Part shown: one piece after another, positions 1 through 64,000 of the stretch
Layout: each line of letters begins with the position of its first letter
How positions within the stretch are numbered: position 1 is the first letter of the stretch
Notes under the pieces: model-generated
What the model saw: only the letters and a program-made list of their open reading frames with translations
Database searches by the model: none
What the model was told of the DNA's origin: nothing
Source of the DNA: Christensenellales bacterium
Lineage (GTDB): Bacteria; Bacillota; Clostridia; Christensenellales; CALWSW01
DNA length: 64,000 bases
Assembly: GCA_050945915.1 (NCBI GenBank)
Contig: JBMNTV010000002.1
Span: 4,599-68,598 of the forward strand
Direction: 5' to 3'
Made by a program: the position numbers and the translations under genes

Positions 1-1
1 C

Positions 2-589
2 AACTCCGTCTGCGTGAACCCGAACTACATCGAATTCGTCGCCAACGAGCTGAAGGGCACCGACGTTAAGCCCTGCGTCGTCATCGACTACCCCTTCGGA
101 ACCGGCACCATCGAATCCAAGGTTGCCGCCGCCAAGGACGCCATCGCCAAGGGCGCGGAAATCCTGGACTACGTCATCGACTACGGCCACCTGAAGAGCG
201 GCGACCGCGATCACCTGCTCCGCGAGATCAAGGCCTGCGTCGAAGCCGCCGGCGGCCTTGAGACCCGCTTCATCATCGAGGTCTGCTACCTCACCCCCGA
301 AGAGATCGTCACCGCTTGCGAATGCGTCATCGAGGGCGGCGGAGACTTCGTGAAGTCCTCCACCGGCCGTTTCGGCGGACCCGACATGAGGATCGTCGAC
401 CTGATGGTCAAGACCTGCGAAGGCAAGTGCAAAGTCAAGATCGCCGGCACCGGCGCTTTCTGGACCTCCGCCATCGCGCTGCTGTGCCTGAGCAGGGGCG
501 TGGACATCATCGGCACCCGCGCCGCGAAGAAGATCATCGACGATCTGCCCATCTTCGAAGAAATGCTCAAGGGCATCGAACTGAAGTAA
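2..589 (+). CDS. DeoC/LacD-family class I aldolase (deoxyribose-phosphate-aldolase-like), 5' end outside the window
   Basis: The reading frame is open from the window edge (NSVCVNPNY...). It has an SVCVNP opening, an FVKSSTG Schiff-base-lysine-type motif and a KVKIAGTG segment typical of DeoC-type TIM-barrel aldolases. It ends at TAA 587-589. Confidence 0.75.
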   Translation, partial: NSVCVNPNYIEFVANELKGTDVKPCVVIDYPFGTGTIESKVAAAKDAIAKGAEILDYVIDYGHLKSGDRDHLLREIKACVEAAGGLETRFIIEVCYLTPEEIVTACECVIEGGGDFVKSSTGRFGGPDMRIVDLMVKTCEGKCKVKIAGTGAFWTSAIALLCLSRGVDIIGTRAAKKIIDDLPIFEEMLKGIELK

Positions 590-862
590 GCCGCTCCTGA
601 CCAACCTTAGGATTCGGAGCCGCCCCCATTGGCGGCTCCACCCCCTATTTTCATTCCATTCACCGAACAAATACCATTCACACCCAAGCAAAATCATGAA
701 AAAACCCGAAACGGGTTTTCATACCAGTTACCAAGTCGCCCCGCTTTTACCCCGCGGTTATCTTTGGATTCTCTGATCCTAGACAAGTCAAGGCTTTTAT
801 AAAAGAGACTCTGAGAAAACTGAACAACGTCATTGACTATGTAATGTCGAAAGGAGAACTAC

Positions 863-2428
863 ATGGGTAAATATGTCATTGGTATCGACGCCGGAACAAT
901 GGGCGTCCGCACGGTCATTTTCGACCTGAAGGGGAACGAGGTTTCCAGCGCTTATTTCGAAACCCCCACCTTCTACCCCAGGCCCGGCTGGGTTGAGCAG
1001 CGCGCGGAAGACGTCATCGAGCTGGCGTACAAGTCCGTCGCCGCCGCCCTGAAGAAGAAAAACGTGGACGCTTCGGAGATCATCTCCATCAGCTTCACCA
1101 ACCAGCGTACCACCTGGGCCCCCATCGACAAGGACGGCAACTTCCTGCACAACATGTTCATCTGGCAGGACCAGCGCGGCGCTGAGATCTTCCCCTGGGC
1201 CAGGGAGCAGCTCGCCAAGCACGGCATGACCGAAATGGACCTGTACAACCGCTGCGGCCACCCCCTGGGCTCGGTGCAGTGCGGTTCCAAGGCCTTCTGG
1301 TTCAGGCTGAACATGCCCGAACTGTATGAGAAGACCTATAAGATGATCACCCCCCACGCCATGCTGGCCAAGGCCTTCGGCGCGGACGACTGGTACGACG
1401 AGGAGAGCGACGCCAACTGGTGGCTGGTCACCAAGTGCGACACCTTCGAGTTCGACCCCGAGCTGTGCGACATCTTCGGGATGGACATCGACAAATACCC
1501 CCGCAACATGAAGCCCGGCACCCCCATCGGCGCCGTCACCCAGGAAGTGGCGGACAAGACCGGCCTGAAGGTGGGTACGCCCCTGTTCGTCGGCTCCGGC
1601 GACCAGCAGTGCGGCGCAGCGGGCGTCGGCAACTCCGGCACCCCCGGCCTCGGCTCCGTCTGCCTGGGCACCGCGGGACTGTGCATCGGCTATTCCGCAA
1701 CCCCCGTCCGCGACCCCAACGGCAAGTGCCACGTTCTCGGCCACCCCGCCGGCGGTTACACGATGGAAGGCCACGCTTCGGCTGCCGCTTCTTCCTTCCG
1801 CTGGCTGAGGAACGCCATCTCCCAGTTTGAAATGACCGCTGCCGACGTTTCCGGCATCGACGTTTACGACATCATGTCCTCCACCGCGGCAAAGGCCCCC
1901 ATCGGCTCCAAGGGAACCGTCTTCCTGCCCTGGCTGGCCGGCGCTGCCTGCCCCCACTACAACGACATGGCCCGCGGCGCCTTCATCGGCATGACCCTGG
2001 GCACCACCAAGGCAGAACTGCTCCGCGCTGCGATGGAAGGCATCTGCTTCGAGATGCGCGAGATGCTCGACGCTCTGAAGGCTGCCGGCTTCTCGGATTT
2101 CAAGACCCTGCGCGTCACCGGCGGCGCTGCCCGCTCCAAGCTCTGGAACCAGATCCAGGCCAACATTTACAAGTGCGTCGTCGAAACGGCGGACGCGCCC
2201 GAAGCAACGGCTCTCGGCGCTGCCATGATCGGCGCTGTGGGCGCGGGCGTCTTCAAGGATCTGCGCGAGGCTTCCGAACACATGGTCCATGTGAAGGACG
2301 TGTACGAGCCGGACGAAGCTTCCATGAAGCTTTACAACGAGGTCTACGAAATGTTCCGCGACTGCTACGACGGACTCGCGAAGAGCGGCTTCGAGACCAT
2401 CTACAACTTCCAGAACAAGCACGCTTAA
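863..2428 (+). CDS. FGGY-family carbohydrate kinase (xylulokinase/glycerol-kinase-like)
   Basis: 521 aa. N-terminal VIGIDAGTMGVRTVIFD ATPase motif, GDQQCGAAG and GGAARS motifs of FGGY kinases. AAGGAG RBS sits upstream of ATG 863. Confidence 0.9.
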   Translation: MGKYVIGIDAGTMGVRTVIFDLKGNEVSSAYFETPTFYPRPGWVEQRAEDVIELAYKSVAAALKKKNVDASEIISISFTNQRTTWAPIDKDGNFLHNMFIWQDQRGAEIFPWAREQLAKHGMTEMDLYNRCGHPLGSVQCGSKAFWFRLNMPELYEKTYKMITPHAMLAKAFGADDWYDEESDANWWLVTKCDTFEFDPELCDIFGMDIDKYPRNMKPGTPIGAVTQEVADKTGLKVGTPLFVGSGDQQCGAAGVGNSGTPGLGSVCLGTAGLCIGYSATPVRDPNGKCHVLGHPAGGYTMEGHASAAASSFRWLRNAISQFEMTAADVSGIDVYDIMSSTAAKAPIGSKGTVFLPWLAGAACPHYNDMARGAFIGMTLGTTKAELLRAAMEGICFEMREMLDALKAAGFSDFKTLRVTGGAARSKLWNQIQANIYKCVVETADAPEATALGAAMIGAVGAGVFKDLREASEHMVHVKDVYEPDEASMKLYNEVYEMFRDCYDGLAKSGFETIYNFQNKHA

Positions 2429-2551
2429 ATCTATCGCCCGCCGCGCGCCCGAAAGCTCCTTTCGGGCGCGCATGGCGGATTCGACCATCAGGGCTTGTTT
2501 CGTGTCCGCTCTCGCAAGCGGTTGTGAAACAGGCTCTATAAGGAGGCAATT

Positions 2552-3703
2552 ATGGAATTTTCTTTTTTGACTGCACACAAAATCGTCTTTAAAAAGGGCG
2601 CTATTGACGAACTCGTCAGCCATGTAAAACCCCTGGGCAGTAATTTCATGCTGGTGGTGGACCCCTTCTTCATCAATTCCCCCACCATGGACAGCATCAA
2701 AAAGCAGCTTGAGGATGCGAACTTGCGCTACGTCGCCTATGGCGAAGTGCGGGGCGAGCCCACCGTGGAACAGGCGGACGAAATCACCGCTTTGGCCCTC
2801 AAGGAAGGCTGCGACGCCGTCATTTCCATCGGCGGCGGAAGCTGCATAGACGCGGGCAAGGCCGTGGCCGCCCTGATCACCAACGGCACCCCGGCACTGG
2901 ATTATATGGAAGTCGTGGGCAAGGGCAAGAAGGTCACCGTCGAGCCCGTTCCCTTCGTCGCCATTCCCACCACCGCCGGCACCGGCAGCGAAGTGACGAA
3001 AAACTCCGTCCTCGGCTCCCATGTCCTCACCTTCAAGCGCTCCATGCGCTCCGACTCGATGATCGCCAACATCACCATCGTGGACCCCCTGCTCACCGTG
3101 GGTTGCCCCAAGCGCGTCACCGCCAACTCGGGAATCGACGCCGCCACCCACCTCATCGAGGCGTTCACCACCTGGCGCGCAACGCCCATCAGCGACGGCC
3201 TGGCCATGAGCGGCATCGAACTCGTGGGCAAGTATTTGCGCAGAGCCTATGACGACGGGAACGACATCGAAGCCAGGGAAGGCATGAGCGCCGCCGCCCT
3301 GCTTGGCGGCATGGCCTTTGCCAACTCCGGCCTTGGAGCTGCGCATGGCATCGGCATGGCTGTGGGTATTGCCTATAACGTGCCCCACGGCGAAGCCTGC
3401 GGCATCATGCTGCCCCACATCATGAAGCTGAACGCGCCCCACGTGCTTCCCCGGATGGCGCGCATCGGCGAGCTGCTCACCGGCAAAAAATTCGCCACCG
3501 AGCAGGAAGCCGCCGACGCCGCTGTGGATTTCGTCTTCGACCTTTGCGCCCACATGGGCATAAAGCCGGATTTCAAGCATTTGAACATTCCGAAGGAAGA
3601 AATCCCCGCCCTGGCAAAGGCGAGCTTTGGCACCAGCATGTCCAGCAACCCCATTCAGCTCACCCAGGAACAGTGGGAGGAGTTCTTTACCACCATCATG
3701 TAA
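2552..3703 (+). CDS. Iron-containing (group III) alcohol dehydrogenase
   Basis: 383 aa. Carries the GGGSCIDAGKA nucleotide-binding motif and the His-rich metal region (AAHGIGMA...PHGEACG). AAGGAGG RBS precedes ATG 2552. Confidence 0.9.
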   Translation: MEFSFLTAHKIVFKKGAIDELVSHVKPLGSNFMLVVDPFFINSPTMDSIKKQLEDANLRYVAYGEVRGEPTVEQADEITALALKEGCDAVISIGGGSCIDAGKAVAALITNGTPALDYMEVVGKGKKVTVEPVPFVAIPTTAGTGSEVTKNSVLGSHVLTFKRSMRSDSMIANITIVDPLLTVGCPKRVTANSGIDAATHLIEAFTTWRATPISDGLAMSGIELVGKYLRRAYDDGNDIEAREGMSAAALLGGMAFANSGLGAAHGIGMAVGIAYNVPHGEACGIMLPHIMKLNAPHVLPRMARIGELLTGKKFATEQEAADAAVDFVFDLCAHMGIKPDFKHLNIPKEEIPALAKASFGTSMSSNPIQLTQEQWEEFFTTIM

Positions 3704-3890
3704 ACCAAAAAGGGAAGGGGGACCTTTTTCGCATATGCTCTGCGGCGAGGACCGCGCTCCTTCCTCGCCGCGGAGCAACCCGTGGCTTGTGTCCTGTGCT
3801 TATTGCAGCTTTTCGTAGCACCGACCTGCTCTGCCCCGCCGGATTCCAACGAACCCCCTGCCGCTTGGATTTTGGGCAGGGCGAGCAATC

Positions 3891-3916
3891 AGACCCGCTT
3901 TTCGCGGGTCTTTTTC
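3891..3916 (+). terminator. Rho-independent terminator candidate downstream of the alcohol dehydrogenase
   Basis: Hairpin agacccgc / ttttc / gcgggtct followed by a T-run (tttttcgtt). Confidence 0.5.
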
Positions 3917-4048
3917 GTTCCATCCGCCGGAATCCGCGCGGGATGCTTTCCTTACAGTCCCTTCGCAAAAGCAGCTTTTTCCCGATTTGAGTCGCCCTCA
4001 CGCCCCACCTCCCCTTTCCATATATTAATCGGGAAGGTGGGATCGACG

Positions 4049-4534
4049 TTGCGCACTATTCCGTATAACCGCCCCGCGGCGGTGGCGTATGCCGAGCGCT
4101 GGGCCCTTTCCCGCAACCCGGCGTATTACGATTTCGAAAACCTGGGCGGGGACTGCACGAATTTCGCCTCCCAATGCATTTTCGCGGGCTGCGGCGTGAT
4201 GAACTACACCCCCGTCACCGGCTGGTTTTACATTTCCGCCAACAACCGCACCGCCTCCTGGACGGGGGTGGAATTCCTGTACCGCTTCCTGGTGAACAAC
4301 CAAAGCGTCGGCCCCTTTGCCCGGGTCGTTTCCCGAAACGAGGTGCTGCCGGGGGACATCGTCCAACTAGGGCGGGCAGACGGCACCTTTTATCATTCAC
4401 CTGTCGTCCTTGGCGTGAGTCAGGGCGAAATCTATGTCGCCGCCCACACCTACGACGCCCTGTGGCGTCCCCTTTCCACCTATTCCTATGCCCGCTTGCG
4501 CTGTCTGCACATCGAGGGCGCCCGGGTCTGGTGA
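4049..4534 (+). CDS. Putative amidase-domain protein (Amidase_6-like, GGDCTNF cysteine motif)
   Basis: The conserved part of ORF 3782-4534 starts near RTIPYNRPAAVAYAERWA...GGDCTNFASQC. TTG 4049 lies 8 nt after GGAAGGTGG (4032-4040). The upstream part of the track ORF is low-complexity and looks non-coding. Confidence 0.65.
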   Translation: MRTIPYNRPAAVAYAERWALSRNPAYYDFENLGGDCTNFASQCIFAGCGVMNYTPVTGWFYISANNRTASWTGVEFLYRFLVNNQSVGPFARVVSRNEVLPGDIVQLGRADGTFYHSPVVLGVSQGEIYVAAHTYDALWRPLSTYSYARLRCLHIEGARVW

Positions 4535-4632
4535 ACTTTTTGCCGGATTCCCCCTGCCCTTTGCCTCCGCCCTGTTGCGTTGCCGGATATGCGTCCATCC
4601 GGCTGGAAACACTAGGGCCGGAGGTGTTTTTT

Positions 4633-5406
4633 ATGATATCCCGCAAATCCATCATTACCTTCGGGATGGTCGCCATCCCCATCGCCATGTATACCGCCAC
4701 CCAGGACAACGACATCCATTTCAACCAGTTGCATAAAGAAGACAACAGCCGCATCCGATACAAGAAAACCTGCGCCCACTGCGGCAAGGAGGTCAAGGCG
4801 CAGGACATCGTCAAAGGCTTTGAGTACGACGAGGGCAAATACGTGGTCATCACCGACGAGGAGATTGAAAAGATCAAGACGGAAAAGGAAAAATCCATCC
4901 AGATCCTGCACTTTGCCCAACTGAACCAGATCTCCCCCGTGTATTACGACAAAACCTATCAGGTTACGCCCCAGCCCGGGGGCGAAAAGCCCTTCGAACT
5001 GCTGCGCCGCGCCCTGCTTGCCGAGCAGAAGATCGCCATCGGCAAGGCGGTGCTGGGCACGAAGGACACGCTGATGGCCATCATCCCCAGAGAAGACGGG
5101 ATGCTGATTTCCACGATGTTTTACGCCGACGACATCCGGGAATTGCAAAAACCCTATCCCAGACCCGAAGTCTCGGAACAGGAGCTGGACATGGCCAAGC
5201 TGCTCATCAATTCGATGGACACCCCCTTTGACCCGGAGCAGTACAAGGACGAGTACCAGGAAAAGCTGCGCGCCCTGATCCAGACGAAAATTTCCGGAAA
5301 AGAAGTCATCGCCGCCCAGCCCGAAGAACCCGGCAAGGTCATCGACCTCATGGAGGCCCTCAAGGCCAGCGTTGAAAAGGCCCAGAAGGAAAAGGCCCTG
5401 GCATAA
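4633..5406 (+). CDS. ku: Ku protein (bacterial NHEJ DNA-end-binding protein)
   Basis: 257 aa beginning MISRKSIITFGMVAIPIAMYTAT...IHFNQLH, the typical bacterial Ku core. GGAGG RBS precedes ATG 4633. The upstream extension of the track ORF (4174-) was rejected. Confidence 0.93.
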   Translation: MISRKSIITFGMVAIPIAMYTATQDNDIHFNQLHKEDNSRIRYKKTCAHCGKEVKAQDIVKGFEYDEGKYVVITDEEIEKIKTEKEKSIQILHFAQLNQISPVYYDKTYQVTPQPGGEKPFELLRRALLAEQKIAIGKAVLGTKDTLMAIIPREDGMLISTMFYADDIRELQKPYPRPEVSEQELDMAKLLINSMDTPFDPEQYKDEYQEKLRALIQTKISGKEVIAAQPEEPGKVIDLMEALKASVEKAQKEKALA

Positions 5407-7847
5407 TGGAAAACTCCCTGTTGGAATACAGCCAAAAACGAAACTTCGCCATCACCCCGGAGCCCAAAGGCGGCGCAGAAGCTTCGGAGGACGAGCTCAG
5501 GTTCGTCGTTCAGCACCACATAGCCCGGGCGGATCATTACGATTTTCGCCTGGAATGGCGGGGCGCCCTTTTGAGCTGGGCGGTGCCCAAGGGCCCGTCC
5601 TTCAACCCCAAGGACAAGCGCCTGGCGGTTCATGTGGAGGACCACCCCCTGGAATACCGCCACTTTGAAGGCACCATCCCCAAGGGGGAATACGGCGGCG
5701 GAACGGTGATGCTGTGGGACGAAGGCATTTGGGAGCCTTTGGGCAACGTGGACGAGGGGCTCAGCAGCGGTTCTTTAAAATTCGTTCTGCACGGAAAAAG
5801 GCTGCGGGGCAGGTGGGCGCTGATTCGCATGAAGCCCAAACCGGGGGAAGGCGCGAACAACTGGCTGCTGCTCAAAGAAAGGGATGAATTTGCCCGGGAA
5901 GAGGACGGGATTTCGGTTCACACCACCAGCATCCGCACCGGCCGCACCATGGAGGAGATCGAACAAGGCACAAAGGAAACCCTGCCGAAAAACCCCTTTT
6001 CCCACACCGAAGTGCAGCTTGCCAAACTGGTTCGCAGCGTTCCCGAAGGGGAGGACTGGCTGTTTGAACTGAAGTACGACGGATACCGCATCGTCGCCTA
6101 TGTGGAGGCAAACAGCGCGCGGCTGTTCACGCGAAACGGCAACGATTACACCGGCCGGTTCCGGCGGGTCGCGGACGCCCTCATCGACTGGGCAGCGGGG
6201 CGCGCCCTGGTGCTGGACGGGGAAATGGCGGTCACCGACGAACAGGGCAGGACGGATTTCCAGGCTCTGCAGGGCGCCATCAAAAACCCCGCGGGCAAAA
6301 ACCTTACCTATATCGTCTTCGACCTTCTGGCGCTCAACGGCGAGGATTTGCGCCATCGCCCCCTGATTGAGCGCAAAGAACTGCTGGAAGAACTGATGCA
6401 AAATGCCCCAAAGGCGCTGCATTACAGCCGGCATGTGAAGGGCAACGGAAAAGAGAGCTTCGCCGCCGCCTGCCGGATGGGGTTGGAGGGCATCGTGGGC
6501 AAACGGGCGGATTCCACCTACACCGGCACGCGAGACGGCAGCTGGATCAAGCTCAAATGCGGCGCAAGGCAGGAGTTCGTCGTCGGCGGATACACCCGCA
6601 CCGCCAAAAAAACGCGCGGGTTCAGCGCGCTGCTGCTCGGCGTCTACGAAAACGGGGAGCTGGTCTACGCGGGCCGCGCGGGCACGGGCTTTTCCCGGTC
6701 GACGATGGAGGAGCTTTCGCAAAAATTCGAACCCCTGATCCGGCAAAACTGCCCCTTCCAAACGACGCCCAAAAAGCGGTCGGACGAAATATTGACCTGG
6801 CTTTCCCCCGAACTGGCGGCAGAAATCCAGTTCGCCGAGTGGACCGATGAAGGGCTTTTGCGCCAGGCGAGTTTCAAGGGCCTGCGGACGGACAAGGACC
6901 CCAAAAAGATCCAAAGGGAACAGGCAAAGGACCAGGAGCTTTTGCCTTCGCAAAACCAGCAGGAGGAACGCCCCGTGGAAGCAAATCAAAACAGCATCAC
7001 CGTGGCGGGGGTGCGCATCTCCAGCCCGGACAAGGTGATCTTCGAAAACCCCGCCATCACCAAGGCGGAGGTGGCGCAGTATTACGAAAACGTGGCGGAG
7101 CGCATGCTGCCCTATGTCCGCCGCCGCGTTTTGAGCATCCTGCGCTGCCCCAAGGGGGTCATGCAATCCTGCTTTTATAAAAAGCACCCCGGCCCGGGCA
7201 GCAAGGGCATTTTCACCATACCCGTCACCAACAGCGAAGGCGAAACCGAGGAGTATTTTTACATCGAGGATATTGCCGGCCTTGTATCCGAAGCTCAGAT
7301 GGGCACGCTGGAATTCCACACCTGGGGCAGCCGGGTCGATGCCCTGGAACAGCCGGATATGATGGTCTTTGACTTGGATCCGGACGAGGGGCTGGACCTT
7401 TCCGCCGTGCGCCAGGGGGTTTGGGACCTCAAAGGCGTCCTTTCGGAGCTTTCCCTCACCGCCTTCCTCAAGACCAGCGGCGGCAAGGGTTATCACGTCG
7501 TGGTGCCCTTTTTGCCCTCCGTCCCCTGGGATGTTTTTTACGACTTTTCCAAGCGGGTGGCTGCGGTGCTGGAAAGCAAATGGCCGGACAGATACACCAC
7601 CAACGTCCGCAAAAACAAGCGGGCAAACAAGATTTTCATCGACTGGATGCGAAACGGCAGGGGCGCCACCAGCGTTGCCCCCTATTCCCTGCGGGCGCGG
7701 CCCGGGGCGAAGGTATCCATGCCCATCGCCTGGGAGGAACTCAACACCATCGCCCCGGGAGATATCACCATGGAAAAAGCGCTTCAGCGCATCGTGGGCG
7801 AAGACCCGTGGAAGGGCTTCTTTGAAATCCAACAGATGCTAAAATAG
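5406..7847 (+). CDS. ligD: Multidomain ATP-dependent DNA ligase D (phosphoesterase - ligase - polymerase/primase)
   Basis: 813 aa. N-terminal FVVQHHIARADHYDFRLE (PE domain). Central ELKYDGYR (adenylation KxDG). C-terminal TSGGKGYHVVVP (LigD Pol/primase motif). The ATG overlaps the Ku TAA by 1 nt (TAATG). Confidence 0.93.
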   Translation: MENSLLEYSQKRNFAITPEPKGGAEASEDELRFVVQHHIARADHYDFRLEWRGALLSWAVPKGPSFNPKDKRLAVHVEDHPLEYRHFEGTIPKGEYGGGTVMLWDEGIWEPLGNVDEGLSSGSLKFVLHGKRLRGRWALIRMKPKPGEGANNWLLLKERDEFAREEDGISVHTTSIRTGRTMEEIEQGTKETLPKNPFSHTEVQLAKLVRSVPEGEDWLFELKYDGYRIVAYVEANSARLFTRNGNDYTGRFRRVADALIDWAAGRALVLDGEMAVTDEQGRTDFQALQGAIKNPAGKNLTYIVFDLLALNGEDLRHRPLIERKELLEELMQNAPKALHYSRHVKGNGKESFAAACRMGLEGIVGKRADSTYTGTRDGSWIKLKCGARQEFVVGGYTRTAKKTRGFSALLLGVYENGELVYAGRAGTGFSRSTMEELSQKFEPLIRQNCPFQTTPKKRSDEILTWLSPELAAEIQFAEWTDEGLLRQASFKGLRTDKDPKKIQREQAKDQELLPSQNQQEERPVEANQNSITVAGVRISSPDKVIFENPAITKAEVAQYYENVAERMLPYVRRRVLSILRCPKGVMQSCFYKKHPGPGSKGIFTIPVTNSEGETEEYFYIEDIAGLVSEAQMGTLEFHTWGSRVDALEQPDMMVFDLDPDEGLDLSAVRQGVWDLKGVLSELSLTAFLKTSGGKGYHVVVPFLPSVPWDVFYDFSKRVAAVLESKWPDRYTTNVRKNKRANKIFIDWMRNGRGATSVAPYSLRARPGAKVSMPIAWEELNTIAPGDITMEKALQRIVGEDPWKGFFEIQQMLK

Positions 7848-7921
7848 TACCATGCCTAATAAAAAGCAAACCCGAAAAAACGCCGCGGGATCCGCCACTG
7901 ATGTGATTTTTGGGCACAAAA

Positions 7922-7960
7922 AACCGCCTTGCTCTGCGCTTGGCGGTTATTTGAGTTTTT
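7922..7960 (+). terminator. Weak terminator-like hairpin after ligD
   Basis: aaccgcc ... ggcggtt stem with a 13-nt loop, followed by atttgagtttttt. The loop is long, so confidence is low. Confidence 0.3.
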
Positions 7961-8090
7961 TGCCATCTGTGTTTCGGCCTTTGCTTCCTTCCTGTTCGTC
8001 CCCTGTCCCCATGCAAGCACCCGCCGCAGACAGGTGCCGGCCGCAACCGCCCGCTTTCGAACCGTTTCCCAACCCCGATTATGCCGATGC

Positions 8091-8121
8091 AAGAAAAAAC
8101 GGCCACTCTGGAGTGACCGTT
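8091..8121 (-). terminator. Rho-independent terminator following the displaced tRNA-Thr 3' fragment
   Basis: On the minus strand: acggucac / uccaga / guggccgu hairpin followed by a U-run (plus-strand A-run 8093-8098). It sits immediately 3' of the partial tRNA copy. Confidence 0.55.
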
Positions 8122-8167
8122 TGGAGCTGATGAGCAGATTCGAACTGCCTACCTCCTCATTACCAAT
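8122..8167 (-). repeat. 46-bp direct repeat (att junction): orphan copy of tRNA-Thr positions 31-76
   Basis: tggagctgatgagcagattcgaactgcctacctcctcattaccaat is identical base-for-base to 24790-24835. Flanking bases differ on both sides. Confidence 0.9.
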
Positions 8168-8272
8168 AATGATGCTTTTCAACTCCACGATTTCCCCTTT
8201 ATCTGGATAAGCCAAGTATAACTTGTGCTCGGCTTGCGAGTCCAGATATTGGGGCGTAACTTATGCGGTTTT

Positions 8273-9211
8273 CTACCGGTCGGTCAGAAACGCGGTGAGC
8301 TTGCCGGTCTGCCCCTTGTGGTGGGACAGGCGTAAATGGGTGTAGATGTCCAGCGTGATCTGGATGCTGGAATGGCCCGCCCACACCTGGGCTGTTTTGA
8401 CATCAACCCCTGCTTCGTACAGCAGGGTGATATAGGTGTGCCGCAATTGCTTGGACGTAATCTTTGTGCCCAAGCCTTTTATTGCGTTCTTCCAATACGT
8501 TCGGAAGGATGTGAGTGACATAAGCCCTCCGCGGTGGTTCGGAAAAACATAGTCCGAAGTGCGGATGCAATACAGTTTGTTGAGCAAGCTGTGCAAATTC
8601 GGTTCCGCGATCGGTACGGTGCGTATCCCCGCTTCGCTTTTGGGAGGTTTGATCATACCTTGGTTGGTTACATAAGAGACGGATTTTGTTACGTGGATCT
8701 TGCGGGACTCAAAACAAATATCGTCCCAAGTGAGGGCAAGCCCCTCACCGCGTCGCAAACCGGTGTAGAGGTAGAGTAACATCAACGGGTCAGCCAGGGC
8801 ATCAATTTGACGAATTGCTTCATCGCCAAGAATGATAGGCTTATTCTTTGAGATTCTGGGCAACCGGATTTTTAATGCCGGGTTGCGGTCTAAAAACTCA
8901 TTGATGTACCCAAACTCCAATATCTGTGAAAGTCGTCCAACATAGTACTGAATGGACGAGGGCGCACACCCTTCTGCAATCAGTTGAGAAACAAACCAAT
9001 CGATGTGGTACGGCTTAATAAGCCGCACGTCACGCTCTCCGAAGCGCGGGATGATGTGACGGTTTATTTCGTACATGTAATTTTGAAGGGTTTTTTGCGT
9101 TATGTAACATCCTTGAACTGTTTTCCACAATTCAGTCAGCATTGAGAGCGTAACGATTTCGCCGTTGGTCAATGCTGTTTCGACCTTTTTAAGTATCGCT
9201 GTATCCATCAT
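8273..9211 (-). CDS. Tyrosine-type site-specific recombinase/integrase
   Basis: Carries the catalytic signature YTGLRRGE ... LRHTYITLL ... AGHSSIQITLDIYTH (R, H-x-x-R, H, Y). ATG 9211 is preferred over the TTG at 9223. Confidence 0.9.
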   Translation of the reverse strand: MMDTAILKKVETALTNGEIVTLSMLTELWKTVQGCYITQKTLQNYMYEINRHIIPRFGERDVRLIKPYHIDWFVSQLIAEGCAPSSIQYYVGRLSQILEFGYINEFLDRNPALKIRLPRISKNKPIILGDEAIRQIDALADPLMLLYLYTGLRRGEGLALTWDDICFESRKIHVTKSVSYVTNQGMIKPPKSEAGIRTVPIAEPNLHSLLNKLYCIRTSDYVFPNHRGGLMSLTSFRTYWKNAIKGLGTKITSKQLRHTYITLLYEAGVDVKTAQVWAGHSSIQITLDIYTHLRLSHHKGQTGKLTAFLTDR

Positions 9212-9425
9212 ATATATCCCCAATCTGTTAAATTGTTGTCAGAGTAATATGACGGATTGTTCCGATTTACACAGTTAGTTGTGCATATTGTCCGTTGAGT
9301 GGGTGACGCACTGCTTTGCTGTTTTGACTCGATATGTCGGACTCACGACGACGTTAAGCGCTTTCGCCGAGTTTGGTAACGCTGTTTGCTTTCAGCAATA
9401 TTCTGTTTTCAAGGTGCTTATCAAG

Positions 9426-9448
9426 GTACATGTATAAGATACATGTAC
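9426..9448. repeat. Perfect inverted repeat gtacatgtat-aag-atacatgtac upstream of the integrase
   Basis: 10-bp arms with a 3-bp spacer, seen directly in the sequence about 215 bp upstream of the int start. Function unknown; it could be an operator. Confidence 0.6.
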
Positions 9449-9617
9449 AGTAACAAGCTGTCAAATTTTTAGTCAAAAACGTGTTTTTGTATGATTTTCG
9501 CAATATTTTTCAAATTTTTACTTGTCTAATATCAAAATCTGTTACCAAGAGGTATACCCTGGCGGATAAAATGTGGCTGGATAGCGTGAAACAAAGAAAC
9601 TGATAAATCAGCCTGGC

Positions 9618-9786
9618 AACTTCGTCCCAAGTTGGGACGAAGTTGCAGAAGATGTCTCGGGCAAAAAGCTGAAAAATCAACTTGGGACACTTCGTCCCAA
9701 GTTGGGACGAAGTCGCGGAGCGGTTGATCGAACGAATAAGCTAATAAATTGGTCTGGGTCACTTCGGCCCAACTTGGGCCGAAGTG
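9618..9786. promoter_or_regulatory. Array of three palindromic parS-like sites
   Basis: The sites are 9618-9644 aacttcgtcccaaGttgggacgaagtt, 9689-9713 acttcgtcccaaGttgggacgaagt, and the variant 9760-9786 cacttcggcccaaCttgggccgaagtg. An extra half-site aacttgggac lies at 9679-9688. The same core recurs inside parB. Confidence 0.6.
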
Positions 9787-10017
9787 TTAGGCCGATTGTC
9801 TTGACGGAAATTCGTGCAACTACATTTTAAATTTTCTAGAAATATGAATCCACAGAAGTACGTTGACAGGAAATACGCGGCAATCGATATATTGGAGAAT
9901 TTACTTATTCGTATTATAAGATGTTATCACCGCTATGCTGTTGGCAAGCTTGGAGAAAGGAAACAACGATGACTGATTAACATTGAGAAATTTGGCAACA
10001 TTGAAGCGTTCTGACAG

Positions 10018-10420
10018 TTGGTCCAAAAGTACACAGGCTATCAGAATAGCGACGATCGTCCGCTTTCCGAACTTGCCGCGCATATCCTTATCACCGCCCT
10101 GTTACAGACAATGCCAGCTTCTACCCTGCGAGGCTTGGAGCGGTTCATTTCCGACTCCAACAAGCTATCAGCTTGTTCATGGCATACTCAAACAATATTT
10201 CAAAGAGATTGCTGAGAACGTCATTAAAGTTGAGGACATCATCAATGTTATCGATAACCGCCGTAAGCTGCACAAGGTAACAAAGTCCAAATCCGTGTTC
10301 CCTACAGACGATAGCCTGCTGAAAATGCTGTATCTGGCTATGGTGGACATCACGAGAAAATGGACCGGGCTTGGAGCGTCATCCACGCACAAATGCCGTT
10401 TCTTCGCCGAGCGCATGCCT
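10018..10420 (+). pseudogene. IS256-family (mutator-type) transposase remnant, multiply frameshifted
   Basis: Frame fragments read ...AAHILITALL...LRGLERFI...LSACSWH and ...NRRKLHKVTKSKSVFPTDDSLLKMLYLAMVDITRKWTG / AWSVIHAQ / FFAERMPG. They resemble the C-terminal half of IS256-type transposases but are split over three frames. Confidence 0.5.
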
Positions 10421-10737
10421 GGTTAACACCACAGGCGACGGACGTCAATGGTAAACGAGCGGCTGCGCCGCCCTTGACATCCGCCCCCCCGCTGGGCGTT
10501 GTGTTGCTAACAAGGCGGCAACGAACCAGTCCGCTGCCGCCTTTCAAAATTTTGCTCCGTTTTGCACCCTCGTTTGCAGTTTACACAGAATACGGGATAC
10601 ACCCTAACGACACAGGGCAAGGTCCAACCTTGCCCCTAATTACTAAATGAGATTATTTTGATTTTGAAGAATACACAAAATTTCCAACGCGACGCACAGT
10701 ATATGGGATTGACCCATTTCTGGTCTAGCGAATGATA

Positions 10738-11445
10738 TTAAAACGTGTATTTCGAATAAAGTTCTTCGAAAATAGGTAGATCATCAACAATCTGGAAAGT
10801 GTTGCTTGCACTGACCAAATCAGCTCCTGCAGCAAAAGCACCCATCAAAATTGCCGTCGTCCAGTATTTGCCGTTGCCGGAAGCCTTGAGCCCCATGCCA
10901 AGCTCGTCCGCCTTCTTGCGCAACATCTGAATTCTATGCATCGGTGCGCCTACCTTATTATAGTCATAAGCCTTAATGTGCGTCGCGCCGCCCTCTTTAA
11001 TCGCATCACACATGCGGAACATGTCATCCAAAGAATCGTTACACATAGTGAGAACTTTGATCTCGCCGTCGAAGCTTCCTTTTACAGCACGGACATACTC
11101 TGTAATGAGATCCCATCTGCGCATGGTCCATGCGGACATGTCGGGGTATACATCGATGGAACGGCAGCCTCCTTTGTACGCGATTTCCGCCTGCTTAGCG
11201 GCGGCGGCAGCGGGCATAAGGCCATCTTTAAAGTTGATCGGTGTAGACATAATAACGCCCGAACCATCCAGAAGGTCATGCACAAAACCGTGCCAATGAT
11301 GGCTGGGGGAGAAGATTACACGAAATCCGTACTCAATGCCCTTCGTAACTTGGTCGGTAATTATTTTTTCATCATTGTCCCAAATGACATGTTCCAAGCG
11401 GCTTGCCAGCCATTTTTTGGTTACCAATTCCCCGTTGAGATACAT
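10738..11445 (-). CDS. DeoC-like aldolase-family protein (divergent paralog of the 2-589 gene)
   Basis: 235 aa. Shares GG..(I/V)K, K.SG.G.(Y/F)WT(T/S)AI and the C-terminal I(V/I)DDLPIFEE motif with the aldolase at 2-589. GGAGG RBS precedes ATG 11445. Confidence 0.7.
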   Translation of the reverse strand: MYLNGELVTKKWLASRLEHVIWDNDEKIITDQVTKGIEYGFRVIFSPSHHWHGFVHDLLDGSGVIMSTPINFKDGLMPAAAAAKQAEIAYKGGCRSIDVYPDMSAWTMRRWDLITEYVRAVKGSFDGEIKVLTMCNDSLDDMFRMCDAIKEGGATHIKAYDYNKVGAPMHRIQMLRKKADELGMGLKASGNGKYWTTAILMGAFAAGADLVSASNTFQIVDDLPIFEELYSKYTF

Positions 11446-11697
11446 AATGTTTCCTCCTTCTATATTTAGAAAAGCTGATATGATAGAGTTAAAGATGCTA
11501 TTATGCTCACCATCTCTATGTGCAAGACTATATCACAACAAACCTGTATAGTCAATACTGCAATACGTGTTATACAACTAAGTTTTGACATAGTGCCGTG
11601 CAAAGATAAGAGTGTTGAGATGGTGAAATAAGAAATATGCAAATAAACCCATCGATGTGGCGAGACGGACCATCGCAGACGAGTATGGAGAAGAAAT

Positions 11698-11808
11698 GGT
11701 CTGCCCAAGTCTTTGTACCTGATTGGTAAGCTTTCGCAGTATCCGTTCTCCCGAGGACTGCCCGGCTCAATATAACCCGGCTTAATAATAAATAGTAAGT
11801 TTGCTCAC
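11698..11808 (-). pseudogene. Short remnant of an rve (DDE integrase-core) transposase gene, copy A
   Basis: The minus-strand frame reads YIEPGSPRENGYCES, the P..NG..E segment that carries the catalytic Glu of rve transposases. It is joined directly to ...KDLGRP. Nucleotide-level repeat of 15388-15790. Confidence 0.5.
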
Positions 11809-12005
11809 CTTTTCTGCCTGGCTTTTTCCGTTGCCTCATTGACTTTTTGTTTACGGGCTTAAGGATTCGGCTGGGTGCTCTGGATTTTCCGGGGCGCCCG
11901 GCTTGTATTTTGTATGACGTCCCGCACAACCTTTCACAAGCTCCATGCGCGTTGACCGATGTTGTCATACATGATAAGATTAATAAACATAAGATTTGAA
12001 GGAGC

Positions 12006-12743
12006 ATGCAAATGGCGACAAGAAACCGTTCGATCAGCACAGCAATGGAAGTTTCCCTGCGGGAACGCATTCAAAACGGCGAGTGGGCAGTGGATTGCGC
12101 CGTGCCTTCGGAAAACGAGCTCGCTCGGCAATATTCCGTCAGCCGCATGACTGCCCGCTCGGTGCTCACCCAGCTGGTCGGGGCCGGGTTGTTATACCGC
12201 ATTCCGGGCAAGGGCACATTTGTGGCTCAGGAGCCCACCCTCGTGCTGCGGGATAGGGCGTTTTGCTCCATCCGGGAGCAGCTTACCAAACAGGGGCACA
12301 ACGTTAGTACCCAGTTGCTCAGTATGGGAGAAATCGCTGCTACCGAATCTGTGGCAAAGAAGCTAGATCTGCATGAGAGTGCGCCCGTGTTGCAAGTGCA
12401 TAAACTACGTTTTCTGGAAAGCAAGCCTATCAGCCTACACACAAGCTTCTTTCCTCTTTCTCGTTGCCCCGGGCTCCAGCAATATGATTTTGTGGAGCGA
12501 GACAGCTGTGTTGTTATCGAGGAGCATTACGGTATCAAGCGCGCCCGGGTCAAGGAAACGCTGGAATCCACACTTGCCACGTTCCAGGAAGCGTCCAAGC
12601 TAGGCATTCTGCCTGGCCACCCGTTGCTTCTGCTGGATAGCGTGGTCTATTCAACCGAAAAGTATCCCTATGAATATGCCAAAGTAGTGTATCGGGGAGA
12701 TATGATCAAGATTTCCTTTGATTATGAGGACGACATTCGCTAG
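12006..12743 (+). CDS. GntR/HutC-family transcriptional regulator (winged HTH + UTRA effector domain)
   Basis: Contains PSENELARQYSVSRMTARSVLTQLVGAGLLYRIPGKGTFV, the GntR HTH signature. The C-terminal approx 150 aa are UTRA-like. The alternative ATG at 12012 is better spaced from AAGGAG (11999-12004). Confidence 0.88.
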   Translation: MQMATRNRSISTAMEVSLRERIQNGEWAVDCAVPSENELARQYSVSRMTARSVLTQLVGAGLLYRIPGKGTFVAQEPTLVLRDRAFCSIREQLTKQGHNVSTQLLSMGEIAATESVAKKLDLHESAPVLQVHKLRFLESKPISLHTSFFPLSRCPGLQQYDFVERDSCVVIEEHYGIKRARVKETLESTLATFQEASKLGILPGHPLLLLDSVVYSTEKYPYEYAKVVYRGDMIKISFDYEDDIR

Positions 12744-13070
12744 GTGTATAACAAAATAGTCCGGTAGATTTAATTATACGTACCGTAGATCGTGAAACGG
12801 CATCAGATGGACATATCCCGCCATCGGGGATAAGGCCATCTTTTGCGTTCTCAGGATGCATGATAACGCCCCTATAAAAGCGGCACAAAAACGCGATGGA
12901 TAAGTTATAGTGAGAACATAAATGACGTGTGCAAATCCCCGGCCGAAAGCCATGAGATGCGGTCGCACTCCAGGCAAACGGGAATTCTGGAGATTGGCAG
13001 AACCGGTACCTCTACCTGATGTAGGGTTACACATAATTTGGAATAGCCTCGCAATTTACTCTACACGCAA

Positions 13071-13105
13071 AGAAGAACGCTTCGGATAACCCGAAGCGTT
13101 CTTCT
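13071..13105. terminator. Strong 15-bp-stem hairpin between convergent gntR-type and flavoenzyme genes
   Basis: agaagaacgcttcgg / ataac / ccgaagcgttcttct, a perfect stem. It lies between stop 12743 (+) and stop 13120 (-). Confidence 0.6.
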
Positions 13106-13119
13106 CATTTTGATTCGTA

Positions 13120-15039
13120 TTATGCGTAATACCCCATGCGGAAGCCCGCCGCGACGTTGGTGCGGATGTTGCCCTGCTCCAGCGCGTCGCCGCAACACAC
13201 GGCGTTAATTCCCTTTTCTTCCAGCGCCTGTTGCAACGCGCCGCCCGCCGGGCGCTGGCCGGTGGCAAGAACGATCAAATCGGCCTTGGCGCGCTGGGCC
13301 ACGCCTTGGGAATCGACGTAGTTAACGCCGTCCGGTTCGATGGAAGAAACCCGTGCGCTCACTTGCAGATTGGAGCCGGATTCTTTCAAAATAGCCAGAT
13401 CGCGTTCACGGTGAGTGGCTTCCTGCCCGGCAGAAAGCACTGGGGCCATTTCGATGATGGTGATGCGGTTGCCATGTTCCAGCAAGTATAGCGCCGCTTC
13501 ACAGCCCACGTTGCCGCCGCCGATCACCACCACATCCTTTGCTTTTGGCGTGGGAACGGTTCCGTCCAGCACATCCCATACCCCGACGGTGTGTTCCACG
13601 CCAGGCAGGGGCGGCGTTGCGGGAACCGCGCCCACAGCCACGATCACCTTGTCCGGCGCCAGTGCGGCGACGGAATCTACCGTGGCTTCTGTGTTCAACA
13701 ACACCTTCACCCCCAGCAGTTCAAACTGCCGTTCGAAGTATTCCGCCGTGGTGTTCAGGATTTCCTTGTCCGGCGGCACGCTGGCAATGTTCATCTGCCC
13801 GCCCAGGAAGCCCTTCTTCTCGATCAGGGTGACTTTGTGGCCGCGTTCCGCAGCGGTTTGGGCGGCCTGCATGCCCGCCACGCCACCGCCGACCACCACG
13901 ATGTTCTTGGGCGCGCGCACGGTGGGCAGGTTGCCTTCGTCATAAACGGCGTCAAACCCGACGTAGGGGTTCAGCGCGCAGCGGATGCCACTTTTTTTGC
14001 CCAGCATAGCGTAGCAGCCTTCCAGGCAGTTGATGCAGCGGCGGATTTCGTTTTCTTTGCCGGTGCGCAGTTTTTCCGGGAAGTACGGGTCACAGATCAA
14101 CTGCCGCCCGACGACGATCAGGTCGGCTTCGTTATTTTCCAGTATTTCTTCGCACATCTCTCCCGTGCGGATTTTACCTACGATGGCAACGGGCTTTTTG
14201 ACCACAGGCTTGATCTTTGCCACAAGGGGCCGCCGTGCGCCGTCCGGGCGATCCTGGGTTTCGGTAGCGCCGAACCAGCGGTCTTTGATGCCGGTGGTCA
14301 CGTTGATCATGTCTACCAGCGGATCGGCCAGTTTTGCATATTCTGCGCCCATGTCAATGTCGATTCCGCCGGGGGCCCAATCCTGCACCGCAAGGCGCAC
14401 GCTCAAAAGAAACCCTTCCCCACAGGCGGCACGGACTGCGGAGAGCACTTCGCCCAGGAAGCGGAAGCGGTTTTCCACATCGCCGCCATATTCGTCTGTG
14501 CGGTGATTGGTCAGCGGAGAAAGGAACTGGTTGACCAGATATCCGTGTCCCGCATGAATTTCCACGCCATCCAGCCCGGCCTGTTGGGCCCGGCGGGCAG
14601 CAGCGACGTACTTCTTCACAAGCTGGTCAATTTCTTCTTTTGTGAGGGCGGCATATCCCTTGCCTGCATCTGGCGCGACGGCCACCGACCCTGGCGAGGA
14701 AACGGACCGGGACCCGGCGTGGTGCAGTTGAGCCAGAATCTTGGTACCATAAGGCTTGACGCTGTCGGCAATAGCGTGCAAGCCGGGGATGTCGGTGTCT
14801 TTGGAAAGATCGAGCTGCACGACGGAGCCCATGCCGTGGGGCTGGTCTACCGAGCCGAACTCCAGAATGATCATACCCACGCCCCCTTCGGCGCGCTTAG
14901 CGTAATATGACCGCAGGGTTTCCGTCACGGTACCGTCCGCGTTGCAAAAAAGCGTGTCCATGGCGGGCATCACCAGTCGGTTTTTCAGCACGGTGCGGCC
15001 CACCCGAATGGGGGAAAACAGGTTTTTGTATTGTGTCAT
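13120..15039 (-). CDS. Old-Yellow-Enzyme-family FMN oxidoreductase fused to an FAD/NAD(P)-binding domain (2,4-dienoyl-CoA-reductase/enoate-reductase-like)
   Basis: 639 aa from MTQYKNLFSPIRVG. N-terminal OYE TIM barrel (VMPAMDT, HAGHGYLVNQFLSP). Cys cluster RRCINCLEGC...IRC. C-terminal VVVGGGVAGM and VVIGGGNVGCE dinucleotide folds. GGAGGA RBS precedes ATG 15039. Confidence 0.88.
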   Translation of the reverse strand: MTQYKNLFSPIRVGRTVLKNRLVMPAMDTLFCNADGTVTETLRSYYAKRAEGGVGMIILEFGSVDQPHGMGSVVQLDLSKDTDIPGLHAIADSVKPYGTKILAQLHHAGSRSVSSPGSVAVAPDAGKGYAALTKEEIDQLVKKYVAAARRAQQAGLDGVEIHAGHGYLVNQFLSPLTNHRTDEYGGDVENRFRFLGEVLSAVRAACGEGFLLSVRLAVQDWAPGGIDIDMGAEYAKLADPLVDMINVTTGIKDRWFGATETQDRPDGARRPLVAKIKPVVKKPVAIVGKIRTGEMCEEILENNEADLIVVGRQLICDPYFPEKLRTGKENEIRRCINCLEGCYAMLGKKSGIRCALNPYVGFDAVYDEGNLPTVRAPKNIVVVGGGVAGMQAAQTAAERGHKVTLIEKKGFLGGQMNIASVPPDKEILNTTAEYFERQFELLGVKVLLNTEATVDSVAALAPDKVIVAVGAVPATPPLPGVEHTVGVWDVLDGTVPTPKAKDVVVIGGGNVGCEAALYLLEHGNRITIIEMAPVLSAGQEATHRERDLAILKESGSNLQVSARVSSIEPDGVNYVDSQGVAQRAKADLIVLATGQRPAGGALQQALEEKGINAVCCGDALEQGNIRTNVAAGFRMGYYA

Positions 15040-15387
15040 GTTGCGTCCTCCGAAAATCTTGAGATGGTCGCCGTCGAGACGGAGAAGACCTTTTACACTA
15101 CCTGTTATATAACCGAAGCTGCAAAAAGTCAACATGTATAGCATGTTGTTGACAAGAACCGGGGATTTTATTCACGCAAAGCAAAATATGCCCCCGATTC
15201 TGCACCATATCTTGAGAAAATCGTCTAAAAAATCAAAAATGACTATTGACATGTTATACAAGCGGTGATATGTTTTCAATAACCATTTCGCTGCTGGTGA
15301 ATCCGGTTTGGGACTGATTGATGCTCCAATGCATACGATCATTCCGGAACATCTTGTGCAATCAGCTGCAAAAACGCCAAAGGAGGT

Positions 15388-15790
15388 GGTCTGCCCCTAG
15401 TCTTTGAACAAGTCGGAGTTAGTAAAGTTTGTGTTGGCAAAACGTTCCTTCTTTGTTTGGTTGCATCTTAACATAGGCCGAGGAGGCGCTCAAGGGCGCG
15501 CCAGCGCGTGTATGCGTTTATGATGAATCGCACCCTCAAACGATAAGTTGTGGTTCACTTCATGAAACCGTAAAAAGTATTTTCTACGATGCCGGAGATT
15601 TCTCGCCCAATCCTGCTACGTGGCCTGATTCGTAATGGTTCTTCCAACGTTGGCAAAAACCTACGCCTTATGGAGATTCCCAAACAGCTCGCCGTTGGAA
15701 AATCCATTCGGCATCCGGCTGCTAAGATTTCGCAGTATCCGTTCCCCCGGGGGCTACTCGGCCCAATATAAATAGTAAGTTCGCTCGCTA
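15388..15790 (-). pseudogene. Longer decayed remnant of the same rve-type transposase, copy B
   Basis: The minus strand reads ELTIYIGPSSPRGNGYCE. After frameshifts and stops it continues ...NGELFGNLHKA*VFANVGRTITNQ... and ...KD*GQTTSFGVFAA, resembling the C-terminal third of integrase-core transposases. Both ends match copy A at the nucleotide level. Confidence 0.5.
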
Positions 15791-16387
15791 ATTCTCCTGC
15801 ATGGCGTGCTTCCGCAATACTATCCTCCTAATTACATGGAAACTAGAACTTGCGAAGTCCTGCTCCTCCCCAGACTGTTTCCTTGTCACTTCCGCTAGCT
15901 CCCTTGCTTTGTTGATTATATCTCAACTGACTCTAGGGGTGGTACAAGGATTGGGGGGGAGGGCAATCTCTTTTGCTAATTGCATACGATGATCGCGTTC
16001 TTTTTGAAATCTTGTCATAATTCTCCCGGTATTCTCCCGTTTTCCGTCTTCGATTTCTGAACGCTTTTCCGCTCCGGCCATCTTAGCAGATCGGCCAAAG
16101 CCCAAACATGTGCCCGTAACGGTATAACATGTACAAAATTAACCTGACTACACATACAGGTCGTGATGAGATTTTGCTTAGTGGAAATTGAAACGGGGCA
16201 TTATTTTTAAGTCAACACTGCGCAAAAAACCCAACTAGTCTTACGCATAGGAAAGCGGGCTGTTCGCACCACATGGTGCTCCTATTCTCTGTGCATTGGA
16301 TACCTTGGGACAGTGTCCGAACAGTTCCTTGTGAAGATAAAGTATCGGAGCGTTCATCCGAAATATAAATAGTGAGAGGTATCTTCA

Positions 16388-17947
16388 ATGGCAAACCAAT
16401 ATGTTGTTGGAATCGATGCAGGTACTACCGGTTGCCGGACAGTCATCTTTGATCTGCAGGGCAACGAGATCGGCTCGGGGTATCGGGAGAACCCGTTGAT
16501 CTATCCGCAAGCCGGATGGGTTGAACTTGGAGTCCAGGATATCATCGACAACTGCTACGCATCGACGCGCGAAGCACTGACGAAGACCGGAATCGACCCC
16601 AAAGAGATTGCGTCGATCAGCTTCACCTATATGCGCCCTGTGGTCTGTCTGCGCGGAGAGGACGGAAGCTGGGTCCGTGATATTCAGATGTGGCAGGATA
16701 TGCGTGCCGCACAGGTGTTCCCCTGGATGACCCAGAGGCTCGCTGAGTTTGGCATGACGCCGGACGACCTGTATGATATCACCGGGTTCCCATATTCGAC
16801 TGTGTGGATGTTGGGCAAAATCTGCTGGATACAGCAGAATGAACCTGATGTTTGGGCGCGCGTCAAGCACATCCACAACCTTCACGGTGTCCTCGTGCAT
16901 GCGTATGGCTGCGAGGAGTGGCTCGAGAACAGCGAGGATCTCGGCTGGTGGCAGCTTAACAACTGCGATGACTTCACTTGGAACGAAAAGCTCTGCAAGG
17001 TCTTTCAGGTCGACCCCTCAATGCTTCCCAAGCATGTGCCCACCGGCACAGTCATAGGCGCCGTTTCGCGTGAGGTCGCCCAGAAGACCGGCTTGGCCGA
17101 GGGCACCCCGCTGGTCGCGGGCCTCGGTGACCAGCAGTGCGCCGCAGTCGGCATGGGCAATATCCGTGAAGGAATGGCCTCGCTCGTACTCGGGACCGCC
17201 GGCGTATTGGTCTGCCAGTCCGAGAAGCCGGTTCGTGACCCGAACCGCAAAGCACACGTTATTGGATCCGCTCTCCATAAATGGGAGATGGAGGGCCATT
17301 CAAGCGCCGCGGCGAGCTCCTTCAAGTGGATCCGCCAGACGTTTGGTCACATGGAGCAGGCCACTTCTGGCCTGACAGGCATCGACGTCAACGACCTGCT
17401 GACCGCGCAGGCGGCGAAGGCGAAGCCGGGAGCTCAGGGTCTGGTTTACATCCCGTGGCTCGCGGGTGCGGCCATGCCCTACTATGACACGAATGCGCGC
17501 GGTGCGTTTATCGGTATGACCTTTGGCCACCGCAAGTGCGAGATCTTGCGTGCCGGCATGGAAGGCGTCTGTTGTGAGATGCGCACTATGCTTGAGGCAA
17601 TCCAAAACGCTGGAGTCGCGCCATCCGAATACATCCGCATCGGTGGTGGCGCAGCTCGCTCGTCGCTGTGGAACCAGATCAGTGCGGACGTCTACGGTGT
17701 GCCGGTTGAGACGGTCAAGACACCCGAGAGCACTGCGCTCGGCGCGGCGATGATGGGCGCCATCGGCGTCGGCATCTTCAAAGACCTTAAGGAGGCGAGC
17801 GAAGCGATGGTCCATGTGACTGGCCGCTGGGAACCCATCCCCCAAAACGTTGAGGTCTACAACGAAATCTACCAGATATTCTTGAATTCTTACACCGCAC
17901 TGAAAGAGCAAGTATTCCCTGCTATCGCGAGGTTCCAGGGAGTCTAA
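16388..17947 (+). CDS. FGGY-family carbohydrate kinase (paralog of 863-2428)
   Basis: 519 aa. Contains VVGIDAGTTGCRTVIFD, GDQQCAAVG and GGGAARS. It aligns along its full length with the kinase at 863-2428. Confidence 0.9.
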   Translation: MANQYVVGIDAGTTGCRTVIFDLQGNEIGSGYRENPLIYPQAGWVELGVQDIIDNCYASTREALTKTGIDPKEIASISFTYMRPVVCLRGEDGSWVRDIQMWQDMRAAQVFPWMTQRLAEFGMTPDDLYDITGFPYSTVWMLGKICWIQQNEPDVWARVKHIHNLHGVLVHAYGCEEWLENSEDLGWWQLNNCDDFTWNEKLCKVFQVDPSMLPKHVPTGTVIGAVSREVAQKTGLAEGTPLVAGLGDQQCAAVGMGNIREGMASLVLGTAGVLVCQSEKPVRDPNRKAHVIGSALHKWEMEGHSSAAASSFKWIRQTFGHMEQATSGLTGIDVNDLLTAQAAKAKPGAQGLVYIPWLAGAAMPYYDTNARGAFIGMTFGHRKCEILRAGMEGVCCEMRTMLEAIQNAGVAPSEYIRIGGGAARSSLWNQISADVYGVPVETVKTPESTALGAAMMGAIGVGIFKDLKEASEAMVHVTGRWEPIPQNVEVYNEIYQIFLNSYTALKEQVFPAIARFQGV

Positions 17948-18235
17948 TGGAATACAAATCAATAAATTAGATACAAGAGCATATAGGGAGGGTCGGTTGC
18001 CAAACCTTTAAGCAACTGACCTTTCCGAAGCTTGTGATTACATACATGAAAGAAAGGACACCTAATAGCTCTAGACTTATTGATAATATGAACTGCAGAT
18101 AAAGGTGTTCTGAATCGTCAATGAGCTACCTTTGTTTTAAGAAGTGTTCAAAAAACTATATATAGCACTGCAAGAGAACATCGAACTGGCTGAATCCAAA
18201 GCCGATTCAGGTTGGTTTATAAGGAGGACATCGTA

Positions 18236-18997
18236 ATGGAAAAGAAACGTTTGGAAGGCGAAGTAGCGGCGGTGACCGGCGCAGCGTCGGGCTTGGACCG
18301 TGGAATCGCAATAGAGTTAGCTAAAAATGGCGCAATCGTTGCCTGCTGCGATATTGATGATCAGGGAAATATGAAAACGGTAGATATGATCAAAGCAGCT
18401 GGCGGGCAAGCATTCCCTGTGAAAATGAATGTAGGTGATTCCGCGTCCGTCGATGCTGCTTTTAAAGAAATATTTGATAAGACCGGTAGGCTCGACATTC
18501 TGGTCAATGGCGCAGCTATCTCAAGAAAGCTGCAACTACCCGAATGTACCGATGAGGAATGGGACCTGGTTATAAGGATTAATCTAACTGGTGCGTTTTA
18601 CACCATTCGTGCAGCATATCCCTATTTCAAGAAAACCGGTGGTGGAAAGATCGTGAATATTTCCTCGACCTCAGGTAAAAGCGGAGGGAGTTGGTCGGGT
18701 GCTCATTATGTCGCGTCCAAGGCTGGGGTGATAGGATTGACAAGGTATTGCGCCGGCTATTTCTGCAAGGATAATATCCGGGCCAATGCCATTTGCCCCG
18801 GTGTCGCAGAGACCCCGCTTACTGCTGATACTACGCCTGCAGTCCTAGATAAAATGCTTCAAAACATTCCAATGTGCAGAATGGCAACGCCGGAAGATGT
18901 AGCGGGCGCTGTTTTATTCCTGGTCTCTGATGAAAGCAAATACATTACGGGCATAACAGTAGATGTCACCGGCGGCAGATATATATATAATAACTGA
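18236..18997 (+). CDS. Short-chain dehydrogenase/reductase (SDR)
   Basis: Has the TGAASGLDRGIA Rossmann motif, NGAA and the catalytic YVASKAG (Y-x3-K). AAGGAGG RBS precedes ATG 18236, so the track start at 18212 was rejected. Confidence 0.9.
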   Translation: MEKKRLEGEVAAVTGAASGLDRGIAIELAKNGAIVACCDIDDQGNMKTVDMIKAAGGQAFPVKMNVGDSASVDAAFKEIFDKTGRLDILVNGAAISRKLQLPECTDEEWDLVIRINLTGAFYTIRAAYPYFKKTGGGKIVNISSTSGKSGGSWSGAHYVASKAGVIGLTRYCAGYFCKDNIRANAICPGVAETPLTADTTPAVLDKMLQNIPMCRMATPEDVAGAVLFLVSDESKYITGITVDVTGGRYIYNN

Positions 18998-19111
18998 CAA
19001 TTGTTCAGAGTTCCCATGGAATGAGATACTGCTCCAGCCAATACGAATGAAAACAAAAAACAGGGCTGGGTGGGTCTGATGTGTCCCCACAAAGCTGGAC
19101 AAATGTTTGGA

Positions 19112-19335
19112 TTAAGCAACGGAAAGGGCTTGTTGCCTGTGAATGGCAGGCGGAGGCCCTTTAGCTTTGCTACGGAGGTTGTTGTAATAATCGAGATCGT
19201 CAATTGACTTCCGCTTGAAATGCTCCATTGAGTGCATGGATGACGCTCCAGTCCTGCCGCCGCCCGGTCCATTTTCACGTGATGCAGTTTTGAATTTCGG
19301 TCTGGGGGAATGCCGCCTCGATTGGTCGAAAACCC
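19112..19335 (-). pseudogene. IS3-family (IS150-like) transposase C-terminal remnant
   Basis: The minus-strand frame ends ...SMEHFKRKSIDDLDYYNNLRSKAKGPPPAIHRQQALSVA*. This resembles the conserved ...SMEHFK...YI.YYNN.R.K.KLKG.SP..YR... tail of IS3-family OrfB. It directly abuts the truncated ATPase gene. Confidence 0.5.
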
Positions 19336-19337
19336 GC

Positions 19338-19676
19338 TCAGATTGTCTGTTCAGGCGATGAAAATATCCTCAACCCCTTTGATTCCGGGGGCTCGTGTGA
19401 AAAGCAATTCTCACCGTCGCTGATCCCGGCCACAAACAAGCTCCGACCGCGTGGACAATCGGCAAACACTTCCCAGGGGACGGCTCCTTTTGCGATGTTG
19501 CCAATGCTTTTTTCGGCGGGTATGTCCACGCCGAAGTGCTTTGAAAGCGACGGGTATCGCCAATCGCAGGGCAGACAGGCGACGGCCTTGCCTTCCTGAG
19601 TCAACGTTGCCGCAAGGTTGGAGATCACCGTCGATTTGCCCGCCTTGGAACAGCCGGTGACAGCGATTATTGCCAT
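19338..19676 (-). pseudogene. Truncated MinD/ParA/CpaE-like P-loop ATPase fragment
   Basis: 112 aa, MAIIAVTGCSKAGKSTVISNLAATL, with a deviant Walker A. Homologs of this ATPase class are much longer. The ORF ends where the IS3-like remnant begins. Confidence 0.5.
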
Positions 19677-20485
19677 TCGATTTCACCGCCTTCCGGTAGT
19701 TCTTCGGGTTCGTCCTGCACCGTGTCGGCGAGGAACTTCTCCATTGCGGCGGTTTCCGCGTCCAGAATGGCTTGTTCCAACACGGGCAATTCCGCCGTGT
19801 TGAACTCCGTGAGCATTTCCAGGGCCGCAGCGTCGCGGCCGATCAACGCAACGTGGATGGTGGCCGTTGACTGGAGACGCACAAGCGTCGTCGCCTGGCG
19901 ATGTGTGGCGACCACCGTCACCGCAGCGGCGATTGTTGCGTCGGACGATTCCGCGTCCGTGGTGTCCTGCGCTTTTGCGTTTACCACGGACACGACCTCC
20001 ATGCAGCTTAGTTCCGGGGGCTGCATAATCAGCATGTCCCCGTCGCCGGGCTGGGCGGCGTAGATGCGGATCACGTCCCCGGTGGCCAGCTTGCCGGCAA
20101 CTCCTGCGGCAAGGCTGGGCACAGTGACAGAGATATTCATGCGATCCGCCCGGGTGATGATCGGGTCGGGGCCGAGCGCATCTGCCGTCGTAAACTTCGC
20201 CGCGGTCAGGTTATCGCTGGGGAGCAGCGGAACCGCAGCGTACAGGCCGATGCAGCTCTCCGGGGCCGTCAGCGTTCCGGTGGGCAGGGCGTATGCGCCG
20301 ATTTCTGCCGTAGTCAGCAGTTCCGGCGTGATCACCGTCCCTACGGGGACGATCTCGCGCACCCGCAGCACGGTTGCGGTTTCGCGGGTTTTGCTGTGCG
20401 CTTCGGGGACCAGCCAAAACGCGATTGCCGCCGCAAGCACCAGGCACGCGACGGCAATGAATATGCGGTTTTTCAGAATTCTCAA
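19667..20485 (-). CDS. cpaB: Flp/Tad pilus assembly protein CpaB/RcpC-like (N-terminal TM + SAF-like domain)
   Basis: 272 aa. Has an N-terminal TM helix (IFIAVACLVLAAAIAFWLV) and the VPVGTVITPELL ... GDVIRIYA pattern typical of CpaB. TTG start lies 6 nt after AGGAGGTGG and overlaps the upstream stop (TTGA). Confidence 0.75.
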   Translation of the reverse strand: MRILKNRIFIAVACLVLAAAIAFWLVPEAHSKTRETATVLRVREIVPVGTVITPELLTTAEIGAYALPTGTLTAPESCIGLYAAVPLLPSDNLTAAKFTTADALGPDPIITRADRMNISVTVPSLAAGVAGKLATGDVIRIYAAQPGDGDMLIMQPPELSCMEVVSVVNAKAQDTTDAESSDATIAAAVTVVATHRQATTLVRLQSTATIHVALIGRDAAALEMLTEFNTAELPVLEQAILDAETAAMEKFLADTVQDEPEELPEGGEIEWQ

Positions 20486-22026
20486 TCCGTTCCACCTCCT
20501 GTGTTGTCAAAAAGCGCGGCGCAGAAATTGTCGCGCTCGTGGGATTGTGCAAAAGGGTCGGCCAGAAAGGGCAGAGCGACTACCGTCTGGCCTTTTGCAA
20601 TGCGCCGCAGGGCCTGCTGGCTTTCCGGGGACAACCGGGCCAGCGCGATGGACATGCGCAGGCCATTTCCCTGGAACATCCGCAAAACGCTCTCGCAAGC
20701 GATCCAGCGCGTGCGTCCAGCGTCCGCGACAAATACCCGCACCGCCGCCCTGGTCAACTCGTCCAGCTTGGCCTGCTGCTGGGTGGGTAGCACTGCGCCA
20801 TCGTTCTGGCGCACGATTGCGCCTATGTCGGCGATGACGTAATCATAGCCGCCGCGCATGACTTCCGCGATGGTTTCGCCGCCGTAAAAAACATCCACCC
20901 CGGCGTAGCTGTACGGCGTGTCCAGCGCGGGGCGGGGTGGAAGATAGCGGAGATCCGCTTCCCCCAGCAGTGCCGTGCGCAGGCCGTTATCCGCCAGCCA
21001 TGCGGCGATTGCCGCCGCTGTCCAGGTACATCCGCCCCCAGACATCGTCTGGAATACGGCCACCGTCTGGCAGCTGCTTGGCTTTGGCGGTTTGTATTTC
21101 TGAGGGGCAGGTTCGGCCTTGCCGCGCCCGTTCGACCGCCCGAATCCCTTCCGGGGTAAGCCCGATTCTTCCGGCTGGGGCTTGTCCGCAACGGATGCCT
21201 TCGGCGGCGCTTCGGGCGGCACCTCCGGGACGACTTTCAGCGGCATTCCCACAGGCGGCTCCGGTTCCGCAGCGGGTGCAGGGGCCTTTTTCGGCTTCCG
21301 GGGCGCGCTGGATTTTTTCGCGGGCTTTTTGCCCTGGGTCGGCGGTTCTTCCGGGGCTTCCGGTTCGGGCTGGTTTCCCAACTCAGGCAGGGCTTCCGGC
21401 CCGGGCGACGCTGGTTCGTTCGGGGTTGACGGAAGCACCAGATTTTCTGGTTCCGGTTGTGGTTCCGGCTCCTGCGCCGCCGCCGATTCCATCGGGCTTT
21501 CCGGCTCTGGCAAGGGGGATGGTTCTTCGGCTACAAAGGCAGAGGGCTGCACATCTTCCGGCGCTTCGGTTGACGGCTCGGCAGGGCCGATGCCCGGCGA
21601 GTCGATCACAGATACTTCGACACCACTGGTGTCGAAGTCGCAAGCCGGTTGTTCGGACGGCTCCACCGCCGCAAGCGCATCCAGCAATTCGTCCACCAAA
21701 GCGCGACTGTCGGTGACCAGCGCGGCCACCAGGGAATCCCGGATCAGCTTTTTCACACCGTCATCGGCTGCATCTGATTTCGAGCCGATCACGATCACCG
21801 GCATGGGTTTACGTTTTTGCACTTCGCGGAAAAATCTGCGCCGCCCGAAGTTGTCGGCCACGCTCATGTGCAGGATCAGGCAATCGGCGGCGCTTGCCGC
21901 CAGCATGTCCAACAGCGCGCCGGGGTCGGGAACATCCTCCCCGCAAAGGCGCACGCCGTGCCCAGTGAGCGCCGTCCGGATCGCAGCCGGAACCAGCGCC
22001 GTGAGGACGGCGGGATACTCGGTCAT
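20482..22026 (-). CDS. TadZ/CpaE-like protein: receiver-like N-domain, approx 200-aa Pro/Glu-rich linker, degenerate P-loop ATPase-like C-domain
   Basis: 514 aa with a GGAGGA RBS. The C-domain VAVFQTMSGGGCTWTAAAIAAWLADNG sits where MinD/ParA proteins have KGGxGKT. The middle region is EPEPQPEPE/PKKAPAP-rich. Confidence 0.6.
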   Translation of the reverse strand: MTEYPAVLTALVPAAIRTALTGHGVRLCGEDVPDPGALLDMLAASAADCLILHMSVADNFGRRRFFREVQKRKPMPVIVIGSKSDAADDGVKKLIRDSLVAALVTDSRALVDELLDALAAVEPSEQPACDFDTSGVEVSVIDSPGIGPAEPSTEAPEDVQPSAFVAEEPSPLPEPESPMESAAAQEPEPQPEPENLVLPSTPNEPASPGPEALPELGNQPEPEAPEEPPTQGKKPAKKSSAPRKPKKAPAPAAEPEPPVGMPLKVVPEVPPEAPPKASVADKPQPEESGLPRKGFGRSNGRGKAEPAPQKYKPPKPSSCQTVAVFQTMSGGGCTWTAAAIAAWLADNGLRTALLGEADLRYLPPRPALDTPYSYAGVDVFYGGETIAEVMRGGYDYVIADIGAIVRQNDGAVLPTQQQAKLDELTRAAVRVFVADAGRTRWIACESVLRMFQGNGLRMSIALARLSPESQQALRRIAKGQTVVALPFLADPFAQSHERDNFCAALFDNTGGGTD

Positions 22027-22271
22027 TTTATTCCTCCTCTCGCAAACGGCTTTTTGCCGCAGTTTGGAAATTTACCGGCTGAAAAAAAGACTGGCCGCAG
22101 AAGGAGCGTTGTGCTTCTTTCCGGGCCAGGGTATTACGTACTAAGCTTAGCTTATATTTCTTTCAGCTGGTTATCTTTTAAGAGAAACGATAGGGTAGCA
22201 GAGAGATGTATACTTGTCAAATTACTTGCCAAAACCGCGTTTTGCATGATTTTTGGGCTTTTTGCTAATTT

Positions 22272-22583
22272 TCACTCGTCCTCATCTTCGATCATTTCGT
22301 TCATTTCATAGCCTGTTTCTTGCAGCCTTTGCGGTACAGGCCAGACAATGCGGCTCAAGTCGCGTCCAACTTCAAGCAAAAAGGACGGCTCTTTGCCTTC
22401 GGATACGTCCTTTCGAACAGCTTCGAACGAAATCGCGCCTTCGCGCAGGGTGTACAGGAGGATGCTTTTGAAAATATCGGGCGGCATTTCGCTCCAGTTG
22501 TCCGGCATATACTTGGCGATCGGACTCAATTCGATGGTGAGTCGGTTGTTCGGGATGTCGATCACGGTTTTGATTTCGGCCAT
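22272..22583 (-). CDS. Hypothetical small protein with acidic C-terminus (EMNEMIEDEDE)
   Basis: 103 aa. AAGGAG RBS precedes the ATG, which starts 12 nt after the parB stop. No family recognised. Confidence 0.65.
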   Translation of the reverse strand: MAEIKTVIDIPNNRLTIELSPIAKYMPDNWSEMPPDIFKSILLYTLREGAISFEAVRKDVSEGKEPSFLLEVGRDLSRIVWPVPQRLQETGYEMNEMIEDEDE

Positions 22584-22595
22584 AGTCGGCTCCTT

Positions 22596-23756
22596 TCATT
22601 CTCTTTCAAGGTCATTCTTCGAGTGGCGGCTATTTTGACGGGACTCTATCTGCTTGTTTTTGCCAAGCATTCGCTGGGCAAACGCGCACAAAAGTCCATC
22701 CAGTTCGAGTATGATTTGCTCATCTGAGTAATCCTTGCTGGCGGGCTTGATGATGGCGAGCCGTTCCCGCACGCGCTTGTTGTCTATCTCAAGCATCTTT
22801 TTTCGCTTCTTGGGTTCCTCAGATTTTTGGACAAAAAAGAAATCGTCCAGGTATGCTTCTGTTATTCCCCCTGCCACACTTTGTCTTTTCAACGCCTCCG
22901 CTTCTTTTAATTTAGGCTTTACGCCCTGTTCGCGCATGAAATCCAGCAGCATCGCCTGTTCATCTCTTTCGAGGTAGGACAAGGCCACAGCGGTGTTTGT
23001 TGGTATTTTATTGCCGTCAACCATTTCAAGGAATTCTGAGATCAGATAAGAAAGCCGGATGTACCTATGAATTTGAGTTTTACTTGTCCCGGTAGCTGCA
23101 GCCAATTCGTCATCTGATCGCCCAGTTTGGAAACTCGTCCCAAGTTGGGACGAGTTTTCTTGCAACAACCCCTCAGAATAATCCGTCCCAAGTTGGGACG
23201 AGTTATTTTTGGAGGGCCTACCACTTTTACGCTTCATTGCATCCAATCGCATTCTATATGCCACAGCTAATTCGCTCGGCATCATTTTTTGCCGATGCAG
23301 AAGATTCGCCTCTGTCATCATAATGTCTGCGGTGGCATCGTCTACATACCGGATGGATGCGGAGATCATGGCAGGTTCTGGACTGTCGCCTTGGATTAGC
23401 CGCATTGCCGCCGCGCGGTTGTGGCCGGATATGATCTCATACTTGCCTTCCTCTGTTGGATGCGGTCGCACAAGAATTGGTTCTAGTACGCCGCATTCGC
23501 GTATACTGTCCGCAAGTTCAACCAGTTCTGCATTGGGACGCAGTTTAAAAGCATGTCGCGCATATGGTATCAGGTCTTTGATGTACAGGTCGGTGCGTTC
23601 TTCGAGTCCGCGCCCGTTGGTCGGGCGCGATATCTCTCTAATATAATTGCTCTCGGAACGCCGAGCAGAGGTATTTTTTGGATCAATAAGCGGACTTGTT
23701 TGGAGATCTCTTAACTCCTGCAGACGCTGATCAATTCTTTTGCTGTGTGCTGACAT
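22596..23756 (-). CDS. parB: ParB/Spo0J-family partition protein (ParB N-terminal domain + HTH)
   Basis: Contains ELADSIRECGVLEPILVRP...YEIISGHNRAAA (ParB box) and an HTH at LAAATGTSKTQIHRYIRL. GAGGTGG RBS lies 8 nt before ATG 23756. Confidence 0.88.
   Translation of the reverse strand: MSAHSKRIDQRLQELRDLQTSPLIDPKNTSARRSESNYIREISRPTNGRGLEERTDLYIKDLIPYARHAFKLRPNAELVELADSIRECGVLEPILVRPHPTEEGKYEIISGHNRAAAMRLIQGDSPEPAMISASIRYVDDATADIMMTEANLLHRQKMMPSELAVAYRMRLDAMKRKSGRPSKNNSSQLGTDYSEGLLQENSSQLGTSFQTGRSDDELAAATGTSKTQIHRYIRLSYLISEFLEMVDGNKIPTNTAVALSYLERDEQAMLLDFMREQGVKPKLKEAEALKRQSVAGGITEAYLDDFFFVQKSEEPKKRKKMLEIDNKRVRERLAIIKPASKDYSDEQIILELDGLLCAFAQRMLGKNKQIESRQNSRHSKNDLERE
23131..23200. promoter_or_regulatory. 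Two parS-like palindromes embedded in the parB coding sequence
   Basis: The sites are 23131-23157 aaactcgtcccaaGttgggacgagttt and 23184-23200 cgtcccaaGttgggacg. The core matches the 9618-9786 array. They encode the repeated peptide (N)SSQLGT. Confidence 0.6.
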
Positions 23757-23815
23757 ATTGGTTTCCACCTCTTACTTATATATTTGCCCACATTGACAAT
23801 GCCAACAAAGATGCA

Positions 23816-24642
23816 TCATAAGGCGGTCATGCTTGCAATCTTCTCCTTAGGTGTATGGAACTTTTTGATCAGTTCTGCGGAAAAAGCGCGATAGGCATCC
23901 GAAACCGTCTTTGCCTTTTTTAATTCAAGAACGCTCTGTCCCCACAGGGCACTTTCTTCTGCTCGAACTGATCGTGGTATTTGCGTCTGAAACACGCCAA
24001 TGCTGTCACCGTGTTCTTTACGAATCTCTTTGACAACATGTTTAGTATGATTGTTTCGCATGTCCGTCATATTCATTAGAACGCCAGAGATTTGCAAAGA
24101 ACTATTCACGGACTCCTGTATCTCGTTGATGTTACCAATGAGAGTGCGCATGCCCAGGATCGAATAATACTGCGCCTGGGTTGGAATGATGGCATGAGTC
24201 GCAGTTGTCAATGCGTTGGCGGTCAGCATGCCTAGGGTGGGCGGACAGTCAATTAAAATATAATCGTAACTACCATGCAAATGCTTGAGCACGCGATGCA
24301 GCACATACTCCCGGGCGTATTTTGCGTTGATCTGGTTGTCACACGTGGATAAGTTGATGTTGGCTGGGATATAATTCAGGTTTTCGCTGTGGTTAACGAT
24401 ACCCGCCTGAATGTCAAAAGCAGCGCCTGAGAGCGCTGCTTCCAAATAGTTGATATGGTTAATTTTAAGTCATCCGGCTTCGGGCAACCCAACCCGTGGG
24501 TCATGCTTGCCTGGGGGTCCATGTCCACCAGCAGCACGGTGTTGCCTTGCTCCGCGAGCGCGGCCCCGAGGTTGATTGTGACAGTTGTCTTGCCTACGCC
24601 ACCTTTTTGATTGACAATAGCGATTGTTTTTGTATTTTTCAT
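23816..24642 (-). pseudogene. parA: ParA/Soj-family partition ATPase, interrupted by a frameshift near 24444-24446
   Basis: The N-terminal part [20 protein letters not shown]...DMDPQ is in one frame (24642 downwards). The rest, [10 protein letters not shown]...LIDCPPTLG..., is in another (to 23816). Changing the A3 run at 24444-24446 by 1 nt would give the continuous reading ...KLTISTILEAALSG.... AAGGAG RBS is present. Confidence 0.8.
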
Positions 24643-24789
24643 TTGAAGATCTCCTTGTTTGTAAACGAGACACAACTTATGCCCAATGACTATGGCCCCT
24701 AAACCGGGGATAAGAAAGGCCCTATCGTAACTGCAGTTACAATAGGGCTGTATCCGTGTATGACGTGAAAATCGATCATACAACAACTG

Positions 24790-24835
24790 TGGAGCTGATG
24801 AGCAGATTCGAACTGCCTACCTCCTCATTACCAAT
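24790..24835 (-). repeat. 46-bp direct repeat (att junction) forming the 3' part of the intact tRNA-Thr
   Basis: Identical to 8122-8167. Confidence 0.9.
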
Positions 24836-24865
24836 GAGGTGCTCTACCGACTGAGCTACATCAGC
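24790..24865 (-). tRNA. tRNA-Thr (anticodon GGU), CCA encoded
   Basis: The reverse complement is gctgatgtagctcagtcggtagagcacctcattGGTaatgaggaggtaggcagttcgaatctgctcatcagctcca. It folds as a 76-nt cloverleaf with a 7-bp acceptor stem, a TTCGAAT T-loop and the anticodon loop ttGGTaa. Confidence 0.93.
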
Positions 24866-25042
24866 GATTCGATGCGTGATTCCCACCCTTTGACGGGCGC
24901 GCGCCTGCCAAAGCGCAATTAGCATTATACCCAATTTATCTTCATTGTGCAAGCCCTATTTCACGTTTTTCACCAAAGGCATGCATGGAAAAACCTGCAG
25001 CCCGGGGAAAGTATCCCCCGGGCCGGCAGGCAAACGAAAACA

Positions 25043-26629
25043 TCAAAGGGCATAGAACTTTCTGGAACCGACGGTTTTAAGCCACTGCCAGATAAGGGCG
25101 CAGGCGATCAACACCGCCGCCAGCACGAGGGCGGCAAACAGGGTGAAGTCCACGCCGACGAGCAAGTAGATCGCGATGGGAATGGCCAAAGAAGCAAAAC
25201 CGGTCACCATGCACACGATCACGCTCCCGCTCCGCTTGATGGGCACCATGGGGTTTTTCCAGTTCAGCATGGGCATCAACAGGTTGGTCACCAGCCCCAC
25301 CAGACCGGAAAGCAGCGCGTAAGCCATGGGCACCAGGATGGTCAGCGCGGCGTTCAGCGCGTCCACCCCCAGGGCGATGGAGGCGGCGGCGCCCGCAATC
25401 ACGCACACCGGCCACATGATGAGCAGCTGGAGCTTTAGCTTGGCCTTGAAAATGTCCGTCGCCAGAACCGGCAGGCTGCGCAGTATCCAAAGCCTGTTTC
25501 CCTCGATGGAGATGCCCGAGGCCGTGGGGGGAGCCAGCACCCCGCAATAGCACAGCATGGCGACGAAAGTCGGCAGAATCACCGTCCTGTTCACGCTGGG
25601 GTCCACCGCAGCGGCAAACATGTCCTTGCCGCCAAAGATCAGCAGTCCGGTAAAAATCAGCGCCAGCAGCGCGCCTGCGGCGGTGTTCATCACATAGCCG
25701 TAAAAGGAGAAATAACCCCGAAGCTCTCTGGAAAACAGGGCGGCAGAAACGCTCTTTCCCCCGATTTTTCCCAGCCGCTCGGCCTTAAAATTGCTGTGGG
25801 TACGGCGCTCGCCCATGGCGAGGTTCGCCCTTCGGAACACCCTTGCCGAAAGCGTGGCAAACAGCGCAAAGGGCACGCCGCAGATCAGCAGCAGCCAAAT
25901 GAGGTCGCCATAGGCGCCCAGGGCGGCGCTGGTATACAGACCGGTGGGCAAAAAAGCGGAAAGGGCGGCGGAATAGCCCGTCAGCGCCTGGACCAGATCG
26001 CTGTCCGGCATGGAACTGAAGGTCATGGACCCGAGCATGATCAGCACGATCAGCGCCAGGGACAGCACCAGCATGATCAAGTTGCTGGCTCTGGAATAGG
26101 CGGCGATCCTGCTGATGAAAATCGAGAATACCCCCGCGACGGCGCAGACCAAAAGCGGCGCGATGAGCACTCCCGCCAGCACGGCGAGATAAAACCCGAA
26201 GGAAGCGCCGTATTTGATGCCGTACACGATTGCATAGGGCAGGGAAATCCCGCCGATGCCCGTCATGCTGAAAGTGTACGCCAGCACCAGCTTGGAAAGG
26301 AAGAGCTGGGTATTGGTCACCGGCAAGGAAGCGAGCATCCCAAAATCCTTGGCGGCAAACAGCACTCCGGGGATCTTCATCACCCCGGTGAAGAAGGACA
26401 TTAGAAGCCCCAGCGCCAGGCCGCCGGAAAGCAGCAACTCCGGCGTGTTTGCAAAATCCAGCATCATGGAGATCATGTAGCCGTAGATCCCCATGAACGC
26501 CATGAACAGCAATCCCCCAAACAGGGCAGTCACGCCCAGCAGGCCGGCTTTGAGCCTGCGCTTTTTCTTGGTGGCGCCGCCCAAAGCGGAAGACAACCCC
26601 ACCTTGACAAGAAGATAGACGTTTCTCAT
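25043..26629 (-). CDS. Polytopic ABC-exporter membrane protein (putative ABC-2/ABC_export-type permease)
   Basis: About 528 aa and highly hydrophobic with many predicted TM helices. It starts (ATG 26629, GGAGG RBS) 11 nt after the ATPase stop. Confidence 0.75.
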   Translation of the reverse strand: MRNVYLLVKVGLSSALGGATKKKRRLKAGLLGVTALFGGLLFMAFMGIYGYMISMMLDFANTPELLLSGGLALGLLMSFFTGVMKIPGVLFAAKDFGMLASLPVTNTQLFLSKLVLAYTFSMTGIGGISLPYAIVYGIKYGASFGFYLAVLAGVLIAPLLVCAVAGVFSIFISRIAAYSRASNLIMLVLSLALIVLIMLGSMTFSSMPDSDLVQALTGYSAALSAFLPTGLYTSAALGAYGDLIWLLLICGVPFALFATLSARVFRRANLAMGERRTHSNFKAERLGKIGGKSVSAALFSRELRGYFSFYGYVMNTAAGALLALIFTGLLIFGGKDMFAAAVDPSVNRTVILPTFVAMLCYCGVLAPPTASGISIEGNRLWILRSLPVLATDIFKAKLKLQLLIMWPVCVIAGAAASIALGVDALNAALTILVPMAYALLSGLVGLVTNLLMPMLNWKNPMVPIKRSGSVIVCMVTGFASLAIPIAIYLLVGVDFTLFAALVLAAVLIACALIWQWLKTVGSRKFYAL

Positions 26630-26639
26630 GGCTCCTCCC

Positions 26640-27362
26640 TCAGTTCTTGGCCGAATCATCGGTCAGTTCCAGGAAGGCGGATTCCAGGCTGGCGTTGCCC
26701 TTGACCTCGTCGATGCTGCCGGCGGTCAGGAGCTTTCCGTCCCGGATGATGGCGACCTTGTTGCACAGCTTTTCCGCCACCTCCAGCACGTGAGTGGAAA
26801 AGAAAATGGAGCTGCCTTGTTTGCACAGGTCCTTCATGATCTCCTTCAGGGTGAAGGAGGCCTTCGGGTCCAGCCCGACGAAGGGCTCATCCAGCACCAG
26901 GAGCTTGGGCGAATGCACCAGCGCGGCGATCAGGGCGAGCTTTTGCTTCATGCCGTGGGAATAGGCGGAAATCACATCCCCCAGATCCTTAGTCAGCTCA
27001 AAGGCCGCGGCGTATTGCTCGATCAGCCTGTCCCTTTCTGCCCGCTCCACCCGGTAAATGTCCGCGATGAAGGAAAGGTACTTCACGCCCGTCAGATTGT
27101 CGTAAAGATCCGGGTTGTCGGGGATGTAGGCGATCATCTTCTTGCAGGCGATGGGGTCCTCGCGGATGGACTTGCCGCCGATGAAGATATCCCCTTCGTC
27201 AAAATCCATGATGCCGGTGACGCATTTGATGGTCGTAGTCTTGCCCGCGCCGTTTCTGCCGATGAATCCGCAAATATCCCCTTGGGCAACAGAAAGGGAC
27301 AAATCGTCCACCGCCTTTTTGCCCCCTTTATAGATCTTCGTCAGATGGGAGATTTCAAGCAT
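26640..27362 (-). CDS. ABC transporter ATP-binding protein
   Basis: Has Walker A GRNGAGKTT, signature YSHGMKQKL and Walker B LLVLDEP. AGGAGG RBS precedes ATG 27362. Confidence 0.93.
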   Translation of the reverse strand: MLEISHLTKIYKGGKKAVDDLSLSVAQGDICGFIGRNGAGKTTTIKCVTGIMDFDEGDIFIGGKSIREDPIACKKMIAYIPDNPDLYDNLTGVKYLSFIADIYRVERAERDRLIEQYAAAFELTKDLGDVISAYSHGMKQKLALIAALVHSPKLLVLDEPFVGLDPKASFTLKEIMKDLCKQGSSIFFSTHVLEVAEKLCNKVAIIRDGKLLTAGSIDEVKGNASLESAFLELTDDSAKN

Positions 27363-27610
27363 GGTAAAGAGCCTCCTGTCCTGGCGGCCGCATGTGCGCG
27401 TCGCCCGTCTTTTGGACTTCATGATACACGAAGGATTATTGGGTGTAAATATGACAGGTTAGAAATATGCGCTCTGGACGCTCAAAACCTCATTTTCCCA
27501 GGTCTTTGCTGCGAAAGGGTATCCTAAAGCGGGGGATGCATCTTCGCGCATAAAAGCCTTGTCGCCGTCTTGAAAGATCGGGGCGGCGCCCGCCCCGAGC
27601 ACATCCTCCC

Positions 27611-27660
27611 CCAACCCAAAACGGAAGACCCCGCCCCGAAAATCGGGGCGGGGTTCCGTC
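27611..27660 (-). terminator. Rho-independent terminator after the surface-protein gene
   Basis: GC-rich hairpin acggaa(ga)ccccgccccg / aaaat / cggggcggggttccgt with U-rich flanks on both strands. Confidence 0.7.
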
Positions 27661-27681
27661 TTTTAACCGGCGTTCAAACCT

Positions 27682-29016
27682 TTAGCGGCCTTCCTTGCGG
27701 GTGCGCTTGAGGGCAGCAGCCAAGGCGGCGGCGCAGACCGCGGCCAGGGCGATGCACAGCGCGGCAGGGGTGGTGCCGTCACCGGTGGGGGGGACTTCCT
27801 CCACATCAGTGTCGTCTTCTTCATCGACGGGGATTTCGTCTTCGTCCTCTTCGAGGGGCAGGTCGTCGGTGGGTTCCTCCACGTCTGCCTCGTCATCCTC
27901 CACGTTGTACTCGACGGTGAAGGTGGCCTGATAGGTGGTGGCCTGCTCGAAGTTCTTGTCCTGCAGCTTGTAGTTGTAATTCAGGCTGAAGCCGAAGTCG
28001 GCGAGCATGGTCTCAAATGCAGCCTGCTCGGCGGGGGTGAAGACGGCTGCGCCATTGTCGGCGTAGACATAACCGCTGCCCACAGTGTTCCTGGCGATCA
28101 GGCGGCCCGCCTTGGCAAGGCCGAGGGAAACGCCGTAGCCTTCCGCGTTGGTGACTTCGGTATCCAAGGTGACGATCTCGGTGGCGGTGCCGTCGGCGGC
28201 CACTAGGCTGATGCGGTAACCCACGGTGGAGAGGGACTCAGCCACGCTTGCGGGCCAGATGCTGGTGTTGCTGGCGGCGGGCCAGGTGGCTTCGACCTTA
28301 TCGATCTGATAGGTGCGGCCGTTCTGGACCACGGTCAGGGTGTTGTCCTTGAACTTGAACTCGGTGGGGGAAACCTTCGCGACGATGGCGCCGTTTTCGG
28401 CTGCGCGGTTGATGCCGGTGAAGCCGATCACATAGTTGGCTTCCCTTGCGGTGCCCGCTTCGTCGATGGCGAGGTTGAAGGCTTCGTTGCCGACGTTCAC
28501 GTTGGCCTTGGTGGGGTTGTCGTTGTGGACATTCACCTTGAAGGTCAGGCTGTTGCTGTCCTTGTCATAGACCAGGGCTTCGCTGGCGTTGGCCTTCACG
28601 ATGCCGTTTTCGGTGGAAACCAGGTTGGCATAGGTGGAGTCATGGGGATGGGTGAGGACCACGTCCGTCATCGTGTTCATCGAAAGGTCGACGGTGTCGG
28701 AGGACACGATGATGGTGTACTCATTGCCCACCGCGCTGGTGTGCGCCAGAGTCCTGGCGGGGTTTGCGATGCTGATGGTCAGCGCGAAGTACATCAGTTC
28801 GTTGACGTTGTAATCTTTTTCGGAAGCGTCCACCAGGTTGCTGTAGATGCGCACGCCCTGGGTGGTAACCGTCGCGTCGGTGCACTTGAAGCCGGTGACG
28901 GCAAACGCATCCGTCAGGGTGGTGTTGCCGGTGCCCGGCGAAACCACGAAGGCCAAAGAGGCCATCGAGGCCAGGCAAAGGACGGCTGCAAGCGCGAAGG
29001 AAATCAGCTTTTTCAT
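27682..29016 (-). CDS. Secreted cell-wall-anchored surface protein (sortase-type C-terminal sorting signal)
   Basis: N-terminal signal peptide MKKLISFALAAVLCLASMASLA. Acidic stalk (EDDEADVEEPTDDLPLEEDEDE...). C-terminal VPPTG, then a hydrophobic segment and a KRTRKEGR tail. AAGGAG RBS precedes ATG 29016. Confidence 0.75.
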   Translation of the reverse strand: MKKLISFALAAVLCLASMASLAFVVSPGTGNTTLTDAFAVTGFKCTDATVTTQGVRIYSNLVDASEKDYNVNELMYFALTISIANPARTLAHTSAVGNEYTIIVSSDTVDLSMNTMTDVVLTHPHDSTYANLVSTENGIVKANASEALVYDKDSNSLTFKVNVHNDNPTKANVNVGNEAFNLAIDEAGTAREANYVIGFTGINRAAENGAIVAKVSPTEFKFKDNTLTVVQNGRTYQIDKVEATWPAASNTSIWPASVAESLSTVGYRISLVAADGTATEIVTLDTEVTNAEGYGVSLGLAKAGRLIARNTVGSGYVYADNGAAVFTPAEQAAFETMLADFGFSLNYNYKLQDKNFEQATTYQATFTVEYNVEDDEADVEEPTDDLPLEEDEDEIPVDEEDDTDVEEVPPTGDGTTPAALCIALAAVCAAALAAALKRTRKEGR

Positions 29017-29272
29017 TTGATTGCGCTCTCCTTTGTGTCGAATGTTTTGGGTTGGTTTTGCCGGCTGATGCAATCATAGCCCGGAAAAAGCTGACGGGTC
29101 AAGAAAATTATTGCGTTTTTGTTGCGATATTTCTCGAATTTATGTTTTATACATGGGGTGGTCGTAATAAATTCGTAATTTATTCAAAATCAGTTCATAA
29201 TATATAACCATTTTTTGCCACACGCTTCCCTTCCACAAAAAAAGGCGGCAAAGCCACGTTGCGATGAGGCGA

Positions 29273-30115
29273 TTATGAGGATTGCGCCTGCGCCGCGCGC
29301 ACGACGTTTGCGGTGAGCAGCGCCGCCGTCACCGCACCGACGCCGCCGGGAACCGGCGTGATCGCCTGGACCGCCTCTTTTGCGGCGGCAAAGTCCGCAT
29401 CCCCCGTCATCTTGCCGGAAACAAAATTCATGCCCACGTCGATGATCACCTGATTCGGGGCAAAGCAGTCCGCGCCCACGAGGTTCGCCCGTCCGGCCGC
29501 GGCGATGATGAGTTCCGATTCCCGAAGGATGCTTGGCAGGTCCTTCGTCCTGGAATGGCAAAGGGTCACCGTCGCGTCCCGCTGGCAAAGCAGCAGCGCC
29601 GCCGGCCTTCCCACCACCAGACTCCTGCCCACCACCGCCGCCCGCTTGCCGGCGATGGGGATGCCGTAATGCTCCAAGATGGCGATGCAGGCTTCCGCAG
29701 TGCAGGGGGCGAAGCCGCCGGAGCCTGTCAGAAGGCTTGCCAACGAGCCGTCGGTGATGCCGTCCACATCCTTTTTGGGGGAAAGGGCGTTTCGCGCCGC
29801 TTCGTCCAAATCGCCGGGCAGGGGGCGGAAGATCAGCACGCCGTGAACGGAGGCGTCCTCGTTCAGGGCGCGAATGGCATCCACCAACTCTTTTTTTGAC
29901 ACATCCGCCGCCAGTTCCAAAGCGCGAAAATTCACGCCCATGCTCTGGCACCGCTTGAAAAGGGCGCGCTGATAGGCCATATCCTCCTTCGCTTCGCCCA
30001 CCCGAACCACACAGAGGGTGGGCCTGTGCCCCTCCTTCGCCAGTTCTTCGGCGATGGGTGCATAGCGCTGTGTCAATGCGGCAGCGACGGGCGAGCCGAG
30101 AAGCAATTCTGCCAT
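29273..30115 (-). CDS. folD: Bifunctional methylenetetrahydrofolate dehydrogenase / methenyl-THF cyclohydrolase
   Basis: 280 aa. Contains ...PTLCVVRVGE..., VVGRSLVVGRPAA and PVPGGVGAVT, typical FolD motifs. Confidence 0.93.
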   Translation of the reverse strand: MAELLLGSPVAAALTQRYAPIAEELAKEGHRPTLCVVRVGEAKEDMAYQRALFKRCQSMGVNFRALELAADVSKKELVDAIRALNEDASVHGVLIFRPLPGDLDEAARNALSPKKDVDGITDGSLASLLTGSGGFAPCTAEACIAILEHYGIPIAGKRAAVVGRSLVVGRPAALLLCQRDATVTLCHSRTKDLPSILRESELIIAAAGRANLVGADCFAPNQVIIDVGMNFVSGKMTGDADFAAAKEAVQAITPVPGGVGAVTAALLTANVVRAAQAQSS

Positions 30116-30147
30116 GTTTCACCTAATTCGCGTAAAAATACGCCCTT

Positions 30148-30768
30148 TCAGTCTTTTTTCAGCCTGTTTTGCACGAAACGGAAGGTTTCGTCCGCAAGAT
30201 TCGCGGCAAAAAGCCGTTCTTCCGCCTGCCGGACCAGCTCCTTTGCCTTTTCGCGGTCCTTCATCAGCCCGGCATTGACGTACACATTCAGCGCGGCGGC
30301 GCGGATTGCCCCCGCGCAGATCGCCGCCCCCGCCCCTGCGTCGCTGATCATGATGGGCGAGCAAATCGGAGAGAGGCGGTTCAACAGCTTCGCCCCCTCA
30401 AAAAGGGCTTCCATCATCTGTATCGGCGCTTCGCAGGCGGTGACCAGCGCCGCTTCGATGGCCGATTCCCGGCGCGGGTCTGATTTGTCCATCCCCCAGG
30501 CGGCGGAAAGGGGCGAAAAGCCCGCTTCGTCCTCGTCCACCAGTTCAAGAAGGCGCAGGCGAAGCTCCTCCAGCCTGGCTGAAATCTCAGCGATTTCCTC
30601 TTTGTGTTCCGCGCAGGACTTTTTGCTTTCCGACAAGGCGGAAACCATCCTTCCCAAAGCGCAGGCGAGGCTGCCGCAAAGAGCCGCGGCACCGCCGCCC
30701 CCCGGGGAGGGCGCAGAAGACGCCAGTTTTTCGGAAAAAGCCTCGCAGGTCCAATCGATCTGTCTCAT
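30148..30768 (-). CDS. fchA: Cyclodeaminase/cyclohydrolase-family protein (FTCD C-terminal-like, methenyl-THF cyclohydrolase type)
   Basis: MRQIDWTCEAFSEKLASSAPSPGGGGAAALCGSLACALGRMV matches the family N-terminus. The ATG 30768 start is chosen over the TTG at 30801. Confidence 0.8.
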   Translation of the reverse strand: MRQIDWTCEAFSEKLASSAPSPGGGGAAALCGSLACALGRMVSALSESKKSCAEHKEEIAEISARLEELRLRLLELVDEDEAGFSPLSAAWGMDKSDPRRESAIEAALVTACEAPIQMMEALFEGAKLLNRLSPICSPIMISDAGAGAAICAGAIRAAALNVYVNAGLMKDREKAKELVRQAEERLFAANLADETFRFVQNRLKKD

Positions 30769-30801
30769 TTCCTCCGCCTTTCCATCCGTCGACAAAAGCA
30801 A

Positions 30802-32472
30802 TCAGAACAAGCCGGAAATCACGCCGCGCTCGTCCACGTCGATGCGCTCTGCGGCAGGGGATTTGGGCAGCCCGGGCATGGTCATGATCTGCCCCGTCAG
30901 CACGACGACGAAGCCCGCTCCGGCGCTCACCTTCGCACCCCGCACCGTGATCGAAAACCCCTCCGGCGCGCCGAGAAGCGCGGGGTCGTCCGAAAAGCTG
31001 TACTGGGTCTTTGCCATGCAGACGGGCAGATTCGAATACCCCAGCTTTTCCAAGCGTTCTAACTGGGCTTTTGCCGCGGCGGTAAACGCCACCCCCGCGC
31101 CGCCGTATACCCGCTGCACCACGGTCTCAATCTTTTCAAAAAGGCTTCTGTTTAGATCGTAGCAGAAGGAGAAGTCCCCGCCCCCCGCTTCGCAAAGGGC
31201 GATCACCGCCTTTGCCAGCTCAATCCCGCCTTCGCCGCCCTTTGCCCACACTTCCGAAAGGGCGACGGGAAGATTGCGTTTTTTGCATTCATCTTCGATG
31301 AGGGCAAGCTCCTCTTCCGAATCCGTGGGAAAGCGGTTGATGGCCACCACGCAGGGCAGTCCAAACACTTCTTTGATGTTCTTTGCATGCTGGAACAGGT
31401 TGGGAAGCCCCGCCTGCAAGGTTTTGACATCCGGCGTGGACAGCGCGTCCTTCTTGGCGCCGCCGTGGTGTTTCAGGGCGCGCACCGTCGCCACCAGCAC
31501 CACCGCATCCGGAGTCAGCCCTGATTTTCGGCACTTGATGTCAAAAAACTTTTCCGCCCCCAGGTCCGCGCCGAATCCCGCCTCTGTTACCGCGTATTCC
31601 CCCAGGGCGACGGCGGCTTTGGTGGCGATGACGGAGTTGCATCCGTGGGCGATATTCGCAAAAGGCCCGCCGTGCACCAGGGCCGGCGTATGCTCTAAGG
31701 TCTGCACCAGATTGGGCTTCAAAGCGTCCTTCAAAAGAGCCGCCATCGCCCCCTGGGCCTTCAAATTCCCGGCGGTGACCGGCTCGTCCTGATACGTGTA
31801 CCCCACCACCATGCGGGCCAGGCGCTCCTTCAAGTCGGTGATGGATTCCGAAAGGCACAAGACCGCCATGACCTCCGAGGCGACGGTGATGTCGTACCCG
31901 TCCTCCCGGGGGACGCCGTTCGCCTTGCCGCCCAGCCCGTTGACCACGAAGCGGAGCTGGCGGTCGTTCATGTCCACGCAGCGGCGCCAGGTGATCCTGC
32001 GGGGGTCGATGTTCAGACTGTTTCCCTGATGGATATGATTGTCCAACATGGCGGCGAGGAGGTTGTTCGCCGCGCCGATGGCGTGAAAATCCCCGGTAAA
32101 GTGCAGGTTGATGTCCTCCATGGGAACGACCTGGGCGTATCCGCCGCCGGCGGCCCCTCCTTTGACGCCGAAAACCGGGCCCAGGGAAGGTTCCCGCAGG
32201 GCCACGATGGCGTTTTTACCCAGCTTTTGCAACGCGTCCGCCAGGCCGACGGTGGTCGTCGTTTTCCCCTCCCCCGCGGGGGTGGGGTTGATGGCCGTCA
32301 CCAGCACCAGCTTCGCCTTTTGTTTGCCTTTTTGGTCCAGAACGGATAAATCCAGCTTTGCCTTGTATCGTCCGTAGGGCTCGATGGACGACGGATCGAT
32401 TCCCGCTTTTTGGGCGATTTGCTCGATGGGCAGCATCTGGGTTTCCTGGGCGATTTGGATGTCTGGCTTCAT
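30802..32472 (-). CDS. fhs: Formate--tetrahydrofolate ligase
   Basis: Contains [10 protein letters not shown]...[19 protein letters not shown]... (FTHFS P-loop) and is about 556 aa. GGAGGG RBS precedes ATG 32472. Confidence 0.95.
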
Positions 32473-32706
32473 TGATTCCCTCCGCAAGAGCCGGACGGTT
32501 TTCTTGTTCCGGCTTCCATATTTGGATAATATACCACAAATAGCCTCATAATAAAAGAATCACAACCGCTGCGGCAGGGGCTTGCGCCAAGTTTTGGCCA
32601 AGGCCGCGGCCGCTGTTTCGGTTTGCAAAGAAGGCCGAACCGCACATCTCGACAAAGCTTCCTTTGATGATATAATGGTTTTAATGCTAAAACCTGGGGG
32701 TGCAAG

Positions 32707-34425
32707 ATGGATTACCGCAGGCGCTACGACGCATGGATCAACGACAAAGCCCTGGACGACGCGACAAGGCAGGAGCTGTTGGGCATTCAGGACGAAAAGG
32801 AGCTGACCGACCGCTTCTTTAAGGACCTTGAGTTCGGCACCGCCGGGTTGCGGGGGATCATGGGGGCGGGCAGCAACCGCATGAACGTCTATACCGTAGG
32901 CCGGGCTGCCCAGGGCCTGGCGAATTACTTAAAGACCCTGCCCAACGCAGAAGAAGCCGGGGTGGCGATTGCCTTTGATTCCCGCCACCGCTCCGATGAG
33001 TTTGCCCTGCGCTCCGCCCTCATCCTGGCGGCGAACGGGATTAAAACCTATCTTTTCCCGGGGATCAGGGCGGTACCCCAGCTTTCCTTCGCGGTGGGGC
33101 ATCTCGGCTGCGCGGCGGGCATCGTCATCACCGCCAGCCACAACCCGAAGGAATACAGCGGCTTCAAGGTGTATGGCGCAAACGGCGCCCAGATCAACCC
33201 CCAAACCGCAAAAAAGATCACCGAGCAGATCAACTCCGTCGCGGATTTTTCCGCCATCCGCCTGATGGAGGAGGATGCCGCCAGAGAAGCGGGCCTGCTG
33301 GTCACCATCGGCAAAGAGGTGGACGAGGCGTACTTCGACTATACCATGGGCCTTGCTTTGGACCCTTCTGTCCTTTCCGCCGCCAAGGACCTTTCCATCG
33401 TGTATACCCCGCTTTTTGGCGCGGGGGCGGAGCCTGTTTCCCGGGTGCTGACCGCCGCGGGGGTCAGGCATCTGTTCGTCGTACCGGAGCAGAGCGCGCC
33501 CAACGGCGATTTCCCCGGCCTCCCCGCCCCCAATCCGGAGGTTGCCGAGGCTTTTTCCGAAGCGGAAAAACACGCCCGTAACCTCGGGGCGGATTTGATC
33601 CTCGCCACCGACCCGGACGCCGACCGGCTGGGCGTCGCCGTGCGCAAGGGGGACGAATTCGTCATCCTGACGGGCAACCAGATCGGCTGTCTGGTGCTGC
33701 ATTACCGGCTGATGAAGCTGAAAGAGCAGGGAAAACTGCCCAAGGACGGCTTCGTTGTCAAATCCATCGTTTCCACCAATTTTGCCAACGCCATAGCCCA
33801 AAGCTTCGGCGTCCGGCTAGAGGAGGTGCTCACCGGATTCCGTTTCATCGGCGAAATGATCGACGAATCGGAGCGGACGAAAACAGGCTCCTTTCTGTTC
33901 GGCTTTGAAGAAAGCTACGGCTTCCTGGCCGGCACCAAAGTGCGGGACAAGGACGCCATCTGCGCGGCGCTGATGACCGCCGAAACCGCGGCGTACTACT
34001 CCCTGCGCGGCATGACGCTGCTGGACGGCTTGCATGAACTGTTTGAGCAATACGGCTGCTACTGCGAAACCATCAAGTCCTACACCCTGCATGGCGCCGA
34101 GGGCATGGCAAAAATCGCCGCCGCCATGGAGGATTTGCGCAACAACCCGCCCCAAAAGGTGTTCGACCGCCGGGTGGCCGCCCTTCGCGACTATTCCGAA
34201 GGTTTCCGGGAAGAAGGCGGCAAAAAAACGCCCCTGAACCTGCCCAAATCCAACGTGCTTTATTACGAGCTGGGCGGCGGGGACTGGCTGTGCGTGCGCC
34301 CCTCTGGCACCGAGCCCAAGCTGAAGGTTTATGCCGGCGCCAGCGAGGGATGCGCCGAGGGCGCAAAAAAGCGGGTGGAGGCATACGCCTCCGCCGCTGG
34401 GGAGCTTTTGGGCATGGACCGCTGA
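32707..34425 (+). CDS. Phosphoglucomutase/phosphomannomutase-family phospho-sugar mutase
   Basis: 572 aa. Has the catalytic-serine loop TASHNPKEYSGFKVY and the metal-binding DPDADRLG. Confidence 0.9.
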   Translation: MDYRRRYDAWINDKALDDATRQELLGIQDEKELTDRFFKDLEFGTAGLRGIMGAGSNRMNVYTVGRAAQGLANYLKTLPNAEEAGVAIAFDSRHRSDEFALRSALILAANGIKTYLFPGIRAVPQLSFAVGHLGCAAGIVITASHNPKEYSGFKVYGANGAQINPQTAKKITEQINSVADFSAIRLMEEDAAREAGLLVTIGKEVDEAYFDYTMGLALDPSVLSAAKDLSIVYTPLFGAGAEPVSRVLTAAGVRHLFVVPEQSAPNGDFPGLPAPNPEVAEAFSEAEKHARNLGADLILATDPDADRLGVAVRKGDEFVILTGNQIGCLVLHYRLMKLKEQGKLPKDGFVVKSIVSTNFANAIAQSFGVRLEEVLTGFRFIGEMIDESERTKTGSFLFGFEESYGFLAGTKVRDKDAICAALMTAETAAYYSLRGMTLLDGLHELFEQYGCYCETIKSYTLHGAEGMAKIAAAMEDLRNNPPQKVFDRRVAALRDYSEGFREEGGKKTPLNLPKSNVLYYELGGGDWLCVRPSGTEPKLKVYAGASEGCAEGAKKRVEAYASAAGELLGMDR

Positions 34426-34446
34426 AGAACCATTGCACATTCTGCT

Positions 34447-34486
34447 CCGCCTGCCGGCAAGTCTCCGGCGGGCGGGTTCTTTTTGG
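34447..34486 (+). terminator. Rho-independent terminator after the phospho-sugar mutase
   Basis: ccgcctgccgg / caagtct / ccggcgggcgg stem with one G-U pair, followed by gttcttttt. Confidence 0.75.
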
Positions 34487-34625
34487 AATTTTGTCGTTTT
34501 TGGGAAACGCATTTGGAAACACCGTCCGAAAAGCCCTTTTCTTTCCCCGTTTTCTGCGTGGCGGCGGGCTTTTGTTTGTGGTAAAATCATGCGTAAAGTT
34601 TTTTTGAAAGCTCTGTGGAGGGAAT

Positions 34626-35480
34626 ATGTACATCGCGGATGGCTGGAAGGATTACGAACTGATCGATTGCGGCTCGGGGGACAAGTTCGAGCGCTGGGGG
34701 AAATACACCCTGCTGCGGCCGGACCCTTTGGCCATCTGGCCGTTAGAGCCCTGCTCGCCCCACGCGGTGTACCACCGCTCCAGTTCCGGCGGCGGCCATT
34801 GGGAATACCTGCGCCCCCTGCCGGAAAAATGGGAGATCCATTATAAAAACCTCACCTTCATCGTGCGGCCCACCGGCTTCAAGCACACCGGGCTGTTTCC
34901 GGAGCAGGCCGTCAACTGGGACTGGATGACCAGCCTCATCGAGAAGGCGGCGAAGCGCCCGATCTCGGTTTTGAACCTGTTTGCCTATACCGGCGGCGCC
35001 ACCGTCGCCTGCCTCAAGGCCGGGGCGCAGGTGCTGCACCTGGACGCCGCCAAAGGCATGGTGGCCTGGGCGAAGGACAATGCCGCCGCCTCCGGCGTGG
35101 CTTCCGCTCCGGTGCGCTACATCGTGGACGACGCGATGAAATTCGTCCTGCGGGAAGCCCGGCGGGGACGGAGATACGACGCGGTGATCATGGACCCCCC
35201 GAGTTACGGCCGGGGCCCCACCGGTGAAATGTGGAAGATCGAGGAAGGTCTGTTTCCGCTGGTGACGGCCTGCGCGAACATCCTGTCCGATGACCCGCTG
35301 TTTTTCCTGATCAGCAGCTACACCACGGGGTTGGCCCCCATCGTGCTGAAAAATGTGCTGAACCTCGCCCTGGTTTCCCGCTACGGCGGGAAAGCGGAAG
35401 CCGGCGAAGTCGCCCTGCCCTGCACGAGAAGGCGGATCTTTCTGCCCTGCGGCGCGTCGGGGCGCTGGACGGCGAAATAA
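34626..35480 (+). CDS. Class I SAM-dependent methyltransferase (RlmI/Methyltrans_SAM-like)
   Basis: 284 aa. VLNLFAYTGGATVA (SAM motif I-like) and AVIMDPPSYGRG (motif IV DPP) are typical of RlmI/YwbD-type methyltransferases. Confidence 0.7.
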   Translation: MYIADGWKDYELIDCGSGDKFERWGKYTLLRPDPLAIWPLEPCSPHAVYHRSSSGGGHWEYLRPLPEKWEIHYKNLTFIVRPTGFKHTGLFPEQAVNWDWMTSLIEKAAKRPISVLNLFAYTGGATVACLKAGAQVLHLDAAKGMVAWAKDNAAASGVASAPVRYIVDDAMKFVLREARRGRRYDAVIMDPPSYGRGPTGEMWKIEEGLFPLVTACANILSDDPLFFLISSYTTGLAPIVLKNVLNLALVSRYGGKAEAGEVALPCTRRRIFLPCGASGRWTAK

Positions 35481-35487
35481 CCGCTGT

Positions 35488-36123
35488 TCAGGACTGGCGG
35501 GAGCGCGCCGGCGCGTCCTGCTGCGCCTTGCCCAGCCCCAGGATTTCCTTGGCGGTGACCTGCACGATGCGAAAATCCACCAAAAAGCACATATTCCGCA
35601 CATACCAAAGGTCCCGGGCCAGCCGTTCCTCCGGTCTGCCCTCCCGGTCTTCCACCTGGGCAAACCCCGTCAGGCCGGGGCGGACATTCAGCCGTTCCAG
35701 GGCGATTTTCGGCATGCTGTTCATCTCCGAAAGCACCAAAGGCCTGGGCCCCACGAAGGACATTTCCCCTTTGAGCACGTTGATGAGCTGGGGAAGCTCG
35801 TCCAAGGACAGCTTGCGCAAAATCCTGCCCACCCTGGTGATCCTCGGGTCGTCCTCCCGGTTGGCGAAGATCTCCCCCGGCTCCTTCAAAAGGTGGGCCA
35901 AGGGTTCTGCCCCCACGTGCATGGTGCGCAGTTTGTAAACTTTGATCAGCCTGTGGTCTTTGCCCACCCGCCACTGGGAAAACAGCGCGCCCCCCGGCGA
36001 ATCCAGCCGGATGATCAGCGCCATCAGGGGGAAAAAGGGCAGCGTTACGACGAGTAAAACGAGGGCGAGCAGCACGTCCAGCCCCCGCTTGATATGGGGA
36101 TACACACTTTTTTTTGACTGCAT
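35488..36123 (-). CDS. Bacterial sugar transferase (small phosphoglycosyl transferase, WbaP/PglC-like)
   Basis: 211 aa. [20 protein letters not shown]..., [26 protein letters not shown] and RPGLTG are hallmark motifs. AAGGAG RBS precedes ATG 36123. The rest of track ORF 35488-37062 was rejected. Confidence 0.9.
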
Positions 36124-36180
36124 CGAAGGACTCCTTGCGGTCAACTCATTCCAATTAGTTTTTTCCGAAAGGACATAAAT

Positions 36181-38067
36181 ATGCACACGTTTGACGCCGG
36201 CACATTTGACGCCGTGGTGGTCGGCGCGGGCCACGCGGGTTGCGAAGCCGCCCTTGCCCTGGCAAGGATGGGGCACCGCACCCTCTGCCTGACCATGAAT
36301 CTGGATTCCGTGGCGCTGATGGCCTGCAACCCCGCCATCGGCGGCTCCAGCAAGGGCCACCTCGTGCGGGAAATCGACGCGCTGGGCGGCGAGATGGGCC
36401 TTGCCGCGGACGAGACTTTGATACAACTGAAACTCCTGAATACCGGCAAGGGCCCCGCCATCCACAGCCTGCGCGCCCAGATGGACAAGCGGCGCTACCA
36501 CGAGCGCATGAAGCGCACCCTGGAGCGGACGGAAAATCTGTTCCTCCGCCAGGGCGAATGCGTAAAAATTCTGGTGGAGGACGGAAAGGCGACAGGCGTG
36601 GTCACCGCCACCGGGGCGGTTTACCGCGCTCGTGTGGTGATCCTCGCCACCGGGGTTTACCTCAAAAGCAGGATCATCATCGGGGAAGCCTCGTTTAACC
36701 AAGGCCCCAGCGGGCTGCAGAGCGCAAATCTGCTTTCCCAAAGTTTGGAAGAATTGGGCTTTCCTCTTCGCCGATTCAAAACCGGGACCCCCGCCCGGGT
36801 GAACCTCCGTTCCTTGGACCTTGAAAAGACCGTACCCCAGTACGGTGACCCCAAGGCCCCGCCCTTTTCCTTCCTGACGAAAGAAAGGAAAGATGCCGAT
36901 CACCCCTGCTATCTGACGTATACCAACGAAACAACCCACGAGCTGATCCGGTCGAATCTGCACCGGGCGCCGATGTACAGCGGCACCATCAAGGGCACAG
37001 GGGCGCGGTATTGCCCCTCGATTGAGGACAAGGTCGTCCGCTTTGCCAACAAGGACCGGCACCAGATCTTCCTGGAGCCGGAGGGGCTGACGACGGACGA
37101 AGTGTACCTCCAGGGCTTGTCCACCTCCATGCCGGAGGATTTGCAGGTGCGGATCATCCGCACCGTCGCCGGGTTGGAACGGGCAGAGGTGATGCGGCCG
37201 GCCTATGCCATCGAGTACGACTGCATCGACCCCACCCAGCTCAACCTCTCCCTGGGCGCGAAAACCATCAAGGGCCTGTATTTCGCCGGCCAGATCAACG
37301 GCACCAGCGGATACGAAGAAGCCGCCGCCCAGGGCATCGTGGCGGGGATCAACGCCTCTTTGTGGCTGCGGGGAAAAGACCCGCTCATCCTGCGCAGGGA
37401 CGACAGCTACATCGGCGTGCTCATCGACGATCTGGTCACCAAGGGCACCAACGAGCCCTACCGCATGATGACCAGCCGCGCCGAATACCGCCTGCTTTTG
37501 CGGCAGGACAATGCGGATCTGCGCCTGACGGAACTGGGTTACGCTGCAGGGCTGGCCACCAGGGAGCGCTACGAAACCATGCGGACCAAAAAGCAGGAGC
37601 TTGAGGAAGAGCTCGCCCGAATGAAGGCGACAAAGGTCCTAAAGTCCGAGTTTTTGCGCATGCTGGAGGAGCGCAATGAGCATTCTCCTAAAAAGATCCC
37701 CACGCTGTTTGACCTTTTGAAGCGGGAGGGGTTCAGCCTTGCGGACGTTTCCCGCTGCGACCCGGACCCCCGCCCCATTTCCCCCGCCGTGGCGGAGCAG
37801 CTGGCGATTGAGGCGAAGTACGAAGGGTACATTGCCAAACAGCGGGACGAGGTGGAGCGCTTCAAAAAGCTGGAGGATCGCCGGATCCCGAAAGATCTGG
37901 ATTATGCGAATCTTTCCGGCCTGCGACTGGAAGCCCGGCAGAAGCTGGACAAGCAGCGGCCGGAAAACATCGGCCAAGCGTCCCGCATTTCCGGCGTTTC
38001 GCCGGCGGACGTGGCGGTGCTGCTCATCGCCGTGGAAAAATACCAACGAGAAAAAGGAGCGCGCTGA
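36181..38067 (+). CDS. mnmG: tRNA uridine-5-carboxymethylaminomethyl modification enzyme MnmG (GidA)
   Basis: 628 aa. Has [18 protein letters not shown] (FAD fold) and is GidA-like over its full length ([11 protein letters not shown]-type segment [11 protein letters not shown]). Confidence 0.96.
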
Positions 38068-38768
38068 TGGACAACGGCATTCTGCTTTCCGCTTTTTCCG
38101 CAGTCTCCTTTACCCCCAGCCCGGAACAGGTGGAACAATTCCAAACCTATCATGCCCTGCTTGCCGAATGGAACCAGCGGATCAACCTGACCGCCGTCAT
38201 CGACGACGAAGGTGTGGCGCAAAAGCACTTTGCGGATTCCCTGCTCGTCCTGCCTTTTTTGAAGGGGGAAGAACGGGTTTTGGACCTGGGCACCGGTGCC
38301 GGATTCCCCGGCGTGCCGCTTTTGATCGCCCGGCCGGGACTCAAACTCACCTTGATGGATTCGGTGAAGAAAAAGCTGGATTTTTTGGCGCATCTGCTGC
38401 CAGAACTCGGCCTGACAGCCGAACTCCTCCATGCCCGGGCAGAGGATGCGGCAAAAAAGACCGAATACCGGGACGGGTTCGACCTCGTCCTTTCCCGGGC
38501 GGTGGCGCCGATGAACGTGCTGGCGGAGCTCGCCCTGCCCTTTGTGCAGCCCGGGGGGAAGGCGGTGTGCTTCAAGGGCCCCGCGCTTTCTGATGAGCTG
38601 GCGGTTGCCCGGCGCGCTTTGCGTGAGCTTTGCGCAAAAGTGGCAGAAGTGCGGGAGTTCTCCCTTCCCTGGGGGGAACGCAAGCTGGCCGTACTCCAAA
38701 AAACCGCGCCCACGCCCAAAAAATACCCCCGCCAGGCGGGAAAAGCGTCCAGGAACCCCCTATGCTGA
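38067..38768 (+). CDS. rsmG: 16S rRNA (guanine527-N7)-methyltransferase RsmG (GidB)
   Basis: 233 aa with VLDLGTGAGFPGVPL. The start overlaps the mnmG stop (TGATG), the canonical mnmG-rsmG pairing. Confidence 0.9.
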   Translation: MDNGILLSAFSAVSFTPSPEQVEQFQTYHALLAEWNQRINLTAVIDDEGVAQKHFADSLLVLPFLKGEERVLDLGTGAGFPGVPLLIARPGLKLTLMDSVKKKLDFLAHLLPELGLTAELLHARAEDAAKKTEYRDGFDLVLSRAVAPMNVLAELALPFVQPGGKAVCFKGPALSDELAVARRALRELCAKVAEVREFSLPWGERKLAVLQKTAPTPKKYPRQAGKASRNPLC

Positions 38769-39244
38769 CGGTGCGCATCGTCTGCGTCGGCAAAATGAAG
38801 GAAAAATTTTATGCCGACGCTGTGAAGGAATACAAAAAGCGGCTATCCAACCGGGTGAAGCTGGACATCGTGGAGGTGAAGGATTTCCCCGCGCCGGACC
38901 GGCTTTCCCCGGCGGAGGAAGCAGCCGTCAAGGACGCTGAGGGCGAGCTGATCTTAAAGGCCATTCAGCCCAACGACCACGTCATCGCCCTGGCCATCGA
39001 GGGCAGGCGAAAAGACTCCCTCGCCTTCGCCGCACAGCTTCAAAACCTGATGAACGCCGGCAAAAGCAGCATCGCCTTCGTCATCGGGGGCTCTTTGGGC
39101 CTGTCCGACGCGGTACTGAAGCGGGCGGACGACACCCTGAGCTTTTCCGACTTCACTTTTTGCCATCAGCTCATGCGGGTCATCCTTTTGGAACAGATCT
39201 ATCGGGCGGTGAAAATCAACGCAGGGGAAAGCTATCACAAATGA
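38762..39244 (+). CDS. rlmH: 23S rRNA (pseudouridine1915-N3)-methyltransferase RlmH
   Basis: 160 aa beginning MLTVRIVCVGKMKEKFYADAVKEYKKRL, with the SPOUT C-terminus ...IAFVIGGSLGLS...LSFSDFTFCHQLMRVILLEQIYRA. Confidence 0.9.
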   Translation: MLTVRIVCVGKMKEKFYADAVKEYKKRLSNRVKLDIVEVKDFPAPDRLSPAEEAAVKDAEGELILKAIQPNDHVIALAIEGRRKDSLAFAAQLQNLMNAGKSSIAFVIGGSLGLSDAVLKRADDTLSFSDFTFCHQLMRVILLEQIYRAVKINAGESYHK

Positions 39245-39792
39245 TTCTTCGGCCGGACGCAGGGAAACGGGATTTTGCCGCCGCTTCTGCGGCTGGCCGG
39301 AATTGTTAATGGATTCACACGCCTCTTTCGCACCTCATATCCTATTCTAACAGAAGAAACAACCCGCCAAGGGGATGCCACCCGGGCTTCGTTTTGGGCG
39401 GCCCTTTTCATCAAAAATCCGCAAAAATGAAGGTCACAAACAGGCGGAACCAACGGGCAAAGCCGCACCGGTTGGCCGCCGCATTCGCTGTTGCGGGGGT
39501 TTCTTCATGAATTTGTAAGTATTGACCGGGTTTCTTTCCCTGCTGTGTTGTGTTATATTGATAAAGTGCAGATTAGCGAAACATCATCATAGCGGCGGTG
39601 GCAAAGCCCTTTGCCCTTGTTGGCGGGGGTTCGTCTTGTCCCGGTTGAACGCGCATCCGCCCCTTGCGAAGCGCTACACGGCGGGCTTTCGGGGCAGCAG
39701 CACGGAACATGCGCGCAAAGCCCACAAACGGCGGCAAAAACGGGTACTTGTTTTGAGATCCGGTTTTGCTGAAAATCCTCGGATTCTGTATC

Positions 39793-39821
39793 TTGCATAT
39801 ATGGCCAATGGGTATTATAAT
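39793..39821 (+). promoter_or_regulatory. Sigma-A-type promoter candidate for serC-serA
   Basis: TTGCAT (39793-39798), a 17-nt spacer, then TATAAT (39816-39821), about 50 nt upstream of the serC ATG. Confidence 0.45.
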
Positions 39822-39870
39822 AAGAGCCTATTGGTTTGTTAATATTTTGACTATCCAACGGAGGATGATC

Positions 39871-40953
39871 ATGAGAGTCTACAATTTTGCTGCGGGCCCC
39901 GCAACTTTGCCCCTGCCCGTTTTGCTCCGCGCCCAGGCCGAACTGGTGGAACACGGCGGAAACGGCATGTCCGTGATGGAGATGACCCATCGCTCTCCGA
40001 TGTTCAAGTCTATCATCGATGGCGCGGAAGCCTCTCTGCGCCGCCTGATGGATATTCCCGAAGATTACGCCGTTTTGTTCCTGCAAGGCGGAGCCACCAC
40101 CCAGTTCTCCGCGGTTCCCATGAATCTGATGCACACCGGCAAGGCGGATTACATCGTTTCCGGCAACTTCGCCGCCAAGGCCGCCAAGGAAGGCGAAAAA
40201 TACGGCGCCGTACGGGTGGTGAAAAGCTCGAAGGACAAGGGTTATGCCTATGTTCCCAAGACCGCCCGGTCGGATTTCGACCCTTCGGCGGATTATGTGC
40301 ACATCACCACCAACAACACGATCTACGGCACGAGTTACCGCACCAACCTGCCGGATTGCGGGGATGTCCCCCTGGTGGCGGACATGTCCAGCAACATCCT
40401 TTCCGAGCCCTACGACGTGCGTCGCTTCGGATTGATTTATGCCGGCGCCCAGAAGAACATCGGACCTGCCGGGGTGACCATCGTCATCGTGCGCAAGGAC
40501 CTCGCCGAAAAGGGGCCGATTGCGGACTTCGTTCCCAGCCTGCTGCGCTATGACATCCAGGTCAAGGACGGCTCCATGCACAACACGCCGCCCACCTTCG
40601 CCATCTATCTGGCGGGCCTGGTGTTCGAAGAACTGGAAAAAACCGGCGGCATCGCGGCCGCCAAGGAGCGCAACGAAGCAAAGGCGAAACTGCTGTACGA
40701 CGTGTTGGACGCTTCCTCCTTCTATCGCCCGGTGGCGGATAAGGAAGACCGCTCCATCATGAACATCACCTTCACCACCCCCGACCCGGATACGGATGCG
40801 CGCTTTGTCAAAGAAGCGGCTGCGCGGGGGCTTGTGAACCTGAAGGGACACAGGGCAGCCGGCGGAATCCGCGCCAGCATCTACAATGCCATGACCATCG
40901 AAGGTGTCCGTGCCCTTTGCGATTTTATGCGCGACTTTGAAAAGAATGCTTGA
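39871..40953 (+). CDS. serC: Phosphoserine aminotransferase
   Basis: 360 aa. MRVYNFAAGPATLPLPVL..., LFLQGGATTQF and YAGAQKNIGPAG (PLP lysine). GGAGGA RBS precedes ATG 39871. Confidence 0.93.
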   Translation: MRVYNFAAGPATLPLPVLLRAQAELVEHGGNGMSVMEMTHRSPMFKSIIDGAEASLRRLMDIPEDYAVLFLQGGATTQFSAVPMNLMHTGKADYIVSGNFAAKAAKEGEKYGAVRVVKSSKDKGYAYVPKTARSDFDPSADYVHITTNNTIYGTSYRTNLPDCGDVPLVADMSSNILSEPYDVRRFGLIYAGAQKNIGPAGVTIVIVRKDLAEKGPIADFVPSLLRYDIQVKDGSMHNTPPTFAIYLAGLVFEELEKTGGIAAAKERNEAKAKLLYDVLDASSFYRPVADKEDRSIMNITFTTPDPDTDARFVKEAAARGLVNLKGHRAAGGIRASIYNAMTIEGVRALCDFMRDFEKNA

Positions 40954-40971
40954 CAGGAGAGTTTGACTGAT

Positions 40972-42132
40972 ATGAATATCCGTATGCTGAACAAAATCGA
41001 CCCCATCGTCCATGAAATCCTCAAGGATTATCACGTCTCGCAGGATTGCGAGGATCCGGTGGGCATCCTCATCCGCAGCGCAAAAATCCACGATATGGAG
41101 TTCCCAGAAAGCCTGCTCGCCATCGCCAGGGCGGGCGCCGGAGTGAACAACATCCCCATCGAGCGCTGCGCACAAGAGGGCATCGTGGTGTTCAACACCC
41201 CCGGCGCCAACGCCAACGCCGTCAAGGAGCTGGTCCTGGCTTCCATCATGATGACCAGCCGCAATCTCTGCGAAGCCATCGAATGGTGCAAATCCCTTTG
41301 CGGCAACCCGGACGCCGCCGCCCTCATCGAAGCGGGCAAGAACCAGTTCGTCGGCCCGGAGCTCAAGGGCAAGACCATGGGCGTCATCGGCCTTGGGGAC
41401 ATCGGCGTCATGGTGGCCAACGAAGCCTATGCCATCGGCATGAACGTCATCGGCTTTGACCCCTTCATCTCGGTGGATCACGCCTGGAAGCTGTCCCGGG
41501 CCATCGAACACGCTTCCTCTTTGGATTACCTGATCCGCGAGTCCGACTTCATCACCCTGCACGTGCCGCTGACGGACGAAACCCGCGGCTTCTTTGGCGA
41601 AAAGCAGCTTGCCGCCTGCAAGCCCACCGCCATGCTGCTCAACTTCTCCCGGGCGGACGTGGTGGACACCACAGCAGTCCTGAAGGCGCTGGAGGAGGAT
41701 CGTCTGGCGAAATACATCGTGGACTTCCCCACGCCGGAGGTCATCTGCAAGAAGAACGTCGTCGCCATTCCCCACCTGGGCGCCTCCACCCCCGAAGCGG
41801 AGGAAAACTGCGCCCGCATGGCCGCCAAGCAGTTAAAGGACTACATCGAAAACGGCAACATCGTCAATTCCGTAAACCTGCCCAATTGCGATATGCCCCG
41901 CAGCGGCGCCATGCGCATCTGCCTGCTGCACAAAAACATCCCCAACATGGTGGGCCGCATCTCCGCCGCAGTGGCGAAGCGAAACGCCAACATCACCAAC
42001 ATGATGAACCGCAGCCGCAATAATTATGCTTATACCATGCTGGATCTGGACGAGGACATCAACAACCACCTGTATGACGACCTCTGCTCCATCGAGGGCA
42101 TGATCCGCACCAGAATCCTCAAGAACAAGTAA
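40972..42132 (+). CDS. serA: D-3-phosphoglycerate dehydrogenase-type 2-hydroxyacid dehydrogenase with C-terminal ACT-like domain
   Basis: Has GVIGLGDIGVMVA (NAD fold), HLGASTPEAE and a C-terminal regulatory domain. It follows serC. ATG 40972 is preferred over TTG 40963. Confidence 0.82.
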   Translation: MNIRMLNKIDPIVHEILKDYHVSQDCEDPVGILIRSAKIHDMEFPESLLAIARAGAGVNNIPIERCAQEGIVVFNTPGANANAVKELVLASIMMTSRNLCEAIEWCKSLCGNPDAAALIEAGKNQFVGPELKGKTMGVIGLGDIGVMVANEAYAIGMNVIGFDPFISVDHAWKLSRAIEHASSLDYLIRESDFITLHVPLTDETRGFFGEKQLAACKPTAMLLNFSRADVVDTTAVLKALEEDRLAKYIVDFPTPEVICKKNVVAIPHLGASTPEAEENCARMAAKQLKDYIENGNIVNSVNLPNCDMPRSGAMRICLLHKNIPNMVGRISAAVAKRNANITNMMNRSRNNYAYTMLDLDEDINNHLYDDLCSIEGMIRTRILKNK

Positions 42133-42289
42133 TTGTTGCAATATTTCCGCGCCCGTCGATGCGGCCCCGCCGCCCGATGGGCGCAAGTACTTTTTGGGGA
42201 CAAAAATAAGAACCTGCTGTGACAAACTCCAGCAGGTTTCATGTTGTCCCCTGTGATTCTTGATCGATCTTGTGGAACTGGCTGGGTGT

Positions 42290-43249
42290 TCAGCAGCGTT
42301 CAAACATTTTCAAGAGCCGCAAATAATGGTTCGCCTCCCGCAGCACGTGATCCCCCAGCAGCGGGATGATGATGGACCGGATGTTGCAGGCAAGGATTCC
42401 CTGGGTGCCCTGGGCCTTGAAGTTCCGCAGGTCCTTCGTCGCCTTCAGGCTTTCCTGGGTCACCTTCGCAAAGCAAGCCGCATCATCCATCGCCGCCTTG
42501 GCGGCCGCCGTCAGCTTATCAAACTCGCAGCCGAATTCATTCGCCTGGCAGATCAGTTCATTCTCCGTCGGGTCCAAAAGCCCCCGGATGAATTTGGCGT
42601 GTTCCGCCATCTGCCTGTTCCAGAAGCGCTCCTGCTCCAGGGCATCCTTTTCATAGCTGCACTCTTCCCTCTTTTGCAGCTTCTTCAGCGTCTTTTCATA
42701 AAGTTCCGCCTCGCGGATGATGTGTTTGATCAGCAACGGATAGTTGAACGTGAACATCTTGCAATCCAATTGATCGCACAACACCTTGGTCTTAAACTGG
42801 ATGAGATCGTCCGTTGCCTTGATCGCCCTGTTGTTGAGGGCGGCGACGCGCTGTTCAAACATCGGGGTGGCCCGGAAGTTGCCGCCGCAGGTGAGCCTTG
42901 CTTCCGCCTGGGTCAGTTCGGTGGGAATCTGAACCCCCGTTAAGAAGATGGTGGCCTGCTCAGCATTCAAAGTAAAGGGCGTGATGACTTCGCCGGACTG
43001 CAGAATGTCGCAACTGACTACGCCATTGGAAAGGGAAACGGCTTCCGCCAAAATTGCGTCAAACTCCTTGCGAAATCCATCCGCCTTTTTCGCACAATCG
43101 GCATCCCGGGGCGTAAAGCCCGCCTGAAGGAAAAATGCGTGTTCCTTCATGATCCTTGCAAAAAACAAATGTAAACCCAAGGATTGTTTTATGAAATCAA
43201 CTCTTGAGAGCATCCTGGTGACCTCCTGTTCGGGTACTTGCTTCTCCAT
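42290..43249 (-). CDS. DUF2935-like helical-repeat protein (function unknown)
   Basis: 319 aa. It has two internally similar halves with ...FFARIMKEHAFFLQ... and ...FWNRQMAEHAKFIRG..., which I recall as typical of DUF2935. Not confirmed by search. Confidence 0.55.
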   Translation of the reverse strand: MEKQVPEQEVTRMLSRVDFIKQSLGLHLFFARIMKEHAFFLQAGFTPRDADCAKKADGFRKEFDAILAEAVSLSNGVVSCDILQSGEVITPFTLNAEQATIFLTGVQIPTELTQAEARLTCGGNFRATPMFEQRVAALNNRAIKATDDLIQFKTKVLCDQLDCKMFTFNYPLLIKHIIREAELYEKTLKKLQKREECSYEKDALEQERFWNRQMAEHAKFIRGLLDPTENELICQANEFGCEFDKLTAAAKAAMDDAACFAKVTQESLKATKDLRNFKAQGTQGILACNIRSIIIPLLGDHVLREANHYLRLLKMFERC

Positions 43250-43419
43250 TATATGTTCACATGATTGAAACTGTTATCCGGTTGACAAGGCATGTTTTCA
43301 AGAATCCGCCAGGGAGAAACGCCCTGGCGCTGTTTTCTTTGCCCGATTTGTGTTACCATGGTCATTGACGTAAACTAGGAGGAGACTTGAATGCGCATTT
43401 GAAGGAGGAACCGTGAACC

Positions 43420-44820
43420 ATGATCCCAGCGCCGGTAGAGCAGCTTGCAGCCGCCTTCCAAAAAAGCGGCCATTCCCTGTTTGCTGTGGGAGGAATGGTG
43501 CGAAACCCCCTGCTGGGCTTTCCCATCAGCGATATGGACGTGACGACGGACGCGCTGCCCGAAGAATCGCTGAAAATCGGGGAAGAGTTGGGGCTGATCG
43601 CCATTCCCAAGGCGGTGCAGTTCGGCACCGTGGAGCTGATCGCGCCGGACAAGAGCTGGTCCGTGGAATGCACCACCTTCCGGGCGGATGTTTACGGCCC
43701 CGGCGGGTTCCACAGGCCGACGGGGGTGCGCTTTTCCAAGGATCTGGAGTCGGACGCCTTTCGCAGGGATTTTACCGTCAACGCCATCTATCAAAACGCG
43801 CTGACGGGGGACATCGTGGACCCCACCGGCGGCATGGAAGACCTGAAAAACCGGCTGCTTCGCGCGACTTCCAAGGACCCCTGCGTCATCATGGGGGACG
43901 ACGGGCTGCGGGTGTTGCGACTGGTGCGCTTCGCCTGCGAACTGGGCTTTGATATCGAGCCAAAAACCCGGGATGCGGCGAAGGAGTTCGCCGAAGGGTT
44001 GGCCGACATTCCCGCCGAGCGCAAATACGCCGAGCTGAAAAAAATCCTGCTTTCCGACGTGCGCTACCACGCGCCCCAGCCCCGGGGCGAACACGCGGTG
44101 CTGCGGGCGCTGAATCTGATGCGCGACCTCGGTTCCCTGCAATACGTCATCCCCGAGCTTTTAGAGGGGGAAAACGTCGCCCAAAATCCCCAGTACCACG
44201 CCTATGACGTGATGAACCACGCCTTTATGGTCGCCGCCAGCACGCCGCCGGAACTCGTCTTGCGCCTTGCGGGGCTGTTGCACGACATCGCCAAGCCCGT
44301 CGTCTTTCACAAAACCGGACGCATGCATGGCCACGAGTCCGAAGGCGCAAAAATTGCCCGGGAAATACTCGCCCGGCTGAAGGTGGAAAAGGCCGTCACC
44401 GAGCGGGTGTGTTCCCTGATTCGCTGGCATATGTACGATTTGGACGGCCGCGCCAGGGAAAAGACCCTGAAGAAGCAGTTCGTCCAGTGGGGGAAGGCGT
44501 TCGTACTGGACCTTGCCACCCTCCGGGAGGCGGACGTCATCGGTTCGGGCATCTCCAGGGAGCCGGAGAGCACCGCCCAGCGCTGGCGGCGGGTGCTTTC
44601 GGAGATGATCGAAACCAACACCCCCTTTTCGGAAAACGAGCTGGACATCACCGGTCAGGACATCGCCGCTTTGGGCTTTTTGGGCAAGCAGATCGGCGAA
44701 GTCAAGCGCGCCCTGTGGATGCACTGCGCCGTTCACCCCAACGAAAACCAAAACAAACGATTGATTCGCCTTGCCCGGGGCATGGGAAAACGATTCCATG
44801 ACCCCGCTCTCAAGGATTGA
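43420..44820 (+). CDS. cca: CCA-adding tRNA nucleotidyltransferase (PolyA-pol head + HD domain)
   Basis: Contains LFAVGGMVRNPLLGFPISDMDVTT, RRDFTVNA and an HD region LLHDIAKP. Confidence 0.85.
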   Translation: MIPAPVEQLAAAFQKSGHSLFAVGGMVRNPLLGFPISDMDVTTDALPEESLKIGEELGLIAIPKAVQFGTVELIAPDKSWSVECTTFRADVYGPGGFHRPTGVRFSKDLESDAFRRDFTVNAIYQNALTGDIVDPTGGMEDLKNRLLRATSKDPCVIMGDDGLRVLRLVRFACELGFDIEPKTRDAAKEFAEGLADIPAERKYAELKKILLSDVRYHAPQPRGEHAVLRALNLMRDLGSLQYVIPELLEGENVAQNPQYHAYDVMNHAFMVAASTPPELVLRLAGLLHDIAKPVVFHKTGRMHGHESEGAKIAREILARLKVEKAVTERVCSLIRWHMYDLDGRAREKTLKKQFVQWGKAFVLDLATLREADVIGSGISREPESTAQRWRRVLSEMIETNTPFSENELDITGQDIAALGFLGKQIGEVKRALWMHCAVHPNENQNKRLIRLARGMGKRFHDPALKD

Positions 44821-44831
44821 TGGATGGTATC

Positions 44832-45632
44832 ATGCAGATTAAATTTGTTCCTATTTTTTCCGGCAGTTCGGGCAACTGCGCCCTTTTTGCCACCGAAGGC
44901 GCCAAACTGCTCATCGACGCAGGCAAGCCCGGCTCTGCCATCATCGATCAGCTCAAAAGGCTGAAGCTGGACCCGTCCAGCCTGGACGGGATCCTCGTTA
45001 CCCACGAACACACCGACCATTCCAAGGGCGTTGGCGTGCTTTCCAGAAGATTCGATCTTCCGGTTTATGCCACCGCCGCCACCTTTTCCGCCATGGAACG
45101 GTCCATCGGTTCCATCGCTTCCAAAAACCTGCGCGTCATCCACGCGGGGCGCGAGTTTTCCGTGGGGAACGTTTGCGTGTTCCCCATATCGATTCCCCAT
45201 GACGCGGCGGACCCTGTGGGCTTTATGATCCGCTGCTGCGGCCGCACCGTCGCTCAGTTCACAGACCTCGGACATATGCCAAAGGAAATCCTGAATACCG
45301 CCGCCGAAGCCGACCTGGTGGTGCTGGAGAGCAATCACGACGTTTGCATGCTGAAAAACGGGCCGTATCCCGCAAGGCTGAAAAACCGCATCCTGGGCAG
45401 GCGGGGCCATCTTTCCAACGATACTGCGGCGGAATCCGCCGTCGCCCTCGCCCGCCGGGGGGTAACTACCATCGTCCTCGGCCACCTCAGCGCCCAGAAC
45501 AACACCGAAACCGTCGCCTATGAAACGGTGTGCAACGCCCTTTGCAAAGAAGGCCTGCGCCTTGGGGAGGATCTTCGCCTGGAGGTCGCCTCCCGGGAAG
45601 GCCCCACGATCGCGTTTGATTTGAGCGTTTAG
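44832..45632 (+). CDS. MBL-fold metallo-hydrolase
   Basis: Has the THEHTDHSKG (HxHxDH) motif. The start is ambiguous (44817/44820/44832). Confidence 0.8.
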   Translation: MQIKFVPIFSGSSGNCALFATEGAKLLIDAGKPGSAIIDQLKRLKLDPSSLDGILVTHEHTDHSKGVGVLSRRFDLPVYATAATFSAMERSIGSIASKNLRVIHAGREFSVGNVCVFPISIPHDAADPVGFMIRCCGRTVAQFTDLGHMPKEILNTAAEADLVVLESNHDVCMLKNGPYPARLKNRILGRRGHLSNDTAAESAVALARRGVTTIVLGHLSAQNNTETVAYETVCNALCKEGLRLGEDLRLEVASREGPTIAFDLSV

Positions 45633-45760
45633 GTTTCTGCGCCCTTGCTGTGCGTTGATCCATTTCCTTCGCCCGGAACCTTGGACCGGTGCAAAGAAAT
45701 CCGAACTGGCTTTGCCTGTTCAGATCCGGCCCCAAACGGGCATTCATCAGGAGCATTCAA

Positions 45761-46603
45761 ATGAGGATCATTTCCGAAAACCAGATTTCCGAGCTGGTGC
45801 GGTCGCTTTTTTTGCGCTGCGCCTATTGCGTGACGCCGGATGTGGAGCGCGCCGTTCGCTCCGCCCTGGATGCCGAGGAGTCCCCCGCAGGCAAAGCCGC
45901 CCTCGCTCAGATCCTCGAAAATCACAGGATCGCGAAAGAACAGCGCCTGCCCATCTGCCAGGACACCGGTATGGCCGTCATTTTTGCGAAGGTGGGCTGC
46001 GAAGCGGTGATCGACGGCGATTTTAACGCCGCGGCGAACCGTGGCGTGCGCAAGGCCTACGCCGAAGGGTTCCTGCGAAAATCTGTGGTCACAGACCCGC
46101 TGTATGAGCGGCGCAACACCATGGACAACACCCCCGCCATCCTTCACGTGGAGCTGGTGCCCGGCGACGGGATCGAGCTTTTTGTCACCGCCAAGGGCTT
46201 CGGCAGCGAAAACATGAGCGCCATTCGCATGCTCTCTCCCGGGGAGGGGGAGCGGGGGGTTGTGGATTTCGTCGTCGAAACGGTAAAAAAAGCAGGCCCG
46301 AACCCCTGCCCCCCCGTTATCGTGGGCGTGGGCATCGGCGGCACCATGGAATACGCCGCCCTGCTTGCCAAAAAAGCCGCCCTGCGGGAACTGGGCAGCC
46401 ACAACGAAGACCCGCGCTACGCCGCGCTGGAAGAGGAGTTGCTTCAAAGGATCAACCGCCTGGGCATCGGCCCCGCCGGAATCGGCGGCCGCAATACGGC
46501 CCTGGGCGTAAACGTGCTTTTTGCGCCCACCCACATTGCCGGTCTGCCCGTGGCAGTGAACATCTGCTGCCATGCCGCGCGGCATGCAAGGGGATCCATT
46601 TAA
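45761..46603 (+). CDS. Fe-S class I fumarate hydratase / L(+)-tartrate dehydratase, alpha (N-terminal) subunit
   Basis: 280 aa. Carries PICQDTGMAVIF and the GVGIGGT motifs of the class I hydrolyase alpha subunit. Confidence 0.88.
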   Translation: MRIISENQISELVRSLFLRCAYCVTPDVERAVRSALDAEESPAGKAALAQILENHRIAKEQRLPICQDTGMAVIFAKVGCEAVIDGDFNAAANRGVRKAYAEGFLRKSVVTDPLYERRNTMDNTPAILHVELVPGDGIELFVTAKGFGSENMSAIRMLSPGEGERGVVDFVVETVKKAGPNPCPPVIVGVGIGGTMEYAALLAKKAALRELGSHNEDPRYAALEEELLQRINRLGIGPAGIGGRNTALGVNVLFAPTHIAGLPVAVNICCHAARHARGSI

Positions 46604-46893
46604 TTTTGATTTGAATTGGATTGAATTTCTGGACCGGTCCAGTATTCGTCAGCCTGCACTTTTTTGCACCACCCTTGCCGTCATCGCTGATAATGCCGCC
46701 ATTTGGGCGGCTCGGAAGGCAGTTTCATCAATCCAACGAATGGCCTCGCGGTGTTCATCATCCGCCATGCCAGCGGTGCGCAAGAGGTTGGGGTTATTGA
46801 AAATGTCTTTGAACCGGTCCATCCGGTTTACGTTATGATTTTCCTGTCACCTGCTATAAAACGCACAACATTCTTCAATCCGAAAGGCATTCC

Positions 46894-47448
46894 ATGAACA
46901 TCACACTTCCTTTAGATGAAGCAACCGCCCGTTCCCTGCGGGCGGGGGACAATGTGTTGCTGTTCGGCCCGATGTTTGTCGCCCGGGACGCTGCCCATAA
47001 GCGGCTGATCGCCCTGCTTACCGAAGGCCTTCCCCTGCCCTTTTCCATCCAAGGCGAAACCATCTATTACGCCGGGCCTTCCCCCGCGCCGGCAGGGCGG
47101 ATCATCGGTTCCGCCGGGCCCACCACCTCCGGCCGCATGGATCGGTACACGCCCCAACTCCTGGACCTTGGCCTTCGCTGCACCATTGGCAAAGGCAGGC
47201 GCAGCCAAGAAGTGCTGTCTTCCATGAAAAAAAACGCCGCCGTTTACCTCGGCGTAACCGGCGGCGCCGCTGCGTTGATCGCAAACTGCGTCACGCGAAG
47301 CGAAGTCGTCTGTTATGAGGATTTAGGCCCGGAAGCTGTGCGCAGAATCTGGGTGGAGGGCATGCCCGCCGTGGTGCTGGCGGATACCCTGGGGAACGAC
47401 CTGTACGAGCTGGGAAAAAAACAGTATCGGCAACCCCTGGAACCATGA
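46894..47448 (+). CDS. Fe-S class I fumarate hydratase / tartrate dehydratase, beta (C-terminal) subunit
   Basis: 184 aa. Carries GPMFVARDAAHKRL and GPTTSGRMD...IGKG motifs. Confidence 0.88.
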   Translation: MNITLPLDEATARSLRAGDNVLLFGPMFVARDAAHKRLIALLTEGLPLPFSIQGETIYYAGPSPAPAGRIIGSAGPTTSGRMDRYTPQLLDLGLRCTIGKGRRSQEVLSSMKKNAAVYLGVTGGAAALIANCVTRSEVVCYEDLGPEAVRRIWVEGMPAVVLADTLGNDLYELGKKQYRQPLEP

Positions 47449-47450
47449 GC

Positions 47451-47486
47451 AAAAAACCGAGGGCAAAGGATGCCTTCGGTTTTTTA
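47451..47486. terminator. Bidirectional rho-independent terminator
   Basis: aaccgagggc / aaaggat / gccttcggtt stem flanked by an A-run and a T-run, between convergent genes. Confidence 0.75.
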
Positions 47487-48237
47487 GCAGTATGTGTGCA
47501 GGATTGCATTCAGCCTTCCCTTTTTGGTCCTGCCCGTAACGCCGCCATACACAAATCGCCCGAATCCCCGGACCGACACGATCTCCCCCTTGTTCAGCTG
47601 CCTGCTTGCGTTTTTGCACACCGCCGCATCCACAAACACCCGTTCATTATGGAAGAGTTCCGCGCTTTGATTCCGGGAAAGACGATAGGTTTTGGCGACG
47701 ATGGCATCCACTCGTTCGGAGGAAATTTGAATTTTATGTTCCAATAGGTTGTAAAGAGGCCCTTCGGGCGAGCGATCCAAAACCGCGCATTGGACGCTTT
47801 GCCTGCCCACCCGACTCAGGTTTTCCGCGATCCACTCCGCCATCGAAGCAAGTCAGAAAACAAAAGCCGTATCCTTTTGCACTGCGATGTCCCCAAGTAT
47901 GGACCGGTCCACGCCGAGGCCGAGGATCGCGCCCAGCACATCCCTGTGGGACAGCACCGCTCCAAAGCGGGCGGCAACGGCAGAAACCCCCACGCAGGAA
48001 ATGGGGAAGGGTTCCGAAAAGCCGAATTCCTCCTCGGATCCGAACCGCGCCACCCGCCTTTCGCAATCCACAGTTCCGCCAAACAGCGAAAGGGGCAGGG
48101 CCAGTTCCTTCTTCATCGAAACCAGCACCGCCTGCTCCTCCACATTCAAAAAGCCGGTGAAGGTAAACTTTTGCGTCCGCTCCGCCCTTTGGCAAAGTTC
48201 AAAAACGCTTTTTTATCTGGGAACGATCCTTTTCCAT
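47484..48237 (-). pseudogene. ylmH: YlmH-like S4-domain RNA-binding protein gene carrying an in-frame TGA and a homopolymer frameshift
   Basis: ORFs 47853-48149 and 47484-47843 are in the same frame, separated by TGA (47853-47855): ...GDIAVQKDTAFVF*LASMAEWIAENLSRVGRQSV. That reading is collinear with B. subtilis YlmH as I recall it. The N-terminus MEKDRSQIKK (ATG 48237) is out of frame at the T6 run 48209-48214. Confidence 0.7.
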
Positions 48238-48430
48238 GGCGGCATCATAGCATGTTTGGCCTTCCTTTACCAGCTCGCGGGAGTGTTCAAACGGCATTTT
48301 TGTGCCCCTGCACCCTCCTTTCTTCAAATTTCAATGTTCTGTAAACCTTTGTTGCCCCGTTTGTGTTTGCTCTTTCGATCTGTTATATTTTCCATATGGT
48401 TTGGAAACCTAAACCATAGGAGGATCTTTA

Positions 48431-49888
48431 ATGCCACAATCCATTCAACAACGCGCCGCAGCACTCTTACTGGCGCTTTCTGTCCTGTTTCTTGCCTGCT
48501 GTTCCCCCAAAGCAGAAACGCCCCCCTCCCCTTCACCCACCCCGTTGGAAGGCGTCGTTGGCACCCCCGCCCCTGTTGCCACCATCGCGCCTGCGCCCCC
48601 TCCTTCTTTCACGCCACAACCCACCCCGGAACCAGATTTTCCGGCAGGCCCTGCCGAGGAGGTCCTTCCCCCGGCTGGAGTGACCCGGTATCTAAAAAAC
48701 GGTTCGCCCTTTCTTTGCCCCCACGATACGCAGGAAATTTGCAAAACCTGCTTGTCAAAAGGCGCGCTTCCGCTGCCCGACGCAAACCGTCTGCTGGCGA
48801 TCCTGCGCTTTTTGACTGCAAAGAGCAGGCTGACCGGCTCAGAACACTGCGCCCACAGCGCCGCGTTCATCCAGGCCGCCCTTGTTGAATGCGGTTATGA
48901 GCCTGCTTTGCAAACCGTCAGCACGGACAATACGGGTTATGTGTTTTCCGGCGAGAGCGCCCTTGCCTTTGGCGAAACCGTCCTTCCCATGGAATATGTT
49001 TACGGCAGCGCCCAGGGGATTCGATCCGGCCCCGCTGTCTTTTGCGGCGAAGGCTACCCCCTTCCGGAAAGCGCTGAAGGGGCTGTGCTGATTTCGAACG
49101 GCGCGGGAACCCTGAACATCATACAGGCGCTTGGGTTAGGAACGCCCGCCGCCGTCATCCTCGTCAACCCGTATCCATCCCTGGCCGAAAATGTTCCCGC
49201 CCTCTGGCCGGAAGCCATCGTTTTGGCCACAGATGACAGTAATTTGTTTCATTTAGTTAAATCGGGGGATATTTTGTCGGTTACCAGCACCGAAAACGGC
49301 CCCTTTGAAAGCGAGAACATCATCGCGGAGTTGAATCCCGGCGCAAAGGAAACCATCATACTATGCGCCCATTACGACAGCGTCTCCACCTCCCCCGGCG
49401 CGAGTGACAATGCCTCCGGCGTAGCTGTGCTCCTGGAGCTCGCCCGGGTGTTTTCCAAACTTCCCATCCACCGCCGGATCGTGTTCCTGTTTACCACGGG
49501 GGAGGAGCAGGGCATGCTGGGAGCGTGGGTTTATTCCAGGGAGCTTGCCAAAGGGGAACGCGATTCCATCCGCGCGGTATACGCTTTGGACATGTTCGCG
49601 GATCTTAATCAAAGCACCCCCTTAATTTACACCTGCGACGGGGAGCCGGACACCGCCGTCGCCCTGCTCCTCGCCGCCTGCGAAGCCTATCCCCTGCCAA
49701 AGCCCCTGCTGAGTAAGGAGTTTCGCTCCGACCATGCGCCGTTTTACGGGATCGGGCTCCCTGCGGCGCTGTTCGCCCAAAGCGAATCGGACGAACTTTA
49801 CCACACGCCCTACGACACGATGGACAAGCTTTCCGCTGAATACATGGACCTTGTGTTTGCCTGGACCGCCGGTATCCTTCTTCGCTAA
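48431..49888 (+). CDS. M28-family zinc aminopeptidase lipoprotein
   Basis: Signal plus lipobox LFLAC, a Pro-rich linker, and the catalytic region LCAHYDSV...GASDNASGVAVLLELA...FTTGEEQG. Confidence 0.8.
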   Translation: MPQSIQQRAAALLLALSVLFLACCSPKAETPPSPSPTPLEGVVGTPAPVATIAPAPPPSFTPQPTPEPDFPAGPAEEVLPPAGVTRYLKNGSPFLCPHDTQEICKTCLSKGALPLPDANRLLAILRFLTAKSRLTGSEHCAHSAAFIQAALVECGYEPALQTVSTDNTGYVFSGESALAFGETVLPMEYVYGSAQGIRSGPAVFCGEGYPLPESAEGAVLISNGAGTLNIIQALGLGTPAAVILVNPYPSLAENVPALWPEAIVLATDDSNLFHLVKSGDILSVTSTENGPFESENIIAELNPGAKETIILCAHYDSVSTSPGASDNASGVAVLLELARVFSKLPIHRRIVFLFTTGEEQGMLGAWVYSRELAKGERDSIRAVYALDMFADLNQSTPLIYTCDGEPDTAVALLLAACEAYPLPKPLLSKEFRSDHAPFYGIGLPAALFAQSESDELYHTPYDTMDKLSAEYMDLVFAWTAGILLR

Positions 49889-49910
49889 TACCCCAAAAAG
49901 GCATATAAAG

Positions 49911-51194
49911 ATGAAGATGAACATTTTATACGAGGACAATCACCTGCTTTGCGCCGTCAAACCCCAGAACATGCCCGTCGCCGAAGATGAGTCCCGGGAT
50001 TTGGACCTTTTGAACGCCCTGAAGGGCTACATCAAGGAAAAATATCAAAAGCCGGGGGCGGTTTTTCTTGGACTGGTCCACAGGCTGGACAGGCCCGCGG
50101 GGGGCGTGCTGGTCTTTGCGCGCACCTCCAAAGCGGCGGCCCGCCTGTTTGATGCCATGCGGTCGGGGAAGTTCGAAAAAACCTATCTCGCCGTTCTCTG
50201 CGGTTCTGGACCGGACCAGGGGGAGCTGGTGGATTATCTCGTCAAGGACGAAAAAACCCGCTGCAGCCGCGTGATTTCCAAGGGCGAGCCCGGCGCAAAA
50301 GAAGCGCGCCTTTCCTTTGAAACGATTGCCCGGGCAGAGGGCCTGACGCTGGTCAAAATTCGGCTGCATACCGGGCGGCACCATCAGATCCGGGTGCAAT
50401 TCGCCAGCCGTGGTCTCCCCCTTTACGGAGACGCGCGCTACAATCCCCAGTCAAAGCCAGGGCAGCAGCTTGCCCTGTGGGCGGCATCCCTCTCCTTCCC
50501 TCACCCCACCAGGAAGGAAACCATTACCATTGCGCAGAACCCGCCCTCCCTTTACCCCTGGACAGAGTTTGCCAAGCATACCATCGGCTTTTCCATTCCC
50601 ATCCTGTATGAGGACGGCAAATTGCTCGCCGTGGACAAACCCGTCGGGATGGAGGTGGAGGGTGAACTTTCCGCCCTGGTGCGCCGCCGCTTCCCCACTG
50701 CCCGGCCCTGCCACAGGCTGGACGCCAACACCACCGGCATCACCCTGTTCGCCCTGACGGAGCAGGCGTATGAAGACATTACCAACGGAATCAAACAGCG
50801 AAAGATCGAGAAAATCTACCGCTGCGTGGTCAAGGGAAGGCCGCATCCTTCGCAAAAACTCTGCCGCGCCTGGCTGAAAAAGGATGCCGAAGCCGCGCGG
50901 GTGTTCATTTGTGACCGCCCCATCGAAGGCGCGAAGGAAATTCTGACTGAATACTGGGTGGAAGAAAGCCGCGGGGATACCTCGGTGCTTTCCGTGAAGC
51001 TGATCACCGGACGCACCCACCAGATCCGCGCGCACCTCGCCCACCTTGGCCATCCCATCCTGGGGGACGACAAATATGGCGATCGCGCCTTCAACAAAGG
51101 CAAGGGGCAAAAGACCCAGCTGCTGCGGGCGGTGCGGGTGGTGGTGGACATTCCGGGTTATCAAACCACCATCGAAGCCCCATGCACCTTTTGA
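49911..51194 (+). CDS. Fusion of two RluA-family pseudouridine synthase catalytic domains
   Basis: Domain 1 has LYEDNHLL...GLVHRLDRPAGG...HTGRHHQIRVQF. Domain 2 has ILYEDGKLL...PCHRLDANTTG...ITGRTHQIRAHL. Both catalytic Asp motifs are intact in one continuous ORF. Confidence 0.85.
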   Translation: MKMNILYEDNHLLCAVKPQNMPVAEDESRDLDLLNALKGYIKEKYQKPGAVFLGLVHRLDRPAGGVLVFARTSKAAARLFDAMRSGKFEKTYLAVLCGSGPDQGELVDYLVKDEKTRCSRVISKGEPGAKEARLSFETIARAEGLTLVKIRLHTGRHHQIRVQFASRGLPLYGDARYNPQSKPGQQLALWAASLSFPHPTRKETITIAQNPPSLYPWTEFAKHTIGFSIPILYEDGKLLAVDKPVGMEVEGELSALVRRRFPTARPCHRLDANTTGITLFALTEQAYEDITNGIKQRKIEKIYRCVVKGRPHPSQKLCRAWLKKDAEAARVFICDRPIEGAKEILTEYWVEESRGDTSVLSVKLITGRTHQIRAHLAHLGHPILGDDKYGDRAFNKGKGQKTQLLRAVRVVVDIPGYQTTIEAPCTF

Positions 51195-51329
51195 AACAGT
51201 CGCCAAACCCATGTTTTTGAGCAGCGACTGCGACAGCGGGGTATTTTCCCATTTTTTCATGGCACACTAATGTTATAATCATGATGCTGTTGCGGGTTGA
51301 TTGCCAAACAAAAGGAGGATGCCCCAGAA

Positions 51330-51677
51330 ATGGAAGATATTTTTGACAAAATCGTGGAAGGCGTCAAAAAAGGTGCCAGTACCGTCAAAAAAGGCGCCAG
51401 CGTGGTGGCGGACAAGGGCGAACAGTTGGTAGAGCTGACCAAGCTGCGCGCCGCCCGGGCCCGGCTTCAGGACGAGCTGGAGAGGAACTACGCGGAACTT
51501 GGCCGCGAGCTTTACGAGATGGTGGAGCGCGACCACATCATTTCCGAGACCCTCCGGTCCCGCTGCGCCGTCATCGGCCATATCAAGGCCCAGATAGCGG
51601 ACAGTATTGCCGAGGAAACCGAGCGGTTCGAAGGCAAGAAAAAAGAAGAAGAGAAAAAGAAGAATCCAGAAGAATAG
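51330..51677 (+). CDS. Hypothetical coiled-coil protein with Lys/Glu-rich tail
   Basis: 115 aa from MEDIFDKIVEGVKKGAS. AAGGAGG lies upstream of ATG 51330 and a strong terminator follows. No family recognised. Confidence 0.6.
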   Translation: MEDIFDKIVEGVKKGASTVKKGASVVADKGEQLVELTKLRAARARLQDELERNYAELGRELYEMVERDHIISETLRSRCAVIGHIKAQIADSIAEETERFEGKKKEEEKKKNPEE

Positions 51678-51691
51678 CTCCAGTTGCAAAG

Positions 51692-51730
51692 GGCGCGGGT
51701 TTTCGGTTGTGGAAAACCTGCGCCTTTTTA
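51692..51730 (+). terminator. Rho-independent terminator
   Basis: ggcgcgggttttc / ggttgtg / gaaaacctgcgcc followed by ttttt. Confidence 0.8.
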
Positions 51731-51905
51731 TTTCTTAAAAACCAACCATTGTTGACAATGTGTGGAAAAGGTGGAAAACTCCCGCGCCTTTTCACAAGGT
51801 ATCCACTTGTTTTCAATGCCCAAAAGCCAGTGTTTTGGCTGGTTGCCACTGGTTTTCCACCTGTCCACAACCCCTACTACTACTACTACGTACTTATTTA
51901 TTTGG
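51708..51905. promoter_or_regulatory. oriC segment downstream of dnaA: DnaA-box-like 9-mers plus GC cluster, (CTA)5 and an AT-rich stretch
   Basis: tgtggaaaa occurs at 51708 and 51761, ttttccacc at 51853 and ctgtccaca at 51861. These are followed by ccc, cta x5 (51874-51888), then cgtacttatttattt. Confidence 0.6.
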
Positions 51906-51956
51906 AGCAGCCGCCAAAACCCGCACAAAGGCGAACCCGAACGCAAAAACGCCGGC

Positions 51957-51989
51957 AAAAAAGAAAAACGCCCCGAAAAGTGGGGCGTT
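51957..51989 (-). terminator. Rho-independent terminator of dnaA
   Basis: Minus strand: aacgcccc / acuuuuc / ggggcguu followed by a U-run, starting 4 nt after the dnaA TGA. Confidence 0.8.
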
Positions 51990-51992
51990 TCG

Positions 51993-53300
51993 TCATTCCT
52001 CGATCTTTCGTTTGATGTCGTCCATCTCTGCGGCAAAGGCTGGGTCCTTGGCAATGTCCTCGGTGACCTTGTCCACAGCGTAAATCACAGTGGAATAATG
52101 CCTGCCGCCAAAGCATTCGCCGATCTTTTCCAAGGAAGCGTCCGTCATCGTGCGGCAGAGGTACATGGCGATCTGCCGGGGGGCGACGATCTCAGCATTT
52201 CTGCGCTTGGAAGCCAGATCCTCGGGGGCGAGCTTAAAGTACTTGGTGACCATCGACTGGATGTACGGAATGTCGATGACGGGCTTTTCCGGCGCGGTCA
52301 GGCTGTCTTTGAGCGCTTCCGCCGCCAGCTCCACGGTGACGGGAACCCCCCTGAGTTCCGAATGGGCCATCACCCTGGTCAAGGAGCCTTCCAGCTCCCT
52401 GATGTTGGTCTGGGTATGCTCGGCGATGAAGCGCAGCACATCCCCCGGCACCTGCATATTTTCGCAGATCGCCTTTTTTTCCAGGATGGCGATGCGCGTC
52501 TCGTAATCGGGCTTTTGAATATCCGCCACTAGGCCCCAGCCGAAGCGGCTGCACAGGCGTTCCTCCAGGGCGGGGATTTCCCGCGGGGGCTTGTCCGACG
52601 AGATGATGATCTGCTTTTGCAGCTCGTACAGGGCGTTGAAGGTATGGAAGAACTCCTCCTGGGTTCCCTCCTTGTTGGACAAAAACTGGATATCGTCCAC
52701 CATCAGCACGTCCACGCTCCTGTATTTCCTCCGAAACTCCTCGTTCTTGTCGTTTCTGATGGCGAAGATCAGCTCGTTGGTGAACTTTTCGCTGGTTACG
52801 TACATGACGTTGGAAGAAGGCGAGCTTTCGGTGATGGCATTGCCCACCGCGTGCAGCAGGTGGGTTTTGCCCAGGCCCACGTCCCCGTAAATAAAAAGAG
52901 GATTATAGCGTTTCCCGGGGTTTTGGGCGACGGCCACGGCCGCGGCGTGGGCAAACTTGTTGGAGGAGCCGATGATGAAGGTATCAAAGGTGTACTTCGG
53001 GTTGATGGAGGCAGATGCTTCGTCTTCCTGCCGGTCCGCCGGAGCCTCCATCTCGCCAGGCATGACCACTTTGATCCTGTAATTGCGGCCCCCTGCGCGG
53101 TATAGAGCGTCCTCGATCGTCTGCGCGTAGCGGTCGGTCAGCATTCGTTTGACGAATTCCTCGTCCGTTTCAAGTATGAGCAGCCTATCCTTAAGGTCGA
53201 CAACCTTGAGGTCTTCGATATAGCTGCAATAGGTCGCGGTAGAAAGCTCTTCCTTCAAAATGGGCAGGGTGCTTTCCCACACGCTTTCGGCAAGGCTCAT
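51993..53300 (-). CDS. dnaA: Chromosomal replication initiator protein DnaA
   Basis: 435 aa from MSLAESVWES. Has the AAA+ Walker A GDVGLGKTHL, box VII and the C-terminal DNA-binding helix IGECFGGRHYSTVIYA. GGAGGA RBS precedes ATG 53300. Confidence 0.96.
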   Translation of the reverse strand: MSLAESVWESTLPILKEELSTATYCSYIEDLKVVDLKDRLLILETDEEFVKRMLTDRYAQTIEDALYRAGGRNYRIKVVMPGEMEAPADRQEDEASASINPKYTFDTFIIGSSNKFAHAAAVAVAQNPGKRYNPLFIYGDVGLGKTHLLHAVGNAITESSPSSNVMYVTSEKFTNELIFAIRNDKNEEFRRKYRSVDVLMVDDIQFLSNKEGTQEEFFHTFNALYELQKQIIISSDKPPREIPALEERLCSRFGWGLVADIQKPDYETRIAILEKKAICENMQVPGDVLRFIAEHTQTNIRELEGSLTRVMAHSELRGVPVTVELAAEALKDSLTAPEKPVIDIPYIQSMVTKYFKLAPEDLASKRRNAEIVAPRQIAMYLCRTMTDASLEKIGECFGGRHYSTVIYAVDKVTEDIAKDPAFAAEMDDIKRKIEE

Positions 53301-53436
53301 ATTATCCTCCATTCGATGTTGAAAACCGGCGCGCATATCCACATATGAAATTGGTTAAAGACGTTAACTATGTGAATACGCTTCGTACATTATAGCAAAT
53401 GCGACGTAAATAGTGAAGCGTATATTGGGTTTTAGG

Positions 53437-53523
53437 TTTTCCACATCCATCACATCACATTTATGTGGATAACGTGGATAACTCGGCGGTTTTCTGTGGA
53501 TAATGTGCAAAAACTTATCCATA
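53437..53523. promoter_or_regulatory. DnaA-box cluster upstream of dnaA (oriC / dnaA promoter region)
   Basis: Two perfect TGTGGATAA boxes (53464-53472, 53495-53503). Three one-mismatch boxes: ttttccaca 53437, cgtggataa 53473, ttatccata 53515. Confidence 0.8.
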
Positions 53524-53670
53524 ACGCCGTGAAGACTGTGAAAAAAGCGTATCACCACCCAAACGGCAAAAAGTGTTATCCTTATTTTGGCGATTCCTGT
53601 ATTCGTTTTCAAATTGTTTTTTTGTGTTTGATCCAATGATGCGATACAATACCAAACAACAGGGGGTTGG

Positions 53671-54201
53671 ATGGAATTGCTATTTCTTCCGGAAAGTGCA
53701 AGGCTGGGTACGGATTTTGCGGATGTTTCCTTTTACGCCGGGGAACATGCAAAAGCAAATGCCGCGGCCCTGGACGCCGAATGGTTCGAAAATGTGCGGA
53801 TTGCATCCGGATTCGTCAACGCGGATTTGACGAAAAAGGCCATCCTGTCCCTGCTTTCGGGCATCGATATTCAACAAGCGGACTTTCGTCTTGAGGAGAT
53901 GACGGAGGAGGAGCTGTTTTCCCCTGTCGTGTGTGCGTATTTGGCCATCCTTCCCCGGGCGACTGCCAAAAAAATAGAACGATGCCCCGCGTTCCAAGGC
54001 GAAAGAAGAAAGCTGTTGCTTCGCCTGATCGCGGCTTATTTCGGCGATTTTTCCCTTACGGAAGAACTTTCCCTGTGCAAAAGGGTGATGGACGAGATGC
54101 GCTCCTCTTTTTTGAACTGCGGGGAGGACGAGAGTCTGTCCATCCTCTGTTCCGTTTCACTGGCCGTACTCAAAAAGCGAATTGACGGAGGATTTGCATG
54201 A
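53671..54201 (+). CDS. Hypothetical protein
   Basis: 176 aa with no recognisable motif. Its stop overlaps the next gene's ATG (ATGA at 54198-54201), which suggests an operon. Confidence 0.5.
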   Translation: MELLFLPESARLGTDFADVSFYAGEHAKANAAALDAEWFENVRIASGFVNADLTKKAILSLLSGIDIQQADFRLEEMTEEELFSPVVCAYLAILPRATAKKIERCPAFQGERRKLLLRLIAAYFGDFSLTEELSLCKRVMDEMRSSFLNCGEDESLSILCSVSLAVLKKRIDGGFA

Positions 54202-55418
54202 AAAGACTGGTTTCCTTTGCCCTGTCTCTGACCATTGCCCTGGGTCTTTTTGCCGCGGCGCCCGTCCAGGCAGCCACGGGTATGGTGGCATCGAGCAGTT
54301 TCTCCAAAAACGAAAAACGCGCAATTTCGATTTCTGCCACCGAGACCATCAGCCCCGGTGAGGTGATGAAACTCTCGGTTTCTGTATCCGGTTACCGGGA
54401 TCCGGTGATCACCTATGTCGTCAAAAAACCCGGGAAGAGCAAGTATTCCTACTTGAAAAAGCAGACCGATCGGACCTCCCTTTCCTACCGGATCCGCACC
54501 GAAGGGGAATACGCTTTCAGGGCTATCGTGACCGAACGGGACGGGAGCAACAGAAAAGTGAGCGCAACGGCGGTCTGCATGGTGGAAGAAGCGGTGGTGA
54601 TCCCGGCGAACGCCTCCGCCCTGTTTTGGAGCCCGAGGGACGAGGCCCCCGCCCTGCCTCAAGCCCTGTATTCCGCGAGGGACGGCATGAACGCCATCAA
54701 CCGTACGGTGCTGGCGTTGGGGGATACGGTGAGCTTTCCGGCTTATAAACTGAAACACTTTTTCAACCAGATCGGCAGCGCCGGCGAGCTGCACAACGCC
54801 TTTTTGAAGGGCGGTTCCATCTCTTACAGCGCCAGATACGATCCGAAAATCGGGGACGGCATCATCACCATCCACTTGGATTACGACAGCGCGGGCCAGC
54901 TGGTGCGCAAATACTATTACGGCACAGAGACCGACGGTTCCAAAGCCACCGCCGCCCTGGAAAAATGGATCAAGGACCGCCTGGAGGAGCTGATGGTACC
55001 CGATATGACGGACGAGGAAAAGGTCAGGGCGATCCACGATGATCTTGTGGCAAATTTTGAATACGACACCTATACCAACTCGTCCAAAAAAGCGACGGAT
55101 TACGCGGAAGAATCCTTTACCGCCTACGGCATGGTCAAAAACGGCTACGGCGTGTGCGAGGCCTATGCGGAGCTGTTCTGCCTGATGAGCACCTATGCCG
55201 GCGTGCCTTGCTACCCCGTCACCGGTTATTACGGCGGCGGCAAACACATGTGGAACAAGGTGAAGATCGACGGAAAGTGGTACAATCTCGACTGCACCAC
55301 CGACGACCCCATCCCCGATTCGCCGGGAAGGGTGCTGCATACCTATTACCTCAAGAGCGACAGGGAGTTCGCCTCCTTTGGCTATACCTGGGAAACCGGA
55401 TTGTGGCCGGCGGCGTGA
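54198..55418 (+). CDS. Secreted transglutaminase-like cysteine-protease-fold protein
   Basis: Signal peptide MKRLVSFALSLTIALGLFAAAPVQA. The C-terminal transglutaminase core is GVCEAYAELFCLM...HMWNKVKIDGKWYNLDCT (Cys-His-Asp arrangement). Confidence 0.8.
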   Translation: MKRLVSFALSLTIALGLFAAAPVQAATGMVASSSFSKNEKRAISISATETISPGEVMKLSVSVSGYRDPVITYVVKKPGKSKYSYLKKQTDRTSLSYRIRTEGEYAFRAIVTERDGSNRKVSATAVCMVEEAVVIPANASALFWSPRDEAPALPQALYSARDGMNAINRTVLALGDTVSFPAYKLKHFFNQIGSAGELHNAFLKGGSISYSARYDPKIGDGIITIHLDYDSAGQLVRKYYYGTETDGSKATAALEKWIKDRLEELMVPDMTDEEKVRAIHDDLVANFEYDTYTNSSKKATDYAEESFTAYGMVKNGYGVCEAYAELFCLMSTYAGVPCYPVTGYYGGGKHMWNKVKIDGKWYNLDCTTDDPIPDSPGRVLHTYYLKSDREFASFGYTWETGLWPAA

Positions 55419-55484
55419 GCGCGGTGGGAGCGATGTTGAAAAAAGCGCCTTCTGGCGCTTTTTTTCTGCTCTTAATTTGCCGAT

Positions 55485-56399
55485 TCAATCATTGGACGCC
55501 GTGGAAAGGCAATTTTCACAATCCTCCTCGATGATGAAGGACAGGCCGATGCAACCCGGACCCGTGAACACTCCTACTACGGCGCCGACGGAAAGGATCA
55601 GGGTTTGAATGTCCGGATAATGCGCCTTCAGCTCCTGCTGCAGTTCCGCTGCGCGGCTTTCCGCCATCGCGTGGAAAATCACGGCGATGGAATGGTTGGC
55701 GGCTTTGCTGCGGAAGGTGTCCACCAAATAGCGGTTGACCTGTTTCCCGCTTTTGATCAGGTCGGTGTCCCTGGCGACGCCGTTTTCAAAGGTGAGGACA
55801 GGCTTGACGCCAAGAAGCTGGCCCAAAATGGGCTTGATGCCGCAGGCCCGTCCGGATTTGAAGGCATACACAAAGGAGTTCAGCACAAAAAAGGACGCAA
55901 CCTTTTCCCGCAACTGGGTTAAAGATGCGATGATTTCCGAAGCGTTTTTCCCCTTCCTGGCGAGTTCTGCGGCGTGGAGCGCCAAAAGAGTCGCCCCGCC
56001 GGAGCAGTTCTGGGTGTCAAAGGTCCGGATGATCGGCATCGTTCCCCCGCCGTTTTTTGCGACTTCGTTGGCGTAAAGCTCCGCCGCTATGCAAGCGGAA
56101 TCAAACATGCCCGCCATCTTGGAAGTCACCGTCAGGCAGATGATTTCGTCGTAATGGGAATTGCTTTTGTACGCCTTTAAGAATTCGTGGGGAGAGGGCT
56201 GGGCGGTCCGGGGATGTTCCTGGGCGGTGGCCAGCTTTTGATAGAATTGCTCGGTGGTGAGATCCTGATTGTGGGTGTATTCCCGGACGGTTCCGTTTTC
56301 ACAAAAAAGTACATGAAAAGGCACCAGATCAATGCCCGCTTGTTTGGCGCTTTCAAGGGGAAGGTCGCAACTGGAATCGGCAATGATTTTGACAGACAT
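55485..56399 (-). CDS. degV: DegV-family fatty-acid-binding protein
   Basis: Starts MSVKIIADSSCDLP and has DegV architecture over about 304 aa. ATG 56399 is preferred. Confidence 0.85.
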   Translation of the reverse strand: MSVKIIADSSCDLPLESAKQAGIDLVPFHVLFCENGTVREYTHNQDLTTEQFYQKLATAQEHPRTAQPSPHEFLKAYKSNSHYDEIICLTVTSKMAGMFDSACIAAELYANEVAKNGGGTMPIIRTFDTQNCSGGATLLALHAAELARKGKNASEIIASLTQLREKVASFFVLNSFVYAFKSGRACGIKPILGQLLGVKPVLTFENGVARDTDLIKSGKQVNRYLVDTFRSKAANHSIAVIFHAMAESRAAELQQELKAHYPDIQTLILSVGAVVGVFTGPGCIGLSFIIEEDCENCLSTASND

Positions 56400-56876
56400 G
56401 GTCCGTTCCGCCTTTTGCTGTTTCGTTCGGAAAAATCGGGGAAATGCAAAAAGTCCAAAAATTCGCAACCGAAATGATTTTACATGATGTTTCAGATTTA
56501 TTCAATAAAATGTATGAAATATTCATTCTAAAATTACGGTTAAATCTGCAAAAATGGGATCGGTTCTTGTTGAAATCCGCCGAATTTGATGATAAAATCA
56601 TTGCACCGGTGGAAAATACTGTCAATTTTGTCTATTTTCCTCAAAAACGTGAAAATCTCAACATATTGTATATCCAATAATTGGATTACACAATATGCAG
56701 TTTTTTTGCAGATGGAATCCCATGGCGGAACTCCGCCGTTGATGCGTTTTCAAGGGCGGATGAAAAGGTGATTGGTTTTTCCAATTTACTGAAAAACCGC
56801 TTTTTCCAAATTGTAAATTTTTTGTGAACGACCTCTGGGATCGATACGATCCGTAAAGCAAAAGGAGGTTCAAGGC

Positions 56877-58502
56877 ATGCGGCGCTTCGACAATGGCTTG
56901 TCCTTTCGGGATCAAAAAAGCCTTTGGACGGAGTACTGCGGCTTTTTGGACTTTTCCATCGAACAATTCATGGCGGTGCAGGAGCGCCTTTTACTGGAGC
57001 AGCTTACCCTTCTGGACGGAACAGAACTGGGTAGGCGTTTTTTTGGCGAAAAAGCGCCGAAAAACATCGACGAATTCCGAGAAACCGCGCCGTTGACCGC
57101 CTATGCGGATTATTTCGGCATTCTGACCAGCAAGCGGGAGGATCTGCTTCCCCAAAGGCCTGCGGTGTGGGTCCGCTCGGCCTGGGAGGGCAGCAGGCGC
57201 CAGGTACGGTACGCGCCCTACACCTCCGCGATGCTGGAATCGTATCGAAAGAACCTCATCGCGGCGTTGATCCTTTCCGCCAGCACCCATCGGGGCAAGA
57301 CCGCCCTGAGGCCCCAGGACAGCATCCTGTGCGGCCTGCCGCCCCTGCCCTATGAAACCGGGCTTTTGCCCCATGTCTTAGGCAGTGCGCTGAACGTGCT
57401 TCCCCCTGTGAAGGCGCTGGATTTCTTGGACGTGGACGAGGCGGCGGAACTCGGCATCCACCTGGGATTGAAGAACGGGATCGACCTGTTTTTCGGCACG
57501 GCCAGCTTCGCCTGCCGATTGGCAAAGAATTTCTCCCTCATCAACCCGGGCGAGGGGGAAACCGCCGAATCCAAAGAGCAAGCCGGGCAGGAGCCCCTCT
57601 CTCCCCGGAAGATGGCGCGGATGGTGAAAGCCATGACCCGCGCCAAAGCGGAAAAGCGCAGGGTCAAGCCGGCGGATGCTTTTTCCCTTAAGGGGCTGGT
57701 CGTCACCGGGACGGAGAGCGAATTTTTCAAAGAAAAGATTCGCGACCAGTGGGGTATTGTCCCCCACGAGGTCATCAGCGGCGCAGAGTCCGCCCTGGTG
57801 GGAACGGAAACCTGGGCGAGAAACGGGCTGGTCTTCTTCCCGGACAGCAATTTTTACGAGTTCATCCCCGAAGGGGACATGGTCCGGTCTCTGGAGGATC
57901 CCTCCTTTGTCCCGCGGACGGTGCTGATGAACGAACTCAAGGCCTGCGAGAAGTACGAGCTGGTGCTCACTACCCTGCACGGCGGCGCCTTTGTGCGTTA
58001 CCGGCCGGGGGACATCTACCAGTGCCTGCAGGAACAGGACGCGAAAAACGGCATCCGCCTGCCCCTTTTGCGGTACCTCGACCGGGTGCCGGAGGTGATC
58101 GACATCGCCGGCTTCACCCGAATCACGGCGGATACCATCGACGAGGCTCTGCGCCTTTCCCGACTGGGCATTTCCCGCTATTTCGTCCGGAAGGAGTACG
58201 ACGAAAAGAAGCGACCCTTTTTGCACCTTTACGTCGAGGTGGAGGAGGACGCCATGTACGCCACCGCCGCCACCGAAGGCCTGATCCGGGAACAGATGTC
58301 CATCTATTTTAAGTACCTGGAGAGCGAGTACGGCGATCTGAAGGAAATTTTGGGCAGGGATCCCTTGAAGGTGGACATTTTGCCCGTGGGCAGCATCGAA
58401 GGGTACGAAAGGGCGACCGGCAGGAAGGTCAAAAAAGTCAATCCTTCCCGCTTCGACGTCATCGAACTGCTGCAAAAGATCCGCCCCACCACGTTTTTCT
58501 AG
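56877..58502 (+). CDS. GH3-family (acyl-adenylate-forming, auxin-responsive-GH3-like) protein
   Basis: 541 aa. YELVLTTLHGGAFVRYRPGDIY and the N-terminal ...IDEFRETAPLTAYADY layout resemble bacterial GH3 proteins. The usual SSGTT-type nucleotide loop is replaced by SAWEGS. Confidence 0.6.
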   Translation: MRRFDNGLSFRDQKSLWTEYCGFLDFSIEQFMAVQERLLLEQLTLLDGTELGRRFFGEKAPKNIDEFRETAPLTAYADYFGILTSKREDLLPQRPAVWVRSAWEGSRRQVRYAPYTSAMLESYRKNLIAALILSASTHRGKTALRPQDSILCGLPPLPYETGLLPHVLGSALNVLPPVKALDFLDVDEAAELGIHLGLKNGIDLFFGTASFACRLAKNFSLINPGEGETAESKEQAGQEPLSPRKMARMVKAMTRAKAEKRRVKPADAFSLKGLVVTGTESEFFKEKIRDQWGIVPHEVISGAESALVGTETWARNGLVFFPDSNFYEFIPEGDMVRSLEDPSFVPRTVLMNELKACEKYELVLTTLHGGAFVRYRPGDIYQCLQEQDAKNGIRLPLLRYLDRVPEVIDIAGFTRITADTIDEALRLSRLGISRYFVRKEYDEKKRPFLHLYVEVEEDAMYATAATEGLIREQMSIYFKYLESEYGDLKEILGRDPLKVDILPVGSIEGYERATGRKVKKVNPSRFDVIELLQKIRPTTFF

Positions 58503-58567
58503 ATGATTTTTCCCGGTTGACCCGTTAATATTTCGACAATTTTCAACTCAAAGGGAAGGAGGACGCC

Positions 58568-61081
58568 ATGATTCTGCGCATCGCGTACTGGAGCGCATCG
58601 GTGATCGCCCTGGCGGCCTACGCCCTTTTGATGGTGATTTTCGCCATTTCCAAGAAGGACCGGAACATCAAATCCATCATGCTGGTGATGTCCTGCATGA
58701 TCGGCTGGACGGGCTTTTCCCTGCTGATGAAGCTGAATGCCGCCCCGGGCTTTGCCTTCTGGAGCCTGCTTTTGACCACCTCCATGATCGTACTTCCCCC
58801 CATCGTCTATCAGTTCATGGCGAATTTGCTGGGTCATGGGCAAAGGCGGCTCAAGCGGTTTTTGTGGTTTATTTCCACGGCTTTGCTGGTCGTTCTGAAT
58901 ATTTTTGGGCTTTTTGTGCGGGACCGGGTGCTCAACGATCTGGGAAACGGCATGGTTTCGGTGAGCTATACCTTCCGCTGGCCCTTTGTTTTTCCCTTTG
59001 CCTTTGCGCTGTTTGCGATAGTTGCGAATTTTGTGCTGCTCAAGAAATCCTATGATTCCGGGAAGGTGAACCGTAGAGCCTTCAAATCGATGGCCGCCGG
59101 CCTGGGATTGATGGTGTTGGGTTACGCCGTTAAGCTGTCGCCCATCATCAACCGCTTCCCCATTGACATGGTGGCCGGCCTGGTCAGCACCGCTTTGTTT
59201 TTGCGGGTGCTGTATTCCAAGCGGGTGTTCACCTTCAAATTTGTGATGACCAGGGGGCTGATCTTCGCGGTCATCTCCCTTGCCCTGACCGTTGGATTGG
59301 GGTTTGCCGGATTTTATCTGGACGATGTCGTGGTCTCCGTACTGCCGGAGAACGGCTCCTTTGAAACTGTCCGGGCCATCGCCTTTGCGGTGCTGTTCGG
59401 CATCGCGCTGCAGATTGTCAACCTTTTGAGCCGTGCCGTGGTGGACAGGTTCTACGTCAACGCCGATTACACCCGGCGGCAGGCTTTGCGCAATTTTTCC
59501 GTCAACATCGCCAACAATCTGGATTTGGACAAGCTCCTTTCTGAACTGGCTTCCGCCGTCAAGGAAGGGGTGGAGGCCACCAGGGTTTATGTGCTGCTGC
59601 GGGATCCGGAAAAGGAATGCTATTACACTGCCCATTCCGCCAATGTGCTGGATCAGCCGGAGATCAGCATTTCGACGCACAACCCCATCGTCTCCTGGCT
59701 GTTGGAAAACCGGCGCTGCCTGACGGACAGGCAGATCGCCTCTTTGCCCTATTTCCGCTCGATGTGGACTTCGGAAAAAGCCCTTCTGAAGGAGCACGAG
59801 ATTGCCATTTTCGCCCCCCTCATCTGCAGGGATTCCATGATCGGCATGTTGCTTTTATCCGCGCCGGAACGCGCCTCGGAATACACCATGGAGGATATGG
59901 ACATCCTCCAGTCCCTGAGCACCTCCACCGCCATCGCCATCGACAATGCCAGGATGTACGAGCGGGTGAAGCTCCAGGCGCGGACGGATGAGCTCACCGG
60001 CCTTTTCAACCGGCGCTCCTTTTACGAGGATCTGCAAAAGGAGGTCGCCCGGGCCAAAGCAGAGGGTACCACGTTGGGCCTGATCCTCATCGATGTGGAC
60101 ATGTTCAAGCTGTATAACGACATGCACGGCAGCTACGAGGGGGATCTGGCTTTGCGGCGCATCGGCAGGATGGTGCAGAATGTCGTCGGGCTGGAAGGCA
60201 CCTGTTACCGTTACAGCGGGCAGTCCTTTACCGTCTTTTTGCCCGGGACGGACGGGCACAGGGCCAGGACCGTGGCGGAATGCATCCGGCGCTGTATCGA
60301 GGAAGACTTCATGTACCACGAGGACCAGACCAAGCGCTTCCTGACGGTCAGCGGCGGCGTCAGCATCTTCCCCCACACCGCCCACAGCGCGGACGAGCTG
60401 GTGCGCAGGGCGGATTTTGCCAAGGTGGCGGCAAAGGACGCCGGAAAGAACCGGATTCACGTCTATACCACCGGCAAGACGGACAGTTACGAACAGCGGG
60501 AGGAAATGCCCTACGCCACCACGGTTTACGCCCTGGCCGCCGCCATCGACGCCAAGGACCACTTCACCTTCAGTCACTCCCAAAAGGTGGCGGATTACGT
60601 CGTCACCCTGGCTTTGGAAATGGGGATGGACCCAAGCCAAATCCCCATGCTGCGGGAAGCCGCCCTGCTGCATGACATCGGCAAGATCGGAATTCCCGAA
60701 TCCATCCTCATCAAGCCCGGCAAGCTGGATGTGGATGAATACGGCACCATCAAGCAGCATGTGGTGATGTCCATCGAAATCATCAAGCACCTGCCCACGT
60801 TGAATTACGTCATCCCCACGGTGCTGTGCCACCACGAGCGGTGGGACGGCAGGGGTTACCCCCGGGGAATCGCCGGTGAGGAGATCCCCTTCGGCGCTAG
60901 GTGCCTGGCGGTGGCGGATGCCTTTGACGCCATGGTTTCCGAGCGCCCGTACAAGCCCTGCTGCACCATCGAGTTCGCGTTGCAGGAGATCGAGCGCCAG
61001 GCTGGCCATCAGTTCGATCCGGACATTGCCCTGACCTTTGTGCGGCTGGTCCGGGAAGGGAAAATCGTGGTGCAGAAATAA
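58568..61081 (+). CDS. Membrane sensor: multi-TM N-domain - GAF - degenerate GGDEF - HD-GYP (c-di-GMP phosphodiesterase type)
   Basis: 837 aa with about 7 N-terminal TM helices. The GGDEF-domain scaffold carries RYSGQSF in place of GG(D/E)EF. The HD-GYP domain has HDIGKIGIP ... HHERWDGRGYPRG. Confidence 0.85.
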   Translation: MILRIAYWSASVIALAAYALLMVIFAISKKDRNIKSIMLVMSCMIGWTGFSLLMKLNAAPGFAFWSLLLTTSMIVLPPIVYQFMANLLGHGQRRLKRFLWFISTALLVVLNIFGLFVRDRVLNDLGNGMVSVSYTFRWPFVFPFAFALFAIVANFVLLKKSYDSGKVNRRAFKSMAAGLGLMVLGYAVKLSPIINRFPIDMVAGLVSTALFLRVLYSKRVFTFKFVMTRGLIFAVISLALTVGLGFAGFYLDDVVVSVLPENGSFETVRAIAFAVLFGIALQIVNLLSRAVVDRFYVNADYTRRQALRNFSVNIANNLDLDKLLSELASAVKEGVEATRVYVLLRDPEKECYYTAHSANVLDQPEISISTHNPIVSWLLENRRCLTDRQIASLPYFRSMWTSEKALLKEHEIAIFAPLICRDSMIGMLLLSAPERASEYTMEDMDILQSLSTSTAIAIDNARMYERVKLQARTDELTGLFNRRSFYEDLQKEVARAKAEGTTLGLILIDVDMFKLYNDMHGSYEGDLALRRIGRMVQNVVGLEGTCYRYSGQSFTVFLPGTDGHRARTVAECIRRCIEEDFMYHEDQTKRFLTVSGGVSIFPHTAHSADELVRRADFAKVAAKDAGKNRIHVYTTGKTDSYEQREEMPYATTVYALAAAIDAKDHFTFSHSQKVADYVVTLALEMGMDPSQIPMLREAALLHDIGKIGIPESILIKPGKLDVDEYGTIKQHVVMSIEIIKHLPTLNYVIPTVLCHHERWDGRGYPRGIAGEEIPFGARCLAVADAFDAMVSERPYKPCCTIEFALQEIERQAGHQFDPDIALTFVRLVREGKIVVQK

Positions 61082-61096
61082 TAGAAGGTTATTAAG

Positions 61097-61136
61097 CAAA
61101 AAAACGGCTTTGGAGTATTCCAAGGCCGTGTTTTTA
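61097..61136. terminator. Bidirectional rho-independent terminator between the sensor gene and spo0A
   Basis: acggctttgg / agtatt / ccaaggccgt flanked by an A-run and a T-run. Confidence 0.8.
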
Positions 61137-61193
61137 TGAAAGAGAATGATTTATGTTACGGTACCCGTGGCTGCATCCTGGCTGTCGTTGGAC

Positions 61194-61991
61194 TCAAACG
61201 GCTTTGCTCTGCTCCGTTCTGGTCAGGTCGTCGATCAGCAGCTTATCCGCCACAAGGGCTATGAATTCGCCGTTCGTGGGTTTTTCCTGCTTGCCGTAGA
61301 TCGTATACCCGAAGATGCCGTTGATGTTTTCGATCTTGCCCCTGGCCCAGGCGACCTCGATGGCGTGGCGGATGGCACGCTCCACCTTGCTGGCGGTGGT
61401 ATCAAAGGCCCGGGCCACGCCTGGATAAAGCTCCTTGGTGATGGAGTTGATGATGGATCTGTCCGAATAGACCTGCTTAACCGCTTCCCGCAGGAAGTGG
61501 TACCCCTTGATGTGGGCGGGAATGCCGACGGCAAGGAATACGTTTGCGATGCGCTCGTCCAGGGATTTGACCGGCGGCAGCCGCTCGGGGACGCGCAACG
61601 CGGGCTTTTCCACAGCCTGCACCTGGGACGGAGTCTCGATGACGCGGTTGATCAGCGACTCCAGATTAAAGGGTTTGACGAAATAATAATAGATGCCAAA
61701 AGTGCAGGCTTTTTGGACGACATCATCCTGAGACAGCGCGGTCATCACGATGATCTTCGGCGGCTTGGGAAGGGAGCAGGCCCGCTCCAGAACGGCGAAG
61801 CCGTCTGTCTGGGAGAGTACCAAATCGAGCAAGAGCACGTCATAATCTCCGCTGTTGAGGCATTCCACTGCTTCGGCACCGCCGGCGACACATCGACAGC
61901 TTTCCACTTCTTCCCTGCGGGTGAGTGCTGCATAGATTTCATTGCGAAGAGATGCGTTCCCATCTGCAACCAGAACTTTCAGTGTTTTCAT
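61194..61991 (-). CDS. spo0A: Sporulation master response regulator Spo0A
   Basis: 265 aa. Receiver domain (LLLDLVLSQTDG, VMTA, VKPF). Spo0A-specific C-domain with GIPAHIKGYHFLREA, TKELYP, SKVERAIRHAIEVAW and PTNGEFIA. GGAGGA RBS precedes ATG 61991. Confidence 0.95.
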   Translation of the reverse strand: MKTLKVLVADGNASLRNEIYAALTRREEVESCRCVAGGAEAVECLNSGDYDVLLLDLVLSQTDGFAVLERACSLPKPPKIIVMTALSQDDVVQKACTFGIYYYFVKPFNLESLINRVIETPSQVQAVEKPALRVPERLPPVKSLDERIANVFLAVGIPAHIKGYHFLREAVKQVYSDRSIINSITKELYPGVARAFDTTASKVERAIRHAIEVAWARGKIENINGIFGYTIYGKQEKPTNGEFIALVADKLLIDDLTRTEQSKAV

Positions 61992-62421
61992 GTGCTTCCT
62001 CCGATCGGTTTGTGCGTTCTGAACATGTTCTTTGCCGATTTCTACAACATATAGTGACAGTATCACTATATGTGTCTAAGTATAGCATTAGAATGTAAAA
62101 ATTGACAGAGCAGAACTATGTCGATGTTCTACTTATATAAACGAATGCCGTCGATATTTCCTTGGGGAAAGCGATTGCGCGTCTTTTGGCGCGAAACCCG
62201 GGACTTGACAGGTGGAAAAATACGTCTGAAATCGACAAAGTTATTCAGTATAACCCAAAGTGTGCTTAATTTCTGCTAATACCCGACCAGAAGTACTTTA
62301 TTCACGTTATTTTGTTTTTTTACACCCCAAATCGTATTTTGGGGATTTTTTGTGCTGCTTTGGGGGTTTTTTCATCGTCAAAAGATGCGTCTTTTGCGGA
62401 CAAAGCAAAGATCCGCAAAAG

Positions 62422-62515
62422 TAATCCACATTTTCCACAGTTATCAACAGAGTTATCCACAAAAAAACCGTCGAATGCATGGTGTTGTGAGTAAAAATGT
62501 GGATAATGTGGAAAA
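62422..62515. promoter_or_regulatory. Third DnaA-box cluster (between spo0A and veg)
   Basis: taatccaca 62422, ttttccaca 62431, ttatcaaca 62441, TTATCCACA 62453 (perfect), TGTGGATAA 62498 (perfect) and tgtggaaaa 62507. Confidence 0.7.
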
Positions 62516-62624
62516 CTCGGATGTTGATTGACAGGTATATACCACCGAAAGGCTGTTTGTATAGTTTTTGGGGATTTGGGCATACTTGGCTGTAATTGAA
62601 AAAACAGAAAAGGGAGAGCGCAAT

Positions 62625-62912
62625 ATGGGTGCGTTGGAGCTGAATGCCATCAAGGCCGCGATGGAGAATCGCATCGGAGAAACCGTCGAACTGCATTGCT
62701 TTTCAAGAAGGAAGGTTTCCAAACATGTCGGCGTCTTGGAGGGCGCGTATAACGCGGTGTTCACGGTGCTGGTGGTGACGGAGGACGGCCCGAGGAGGCT
62801 GAGCTACACCTATACGGATGTTTTGACCAAATCCATCCTCATCAAACCCGCCGGCGAGTTCGAAGAAGAAGTCCCCAAAGCAGGGTCTGCCAAAAGCCTT
62901 TCCATATCCTAG
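62625..62912 (+). CDS. veg: Veg-like small protein (DUF1021)
   Basis: 95 aa. LNAIKAAMENRIGETVELH...RKVSKHVGVLEGAYNAVFTV...RLSYTYTDVLT is collinear with B. subtilis Veg as I recall it. GGGAGAG RBS precedes ATG 62625. Confidence 0.78.
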   Translation: MGALELNAIKAAMENRIGETVELHCFSRRKVSKHVGVLEGAYNAVFTVLVVTEDGPRRLSYTYTDVLTKSILIKPAGEFEEEVPKAGSAKSLSIS

Positions 62913-62965
62913 CGCCTGTTTCATGGGCGAATTCCATCCCCTAAGCCGAGAAAGAAGGAGACAAT

Positions 62966-63466
62966 ATGAAAAAGGTTGCCATACCCCTCGCCCTTGCCGT
63001 TTTGCTGATTTTGTCCGCCGTTCGGCCAATGCGGTTGCATGTGATTGCCAACAGCGACACAGAATATGATCAGGCGGTCAAGCTTGCCGTTCGGGACGCG
63101 GTACTGGGCGTGTTGAACGACGACGGCGGCCCGGAAAATTTCGAGGACGCCGAAGCCGCGATTGTCCAAAACGGCGAAGCCTTGCAGCAAGCCGTGGACA
63201 ACACCCTGAAAGAATGGAGCGCGGGTTATTCCGGAACCCTGTATCTTGGAAACAGCGCCTTTCCCGAAAAGGTGTACGCCGGCAAGGTCTACCCCGCGGG
63301 GAAATACGAAGCCCTGCGGGTGGTGCTGGGCGAAGGCGGGGGCAAAAACTGGTGGTGCGTCATCTATCCGCCCCTTTGCCTGGGCGAATTTGCCGAAAAC
63401 GGGGAGGGGCCTGTGGTGTTCCGGTCGTTCCTGGCCGAGCTGTTTCACCGGTGGTTTGGGATTTGA
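62966..63466 (+). CDS. spoIIR: Stage II sporulation protein R
   Basis: 166 aa. Signal/TM segment, then RLHVIANSDTEYDQAVKLAVRDAV and NWWCVIYPPLC, the SpoIIR signatures. Confidence 0.85.
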   Translation: MKKVAIPLALAVLLILSAVRPMRLHVIANSDTEYDQAVKLAVRDAVLGVLNDDGGPENFEDAEAAIVQNGEALQQAVDNTLKEWSAGYSGTLYLGNSAFPEKVYAGKVYPAGKYEALRVVLGEGGGKNWWCVIYPPLCLGEFAENGEGPVVFRSFLAELFHRWFGI

Positions 63467-63657
63467 CCGGCGCGCCGGCGGGAACGAGCGGGTTCCCCGC
63501 CCGAAAAACGCCCGTTTGGGCGGGGCGTACCCATTCGAGGGGTTCTTCCACAGGTGGAATGAGCGTTTGCCCGGGGTAACGGCAAAGCTGACCCGCCGGC
63601 CCGATTCCCTCGGGCGGATTTGGACGGGCGAGCTATGATCAAAAGGAGGTCATTCAA

Positions 63658-64000
63658 ATGATAAAGAAACGAAGCCGCGCTTTGCTGCTGTTTTTCCTGG
63701 TATTGGCCTTTGTTGCCATCGGCATCGCAGGGGCCACCGCGGACGCGGCGGACCTTGTGGGTGGCTCCACGGGGTCGCTGGTGAAAGAGGTGCAGCGCAG
63801 GCTGAAGGACTGGGGCTATTACAAAGGCGAAGTGGACGGAAAGTACGGCCAGATGACCATCGACGCCGTCAAGAAGTTCCAAAAAAGGCATGGGCTTTCC
63901 CAGACCGGCACAGTGAACGAAAAAACCGCCGAAAAGCTGGGCGTTTCCCTCAGCGGCTGGAAACCCTCGTCCTCTGCTTCTTCCGGCAAGACGGGAACCT
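63658..64000 (+). CDS. Secreted peptidoglycan-binding-domain protein (SleB-like N-terminus?), 3' end outside the window
   Basis: AAAGGAGG RBS, ATG 63658, signal peptide MIKKRSRALLLFFLVLAFVAIGIAGA, and a PG_binding_1-type repeat GSLVKEVQRRLKDWGYYKGEVDGKYGQMTIDAVKKFQKRHGL. The ORF runs off the window. Confidence 0.7.
   Translation, partial: MIKKRSRALLLFFLVLAFVAIGIAGATADAADLVGGSTGSLVKEVQRRLKDWGYYKGEVDGKYGQMTIDAVKKFQKRHGLSQTGTVNEKTAEKLGVSLSGWKPSSSASSGKTGT

Follow-up and report, generated by a model that had tools for sequence, protein, structure and literature searches.

P4-like islands, like many metabolic and pathogenicity islands, belong to the class of integrative elements that tyrosine integrases insert into tRNA genes. 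ICEs of the ICEclc/PAPI-1 type integrate into tRNA-Gly or tRNA-Lys genes and have soj/parA and parB genes near one end and the integrase at the other; PAPI-1 also carries a type IVb pilus. ParABS partition systems having parS inside parB are known from chromosomes and plasmids and include that of B. subtilis (spo0J). The tad genes have been described, reportedly by Planet and colleagues in 2003, as a "widespread colonization island", with horizontally spread tad/flp loci.

We conclude that positions 8168-24789 of the window, the whole 64-kb stretch of DNA that was analysed, very probably constitute a degenerate integrative genomic island in the MAG of an uncultured Christensenellales bacterium. 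As a decayed island it is ordinary; what sets it apart is mainly the orientation of its body, which is flipped with respect to three known relatives.

Insertion into a tRNA-Thr gene

The features that define the insertion site are the following.
24790..24865, minus strand: intact tRNA-Thr(GGU) (ARAGORN, Rfam; 76-nt sequence identical in L031 and L083)
24790-24835, minus strand: tRNA positions 31-76, element-derived attL core (exact repeat D4)
8122..8167, minus strand: orphan 46-bp copy of tRNA-Thr positions 31-76, attR core and original chromosomal 3′ part (exact repeat D4; no tRNA called)
8097..8122, minus strand: native intrinsic terminator of the tRNA-Thr gene, split from the gene by the island (hairpin of 11 pairs plus T-run)

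An exact direct repeat of 46 bp (TGGAGCTGATGAGCAGATTCGAACTGCCTACCTCCTCATTACCAAT, 100% identity) is present at 8122-8167 and 24790-24835, and its two copies enclose the 16,622 bp of the island. Because it is exact, a repeated 46-mer in 64 kb is not due to chance. ARAGORN called one tRNA in the whole window, the tRNA-Thr(GGU) on the minus strand, for which Rfam gave a score of 71.5 bits, and Rfam detected no second tRNA within 7800-25200. Since a single tRNA is called by both programs, the repeat corresponds to tRNA positions 31-76 and the left copy lies outside any gene. These results agree with the first-pass annotation, which had described an identical repeat, its right copy as the 3′ part of an intact 76-nt tRNA-Thr and its left copy as an orphan followed by a native-looking terminator; they exclude the alternative that the left copy is part of a second functional tRNA gene.

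A terminator-like hairpin runs from 8122 to 8097 on the minus strand, immediately 3′ of the orphan copy. At the counterpart position in L031, a related Christensenellales MAG, a hairpin and T-run are found directly 3′ of the intact tRNA. The site is empty in L031, where ligD, terminator, identical tRNA-Thr and the gene for an ABC-like membrane protein are contiguous. LigD is 78% and the ABC-like protein 75% identical between the two genomes, and the sole comparator (n=1) belongs to another species, at about 75-78% protein identity. Neither a conspecific empty allele nor a circular form was seen. The insertion and the empty site are demonstrated. The empty site, identical tRNA, terminator and conserved flanks support the earlier proposal of integrase-mediated insertion with regeneration of the tRNA; judged from the sequence, a site-specific integrase would have put 16.6 kb of foreign DNA into the threonine tRNA gene, with a crossover presumably near the anticodon loop.

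The foreign composition of the island is equally evident. Its GC content is 52.1%, versus 59.4% and 57.4% in the flanks, and in the int, deoC-like and parAB blocks tetranucleotide usage departs from that of the host, with z reaching 4-6.5. The GC and k-mer comparison thus separates island from flanks. Two genes previously placed among the AT-rich blocks do not belong there, because the FGGY kinase gene has 58% GC and gntR is intermediate (53.5%).

The island body is inverted relative to three relatives

The integrase region and the two inversion breakpoints contain the following features.
8168..8262, no strand: left att-proximal stub, putative P′ arm, outside the inverted segment (L084 integrase-locus homology ends at 8260-8263)
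about 8173-8192, within the left stub: degenerate inverted copy of the tRNA 3′ end
8245-8262, within the left stub: candidate arm-type repeat CCAGATATTGGGGCGTAA
8263..8274, no strand: left inversion breakpoint, short inverted repeat CTTATgCGGTTT (L084 alignment switch)
8273..9223, minus strand: tyrosine integrase, intact 316-aa ORF (PF00589, E=9e-25, plus SAM-like N-terminal domains; phrog_1 integrase, E=3e-60)
9224..9464, minus strand: conserved leader of ~200 nt upstream of int (alignments with L083 and L084)
9464->9436, minus strand: promoter-like site TTGACA-17-TATCTT (promoter scan)
24691..24709, no strand: right inversion breakpoint, inverted repeat AAACCGgggATAAG (L084 alignment switch)
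24710..24789, no strand: element-borne hairpin (palindrome I11, 24719-24748) and ~40-bp arm adjoining the tRNA (conserved in L083, L084 and L091)

The earlier call of a tyrosine integrase gene is correct, and its product is called at 310-315 aa in relatives. Among solved structures, Int 3nkh and Tn1549 Int 6emy are closest. Identical residues of 3nkh align with the first Arg (GLRRGE), with the LRH Arg, and with both His and Tyr of GHS...IYTH; our reading of the same alignment also suggests the beta-hairpin Lys and a K-for-H replacement in KxxR. Only three close homologs were found (95, 82 and 69% identical), the next best being 37% identical, and the 69% relative is located at the same chromosomal tRNA in L083. 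Despite this 69% protein identity, the int leader is mostly better conserved than the rest of the alignment with L083 and L084; it matched no Rfam family.

The first-pass annotation took an integrase beside the orphan copy and parA/parB beside the tRNA as the classic footprint of such elements. This layout is indeed present here, but it is not native to the element family. In the relatives with 95, 82 and 69% identical integrases int reads straight into the tRNA, opposite to the situation in the window, and the order in L084, L091 and L083 is int, hairpin, arm and tRNA 3′ end, the hairpin and arm being directly 3′ of int. Positions 1-1203 of L084 align to window 9462->8260 and positions 1199-1310 to 24710-24823. 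The two matches overlap by 5 bp (ATAAG), while homology in the window jumps from 8260 to 24710. The inverted layout relative to the three relatives is demonstrated, and the same structure is present in Logan assemblies of two runs. Judged from these alignments, the inversion takes in the island body (about 8263-24704) and leaves out the att-proximal stubs on either side. Both the direction and the mechanism of the inversion are what we infer; the polarity is suggested by 3-to-1 parsimony among the window and the three relatives. The ancestral left junction (stub plus parA upstream region) is a reconstruction, because the far (attR) end was recovered from no relative in the canonical orientation. 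The left stub at 8168..8262 may act as an integrase arm, and the element-borne hairpin at 24719-24748 probably now terminates the tRNA transcript.

The inverted repeat at the breakpoints is imperfect and, at 12-14 bp, short for homologous recombination.

A partition module and a truncated tad operon

Near the tRNA lie partition and tad genes, and further palindromes lie near int.
9600..9790, no strand: three palindromes ACTTCGTCCCAAGTTGGGACGAAGT (the third being the variant GGCCCAAGTTGGGCC), spaced 70 and 72 bp, candidate parS (repeats D1, I1-I3)
23135-23153 and 23183-23201: two palindromes within the ParB-like gene
23816..24642, minus strand: parA pseudogene, frameshift near 24440 in a T-run (AAA_31 positions 1-62 and 68-177 in two frames)
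22596..23768, minus strand: ParB-like protein (PF02195, PF17762; TIGR00180, PRTRC_parB); the NCBI product has 386 aa and starts at 23756
22272..22583, minus strand: conserved small ORF of 103 aa, separating parB from the tad block (ORF call in Logan assemblies L085 and L086)
20482..22026, minus strand: 514-aa protein with Pro/Glu-rich linker, conserved first tad-block gene in relatives (homologs in L087 and L090)
19667..20485, minus strand: CpaB/RcpC pilus assembly protein (PF16976, TIGR03177; 82% identical to the L090 homolog)
19338..19676, minus strand: truncated TadZ/CpaE-like P-loop gene, 112 aa (weak P-loop Pfam matches; 86% identical to a 234-aa protein of L090)

The earlier parA and parB gene calls hold; parA was additionally found to be split by the frameshift near 24440, and the frameshifted sequence is identical in two Logan assemblies. 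All matches to the 19-bp palindrome in the 64-kb window fall within the island, near int and inside parB, against a chance expectation of 0.17. A symmetric variant of the palindrome is found in L083 at the aligned position near int, and the parB-internal palindromes recur in L087 and L088 with symmetric changes. The five island-specific palindromes are parS-like, candidate ParB-binding sites.

The 514-aa protein is 62-81% identical to 439-aa proteins of L087 and L090 and has no Pfam, NCBIfam or PHROG match. L087 has a 122-aa ORF at the place corresponding to the small ORF; the order parA, parB, small ORF, TadZ-like gene and cpaB recurs there together with an equal GC jump. L090 runs on into a full tad operon (cpaB, tadZ, tadA, tadB, tadC, flp-like and TadE-like/DUF4320). 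In the window the operon stops beside an IS256-family remnant and its first 2.5 genes survive; the alignment of the TadZ-like protein with that of L090 spans 105 residues and ends at residue 105, the final residues already diverging. The GC-rich tad block is thus ancestral rather than a separate acquisition, since relatives keep a complete operon, the GC jump and the parB-to-tad order, and the earlier view of cpaB/tadZ as a separate GC-rich patch is abandoned.

IS remnants and metabolic cargo

The interior of the island contains IS remnants and five intact cargo genes.
9983..10470, plus strand: IS256-family transposase remnant, C-terminal end, frameshifted, 3′ end toward the cargo (blastn to annotated IS256-family transposase)
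19232..19320, minus strand: second IS256-family transposase tail, inverted relative to the first, in-frame stop (inverted repeats I4 and I10; pairwise alignment)
11700..11830, minus strand: IS3-family (rve) transposase remnant, copy 1 (blastn to annotated IS3-family transposases; repeats D3 and D9)
15700..15800, minus strand: IS3-like remnant, copy 2, 85% identical to copy 1 (repeats D3 and D9)
10738..11445, minus strand: DeoC-like aldolase, 235 aa (TIGR00126 deoC, E=1.5e-13, below the family cut-off)
12006..12743, plus strand: GntR/UTRA (HutC-type) regulator (PF07702, PF00392)
13120..15144, minus strand: FadH/OYE-family flavoenzyme (PF00724, E=2e-74, and PF07992); the NCBI product has 639 aa
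16388..17947, plus strand: FGGY carbohydrate kinase, 58% GC (PF00370, PF02782)
18212..18997, plus strand: SDR oxidoreductase (PF13561, E=6e-63)

The remnant at 9983..10470 matches PHROG transposase families (E=3e-10) and, weakly, positions 330-377 of the 379 of Transposase_mut. Copy 1 of the IS3 remnant gave an rve_3 match on a masked translation (E=5.7e-4); copy 2, with no Pfam match, lies in a 1.24-kb stretch without an ORF of at least 70 aa and has the motif SPRGNGYCE in frame -2. Of the three or more transposase types previously counted, only the IS256 and IS3/rve families are supported. The gene content and the decay of the island are plain from these features.

The interior had been called a patchwork. 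Its composition is mosaic, but the cargo is not a random assortment: in Lachnospiraceae, the five genes that lie here between the two inverted IS256 tails form a single cluster. The aldolase shares 89% identity with the Lachnospiraceae protein of L093 and falls in a cluster at 90% or more with proteins of Eubacterium sp. am_0171 and Anaerobium acetethylicum. The flavoenzyme scores below the cut-offs of the BaiCD, bilirubin-reductase and mycofactocin-OYE models, and the kinase is 48% identical to a chromosomal paralog at 863-2428. A single delivery event is unlikely because GC content (48-59%) and identity to the Lachnospiraceae cluster (41-89%) vary widely. Delivery by a composite transposon is a weak proposal, since the stretch common to both IS256 tails is only about 43-70 bp long.

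Nature and history of the element

The following history best accounts for the present structure. A tyrosine integrase would have recombined the attP of an ancestral circular element, having 46 bp identical to the anticodon-loop-to-3′-end part of tRNA-Thr(GGU), with the chromosomal tRNA-Thr gene. The tRNA would have kept its own 5′ part and gained the 3′ part and hairpin of the element, the original 3′ part and terminator being displaced by 16.6 kb. The ancestral backbone very probably comprised int, a ParA/ParB module, a Tad/Flp pilus operon and palindromic parS-like sites, two of them in parB and three near int. Later, the body (about 8263-24704) would have inverted relative to the stubs, with breakpoints at the short inverted repeat (AAACCG..ATAAG); IS256- and IS3-family elements would have inserted and decayed, the tad operon been cut after about 100 tadZ codons, parA been frameshifted, and the five-gene catabolic set ended up between the two inverted IS256 tails. 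The element is presumably immobile at present, although its integrase and att stubs look intact.

The first-pass annotation spoke of a decayed ICE/IME. Decay is borne out by the IS remnants, the parA frameshift and the truncated tad operon, but the ICE/IME label is unsupported, because none of the sizeable island ORFs was found to encode a relaxase, a coupling protein or a type IV secretion component. It is possible, if doubtful, that a relaxase, an oriT and perhaps mating machinery were in the lost part, with the tad-like machine or a helper serving transfer. ParA/ParB beside an att site with a distal integrase resembles the layouts of ICEclc and PAPI-1, large parts of the backbone are clearly deleted, and the otherwise unrelated L083 island, at the same tRNA and with a related integrase, contains a Relaxase (PF03432) fragment. 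However, only int, leader and att arm are common to both islands, so this relaxase may be unrelated cargo, and the 8.3 kb of relative L090 consist of tad genes only.

It is improbable that no rearrangement occurred, the family having two native attP orientations or a flippable ~220-bp attP cassette and this copy still excising normally. In a circular molecule it makes no difference whether the 219-bp stub-core-stub segment or the remainder is inverted, the integrase ORF, conserved leader and both stubs are intact, and the short inverted repeat at the breakpoints could be a recombination site; yet the other orientation is found in 3/3 relatives, the island has no second recombinase, and the remaining element is visibly decayed.

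Nor is it probable that two independent elements, one with int and palindromes and another with parAB and tad, lie in tandem at the tRNA with cargo between them. Mosaic composition, IS remnants between the modules and the fact that tRNA sites are hot spots of serial insertion would fit such an arrangement, but the same 19-bp palindrome occurs both in parB and beside int, with no further copy elsewhere in the 64 kb, and repeat analysis found no third or degenerate internal copy of the 46-bp core. Moreover, two unrelated sequencing runs each yielded relatives of both the integrase and parB/tad (SRR30752886, giving L090 and L091; SRR36201526, giving L084 and L089).

A prophage or phage-plasmid remnant is very improbable: the integrase matches phrog_1, ParA/ParB match phage partition families and temperate phages typically integrate at tRNA 3′ ends, but capsid, tail, terminase, portal, lysis and repressor genes are all absent, PHROG matches are limited to integrase, ParA, ParB, transposase and the GntR regulator (a function-unknown family), no nucleotide match was found among 50,697 phage records, the int leader is unmatched in viral contigs, and relatives have a tad pilus operon instead.

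Comparison with known systems

As a degenerate island, the locus resembles tRNA-integrated tyrosine-integrase islands in several ways: a direct repeat equals the tRNA 3′ part, the tRNA is regenerated, the integrase gene lies at one end, the composition is deviant, IS remnants and accessory metabolic genes are present, and a relative has the site empty. It differs from typical members in its very sparsely sampled integrase clade (three homologs of at least 69%, then 37%), its long identity block (46 bp, anticodon loop to 3′ end) and a body inverted relative to its own att stubs. It shares with ICEclc/PAPI-1 the present layout, parA/parB at the tRNA end and int distal, and a pilus cluster in the backbone. 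Unlike these ICEs, it lacks relaxase, T4SS and T4CP, its pilus genes are of the Tad/Flp type and truncated, its host belongs to the Gram-positive-lineage Clostridia, and the native layout in relatives has int beside the tRNA. As in ParABS systems with parS in parB, palindromes are present in the parB coding region and clustered elsewhere, changing symmetrically with the ParB variant, but the candidate site TCGTCCCAAGTTGGGACGA is unrelated to canonical parS and parA is a pseudogene. Finally, as with the tad widespread colonization island, tad genes are found on mobile DNA in the relatives of the island; here, by contrast, they are linked to int and parABS in a tRNA-integrated element that retains their first 2.5 genes.

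Insertion of the island in tRNA-Thr(GGU)

The island (8168-24789) is real, was inserted by an integrase at tRNA-Thr(GGU) and is heavily decayed. It is bordered by a 46 bp direct repeat, TGGAGCTGATGAGCAGATTCGAACTGCCTACCTCCTCATTACCAAT, whose copies at 8122-8167 and 24790-24835 are 100% identical. The right copy constitutes positions 31-76 of a tRNA-Thr(GGU) gene on the minus strand (24790-24865), which is the sole tRNA that ARAGORN calls in the whole window and which is supported by Rfam (71.5 bits); the left copy, the orphan, is without the 5′ half. For the repeat, the tRNA and the orphan, the coordinates of the first-pass annotation are right to the base. Directly 3′ of the orphan, on the minus strand, lies a terminator-like hairpin of 11 pairs with a T-run (8122 to 8097). 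The possibility raised in that annotation that the left copy belongs to a second functional tRNA gene is ruled out, since neither ARAGORN nor Rfam calls a tRNA there; the Rfam search detected no second tRNA within 7800-25200.

An unoccupied site, which the first-pass annotation had proposed to look for, was sought by scanning species-representative genomes for LigD. Only one of the 80 loci obtained, L031 (Christensenellales MAG SBF912SR1HQ0054; LigD 78% identical to that of the window), has a tRNA-Thr(GGU) after ligD at the same position and in the same orientation. There, ligD is followed by ~320 bp ending in a hairpin and T-run, by a tRNA whose 76 nt are identical to those of the window tRNA-Thr, by a conserved upstream region and by a gene for an ABC-like membrane protein, orthologous (75% identity) to that of window 25043-26659. 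The contiguity of ligD, tRNA-Thr and ABC-like gene supports the insertion reading, and the hairpin and T-run between ligD and the tRNA of L031 bear out the earlier proposal that the terminator beside the orphan is the native one. Judged from this gene order, the L031 locus is an unoccupied attB from a different species, no conspecific comparator having been found.

The flank genes Ku and LigD and all island proteins are on record for an NCBI MAG, Christensenellales bacterium (locus tags ACOYIR_006xx on a 72,226-bp contig), and the left flank and island are reproduced in Logan assemblies of two runs (SRR31066156 and SRR31061295), whose contigs match the window exactly in all cases except one (L002, a single mismatch). 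As expected, the Logan contigs (k=31) end inside the 46 bp repeat, so that excised and integrated forms are indistinguishable from them.

The composition of the island is distinct from that of the host, with the exception of the OYE block. Its GC content is 52.1%, versus 59.4% and 57.4% for the flanks, and the parts holding int, the deoC-like gene and parAB have a tetranucleotide distance to the host profile of z=4-6.5, as against z ~1 for the host-like OYE block; the check on windowed GC and k-mer composition suggested earlier thus came out in favor of an island. The earlier division into AT-richer and GC-rich genes needs one correction, namely that the kinase is in fact GC-rich.

GC content of individual island genes
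int, 48.7%
deoC-like, 47.9%
gntR, 53.5%
OYE, 59.4%
FGGY, 58.3%
SDR, 47.6%
cpaB, 62.8%
514-aa ORF, 64.2%
parB, 48.3%
parA, 47.8%

The integrase and its leader

The integrase gene is located 105 bp from the orphan repeat.

8273-9223, minus strand, tyrosine integrase with PF00589 and SAM-like N-terminal domains

Among solved structures, Int 3nkh, Tn1549 Int and XerD come closest to the integrase. Its alignment with 3nkh has identical residues at the GLRRGE Arg, at the LRHTY Arg and at the His and Tyr of GHS...IYTH. By reading this alignment we assigned the beta-hairpin Lys to the K in KSEAGIR, and we likewise read a K in place of the usual His three residues before the LRH Arg. The predicted protein has the catalytic R-K-H/KxxR-H/W-Y set of a tyrosine recombinase (PF00589). 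Its clade is thinly sampled: three homologs are at least 69% identical and the next one 37%.

Within 9224-9464 on the minus strand, ~200 nt separate a promoter-like site from the integrase start. This region was aligned with those of two integrase relatives, L083 (9690-9935; NCBI MAG GCA_040769605.1, JAXGKT010000004.1) and L084 (1-254). The leader is visibly more conserved with respect to L083 than the integrase, which is only 69% identical in protein, and its folding gives an MFE z of -2.95. The Rfam scan of the island returned no family besides the tRNA, and none for the leader, and an exact 36-mer of the leader had no match in viral contigs or JGI metagenome contigs. The leader could act in regulation as a 5′ UTR, or serve as an antisense target; because the three sequences show no covariation, we claim no RNA.

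Inverted layout of the island body

In L083, which has the same chromosomal neighborhood (Fe-ADH, Amidase_6 and ABC_tran_2 in common), int is followed by a hairpin, a ~40 bp arm and the 3′ end of an intact tRNA-Thr. This arrangement is also present in L084 and in another integrase relative, L091 (integrases 95% and 82% identical, respectively). In the window the tRNA still has the hairpin and arm (24710-24789) next to it, but what comes before them is the 5′ end of parA, and int is located at the opposite end of the island from the tRNA and on the opposite strand. Blastn aligned L084 1-1203 with window 9462 to 8260, and L084 1199-1310 with window 24710-24823, the two L084 matches overlapping by 5 bp (ATAAG). 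An imperfect inverted repeat is present at the junctions, as CTTATgCGGTTT at 8263-8274 and as AAACCGgggATAAG at 24691-24704. The layout is most simply explained if the segment ~8263-24704 was inverted between two att-proximal stubs (8168-8262 and 24710-24789). An equivalent route would be the flipping of a ~220 bp stub-core-stub cassette in a circular intermediate. Misassembly as the source of the layout is ruled out, the junction lying within unique sequence and being identical in the assemblies of two runs. For the inversion of the island body, we infer the polarity by 3-to-1 parsimony. No attR end of a relative that would bear out the reconstructed ancestral junction was recovered; in L083, no second att copy with up to 3 mismatches was found within 10 kb.

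A ~19 bp motif occurs near both breakpoints (CCAGATATTGGGGCGTAA at 8245-8262 and CCATAGTCATTGGGCATAAG at 24676-24695, ~12/20 matches), and in the reconstructed ancestral orientation the two copies would be direct repeats 33 bp apart beside attR. They are candidate arm-type integrase sites. Adjoining the orphan, at 8173-8192, the tRNA 3′ end recurs as a degenerate copy in inverted orientation (TGGAGTTGAAAAGCATCATT versus TGGAGCTGATGAGCAGATT, ~14/19 matches). This copy is located ~72 nt from the int-side breakpoint ATAAG, almost equal to the ~73 nt between ATAAG and the real tRNA end in the relatives. It may have arisen by chance, may serve as a core-type site or may be what is left of an older att.

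Partition genes and candidate parS sites

The end of the island near the tRNA encodes two partition proteins.

22596-23768, minus strand, ParB-like protein with ParB domains
23816-24642, minus strand, ParA, interrupted near 24440 by a frameshift at a T-run

The parA frameshift is identical in two independent read sets, and the ParB-like protein has few close relatives. The palindrome GTCCCAAGTTGGGAC occurs five times in the island, each time with extended arms: three copies are located upstream of int (9622, 9692 and a variant at 9764) and two inside parB (23135 and 23183). It is absent from the rest of the 64 kb, against 0.17 occurrences expected by chance. Symmetric variants are present in relatives, namely CGACCCAAGTTGGGTCG, in two copies inside parB of L087, GGGCACAACTTGTGCCC inside parB′ of L088 (both parB relatives), and ACTTCGACACCACTGGTGTCGAAGT upstream of int in L083, in which a search for the window palindrome itself gave no match. 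This symmetry-preserving variation argues for a functional dyad, and the obvious inference is that the palindromes would be parS sites bound by ParB, with TCGTCCCAAGTTGGGACGA as the candidate target. Of a ParABS system, the ParB domains and the five island-specific candidate parS palindromes are present, but parA is frameshifted.

In L088 (1118-3039) and in L089, another parB relative, a parB fragment 74% identical to that of the window, without the N-terminal domain, has an FGGY_N fragment on one side and a Phd/YefM antitoxin gene on the other. The fragment comes from the run holding the 95% identical integrase, and is another rearranged version of the element family.

The tad block belongs to the ancestral backbone

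Adjacent to the partition genes are the remains of a tad operon.

19338-19676, P-loop TadZ/CpaE-like ORF, truncated, 112 aa
19667-20485, CpaB
20482-22026, 514-aa ORF without family match

The first-pass annotation had taken cpaB/tadZ for a separate GC-rich patch, a view contradicted by the relatives. In L087, ParA′ and ParB (59%) precede a small ORF, a 439-aa protein homologous to the 514-aa ORF and the beginning of a further gene, and GC steps up from parB to the tad block as it does in the window. The tad relative L090 has the full operon, in the order 439-aa protein, CpaB (82%), 234-aa TadZ-like protein, TadA (T2SSE), TadB, TadC (T2SSF), 51-aa flp-like ORF, DUF4320 and further genes, of which the window retains no more than the 514-aa protein, cpaB and a 112-codon piece of tadZ. 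The 112-aa ORF is 86% identical to the 234-aa protein of L090; the alignment stops at residue 105, the final few residues before it already diverging. The order shared with relatives and the point of tadZ truncation indicate that the tad operon is ancestral backbone, cut off in the window. In addition, run SRR30752886 is the source of both L091 and L090, and run SRR36201526 of both L084 and L089. Integrase and parB/tad relatives twice share a run in this way, which ties both ends of the island to a single element family.

In the 514-aa ORF the ~120 residues at the N-terminus are well conserved and the ~200 at the C-terminus share 81% identity with relatives; they are joined by a highly variable Pro/Glu/Ala-rich linker of ~190 residues. 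In this tad-type locus the ORF is always the first gene, before cpaB. A homology search with the 514-aa protein gave a single match, swamped by the Pro-rich linker, and a search of metagenome contigs with an alignment of the 514-aa homologs gave no relative.

Insertion sequence remnants and cargo

Two IS256 transposase tails in inverted orientation (~10274-10470 and 19232-19320), sharing just ~43-70 bp, bracket the cargo. In the first, 10274-10368 matches an annotated IS256-family transposase, and the ORF 9983-10426 matches PHROG transposase families; the second has an in-frame stop and adjoins the truncated tadZ. Neither terminal inverted repeats nor target duplications, as would be expected of an IS256-flanked composite transposon, were identified at these tails. 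IS3/rve remnants at ~11700-11830 and ~15700-15800 point the same way and share 85% identity. The three or more transposase types noted earlier are reduced to two, since the ORF-free gap 15100-16400 was blank both in distant blastn and, in six masked frames, against Pfam, and a third type is not supportable.

The cargo consists of a DeoC-like aldolase, a GntR/UTRA regulator, a FadH/OYE flavoenzyme, an FGGY kinase and an SDR, all five intact. The DeoC-like protein falls in a cluster, at ≥90%, with proteins of Eubacterium sp. am_0171 and Anaerobium acetethylicum. All five cargo genes have counterparts in one Lachnospiraceae gene cluster, which comprises OYE, SDR, a 79-aa ORF, DeoC-like, GntR, DUF7973, FGGY, transketolase and transaldolase.

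Identity of cargo proteins to their counterparts in L093, a Lachnospiraceae cluster locus
DeoC-like aldolase, 89%
SDR, 68%
FadH/OYE flavoenzyme, 56%
FGGY kinase, 50%
GntR/UTRA regulator, 41%

Counterparts in a single cluster, at identities of 41-89%, indicate a predicted gene set that is functionally coherent, yet scrambled and of mixed origin.

The Lachnospiraceae cluster (L092, L093 and L094, ~4600-16100) is conserved in Eubacterium sp. am_0171 and related gut metagenome contigs. It is a candidate for an uncharacterised sugar-like catabolic pathway, whose core genes would be those of the island cargo. Just left of Ku/LigD, a chromosomal operon with a LysR regulator encodes another DeoC, FGGY kinase and Fe-ADH (window 863-2428, with neighbors in L001 4111-7944); its kinase is a paralog of the island FGGY kinase, at 48% identity.

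Class of element and relation to known systems

The earlier label of a decayed ICE/IME fails on the present sequence: searches of the island ORFs against Pfam, NCBIfam and PHROG gave no match to a relaxase, coupling protein or T4SS. An oriT is unrecognisable from sequence. A relaxase fragment in L083 has no counterpart in the window. A prophage is very unlikely, as no phage structural, packaging or lysis genes were found among the island ORFs; PHROG matches were limited to the integrase, ParA, ParB, transposase and GntR regulator, and whole-island nucleotide searches against plasmids and phages returned the tRNA alone or nothing, with no phage match. Despite the intact look of int and of both att stubs, the island is probably immobile.

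The relaxase fragment of L083 belongs to a second, unrelated island at the same tRNA-Thr site (L083 1-10000), which also contains a flavocytochrome-like FAD_binding_2 gene and P-type ATPase fragments and is without Ku/LigD. Many L083 genes look fragmented, which may reflect assembly quality.

We consider it very unlikely that the int-parABS-tad elements of Christensenellales and other uncultured Clostridia would form an undescribed self-maintaining integrative family, with a Tad-type pilus instead of a T4SS as surface or transfer apparatus, a switchable ~220 bp attP cassette flanked by AAACCG..ATAAG inverted repeats, and the ~200 nt int leader as a regulatory RNA controlling integration. A literature search for tad-carrying integrative elements at tRNA-Thr gave nothing relevant.

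Together with its empty-site control, the island documents DNA acquisition by an uncultured Christensenellales lineage, and two different islands at the same site in two MAGs mark tRNA-Thr(GGU) as a hot spot used by a rare integrase clade. It further illustrates how misleading a mosaic composition can be: the GC-rich tad block is ancestral backbone, and the seemingly random cargo is a rearranged version of a set forming one Lachnospiraceae cluster. It is also a clear example of an island body flipped between its att ends, which bears on tools that use the position of int to predict orientation and mobility. Its mildly unusual features are limited to the inversion, the parS-like palindromes and the conserved leader of int. 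The island belongs to an already known kind, the tRNA-integrated integrase islands, and current understanding of integrative elements is unchanged by it.

Follow-up and report, generated by a model that had tools for sequence, protein, structure and literature searches.

With moderate confidence, we read the three long palindromes beside the integrase gene of a 16,668-bp genomic island as parS-type nucleation sites (ParB boxes) for the ParB protein that the same island encodes. Judged from sequence, the three are best explained as boxes that are cognate, or at least compatible, with this protein. The motif and ParB are best read as a distinct ParB/parS specificity pair, because the motif is restricted to the island within the window, differs from chromosomal parS and is tied to ParB in several ways. 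The palindrome also belongs to a large and apparently undescribed family of sites that mobile elements of gut Clostridia carry inside parB itself. All positions refer to the window, that is, the whole 64-kb stretch of DNA that was analysed, and the features are collected in Table 1.

Table 1. Positions of the island's borders, genes and palindromic sites in the 64-kb window.
Feature	Position	Strand	Description
attL	8122..8168	.	47-bp copy of tRNA-Thr 3' end
Tyrosine integrase gene (int)	8273..9211	-	312 aa from ATG
Two promoter-like sites facing int	9397..9464	-	overlapped by inverted repeat 9416-9435/9439-9458
Tandem array	9576..9790	+	three ~70-72-bp units, each with A-rich segment AAnAAnCTnAnAAAT, degenerate half-site and palindrome
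Palindrome 1	9616..9646	.	perfect 31-bp, GCAACTTCGTCCCAA-G-TTGGGACGAAGTTGC; 25-bp family core is ACTTCGTCCCAAGTTGGGACGAAGT
Half-site CAACTTGGGAC	9678..9688	.	centre and right arm; just before palindrome 2
Palindrome 2	9689..9713	.	perfect 25-bp; identical to palindrome 1 core
Palindrome 3	9760..9786	.	perfect 27-bp; core variant ACTTCGGCCCAACTTGGGCCGAAGT
Sixth palindrome ACTTCGACACCACTGGTGTCGAAGT	21614..21638	.	perfect 25-bp; inside 514-aa ORF
parB	22596..23768	-	390 aa from GTG (386 aa as called by NCBI)
In-gene palindrome A	23132..23156	.	AACTCGTCCCAAGTTGGGACGAGTT, perfect 25-bp; second NSSQLGT copy, residues ~204-210
In-gene palindrome B	23180..23204	.	AATCCGTCCCAAGTTGGGACGAGTT, 10/12 arm positions; first NSSQLGT copy, residues ~188-195
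parA	23816..24642	-	split by frameshift at T-run near 24444-24446
tRNA-Thr(GGT)	24790..24865	-	3' 47 nt (24790-24836) form the attR repeat

A 47-bp direct repeat encloses the island, with the integrase gene at one end and parA-parB at the other. Its cargo-type genes code for a DeoC-like aldolase, a GntR regulator, an OYE/pyridine-nucleotide oxidoreductase, an FGGY kinase and an SDR, and a block linked to parB codes for a protein of 103 aa, one of 514 aa with a P-loop C-terminus, a CpaB-like protein and a P-loop fragment of 112 aa. Neither rep nor relaxase nor T4SS genes were found in the island, and a PADLOC search of the ParB-side genes returned no defence-system matches. To the right of the array, the ORF at 9983-10426 looks, by eye, like a decayed fragment of an IS256-type transposase. 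What lies directly upstream of parB is a frameshifted ParA homologue rather than an intact Walker-type ParA; the Walker-A part falls in an ORF at 24376-24786 and the remainder in an ORF at 23816-24445, and the identical split was present in the MAG and in two Logan assemblies, making three independent assemblies. Its frameshifted parA and transposase remnant mark the island as an integrative element in partial decay; its ParB and five sites have been retained. An even palindrome was also seen between the tRNA gene and parA (24722-24745), and dnaA with clusters of DnaA boxes lies approximately 28 kb to the right of the island.

The distance from the array to attL is 1.45 kb and that from the in-gene sites to attR is 1.6 kb, so the motif does sit near both ends of the island, as the earlier note on this DNA had claimed. 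Excision as a circle would bring all five sites together into 3.3 kb, across parB'-parA-attP-int. Positions 8122-24819 are matched at 100% identity by a Logan contig of 16,698 bp, which has a 30-nt terminal overlap. Although compatible with a circular form, it was rejected as proof of one, because the 47-bp att repeat can give like ends in a k=31 graph. The palindromes were also considered as att sites of the recombinase and ruled out for the window, the att repeat being the tRNA 3' end at a distance of 1.45 kb.

Three long perfect palindromes about 70 bp apart, the third a GGCCC/GGGCC variant, and an extra half-site had been described near the integrase end, and each of these was borne out, with palindrome lengths of 31, 25 and 27 bp. 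In the third palindrome the variant is symmetric, a T>G change in one arm being matched by A>C in the other, and the array therefore holds two CGTCC sites and one CGGCC site. A repeat finder placed each palindrome at the 3' end of its own direct-repeat unit; the starts of the units are spaced 70 and 72 bp apart, and their 51-nt cores are 69-76% identical. Degenerate counterparts of the half-site before palindrome 2 occupy the equivalent position in units 1 and 3. The predicted int promoters are 150-390 bp downstream of the array.

The 17-mer CGTCCCAAGTTGGGACG occurs exactly at 9623, 9693, 23136 and 23184, and when up to three mismatches were allowed the sole extra site in the 64 kb was palindrome 3. 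These make 10 strand-matches against 0.20 expected, a count reached in none of 100 shuffles. Nine odd palindromes of 25 bp match at 11 or more of the 12 arm positions in the whole window, compared with 0-1 in shuffles, and five of the nine fall within the island (array sites 1-3, in-gene site A and the palindrome at 21614). No copy resembling the 17-mer was found in the other 47 kb of the window, which is flanking chromosome, and the proposal that the motif is island-restricted holds within the window. The palindrome at 21614 has the outer flanks of the family with CCA-C-TGG at its centre, and its membership in the system is uncertain. A search for the canonical parS TGTTNCACGTGAAACA with up to two mismatches gave no matches in the 64 kb, and the palindromes have no half-site in common with that consensus, in agreement with the statement that they do not resemble chromosomal parS.

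The product of the island's parB has a ParB_N domain of the ParB/Srx CTPase fold (PF02195, 35.4 bits against a cut-off of 26.3), in which the GxxR motif reads GHNR and aligns with GERR of the Spo0J/ParB structures; it also has an NLxxR box with a one-residue insertion relative to the family's NLQRE. Its central HTH was recognised by PF17762 (22.8 bits against a cut-off of 22.6) and can be aligned with its counterpart in the 1vz0 and 6t1f structures. In the AlphaFold2 model, residues 216-226 and 230-239 are helical with pLDDT above 85, the recognition helix starting at K230-T231 with K230 first. Residues 185-215 have pLDDT below 50 and no secondary structure, and form a linker between the confidently modelled N-domain and HTH; because this linker is predicted to be disordered, the protein should constrain the segment that encodes the sites very little. 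About 870 ParB homologues at approximately 40% identity were found, only two of them close relatives, and the motif GRPSKeNsSQLGTxxRSD just before the HTH is common to all. The 17-bp core had been said to recur twice inside parB, and both copies are there, exact. Read in frame, TCG TCC CAA CTT GGG ACG gives S-S-Q-L-G-T, so the in-gene copies are this same protein motif.

In order to see what surrounds related proteins, 80 genomic loci with ParB homologues, mostly from Clostridia MAGs and isolates and totaling 1.05 Mb, were compared. The proposed search of homologous ParB loci for co-occurring palindromes gave a positive result: there were 80 positions at least 11/12 palindromic in the 1.05 Mb, and approximately 55 of them fall at one place in parB, giving a 25-bp palindrome in about 55 of the 80 loci that codes for the linker predicted to be disordered. 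The family consensus is A[AC]TT-N5-CAA-N-TTG-N5-AA[GT]T, in which CAA-N-TTG is invariant and the central base is free. Palindromes centred on CAA-N-TTG with at least 10/12 arm matches numbered 254 over the 80 loci, where 1.1 were expected. The N5 core varies among CGTCC, ATTCC, GTGCC, CCGCC, CTGGC, CGCCG, CCCGA and others, and the opposite arm is always complementary.

Arm complementarity was 92.3% in 57 distinct in-gene sites versus 67.9% in shuffles, a percentage inflated by the choice of the best palindrome per gene, from which bias the 80-locus scan is free. Nine of the 12 arm pairs have changed on both sides in these 57 sites, and their covariation score was 0.535 compared with 0.132 in shuffles. 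One-sided G:T intermediates are almost absent among the in-gene arms, and coding-strand mismatches show no G:U bias (9 G:U versus 17 A:C and 45 others). The encoded residues shift from SSQLGT to YSQVGN or SGQVGQ while the palindrome is kept, and the "conserved" Gly turns to Val or Ala while T-T-G stays. The in-gene palindrome is under selection as nucleic acid and not as peptide, in agreement with the disordered linker of the AlphaFold2 model.

The exact 17-mer was found in at least 139 public metagenome and viral contigs, and in 99 of 140 cases the site lies in frame inside a ParB ORF. An intact, adjacent ParA gene stands immediately upstream of ParB at 51 of 69 loci. This arrangement, together with the in-gene site, identifies the family as a parAB module in which the only recurrent palindrome within ±10 kb is the one in the gene. 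A single in-gene site suffices for most homologue loci, a point that counts against the proposed reading, in which this island has five. The closest relative of the island's ParB (L081, 59% identity) has two in-gene palindromes 72 bp apart, which carry the core CGACC in both arms and go with the recognition dipeptide RE, unlike that of the island. One parB with two different palindromes (L113) was set aside as a possible low-coverage chimera with a frameshift, and in L082 and L083, relatives of P0003, a degraded site was seen in a rearranged context. The in-gene sites are an ancestral, family-wide feature and the intergenic array is an unusual addition. Full-text searches of the searchable literature, including the literal motif, turned up neither this palindrome nor a parS within the present ParB family.

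The residues that accompany each core were ranked in 64 non-redundant homologues with 35 different cores, over roughly 230 variable columns of the ParB alignment, excluding those that the palindrome itself encodes. The columns most tied to the core were T231 (z = 9.0), D219 (8.1), K230 (7.2) and R217 (5.3), and the remaining 220 or so had z below 4.5, including upstream columns equally close to the palindrome. At 45-55% identity, homologues with the same core shared the K230/T231 dipeptide in 75% of cases versus 8% for those with different cores, and at 55-70% identity in 78% versus 12%; the identity bins match divergence in the rest of the protein, and local linkage and recombination are only partly controlled by them. 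K230 aligns with R173 of Caulobacter ParB (phmmer, 6t1f), which contacts parS bases and is one of the four residues that switch specificity between ParB and Noc (PMC7383237). The parAB linkage, the co-variation of core and recognition helix, and the homology of K230 to a proven contact point to ParB itself as the reader of the palindrome. The only other ParBs with the "KT" dipeptide (L034 and L037) have an in-gene half-site, TCGGCCCAA, that equals the half-site of array site 3. Array sites 1 and 2 differ from the island's in-gene sites at positions 2-3 and 23-24, and match the in-gene site of 41 distinct ParBs at 25/25 positions; the recognition helix of these ParBs is of the "RN" class, a class different from that of the island's ParB and much more common.

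Intergenic palindromes of the family were also observed on other elements. A 1.3-kb metagenome contig (L140) is almost wholly an array, with approximately 20 family palindromes of different cores, many of which match the in-gene cores of different ParBs. Shorter non-coding mixed arrays were seen in L254 (8 palindromes), L283 (9), L291 (5), L300 (4) and L205 (4), and also in L256. In L254, L283 and L291 the array is at the element end, between the genes for an SF1/UvrD-type helicase and a large serine recombinase; an alignment of these three had a mean column identity of 82%, too similar for the conservation of palindromes and spacers to be compared. Boxes with one and the same core were found at several intergenic positions in the ICE-like contigs L129, L147, L160, L172 and L194. 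Such mixed arrays beside recombinase genes suggest use of ParB in trans, as hitchhiker or decoy.

The most serious rival to the reading of the array as boxes for the island's own ParB is that they are real ParB boxes which work in trans. The array would then mimic the loading site used by the ParB of co-resident conjugative elements, and the small, non-autonomous island would hitchhike on a helper ParABS or titrate it, with incompatibility as the result. We hold this to be unlikely while taking it seriously. Use of the array by another element's ParB is possible because sites 1 and 2 are the "RN"-class in-gene site and not the island's own, and the broken parA, the lack of transfer and replication genes, the non-coding arrays of many different cores on other elements (just upstream of a recombinase gene in L254, L283 and L291, as here) and the precedent of SGI1 (PMC10954446) all fit it. 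Against it, the island has an intact ParB in whose own gene the same 17-bp core is found at two sites, the cores of all three array sites suit the "KT" recognition class, and no helper element is visible in the 64-kb window. In addition, outer positions 1-3 vary within ParB classes and so may not be read at all.

Explanations that dispense with ParB are considerably less probable. Hairpins acting as terminators, processing sites, single-strand origins or promoters, or oriT-type inverted repeats appear improbable, although perfect 12-bp arms fold strongly (-54 kcal/mol for single-stranded 9590-9800, z = -9.3), mRNA structure that regulates parB is known in Caulobacter, other elements have the box immediately upstream of mobC-relaxase operons, a common location of oriT, and a few ParB homologues stand directly behind a relaxase gene. 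A loop would not need symmetry up to a single central base or an invariant CAA-N-TTG; neither the near absence of G:T intermediates nor the lack of a G:U bias on the coding strand is what a hairpin predicts, and the cores co-vary with a DNA-reading residue of ParB. In a terminator and promoter scan the main palindromes were not terminators and the sole promoter-like sites pointed at int. No T-run directly follows the three main stems, the one flagged case being an alternative minus-strand hairpin at 9704-9678, and an Rfam scan of 7-26 kb detected just the tRNA and two sub-threshold chance matches (one of them MIR1861, with 24.6 bits against a gathering score of 88) and no RNA family. An oriT would also call for a relaxase, which was not found in the island. 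More improbable still is an iteron role for the repeats, in a plasmid-type origin of the excised circle. Their regular spacing of 70 and 72 bp would suit iterons, and they adjoin the most AT-rich part of the island (9-10 kb, GC 0.41), but the island has no Rep gene, the neighbouring ORF is the decayed IS256-like fragment, there are no DnaA boxes in 9.2-10 kb, and the conserved element of each repeat is a palindrome found inside parB genes across the whole ParB family. Dispersed repeats of a generic REP/MITE type, chance or an assembly artefact can be given almost no weight: beyond their repetitive, palindromic nature nothing further speaks for such an origin, the 47 kb of chromosome that flank the island hold no scattered copies, the exact 17-mer is inside ParB ORFs in 99 of 140 public cases, and an independent assembly of the island is 100% identical.

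If the array does hold boxes for the island's ParB, the following course of events can be proposed. The protein belongs to the ParB/Spo0J/Noc family and has the CTPase fold, and a dimer of it would occupy each 25-bp site, its two HTH helices (from K230-T231) reading the variable 5-6-bp core on either side of CAA-N-TTG. The ancestral site of the family is the one inside parB, in the codons of the disordered linker; in this island it may have been duplicated within parB and then triplicated as a tandem array of ~70-bp units beside int. On the excised 16.7-kb circle, the five sites would flank parB'-parA-attP-int, and ParB could assemble a single partition or silencing complex there, with CTP-dependent clamping and sliding by analogy with other ParB proteins. 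Such a complex would serve as a segregation handle and could cover the int promoter. The comparisons themselves establish the anatomy of the sites, the borders of the island, the family's in-gene palindrome with its compensatory changes and recognition-helix co-variation, and the family's linkage to ParA; binding, CTP-dependent spreading and the outcome in segregation or silencing are what we infer from them. The array had been put forward as a candidate centromere for the island's ParB, and of this the link to ParB was strengthened by the in-gene family site and the co-variation with the recognition helix. An autonomous partition role, and centromere function here, are doubtful, because parA is frameshifted in three assemblies and no rep, relaxase or other recognisable replication or transfer gene was found. 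Since the ATPase gene is frameshifted and binding by ParB is predicted, membership of the sites in a functional ParABS system is not established.

A wider reading has three parts, and we offer it as a whole only tentatively. ParB would carry its loading site in the codons of its disordered linker, so that protein and site are inherited as one unit; the 5-6-bp core and the residues of the recognition helix would have co-diversified into dozens of specificities; and the arrays of 4 to more than 20 sites with different cores beside recombinase genes would be multi-specific centromere mimics, which could hitchhike on resident ParABS systems, sense a helper, or titrate and expel competitors. The array in the window would then serve beyond the island's own ParB.

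Taken by itself, the island is of modest practical consequence; the co-evolving site of the family and the mixed-core arrays matter more. If ParB binds, the homologues form a large natural collection of matching protein/site pairs (about 35 cores among 64 homologues) in which the site is physically written in the gene of its reader. They would provide a data set on how DNA-binding specificity diversifies and on the ways in which mobile elements evade or exploit partition incompatibility, and a source of orthogonal ParB/parS labelling tools. The in-gene palindrome is also a case where strong selection at the DNA level overrides amino-acid choice in a coding region, and the mixed-core arrays beside recombinase genes, if functional, would be a new kind of device for interaction between elements.

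The system described here resembles chromosomal ParB(Spo0J)-parS in having a protein with ParB_N, GxxR and an HTH whose gene usually follows ParA, in a dyad-symmetric site embedded in the coding sequence of the ParB gene, and in that the position equivalent to Caulobacter R173 tracks site specificity. A parS inside the B. subtilis spo0J coding sequence was reportedly described by Lin and Grossman in 1998. The present system differs from the chromosomal one in that the site is an odd palindrome of 25 bp instead of the 16-bp TGTTNCACGTGAAACA, is placed in the linker before the HTH and not after the DNA-binding domain, and has a core that is hypervariable between elements, whereas chromosomal parS is conserved across phyla. 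The sopC/SopB pair of the F plasmid and parS/ParB of P1 are type Ia plasmid centromeres, sopC consisting of twelve 43-bp units. The array is like these in its cis-acting tandem units, each with an inverted repeat, beside a parAB operon, and in the diversification of specificity among related elements, by which incompatibility is avoided. Unlike sopC, it has only three units of ~70 bp and extra sites inside parB, and unlike both plasmids the element here is integrated, without a replicon, and has a frameshifted parA.

In RK2, KorB is a ParB-family transcription regulator that acts from dispersed palindromic OB sites, and the dispersed boxes of one core in the ICE-like contigs resemble these. 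The nearest published parallel found was the ParB-parS system of NAH7, where a protein of the ParB family likewise regulates transcription from dispersed palindromic sites (PMC12421886). Common to KorB-OB, NAH7 and the present case are a ParB-family protein and palindromic boxes in promoter-proximal intergenic regions, and in related Clostridial elements mobC-relaxase operons, among others, have the box upstream. A KorA-like partner was not identified here, however, and the hosts of those systems are Proteobacteria and not Clostridia. SGI1, finally, has parS mimics that hijack the ParABS of an IncC plasmid (PMC10954446). The island described here is similarly small, integrative and non-self-transmissible, with a few parS-like repeats that another element's ParB could serve. 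It differs from SGI1 in that no helper element was identified and, since SGI1 is without a ParB of its own, in encoding an intact ParB with matching sites inside its gene.

The island was also recovered as a separate contig in an independent assembly: Logan contig SRR31066156_56731 (comparison loci L084 and L226), 16,698 bp in length, matches positions 8122-24819 of the window with 100% identity and holds the island alone. Its ends overlap by 30 nt, within the att repeat, and its length is that of the island (16,668 bp) plus k-1. This contig is compatible with an excised circle, and is no proof of one. Since dnaA and two DnaA-box clusters are present in the window, the chromosomal origin region is located approximately 28 kb from the island. 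A search of the entire 64-kb window for canonical parS revealed none.

A frameshift, located at a short run of T residues with the junction near 24444-24446, breaks the parA gene of the island, and the same truncated parA gene (209 aa) was called in two Logan assemblies. Between the tRNA-Thr gene and the parA start there is an even palindrome of 24 bp (24722-24745; CTATCGTAACTGCAGTTACAATAG), in which 11 of the 12 arm positions are paired, and this may be an operator of the parAB promoter. In the block downstream of parB, the 514-aa protein has a middle portion rich in Pro and Glu and a C-terminal P-loop; in L081, the closest relative, a small and a large ORF likewise follow parB (1430-3357). 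The 514-aa ORF also contains a perfect 25-bp palindrome (21614-21638; ACTTCGACACCACTGGTGTCGAAGT) that codes for DFDTSGVEV, with the outer flanks of the array sites and the centre CCA-C-TGG, not CAA-N-TTG.

At the other end of the island, a 20-nt inverted repeat with 80% complementarity (9416-9458) overlaps both of the promoter-like sites facing the integrase gene; this repeat is distinct from the palindrome array and could be an operator controlling int. On the right-hand side of the array, an ORF (9983-10650) was judged by eye to resemble a decayed IS256-type transposase fragment (...VFPTDDSLLKMLYLAMVDITRKWTG...), and Pfam gave no match for it.

Features of the window and of the comparison loci (L-numbers)
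Feature	Sequence	Position	Strand	Description
parB-downstream block	window	19338-22583	minus	103-aa, 514-aa and CpaB/RcpC-like proteins, 112-aa P-loop fragment
parA pieces	window	24376-24786, 23816-24445	minus	split by frameshift
dnaA	window	51993-53342	minus	
DnaA-box cluster	window	53335-53523		directly upstream of dnaA
Second DnaA-box cluster	window	62422-62515		9 kb away
Palindrome upstream of putative mobC-relaxase operon or at other intergenic positions	L091	1665		
	L126	2263		
	L147	5078		
	L156	1958		
	L190	1301		
	L129, L160, L172, L173, L194			
Relaxase-then-ParB locus	L060	6870-12476		
	L042, L046, L066, L069			
Mixed-core array	L140	1-1293		
	L254	9387-10188		
	L283	5490-6650		
	L291	5357-6420		
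	L300	2453-2616		
	L205	3795-3945		
	L256	220-276		

The palindrome A[AT]TGCGTCCCAA[GC]TTGGGACGCA[AT]T recurs in other contigs, where it is found immediately upstream of an operon of a mobC-like gene and a relaxase gene, both assigned by sequence inspection and not by HMM searches, and it is also present at several more intergenic positions in ICE-like regions. This placement is operator-like or oriT-like. At a minority of loci, a ParB homologue with the in-gene palindrome directly follows a MobA/VirD2 relaxase gene, with no ParA; the gene order in L060 is AAA_25 ATPase, relaxase, ParB and tyrosine integrase. This adjacency hints at a role in mobilisation.

Two ParB paralogues approximately 3.3 kb apart are carried by a single element in both L276 (4466-8645) and L295 (532-4711), and the in-gene palindrome is present in both paralogues and differs between the two. 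Dense, non-coding arrays of family-type 25-bp palindromes, from 4 to approximately 20 apiece, were found in seven contigs. Within these arrays the variable core differs from palindrome to palindrome, and many of the cores match the in-gene cores of various ParB homologues. Three of the arrays (L254, L283 and L291) have a gene for an SF1/UvrD-like helicase on one side and a gene for a large serine recombinase on the other. The mixed-core arrays may be multi-specific collections of candidate ParB sites.

Follow-up and report, generated by a model that had tools for sequence, protein, structure and literature searches.

The window analyzed here, a 64,000-nucleotide stretch of contig JBMNTV010000002.1 from a gut-type Clostridia bacterium (Christensenellales), carries between positions 10738 and 18997 five intact genes encoding an aldolase, a GntR/HutC regulator, an OYE/4Fe-4S/FAD flavoenzyme, an FGGY kinase, and an SDR. 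An ORF check recovered all five in the orientations listed below, including the two divergent gene pairs that an earlier note on this DNA had described; the flavoenzyme and SDR frames open at 15144 and 18212, ahead of the starts listed. Compared with their homologues, none of the five ORFs is truncated, and the catalytic motifs are intact. The features considered are as follows.

14 to 3703, + strand: DeoC2-FGGY2-Fe-ADH module, chromosomal, outside the island and 4.5 kb from it
14 to 589, + strand: DeoC2, 5′ end cut by the window; deoC score 135.6, above the cut-off of 117.3
863 to 2428, + strand: FGGY2, 48% identical to the island kinase
2552 to 3703, + strand: Fe-ADH, third gene of the module
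8122 to 8167: attL, left island end; 46-bp copy of the tRNA-Thr 3′ part, where homology to strain L033 stops
8273 to 9223, − strand: tyrosine integrase of the island; Phage_integrase and SAM-like domains, phrog_1 integrase (E = 3e-60)
10738 to 11445, − strand: DERA-superfamily class I aldolase, 235 aa, Schiff-base motif HIKAYDYN
11527 to 11577, − strand: aldolase promoter-like site TTGACT-17-TATAGT, adjoining a TGTTATACAA operator candidate (11568 to 11577)
12006 to 12743, + strand: GntR/HutC-family regulator; wHTH (GntR, 2e-16) plus UTRA effector domain (2e-31)
13071 to 13105: strong terminator-like hairpin (15-bp stem, 8 GC pairs) between the convergent GntR and flavoenzyme genes
13120 to 15039, − strand: OYE-domain/4Fe-4S/FAD-NAD(P)H flavoenzyme; Oxidored_FMN 2e-74, Pyr_redox_2 1e-32, FadH/enoate-reductase architecture
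15103 to 15112, + strand: operator-like site TGTTATATAA, 64 bp upstream of the flavoenzyme start
15246 to 15274, + strand: promoter TTGACA-17-TATGTT, overlapping a TGTTATACAA operator candidate (15252 to 15261) and facing the kinase and SDR genes
15275 to 16387: ORF-free spacer/leader of 1.1 kb from promoter to kinase; no ORF with homologues
16388 to 17947, + strand: FGGY-family carbohydrate kinase; FGGY_N and FGGY_C
18236 to 18997, + strand: classical SDR oxidoreductase; adh_short 7e-51, ORF opening at TTG 18212
24790 to 24865, − strand: tRNA-Thr(GGT); its 3′ 46 bp (24790 to 24835) are attR, the right island end

The cluster lies on a 16.6-kb island inserted in the tRNA-Thr gene. A near-identical strain, L033, is 99.9% identical over window positions 1 to 8167 and 24790 to 29096 and lacks 8168 to 24789, representing the empty site in the strain comparison. 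A perfect direct repeat of 46 bp, corresponding to the 3′ part of tRNA-Thr, is found at 8122 to 8167 and again at 24790 to 24835. The empty-site strain and the att repeats prove the island status of 8168 to 24789, so the earlier note was right to call these genes island cargo.

The island aldolase is a divergent member of the DERA superfamily. It scores 50.7 bits against TIGR00126 (deoC), below the cut-off of 117.3, and has no Pfam DeoC match, while DERAs in the PDB match it at E = 4e-12. Its AF2 model is a confident TIM barrel (pLDDT 93) whose best structural matches are all DERAs (TM 0.83 at 22% identity). The earlier note had contrasted its THIKAYDYN with DFVKSSTG; that difference is real, and the comparator is the second aldolase, at 14 to 589. 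By alignment, the island enzyme nevertheless has the full set of DERA catalytic residues: D98, K130, K158, and K187 are invariant and align to the catalytic Asp/Lys/Lys/Lys. In contrast to DERA, the loop following the Schiff-base lysine and the phosphate-binding loops are replaced (KAYDYNK, SGNGKYW, and SASN). The clade features GTGxFW and DxLPxFE are common to DeoC2 and the island aldolase. The subfamily is very small, with six representatives at E ≤ 1e-30 among 1.84 billion.

The flavoenzyme is a predicted ene-reductase, with a His-His-Tyr ene-reductase motif, a four-Cys cluster motif, and two dinucleotide-binding motifs (QLHHAG at 104, HAGHGY at 162, CINCLEGC...C at 335, GGGVAG at 384, and GGGNVG at 507). 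Its best PDB matches are 2-naphthoyl-CoA reductase and FadH, and it falls below the cut-offs for BaiCD, BilR, and mycofactocin-OYE. An alternative start at 15144 was rejected in favor of 15039 (MTQYKNLF, 639 aa), the recorded version, which aligns end to end with homologues. The FGGY kinase, whose best PDB matches are LsrK and GlpK, scores 293 bits against XylB (cut-off, 380) and carries the motifs DAGTTG (10) and GDQQCA (247). The SDR contains TGAASG, NGAA, and S...YVASK; its start is most likely ATG 18236, giving 253 aa as in homologues, and the 261-aa version from 18212 is absent from records. Neither the SDR nor the regulator reached an equivalog cut-off. Judging from retained motifs and residues, the aldolase, flavoenzyme, kinase, and SDR all look active. 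None of the five proteins reached a curated family cut-off or had a close solved structure or a paper, and our search of NCBIfam, Pfam, the PDB, and a library of papers returned no close homologue with a defined substrate.

We asked how often these genes recur together, counting neighborhoods over ~14 nonredundant aldolase loci. Aldolase with SDR, FGGY kinase, GntR regulator, and OYE reductase was found in ~14 independent loci, with other anaerobes such as Anaerobium acetethylicum among the hosts. The SDR adjoins the aldolase in 13 of the ~14, a GntR/UTRA regulator is present in 12, an FGGY kinase in at least 10, and the OYE flavoenzyme in 8; the last is absent from L005, L017, and L018. In L036, whose aldolase is 40% identical, the genes form a single operon (SDR-FGGY-aldolase-HAD-OYE-MFS-FeADH-Cof-FGGY), and in L038 (aldolase 33% identical) an OYE gene (53% identical) lies directly upstream of the aldolase. 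The flavoenzyme, which the earlier note could not fit into a standard sugar pathway, is thus a real rather than accidental member, adjoining the aldolase even at 33 to 40% aldolase identity, and the five genes are co-conserved across deep aldolase divergence. Other loci repeatedly include Fe-ADH, HAD phosphatases, and a transporter, the last being either a DUF7973 membrane protein or an MFS protein. One 89% identical aldolase (L026) has unrelated neighbors, a nucleobase permease on one side and PFK on the other.

A shared candidate operator/promoter, conserved in other loci, points to coregulation of the genes as well. In the window, the candidate operator TGTTATACA(A) is confined to the intergenic regions of the cluster; allowing one mismatch, TGTTATACAA has four matches in the window, all in these regions, against 0.98 expected. 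The match at 12744 falls within a convergent 3′ region, an unexpected place for an operator. Promoter-like hexamers overlap the operator candidates, and conserved promoters are overlapped in at least six other loci. The element TTGACATGTTATACA(A)G is kept upstream of the aldolase or SDR operon in L014, L017, L018, L028, and L039, and further operator-like sites were found in L001, L004, L005, and L013.

The chromosome adjoining the island may supply further enzymes. In L039, a related species, the orthologous DeoC-FGGY-FeADH trio is followed directly by OYE (79% identical) and then by DeoC_b, SDR (74%), FGGY_b, and GntR (83%). Since the L039 module is chromosomal and contiguous with the trio, the island probably completes a split pathway, its module working together with the chromosomal DeoC2-FGGY2-FeADH genes.

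Altogether, the earlier note's interpretation holds where it could be checked, and we judge the chances evenly balanced that the five genes constitute one GntR/HutC-repressed catabolic module for a sugar-like compound, acquired on an integrase-bearing tRNA-Thr island; the module probably degrades this compound by a route not characterized before. The regulator would bind the TGTTATACA(A) sites overlapping the promoters of the aldolase, the flavoenzyme, and the kinase-SDR operon, and a pathway intermediate would release it. The enzymatic steps, including the phosphorylate-then-cleave route suggested in the earlier note, follow chemical logic. Using NAD(P)H, the OYE/Fe-S/FAD enzyme would saturate an activated C=C bond in an enone, enal, or enoate substrate, and the SDR would interconvert hydroxyl and carbonyl, together yielding a deoxy-sugar-like intermediate with a methylene adjoining the carbonyl and a beta-hydroxyl. 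The order and roles of these two enzymes are uncertain, because simple enone reduction alone leaves no beta-hydroxyl for DERA-type cleavage. The kinase, as its family suggests, would phosphorylate a terminal primary hydroxyl. The aldolase could then form a Schiff base on Lys158 and carry out retro-aldol cleavage, releasing glyceraldehyde-3-P or some other short aldose phosphate as the phosphorylated aldehyde, along with a small carbonyl compound that carries no phosphate. Synteny suggests that the latter would be reduced by Fe-ADH, here from the chromosomal module.

Could the cluster instead be a nonfunctional recombination relic, a mosaic of two cluster types in a decaying island, with its operon structure broken and no transporter, and useless to its host? 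By sequence comparison, the window copy is a rearranged, recombinant mosaic: its aldolase is of the L019, L013, and L020 type (88 to 91% identical), while its kinase, SDR, and GntR regulator (83% identical to that of L039) are closest to those of L017, L028, and L039, the kinase being 80 to 83% identical to those of L005, L017, and L028. GC content of the genes spreads from 0.48 to 0.60, and a 1.35-kb gap without a credible ORF separates flavoenzyme and kinase (15040 to 16387). The spacer within it (15275 to 16387) shares a duplicated segment of ~100 bp with 11724 to 11815, retains no trace of DUF7973 or any other gene of the cluster, and matches no Rfam family or plasmid; it is likely a rearrangement scar. 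The island backbone is decayed, with a Mutator/IS256-like transposase tail, a split ParA, and a truncated ParA/MinD-like gene, and several companions of the module in other loci, namely the DUF7973 or MFS transporter, HAD phosphatases, and Fe-ADH, are missing from the window copy. The window copy may thus be poorly expressed or nonfunctional. However, we consider a useless relic unlikely, given the five undamaged ORFs, candidate operator and promoter elements kept before each transcription unit, Fe-ADH with a second kinase and aldolase 4.5 kb away, and compact four-gene versions in L017 and L028 that likewise do without a transporter. Ordinary deoxyribose or deoxynucleoside catabolism, with a true but divergent DERA, an FGGY deoxyribose kinase, and Fe-ADH reducing acetaldehyde, would agree with the fold and full catalytic residue set, with a chromosomal DeoC2 above the curated cut-off followed by FGGY kinase and Fe-ADH, and with the permease beside one close aldolase homologue. 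It is nonetheless quite improbable: the island aldolase misses the deoC cut-off and Pfam DeoC and has the DERA loops replaced, the pathway has no role for the conserved ene-reductase and SDR, and nucleoside phosphorylase and phosphopentomutase are absent from every aldolase locus. Furthermore, the known deoxyribokinase, DeoK, is a ribokinase/PfkB enzyme, and we found no paper linking deoxyribokinase to FGGY.

Two other substrates would give the flavoenzyme a role, and we regard each as very improbable. Some FGGY kinases act on polyols, glycerol and erythritol kinases being examples, and the cluster might act on a conjugate, cleaving off its polyol side chain, instead of breaking down a free sugar: a ribityl- or alditol-type chain would be phosphorylated at its end by the kinase, a dehydrogenase would install a carbonyl, the class I aldolase would free a triose phosphate, and the flavoenzyme would reduce the unsaturated ring part. 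An ene-reductase would suit a conjugated heterocycle. An analogy is the riboflavin-induced "fin" neighborhood of Clostridium scindens, a candidate for anaerobic riboflavin degradation with a kinase (RibF), a class I aldolase, and an alcohol dehydrogenase (bioRxiv 10.64898/2026.02.13.705874). However, its genes differ from those of our module: besides RibF, fin encodes an aldehyde dehydrogenase and homologues of glycine reductase, and FGGY, OYE, and GntR genes go unmentioned in the paper (bioRxiv 10.64898/2026.02.13.705874). The island aldolase family was, moreover, not found in species representatives of C. scindens, Faecalicatena, Dorea, or Blautia. Alternatively, the cluster might detoxify or salvage reactive sugar-dehydration products such as 3-deoxyglucosone or the enone 3,4-dideoxyglucosone-3-ene. 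Here the OYE enzyme would act on the enone, saturating it, and the SDR would convert the aldehyde to 3-deoxyfructose by reduction. Phosphorylation by the kinase would give the 6-phosphate, from which the aldolase would yield hydroxyacetone and glyceraldehyde-3-P, and Fe-ADH would form propanediol. On chemical reasoning, none of the conserved enzymes, Fe-ADH included, is left without a role in this scheme, which also fits DERA-type chemistry (methylene alpha to the carbonyl plus beta-hydroxyl); HAD_2 and an ARMT1-like "damage-control" phosphatase in some loci are consistent with it. Against it, a literature search found no support, and type-B loci add transketolase, a transaldolase-like protein, a class II aldolase, and a PHP phosphatase, which suggests a phosphorylated product other than triose.

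The five genes that an earlier note on this DNA had read as an uncharacterized kinase/aldolase catabolic cluster were all present exactly where it had placed them. They are listed here with the island backbone that follows them.

10738-11445, minus strand: aldolase-like protein, 235 aa (ORF and domain search)
12006-12743, plus strand: regulator with GntR and UTRA domains (domain search)
13120-15039, minus strand: flavoenzyme with Oxidored_FMN and Pyr_redox_2 domains, 639 aa (start set by homologue alignment and the deposited protein)
16388-17947, plus strand: FGGY kinase (domain search)
18236-18997, plus strand: classical SDR, 253 aa (ATG at 18236 the most likely start)
19338-24786: island backbone, with a CpaB/RcpC-like gene, a 514-aa proline-rich protein without a family match, and a ParB-like gene

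The window comes from a 72-kb Christensenellales MAG contig, in whose NCBI annotation the aldolase is a "hypothetical protein" and the remaining cluster proteins are named at the family level only. The start of the flavoenzyme was corrected to 15039; the resulting 639-aa form aligns end to end with homologues and matches the deposited version. No credible ORF lies in the 1.35 kb between the flavoenzyme and kinase genes. The same note had taken the cluster for island cargo, and this was borne out by the features that define a tRNA-targeting integrative island, all of which were found. The contig of a near-identical strain (L033) provides the empty site, since it corresponds to window positions 1-8167 and 24790-29096 at 99.9% identity and lacks the intervening DNA. 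A perfect 46-bp direct repeat (8122-8167 and 24790-24835) represents the 3' part of tRNA-Thr(GGT) at 24790-24865, and a tyrosine integrase adjoins attL at one end. Together, the empty site, repeats, and integrase place the island at ~8168-24789 (16.6 kb), with a GC content of 0.52 versus 0.57 to 0.59 in the flanks.

Decay is evident in the island backbone: directly next to the SDR gene lies an N-terminal ParA/MinD-like fragment of 112 aa, two ORFs (24376-24786 and 23816-24445) make up a split ParA-like gene, and there is a weak transposase tail. This tail is the C-terminal part (…VFPTDDSLLKMLYLAMVDITRKWTG) of ORF 9983-10426, between the integrase and the cargo, and it weakly resembles the final 50 positions of the Mutator/IS256 transposase model (E=0.043); the ORF is probably a transposase remnant. 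A palindromic repeat with the core TCGTCCCAAGTTGGGACGA occurs in five copies at 9600-9790 and 23113-23201, three of them beside the integrase gene and the other two within the ParB-like gene (22596-23768); these repeats may be parS-like or origin-type island sites.

The island aldolase scores 50.7 bits against the deoC model TIGR00126, short of the cut-off of 117.3, and no match to PF01791 (DeoC) was found in it at E<=0.01. Its AF2 model (pLDDT 93.1) is a DERA-type (beta/alpha)8 barrel whose top 40 or more matches in the PDB are all DERAs (TM 0.78 to 0.84, about 22% identity). When aligned with solved DERAs, D98, K130, K158, and K187 coincide with the catalytic Asp, Lys, Schiff-base Lys, and Lys, and all 14 aldolase family members over which invariance was assessed keep these residues. 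The canonical substrate and phosphate loops (K-T-S-T-G, K-A-S-G-G-I/V-R, and G-T/A-S-S-G) are missing: KTSTG is replaced by KAYDYNK, KASGGIR by KASGNGKYW, and GTSSG by SASN. The exchanged loops are those after the Schiff-base lysine and those that bind phosphate in DERA. Both ends carry extra conserved sequence (M-x-L-N-G-E at the N terminus and DDLPxFEELYSKY at the C terminus). The protein shares the TIM barrel (TM 0.83) and the register of the four catalytic residues with DeoC/DERA (EC 4.1.2.4; TIGR00126, PF01791) but differs from it in its low identity, its scores under curated cut-offs, its loops, and its termini.

This aldolase subfamily is very small, amounting to 16 clusters among 5.8 billion proteins. 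A profile search of 1.84 billion proteins returned six representatives at E<=1e-30, below which scores fall to those of ordinary DERAs, and a plasmid search found no copies on plasmids. Loci of the family come from GTDB species genomes (seven) and JGI metagenomes (eight). The terminal signatures GTGxFW and DxLPxFE of the island aldolase recur in the intermediate sequences P0050, P0052, and P0053 and in a second aldolase of the window (14-589), all of which retain the canonical FVK(S/T)STG motif. The wider GTGxFW clade is of limited size too (54 clusters) and includes a few Actinobacteria at 67 to 68% identity.

None of the five cluster proteins reached an NCBIfam equivalog cut-off, and solved structures gave distant matches only. 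In the flavoenzyme, an OYE-type FMN domain (PF00724, 2e-74) is joined to Pyr_redox_2 (1e-32). QLHHAG at residue 104 and HAGHGY at residue 162 supply the His-x-x-His...Tyr arrangement that in YqjM-type OYEs provides substrate activation and the proton donor, a C-I-N-C-L-E-G-C...C stretch at residues 335 to 355 forms the four-Cys cluster motif, and GGGVAG at 384 and GGGNVG at 507 mark two dinucleotide-binding folds. The protein belongs to no named equivalog (BaiCD, bilirubin reductase, mycofactocin OYE, or NamA), scoring 450, 438, and 428 bits against BaiCD, bilirubin reductase (BilR-long), and mycofactocin OYE_2, with cut-offs of 793, 750, and 825, and the relatives in its OYE subfamily carry generic names only. 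The kinase has both FGGY domains (PF00370, FGGY_N, 1e-44; PF02782, FGGY_C, 8e-36), with the phosphate loop at residue 10 (DAGTTG) and the catalytic G-D at residue 247 (GDQQCA). It reached no subfamily of known substrate: its best NCBIfam score was for XylB (293.1 versus a cut-off of 380.25), and it fell further under the cut-offs for GntK, GlpK, LsrK, AraB, FucK, and RhaB. The SDR (PF00106, 7e-51) is of the classical kind, with a cofactor motif (TGAASG at residue 22), an NNAG-like motif (NGAA at 99), and a Ser-Tyr-Lys triad (SSTSG at 151 and YVASK at 166); it is not a FabG equivalog, because it scores 250 bits against a cut-off of 296. The regulator combines a GntR winged helix-turn-helix domain (PF00392, 2e-16) with UTRA (PF07702, 2e-31), the architecture of the HutC subfamily, and falls below every equivalog cut-off.

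We then counted the partners of the aldolase over the ~14 nonredundant loci that bear a family member.

SDR, adjacent to the aldolase: 13 of ~14 loci
GntR/UTRA regulator: 12 of ~14 loci
FGGY kinase: at least 10 of ~14 loci
OYE/Fe-S flavoenzyme: 8 of ~14 loci

The constant neighbor of the aldolase is the SDR, not deo genes. Two arrangements recur among the comparison loci. Type A (L005, L015, L017, and L028) has the order SDR-FGGY-aldolase-GntR. Type B (L001, L006, and L019 to L024, with the cultured members Anaerobium acetethylicum GluBS11 and "Eubacterium sp. am_0171") begins with an OYE unit, an SDR-orf79-aldolase unit, and a GntR unit that may include a Cof phosphatase, and ends with a unit encoding a DUF7973 membrane protein, an FGGY kinase, a split transketolase, a transaldolase-like protein, a class II aldolase, and a PHP phosphatase. 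No family match was found for orf79, which is conserved in type B, and the window has no counterpart of it. The gene association outlasts deep divergence of the aldolase: in L036, where the aldolase is only 40% identical, a single operon runs SDR-FGGY-aldolase-HAD-OYE-MFS-FeADH-Cof-FGGY, and in L038 (33% identical) an OYE 53% identical to that of the window lies directly upstream of the aldolase. The exception is L026, whose aldolase (89% identical) is flanked by a nucleobase permease on one side and a phosphofructokinase on the other. FMN_bind/FAD_binding_2 flavoproteins near the aldolases of L004 and L005 were considered as stand-ins for the OYE and set aside, because these genomes hold many reductases of that kind, one of them paired with a two-component system of its own. 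Glycoside hydrolases occur beside some loci (GH31 in L019; GH2, GH43, and GH35 in L023), but they are not conserved and so do not point to a substrate.

At up to one mismatch, the decamer TGTTATACAA has four matches in the 64-kb window, where 0.98 would be expected, and all four fall in the cluster.

11568: candidate site in the divergent region between the aldolase and GntR genes, abutting a minus-strand TTGACT-17-TATAGT element ahead of the aldolase
12744: candidate site
15103: candidate site, 64 bp upstream of the flavoenzyme
15252: candidate site within the plus-strand element TTGACA-17-TATGTT, the best promoter-like sequence in the region

Candidate TGTTATACA(A) sites are confined to the intergenic regions of the cluster and are conserved across loci. 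A TTGACATGTTATACA(A)G composite lies upstream of the aldolase or SDR operon in L014, L017, L018, L028, and L039, each transcription unit of L001 has a candidate site, and more were found in L004, L005, and L013. The TGT-N3-ACA form agrees with the GT-N-AC pattern of GntR/HutC operators. We consider TGTTATACA(A) a candidate shared operator, and the cluster is probably coregulated.

The copy in the window is a mosaic. Its aldolase is nearest to type B loci (83 to 91% identity), its kinase (80 to 83%), SDR (72 to 77%), and GntR regulator (48 to 57%) are nearest to type A loci, and GC content ranges from 0.48 to 0.60 among the cluster genes. It is without the transporter, phosphatases, and Fe-ADH that other loci have and may be impaired. 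The 1.1 kb from the promoter to the kinase gave no match in tblastn/blastx, Rfam, or plasmid database searches; over the whole 1.35-kb gap, tblastn and blastx found no remnant of DUF7973 or another cluster gene, the Rfam search returned a chance miRNA match only, and the plasmid database gave no match. Two copies of a ~100-bp segment, 82 to 85% identical and oriented like the genes downstream of them, lie at 11724-11815 and 15720-15795, in the two intergenic regions of the cluster. The segment matched nothing in Rfam, shows no coding similarity, and was probably left by the rearrangement that produced the mosaic.

Some of what the island copy is without is encoded on the host chromosome. A LysR-linked DeoC-FGGY-FeADH module at 14-3703 of the window (DeoC2, FGGY2, and Fe-ADH) is also found in L033, L034, L035, and L039. 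Its aldolase passes the deoC cut-off yet falls in the GTGxFW/DxLPxFE clade of the island aldolase, and it has Arg for the first Lys (ETRFIIE). The most telling relative is L039, a contig from a related Christensenellales bacterium, in which GntR-FGGY_b-SDR-DeoC_b, divergent from an OYE gene, comes immediately after the orthologues of these three genes (91 to 95% identical). This block sits between Fe-ADH and Amidase_6, two genes that are adjacent in the window. Its GntR, OYE, and SDR products are 83%, 79%, and 74% identical to those of the island. DeoC_b, which belongs to the wider clade and looks canonical, shares 59% identity with DeoC2 and 25% with the aldolase of the island. In L033, the strain without the island, DeoC2-FGGY2-FeADH is all that is present. 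From the L039 arrangement we infer that the rare KAYDYN enzyme takes the place of a DeoC_b-type aldolase in one and the same pathway and that the full system would have, like L036, two kinases and one or two DERA-like aldolases together with an SDR, an OYE, and an Fe-ADH. Taken with the gene content of L033, it further suggests that the island supplies the part missing from the chromosome, so that in the host strain the island probably completes a chromosomal half-pathway.

We asked which described systems resemble this module. In the AI-2 (lsr) system, an FGGY kinase, LsrK, is likewise paired with a DeoC-superfamily class I enzyme, LsrF; the substrate class is a phosphorylated small keto-sugar, and LsrF is a Schiff-base enzyme of the DeoC/LacD family. 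LsrK is also the top solved-structure match of the island kinase. However, the island kinase scores 226 bits against an LsrK cut-off of 528, its partner aldolase is DERA-like rather than LsrF-like, and the cluster has no LsrG, LsrACDB transporter, or SorC-type LsrR; we take the island OYE and SDR to have no counterpart in the lsr system. The L-fucose/L-rhamnose routes (FucK-FucA-FucO) and the 5-deoxyribose DHAP shunt proceed through a kinase, aldol cleavage to a triose phosphate and a small aldehyde, and reduction by an Fe-ADH. The cluster resembles them in this logic, and an Fe-ADH co-occurs in L018, L019, L036, L039, and the window chromosome. Those routes differ in using class II metal aldolases and an isomerase, whereas the cluster has a class I DERA-type aldolase, no isomerase, and a conserved ene-reductase and SDR. 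The flavoenzyme shares its three-module architecture and cofactor motifs with the FadH/2-enoate reductase/BaiCD/BilR class, at 428 to 450 bits to the models, far under the equivalog cut-offs of 750 to 825 bits for the BaiCD/BilR/mycofactocin enzymes; the contexts of that class are CoA-thioester, bile-acid, and tetrapyrrole metabolism, in contrast to the sugar-kinase/aldolase cluster found here. To our knowledge, none of the routes for sulfoquinovose, erythritol, apiose, ascorbate, AI-2, unsaturated uronates/KDG, 1,5-anhydrofructose, or C-glycosides explains an FGGY kinase, DERA-type aldolase, OYE, and SDR together. Literature searches for the cluster gene combination, DUF7973, an FGGY deoxyribokinase, and the erythritol/FGGY/transketolase combination returned nothing relevant; one paper was found on sulfoglycolysis, with FGGY in another context only, and the Anaerobium acetethylicum genome paper does not discuss the locus. 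Also close in pathway logic is fin, a recently proposed riboflavin-induced neighborhood of Clostridium scindens described as a candidate anaerobic pathway, in which a kinase and a class I aldolase occur with dehydrogenases for alcohols or aldehydes and which has a sporadic, HGT-like distribution in Lachnospiraceae (bioRxiv 10.64898/2026.02.13.705874). It is analogous rather than equivalent, since by that description the fin kinase is RibF and OYE, FGGY, and GntR are unreported (bioRxiv 10.64898/2026.02.13.705874). As a set, the gene families of the cluster are shared with none of the lsr system, the fucose/rhamnose/5-deoxyribose routes, or fin. The module falls among kinase-aldolase catabolic clusters and represents no new category.

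Altogether, the earlier reading of an uncharacterized kinase/aldolase/ene-reductase module holds up: the module is mobile and coconserved, sits on a proven island, has a candidate shared operator, is probably coregulated, and keeps intact catalytic motifs in all four enzymes. In the route we envisage, the OYE/Fe-S/FAD enzyme would saturate an activated C=C bond, the SDR would interconvert a hydroxyl and a carbonyl, and the FGGY kinase would phosphorylate a terminal hydroxyl. Cleavage of the product by the DERA-type aldolase, with Lys158 forming the Schiff base, would give a short aldose phosphate plus a small carbonyl compound for reduction by an Fe-ADH. Since a DERA-type enzyme needs a methylene beside the carbonyl, the ene-reductase and SDR could plausibly make a deoxy intermediate. 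The type B genes for transketolase, a transaldolase-like protein, a class II aldolase, and a PHP phosphatase suggest that the phosphorylated product may not be a triose but, for example, a tetrose phosphate. With less than even confidence, we propose an undescribed anaerobic sugar-type route in which an obligatory flavin/Fe-S ene-reductase would yield a deoxy intermediate for phosphorylation by a new FGGY specificity and cleavage by a new DERA-superfamily aldolase subfamily (the GTGxFW clade and its KAYDYN offshoot). The route would act on a substrate new for gut and digester Clostridia and be split between chromosome and mobile island in the host strain. If so, carriers in culture (Anaerobium acetethylicum DSM 29698 and "Eubacterium sp. 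am_0171") would offer a defined, culturable way into an unknown carbon-source pathway of gut and digester Clostridia. It would bring a new substrate specificity to the DERA family, which is important in biocatalysis, a new FGGY kinase specificity, and the first OYE/Fe-S ene-reductase within a sugar-phosphate aldolase pathway. The module would overturn no specialist belief; it is a good enzyme-discovery lead with hosts in culture and, with an exact empty-site control, would be a clean example of a tRNA-integrated island bringing the missing half of a pathway to a chromosome that holds the other.

Other observations bear on movement of these genes. In the metagenomic locus L006 (10015-19834), a type B cluster lies directly beside TraG/VirD4-like, VirB4-like, PrgI, TrbL, and CHAP/lysozyme genes; the module therefore moves on conjugative elements too. 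In L011/L012 (10001-10971), another integration event has left a 173-aa aldolase fragment (64% identity across 45% of its length) next to, or fused with, a truncated integrase; a type I-C CRISPR-Cas locus lies beside them. DeoC_b-type aldolases (proteins P0319, P0322, and P0324) are found in the aerobic Actinobacteria Pseudonocardia sp. C8, Arthrobacter sp. AFG20, and Propionibacteriaceae, and their 67 to 68% identity to the Christensenellales enzyme implies cross-phylum transfer of at least the aldolase gene. Finally, immediately left of the island, positions 4174-7847 encode Ku and a full-length LigD (phosphoesterase, ligase, and primase-polymerase), a bacterial NHEJ pair in an anaerobic Clostridia MAG.
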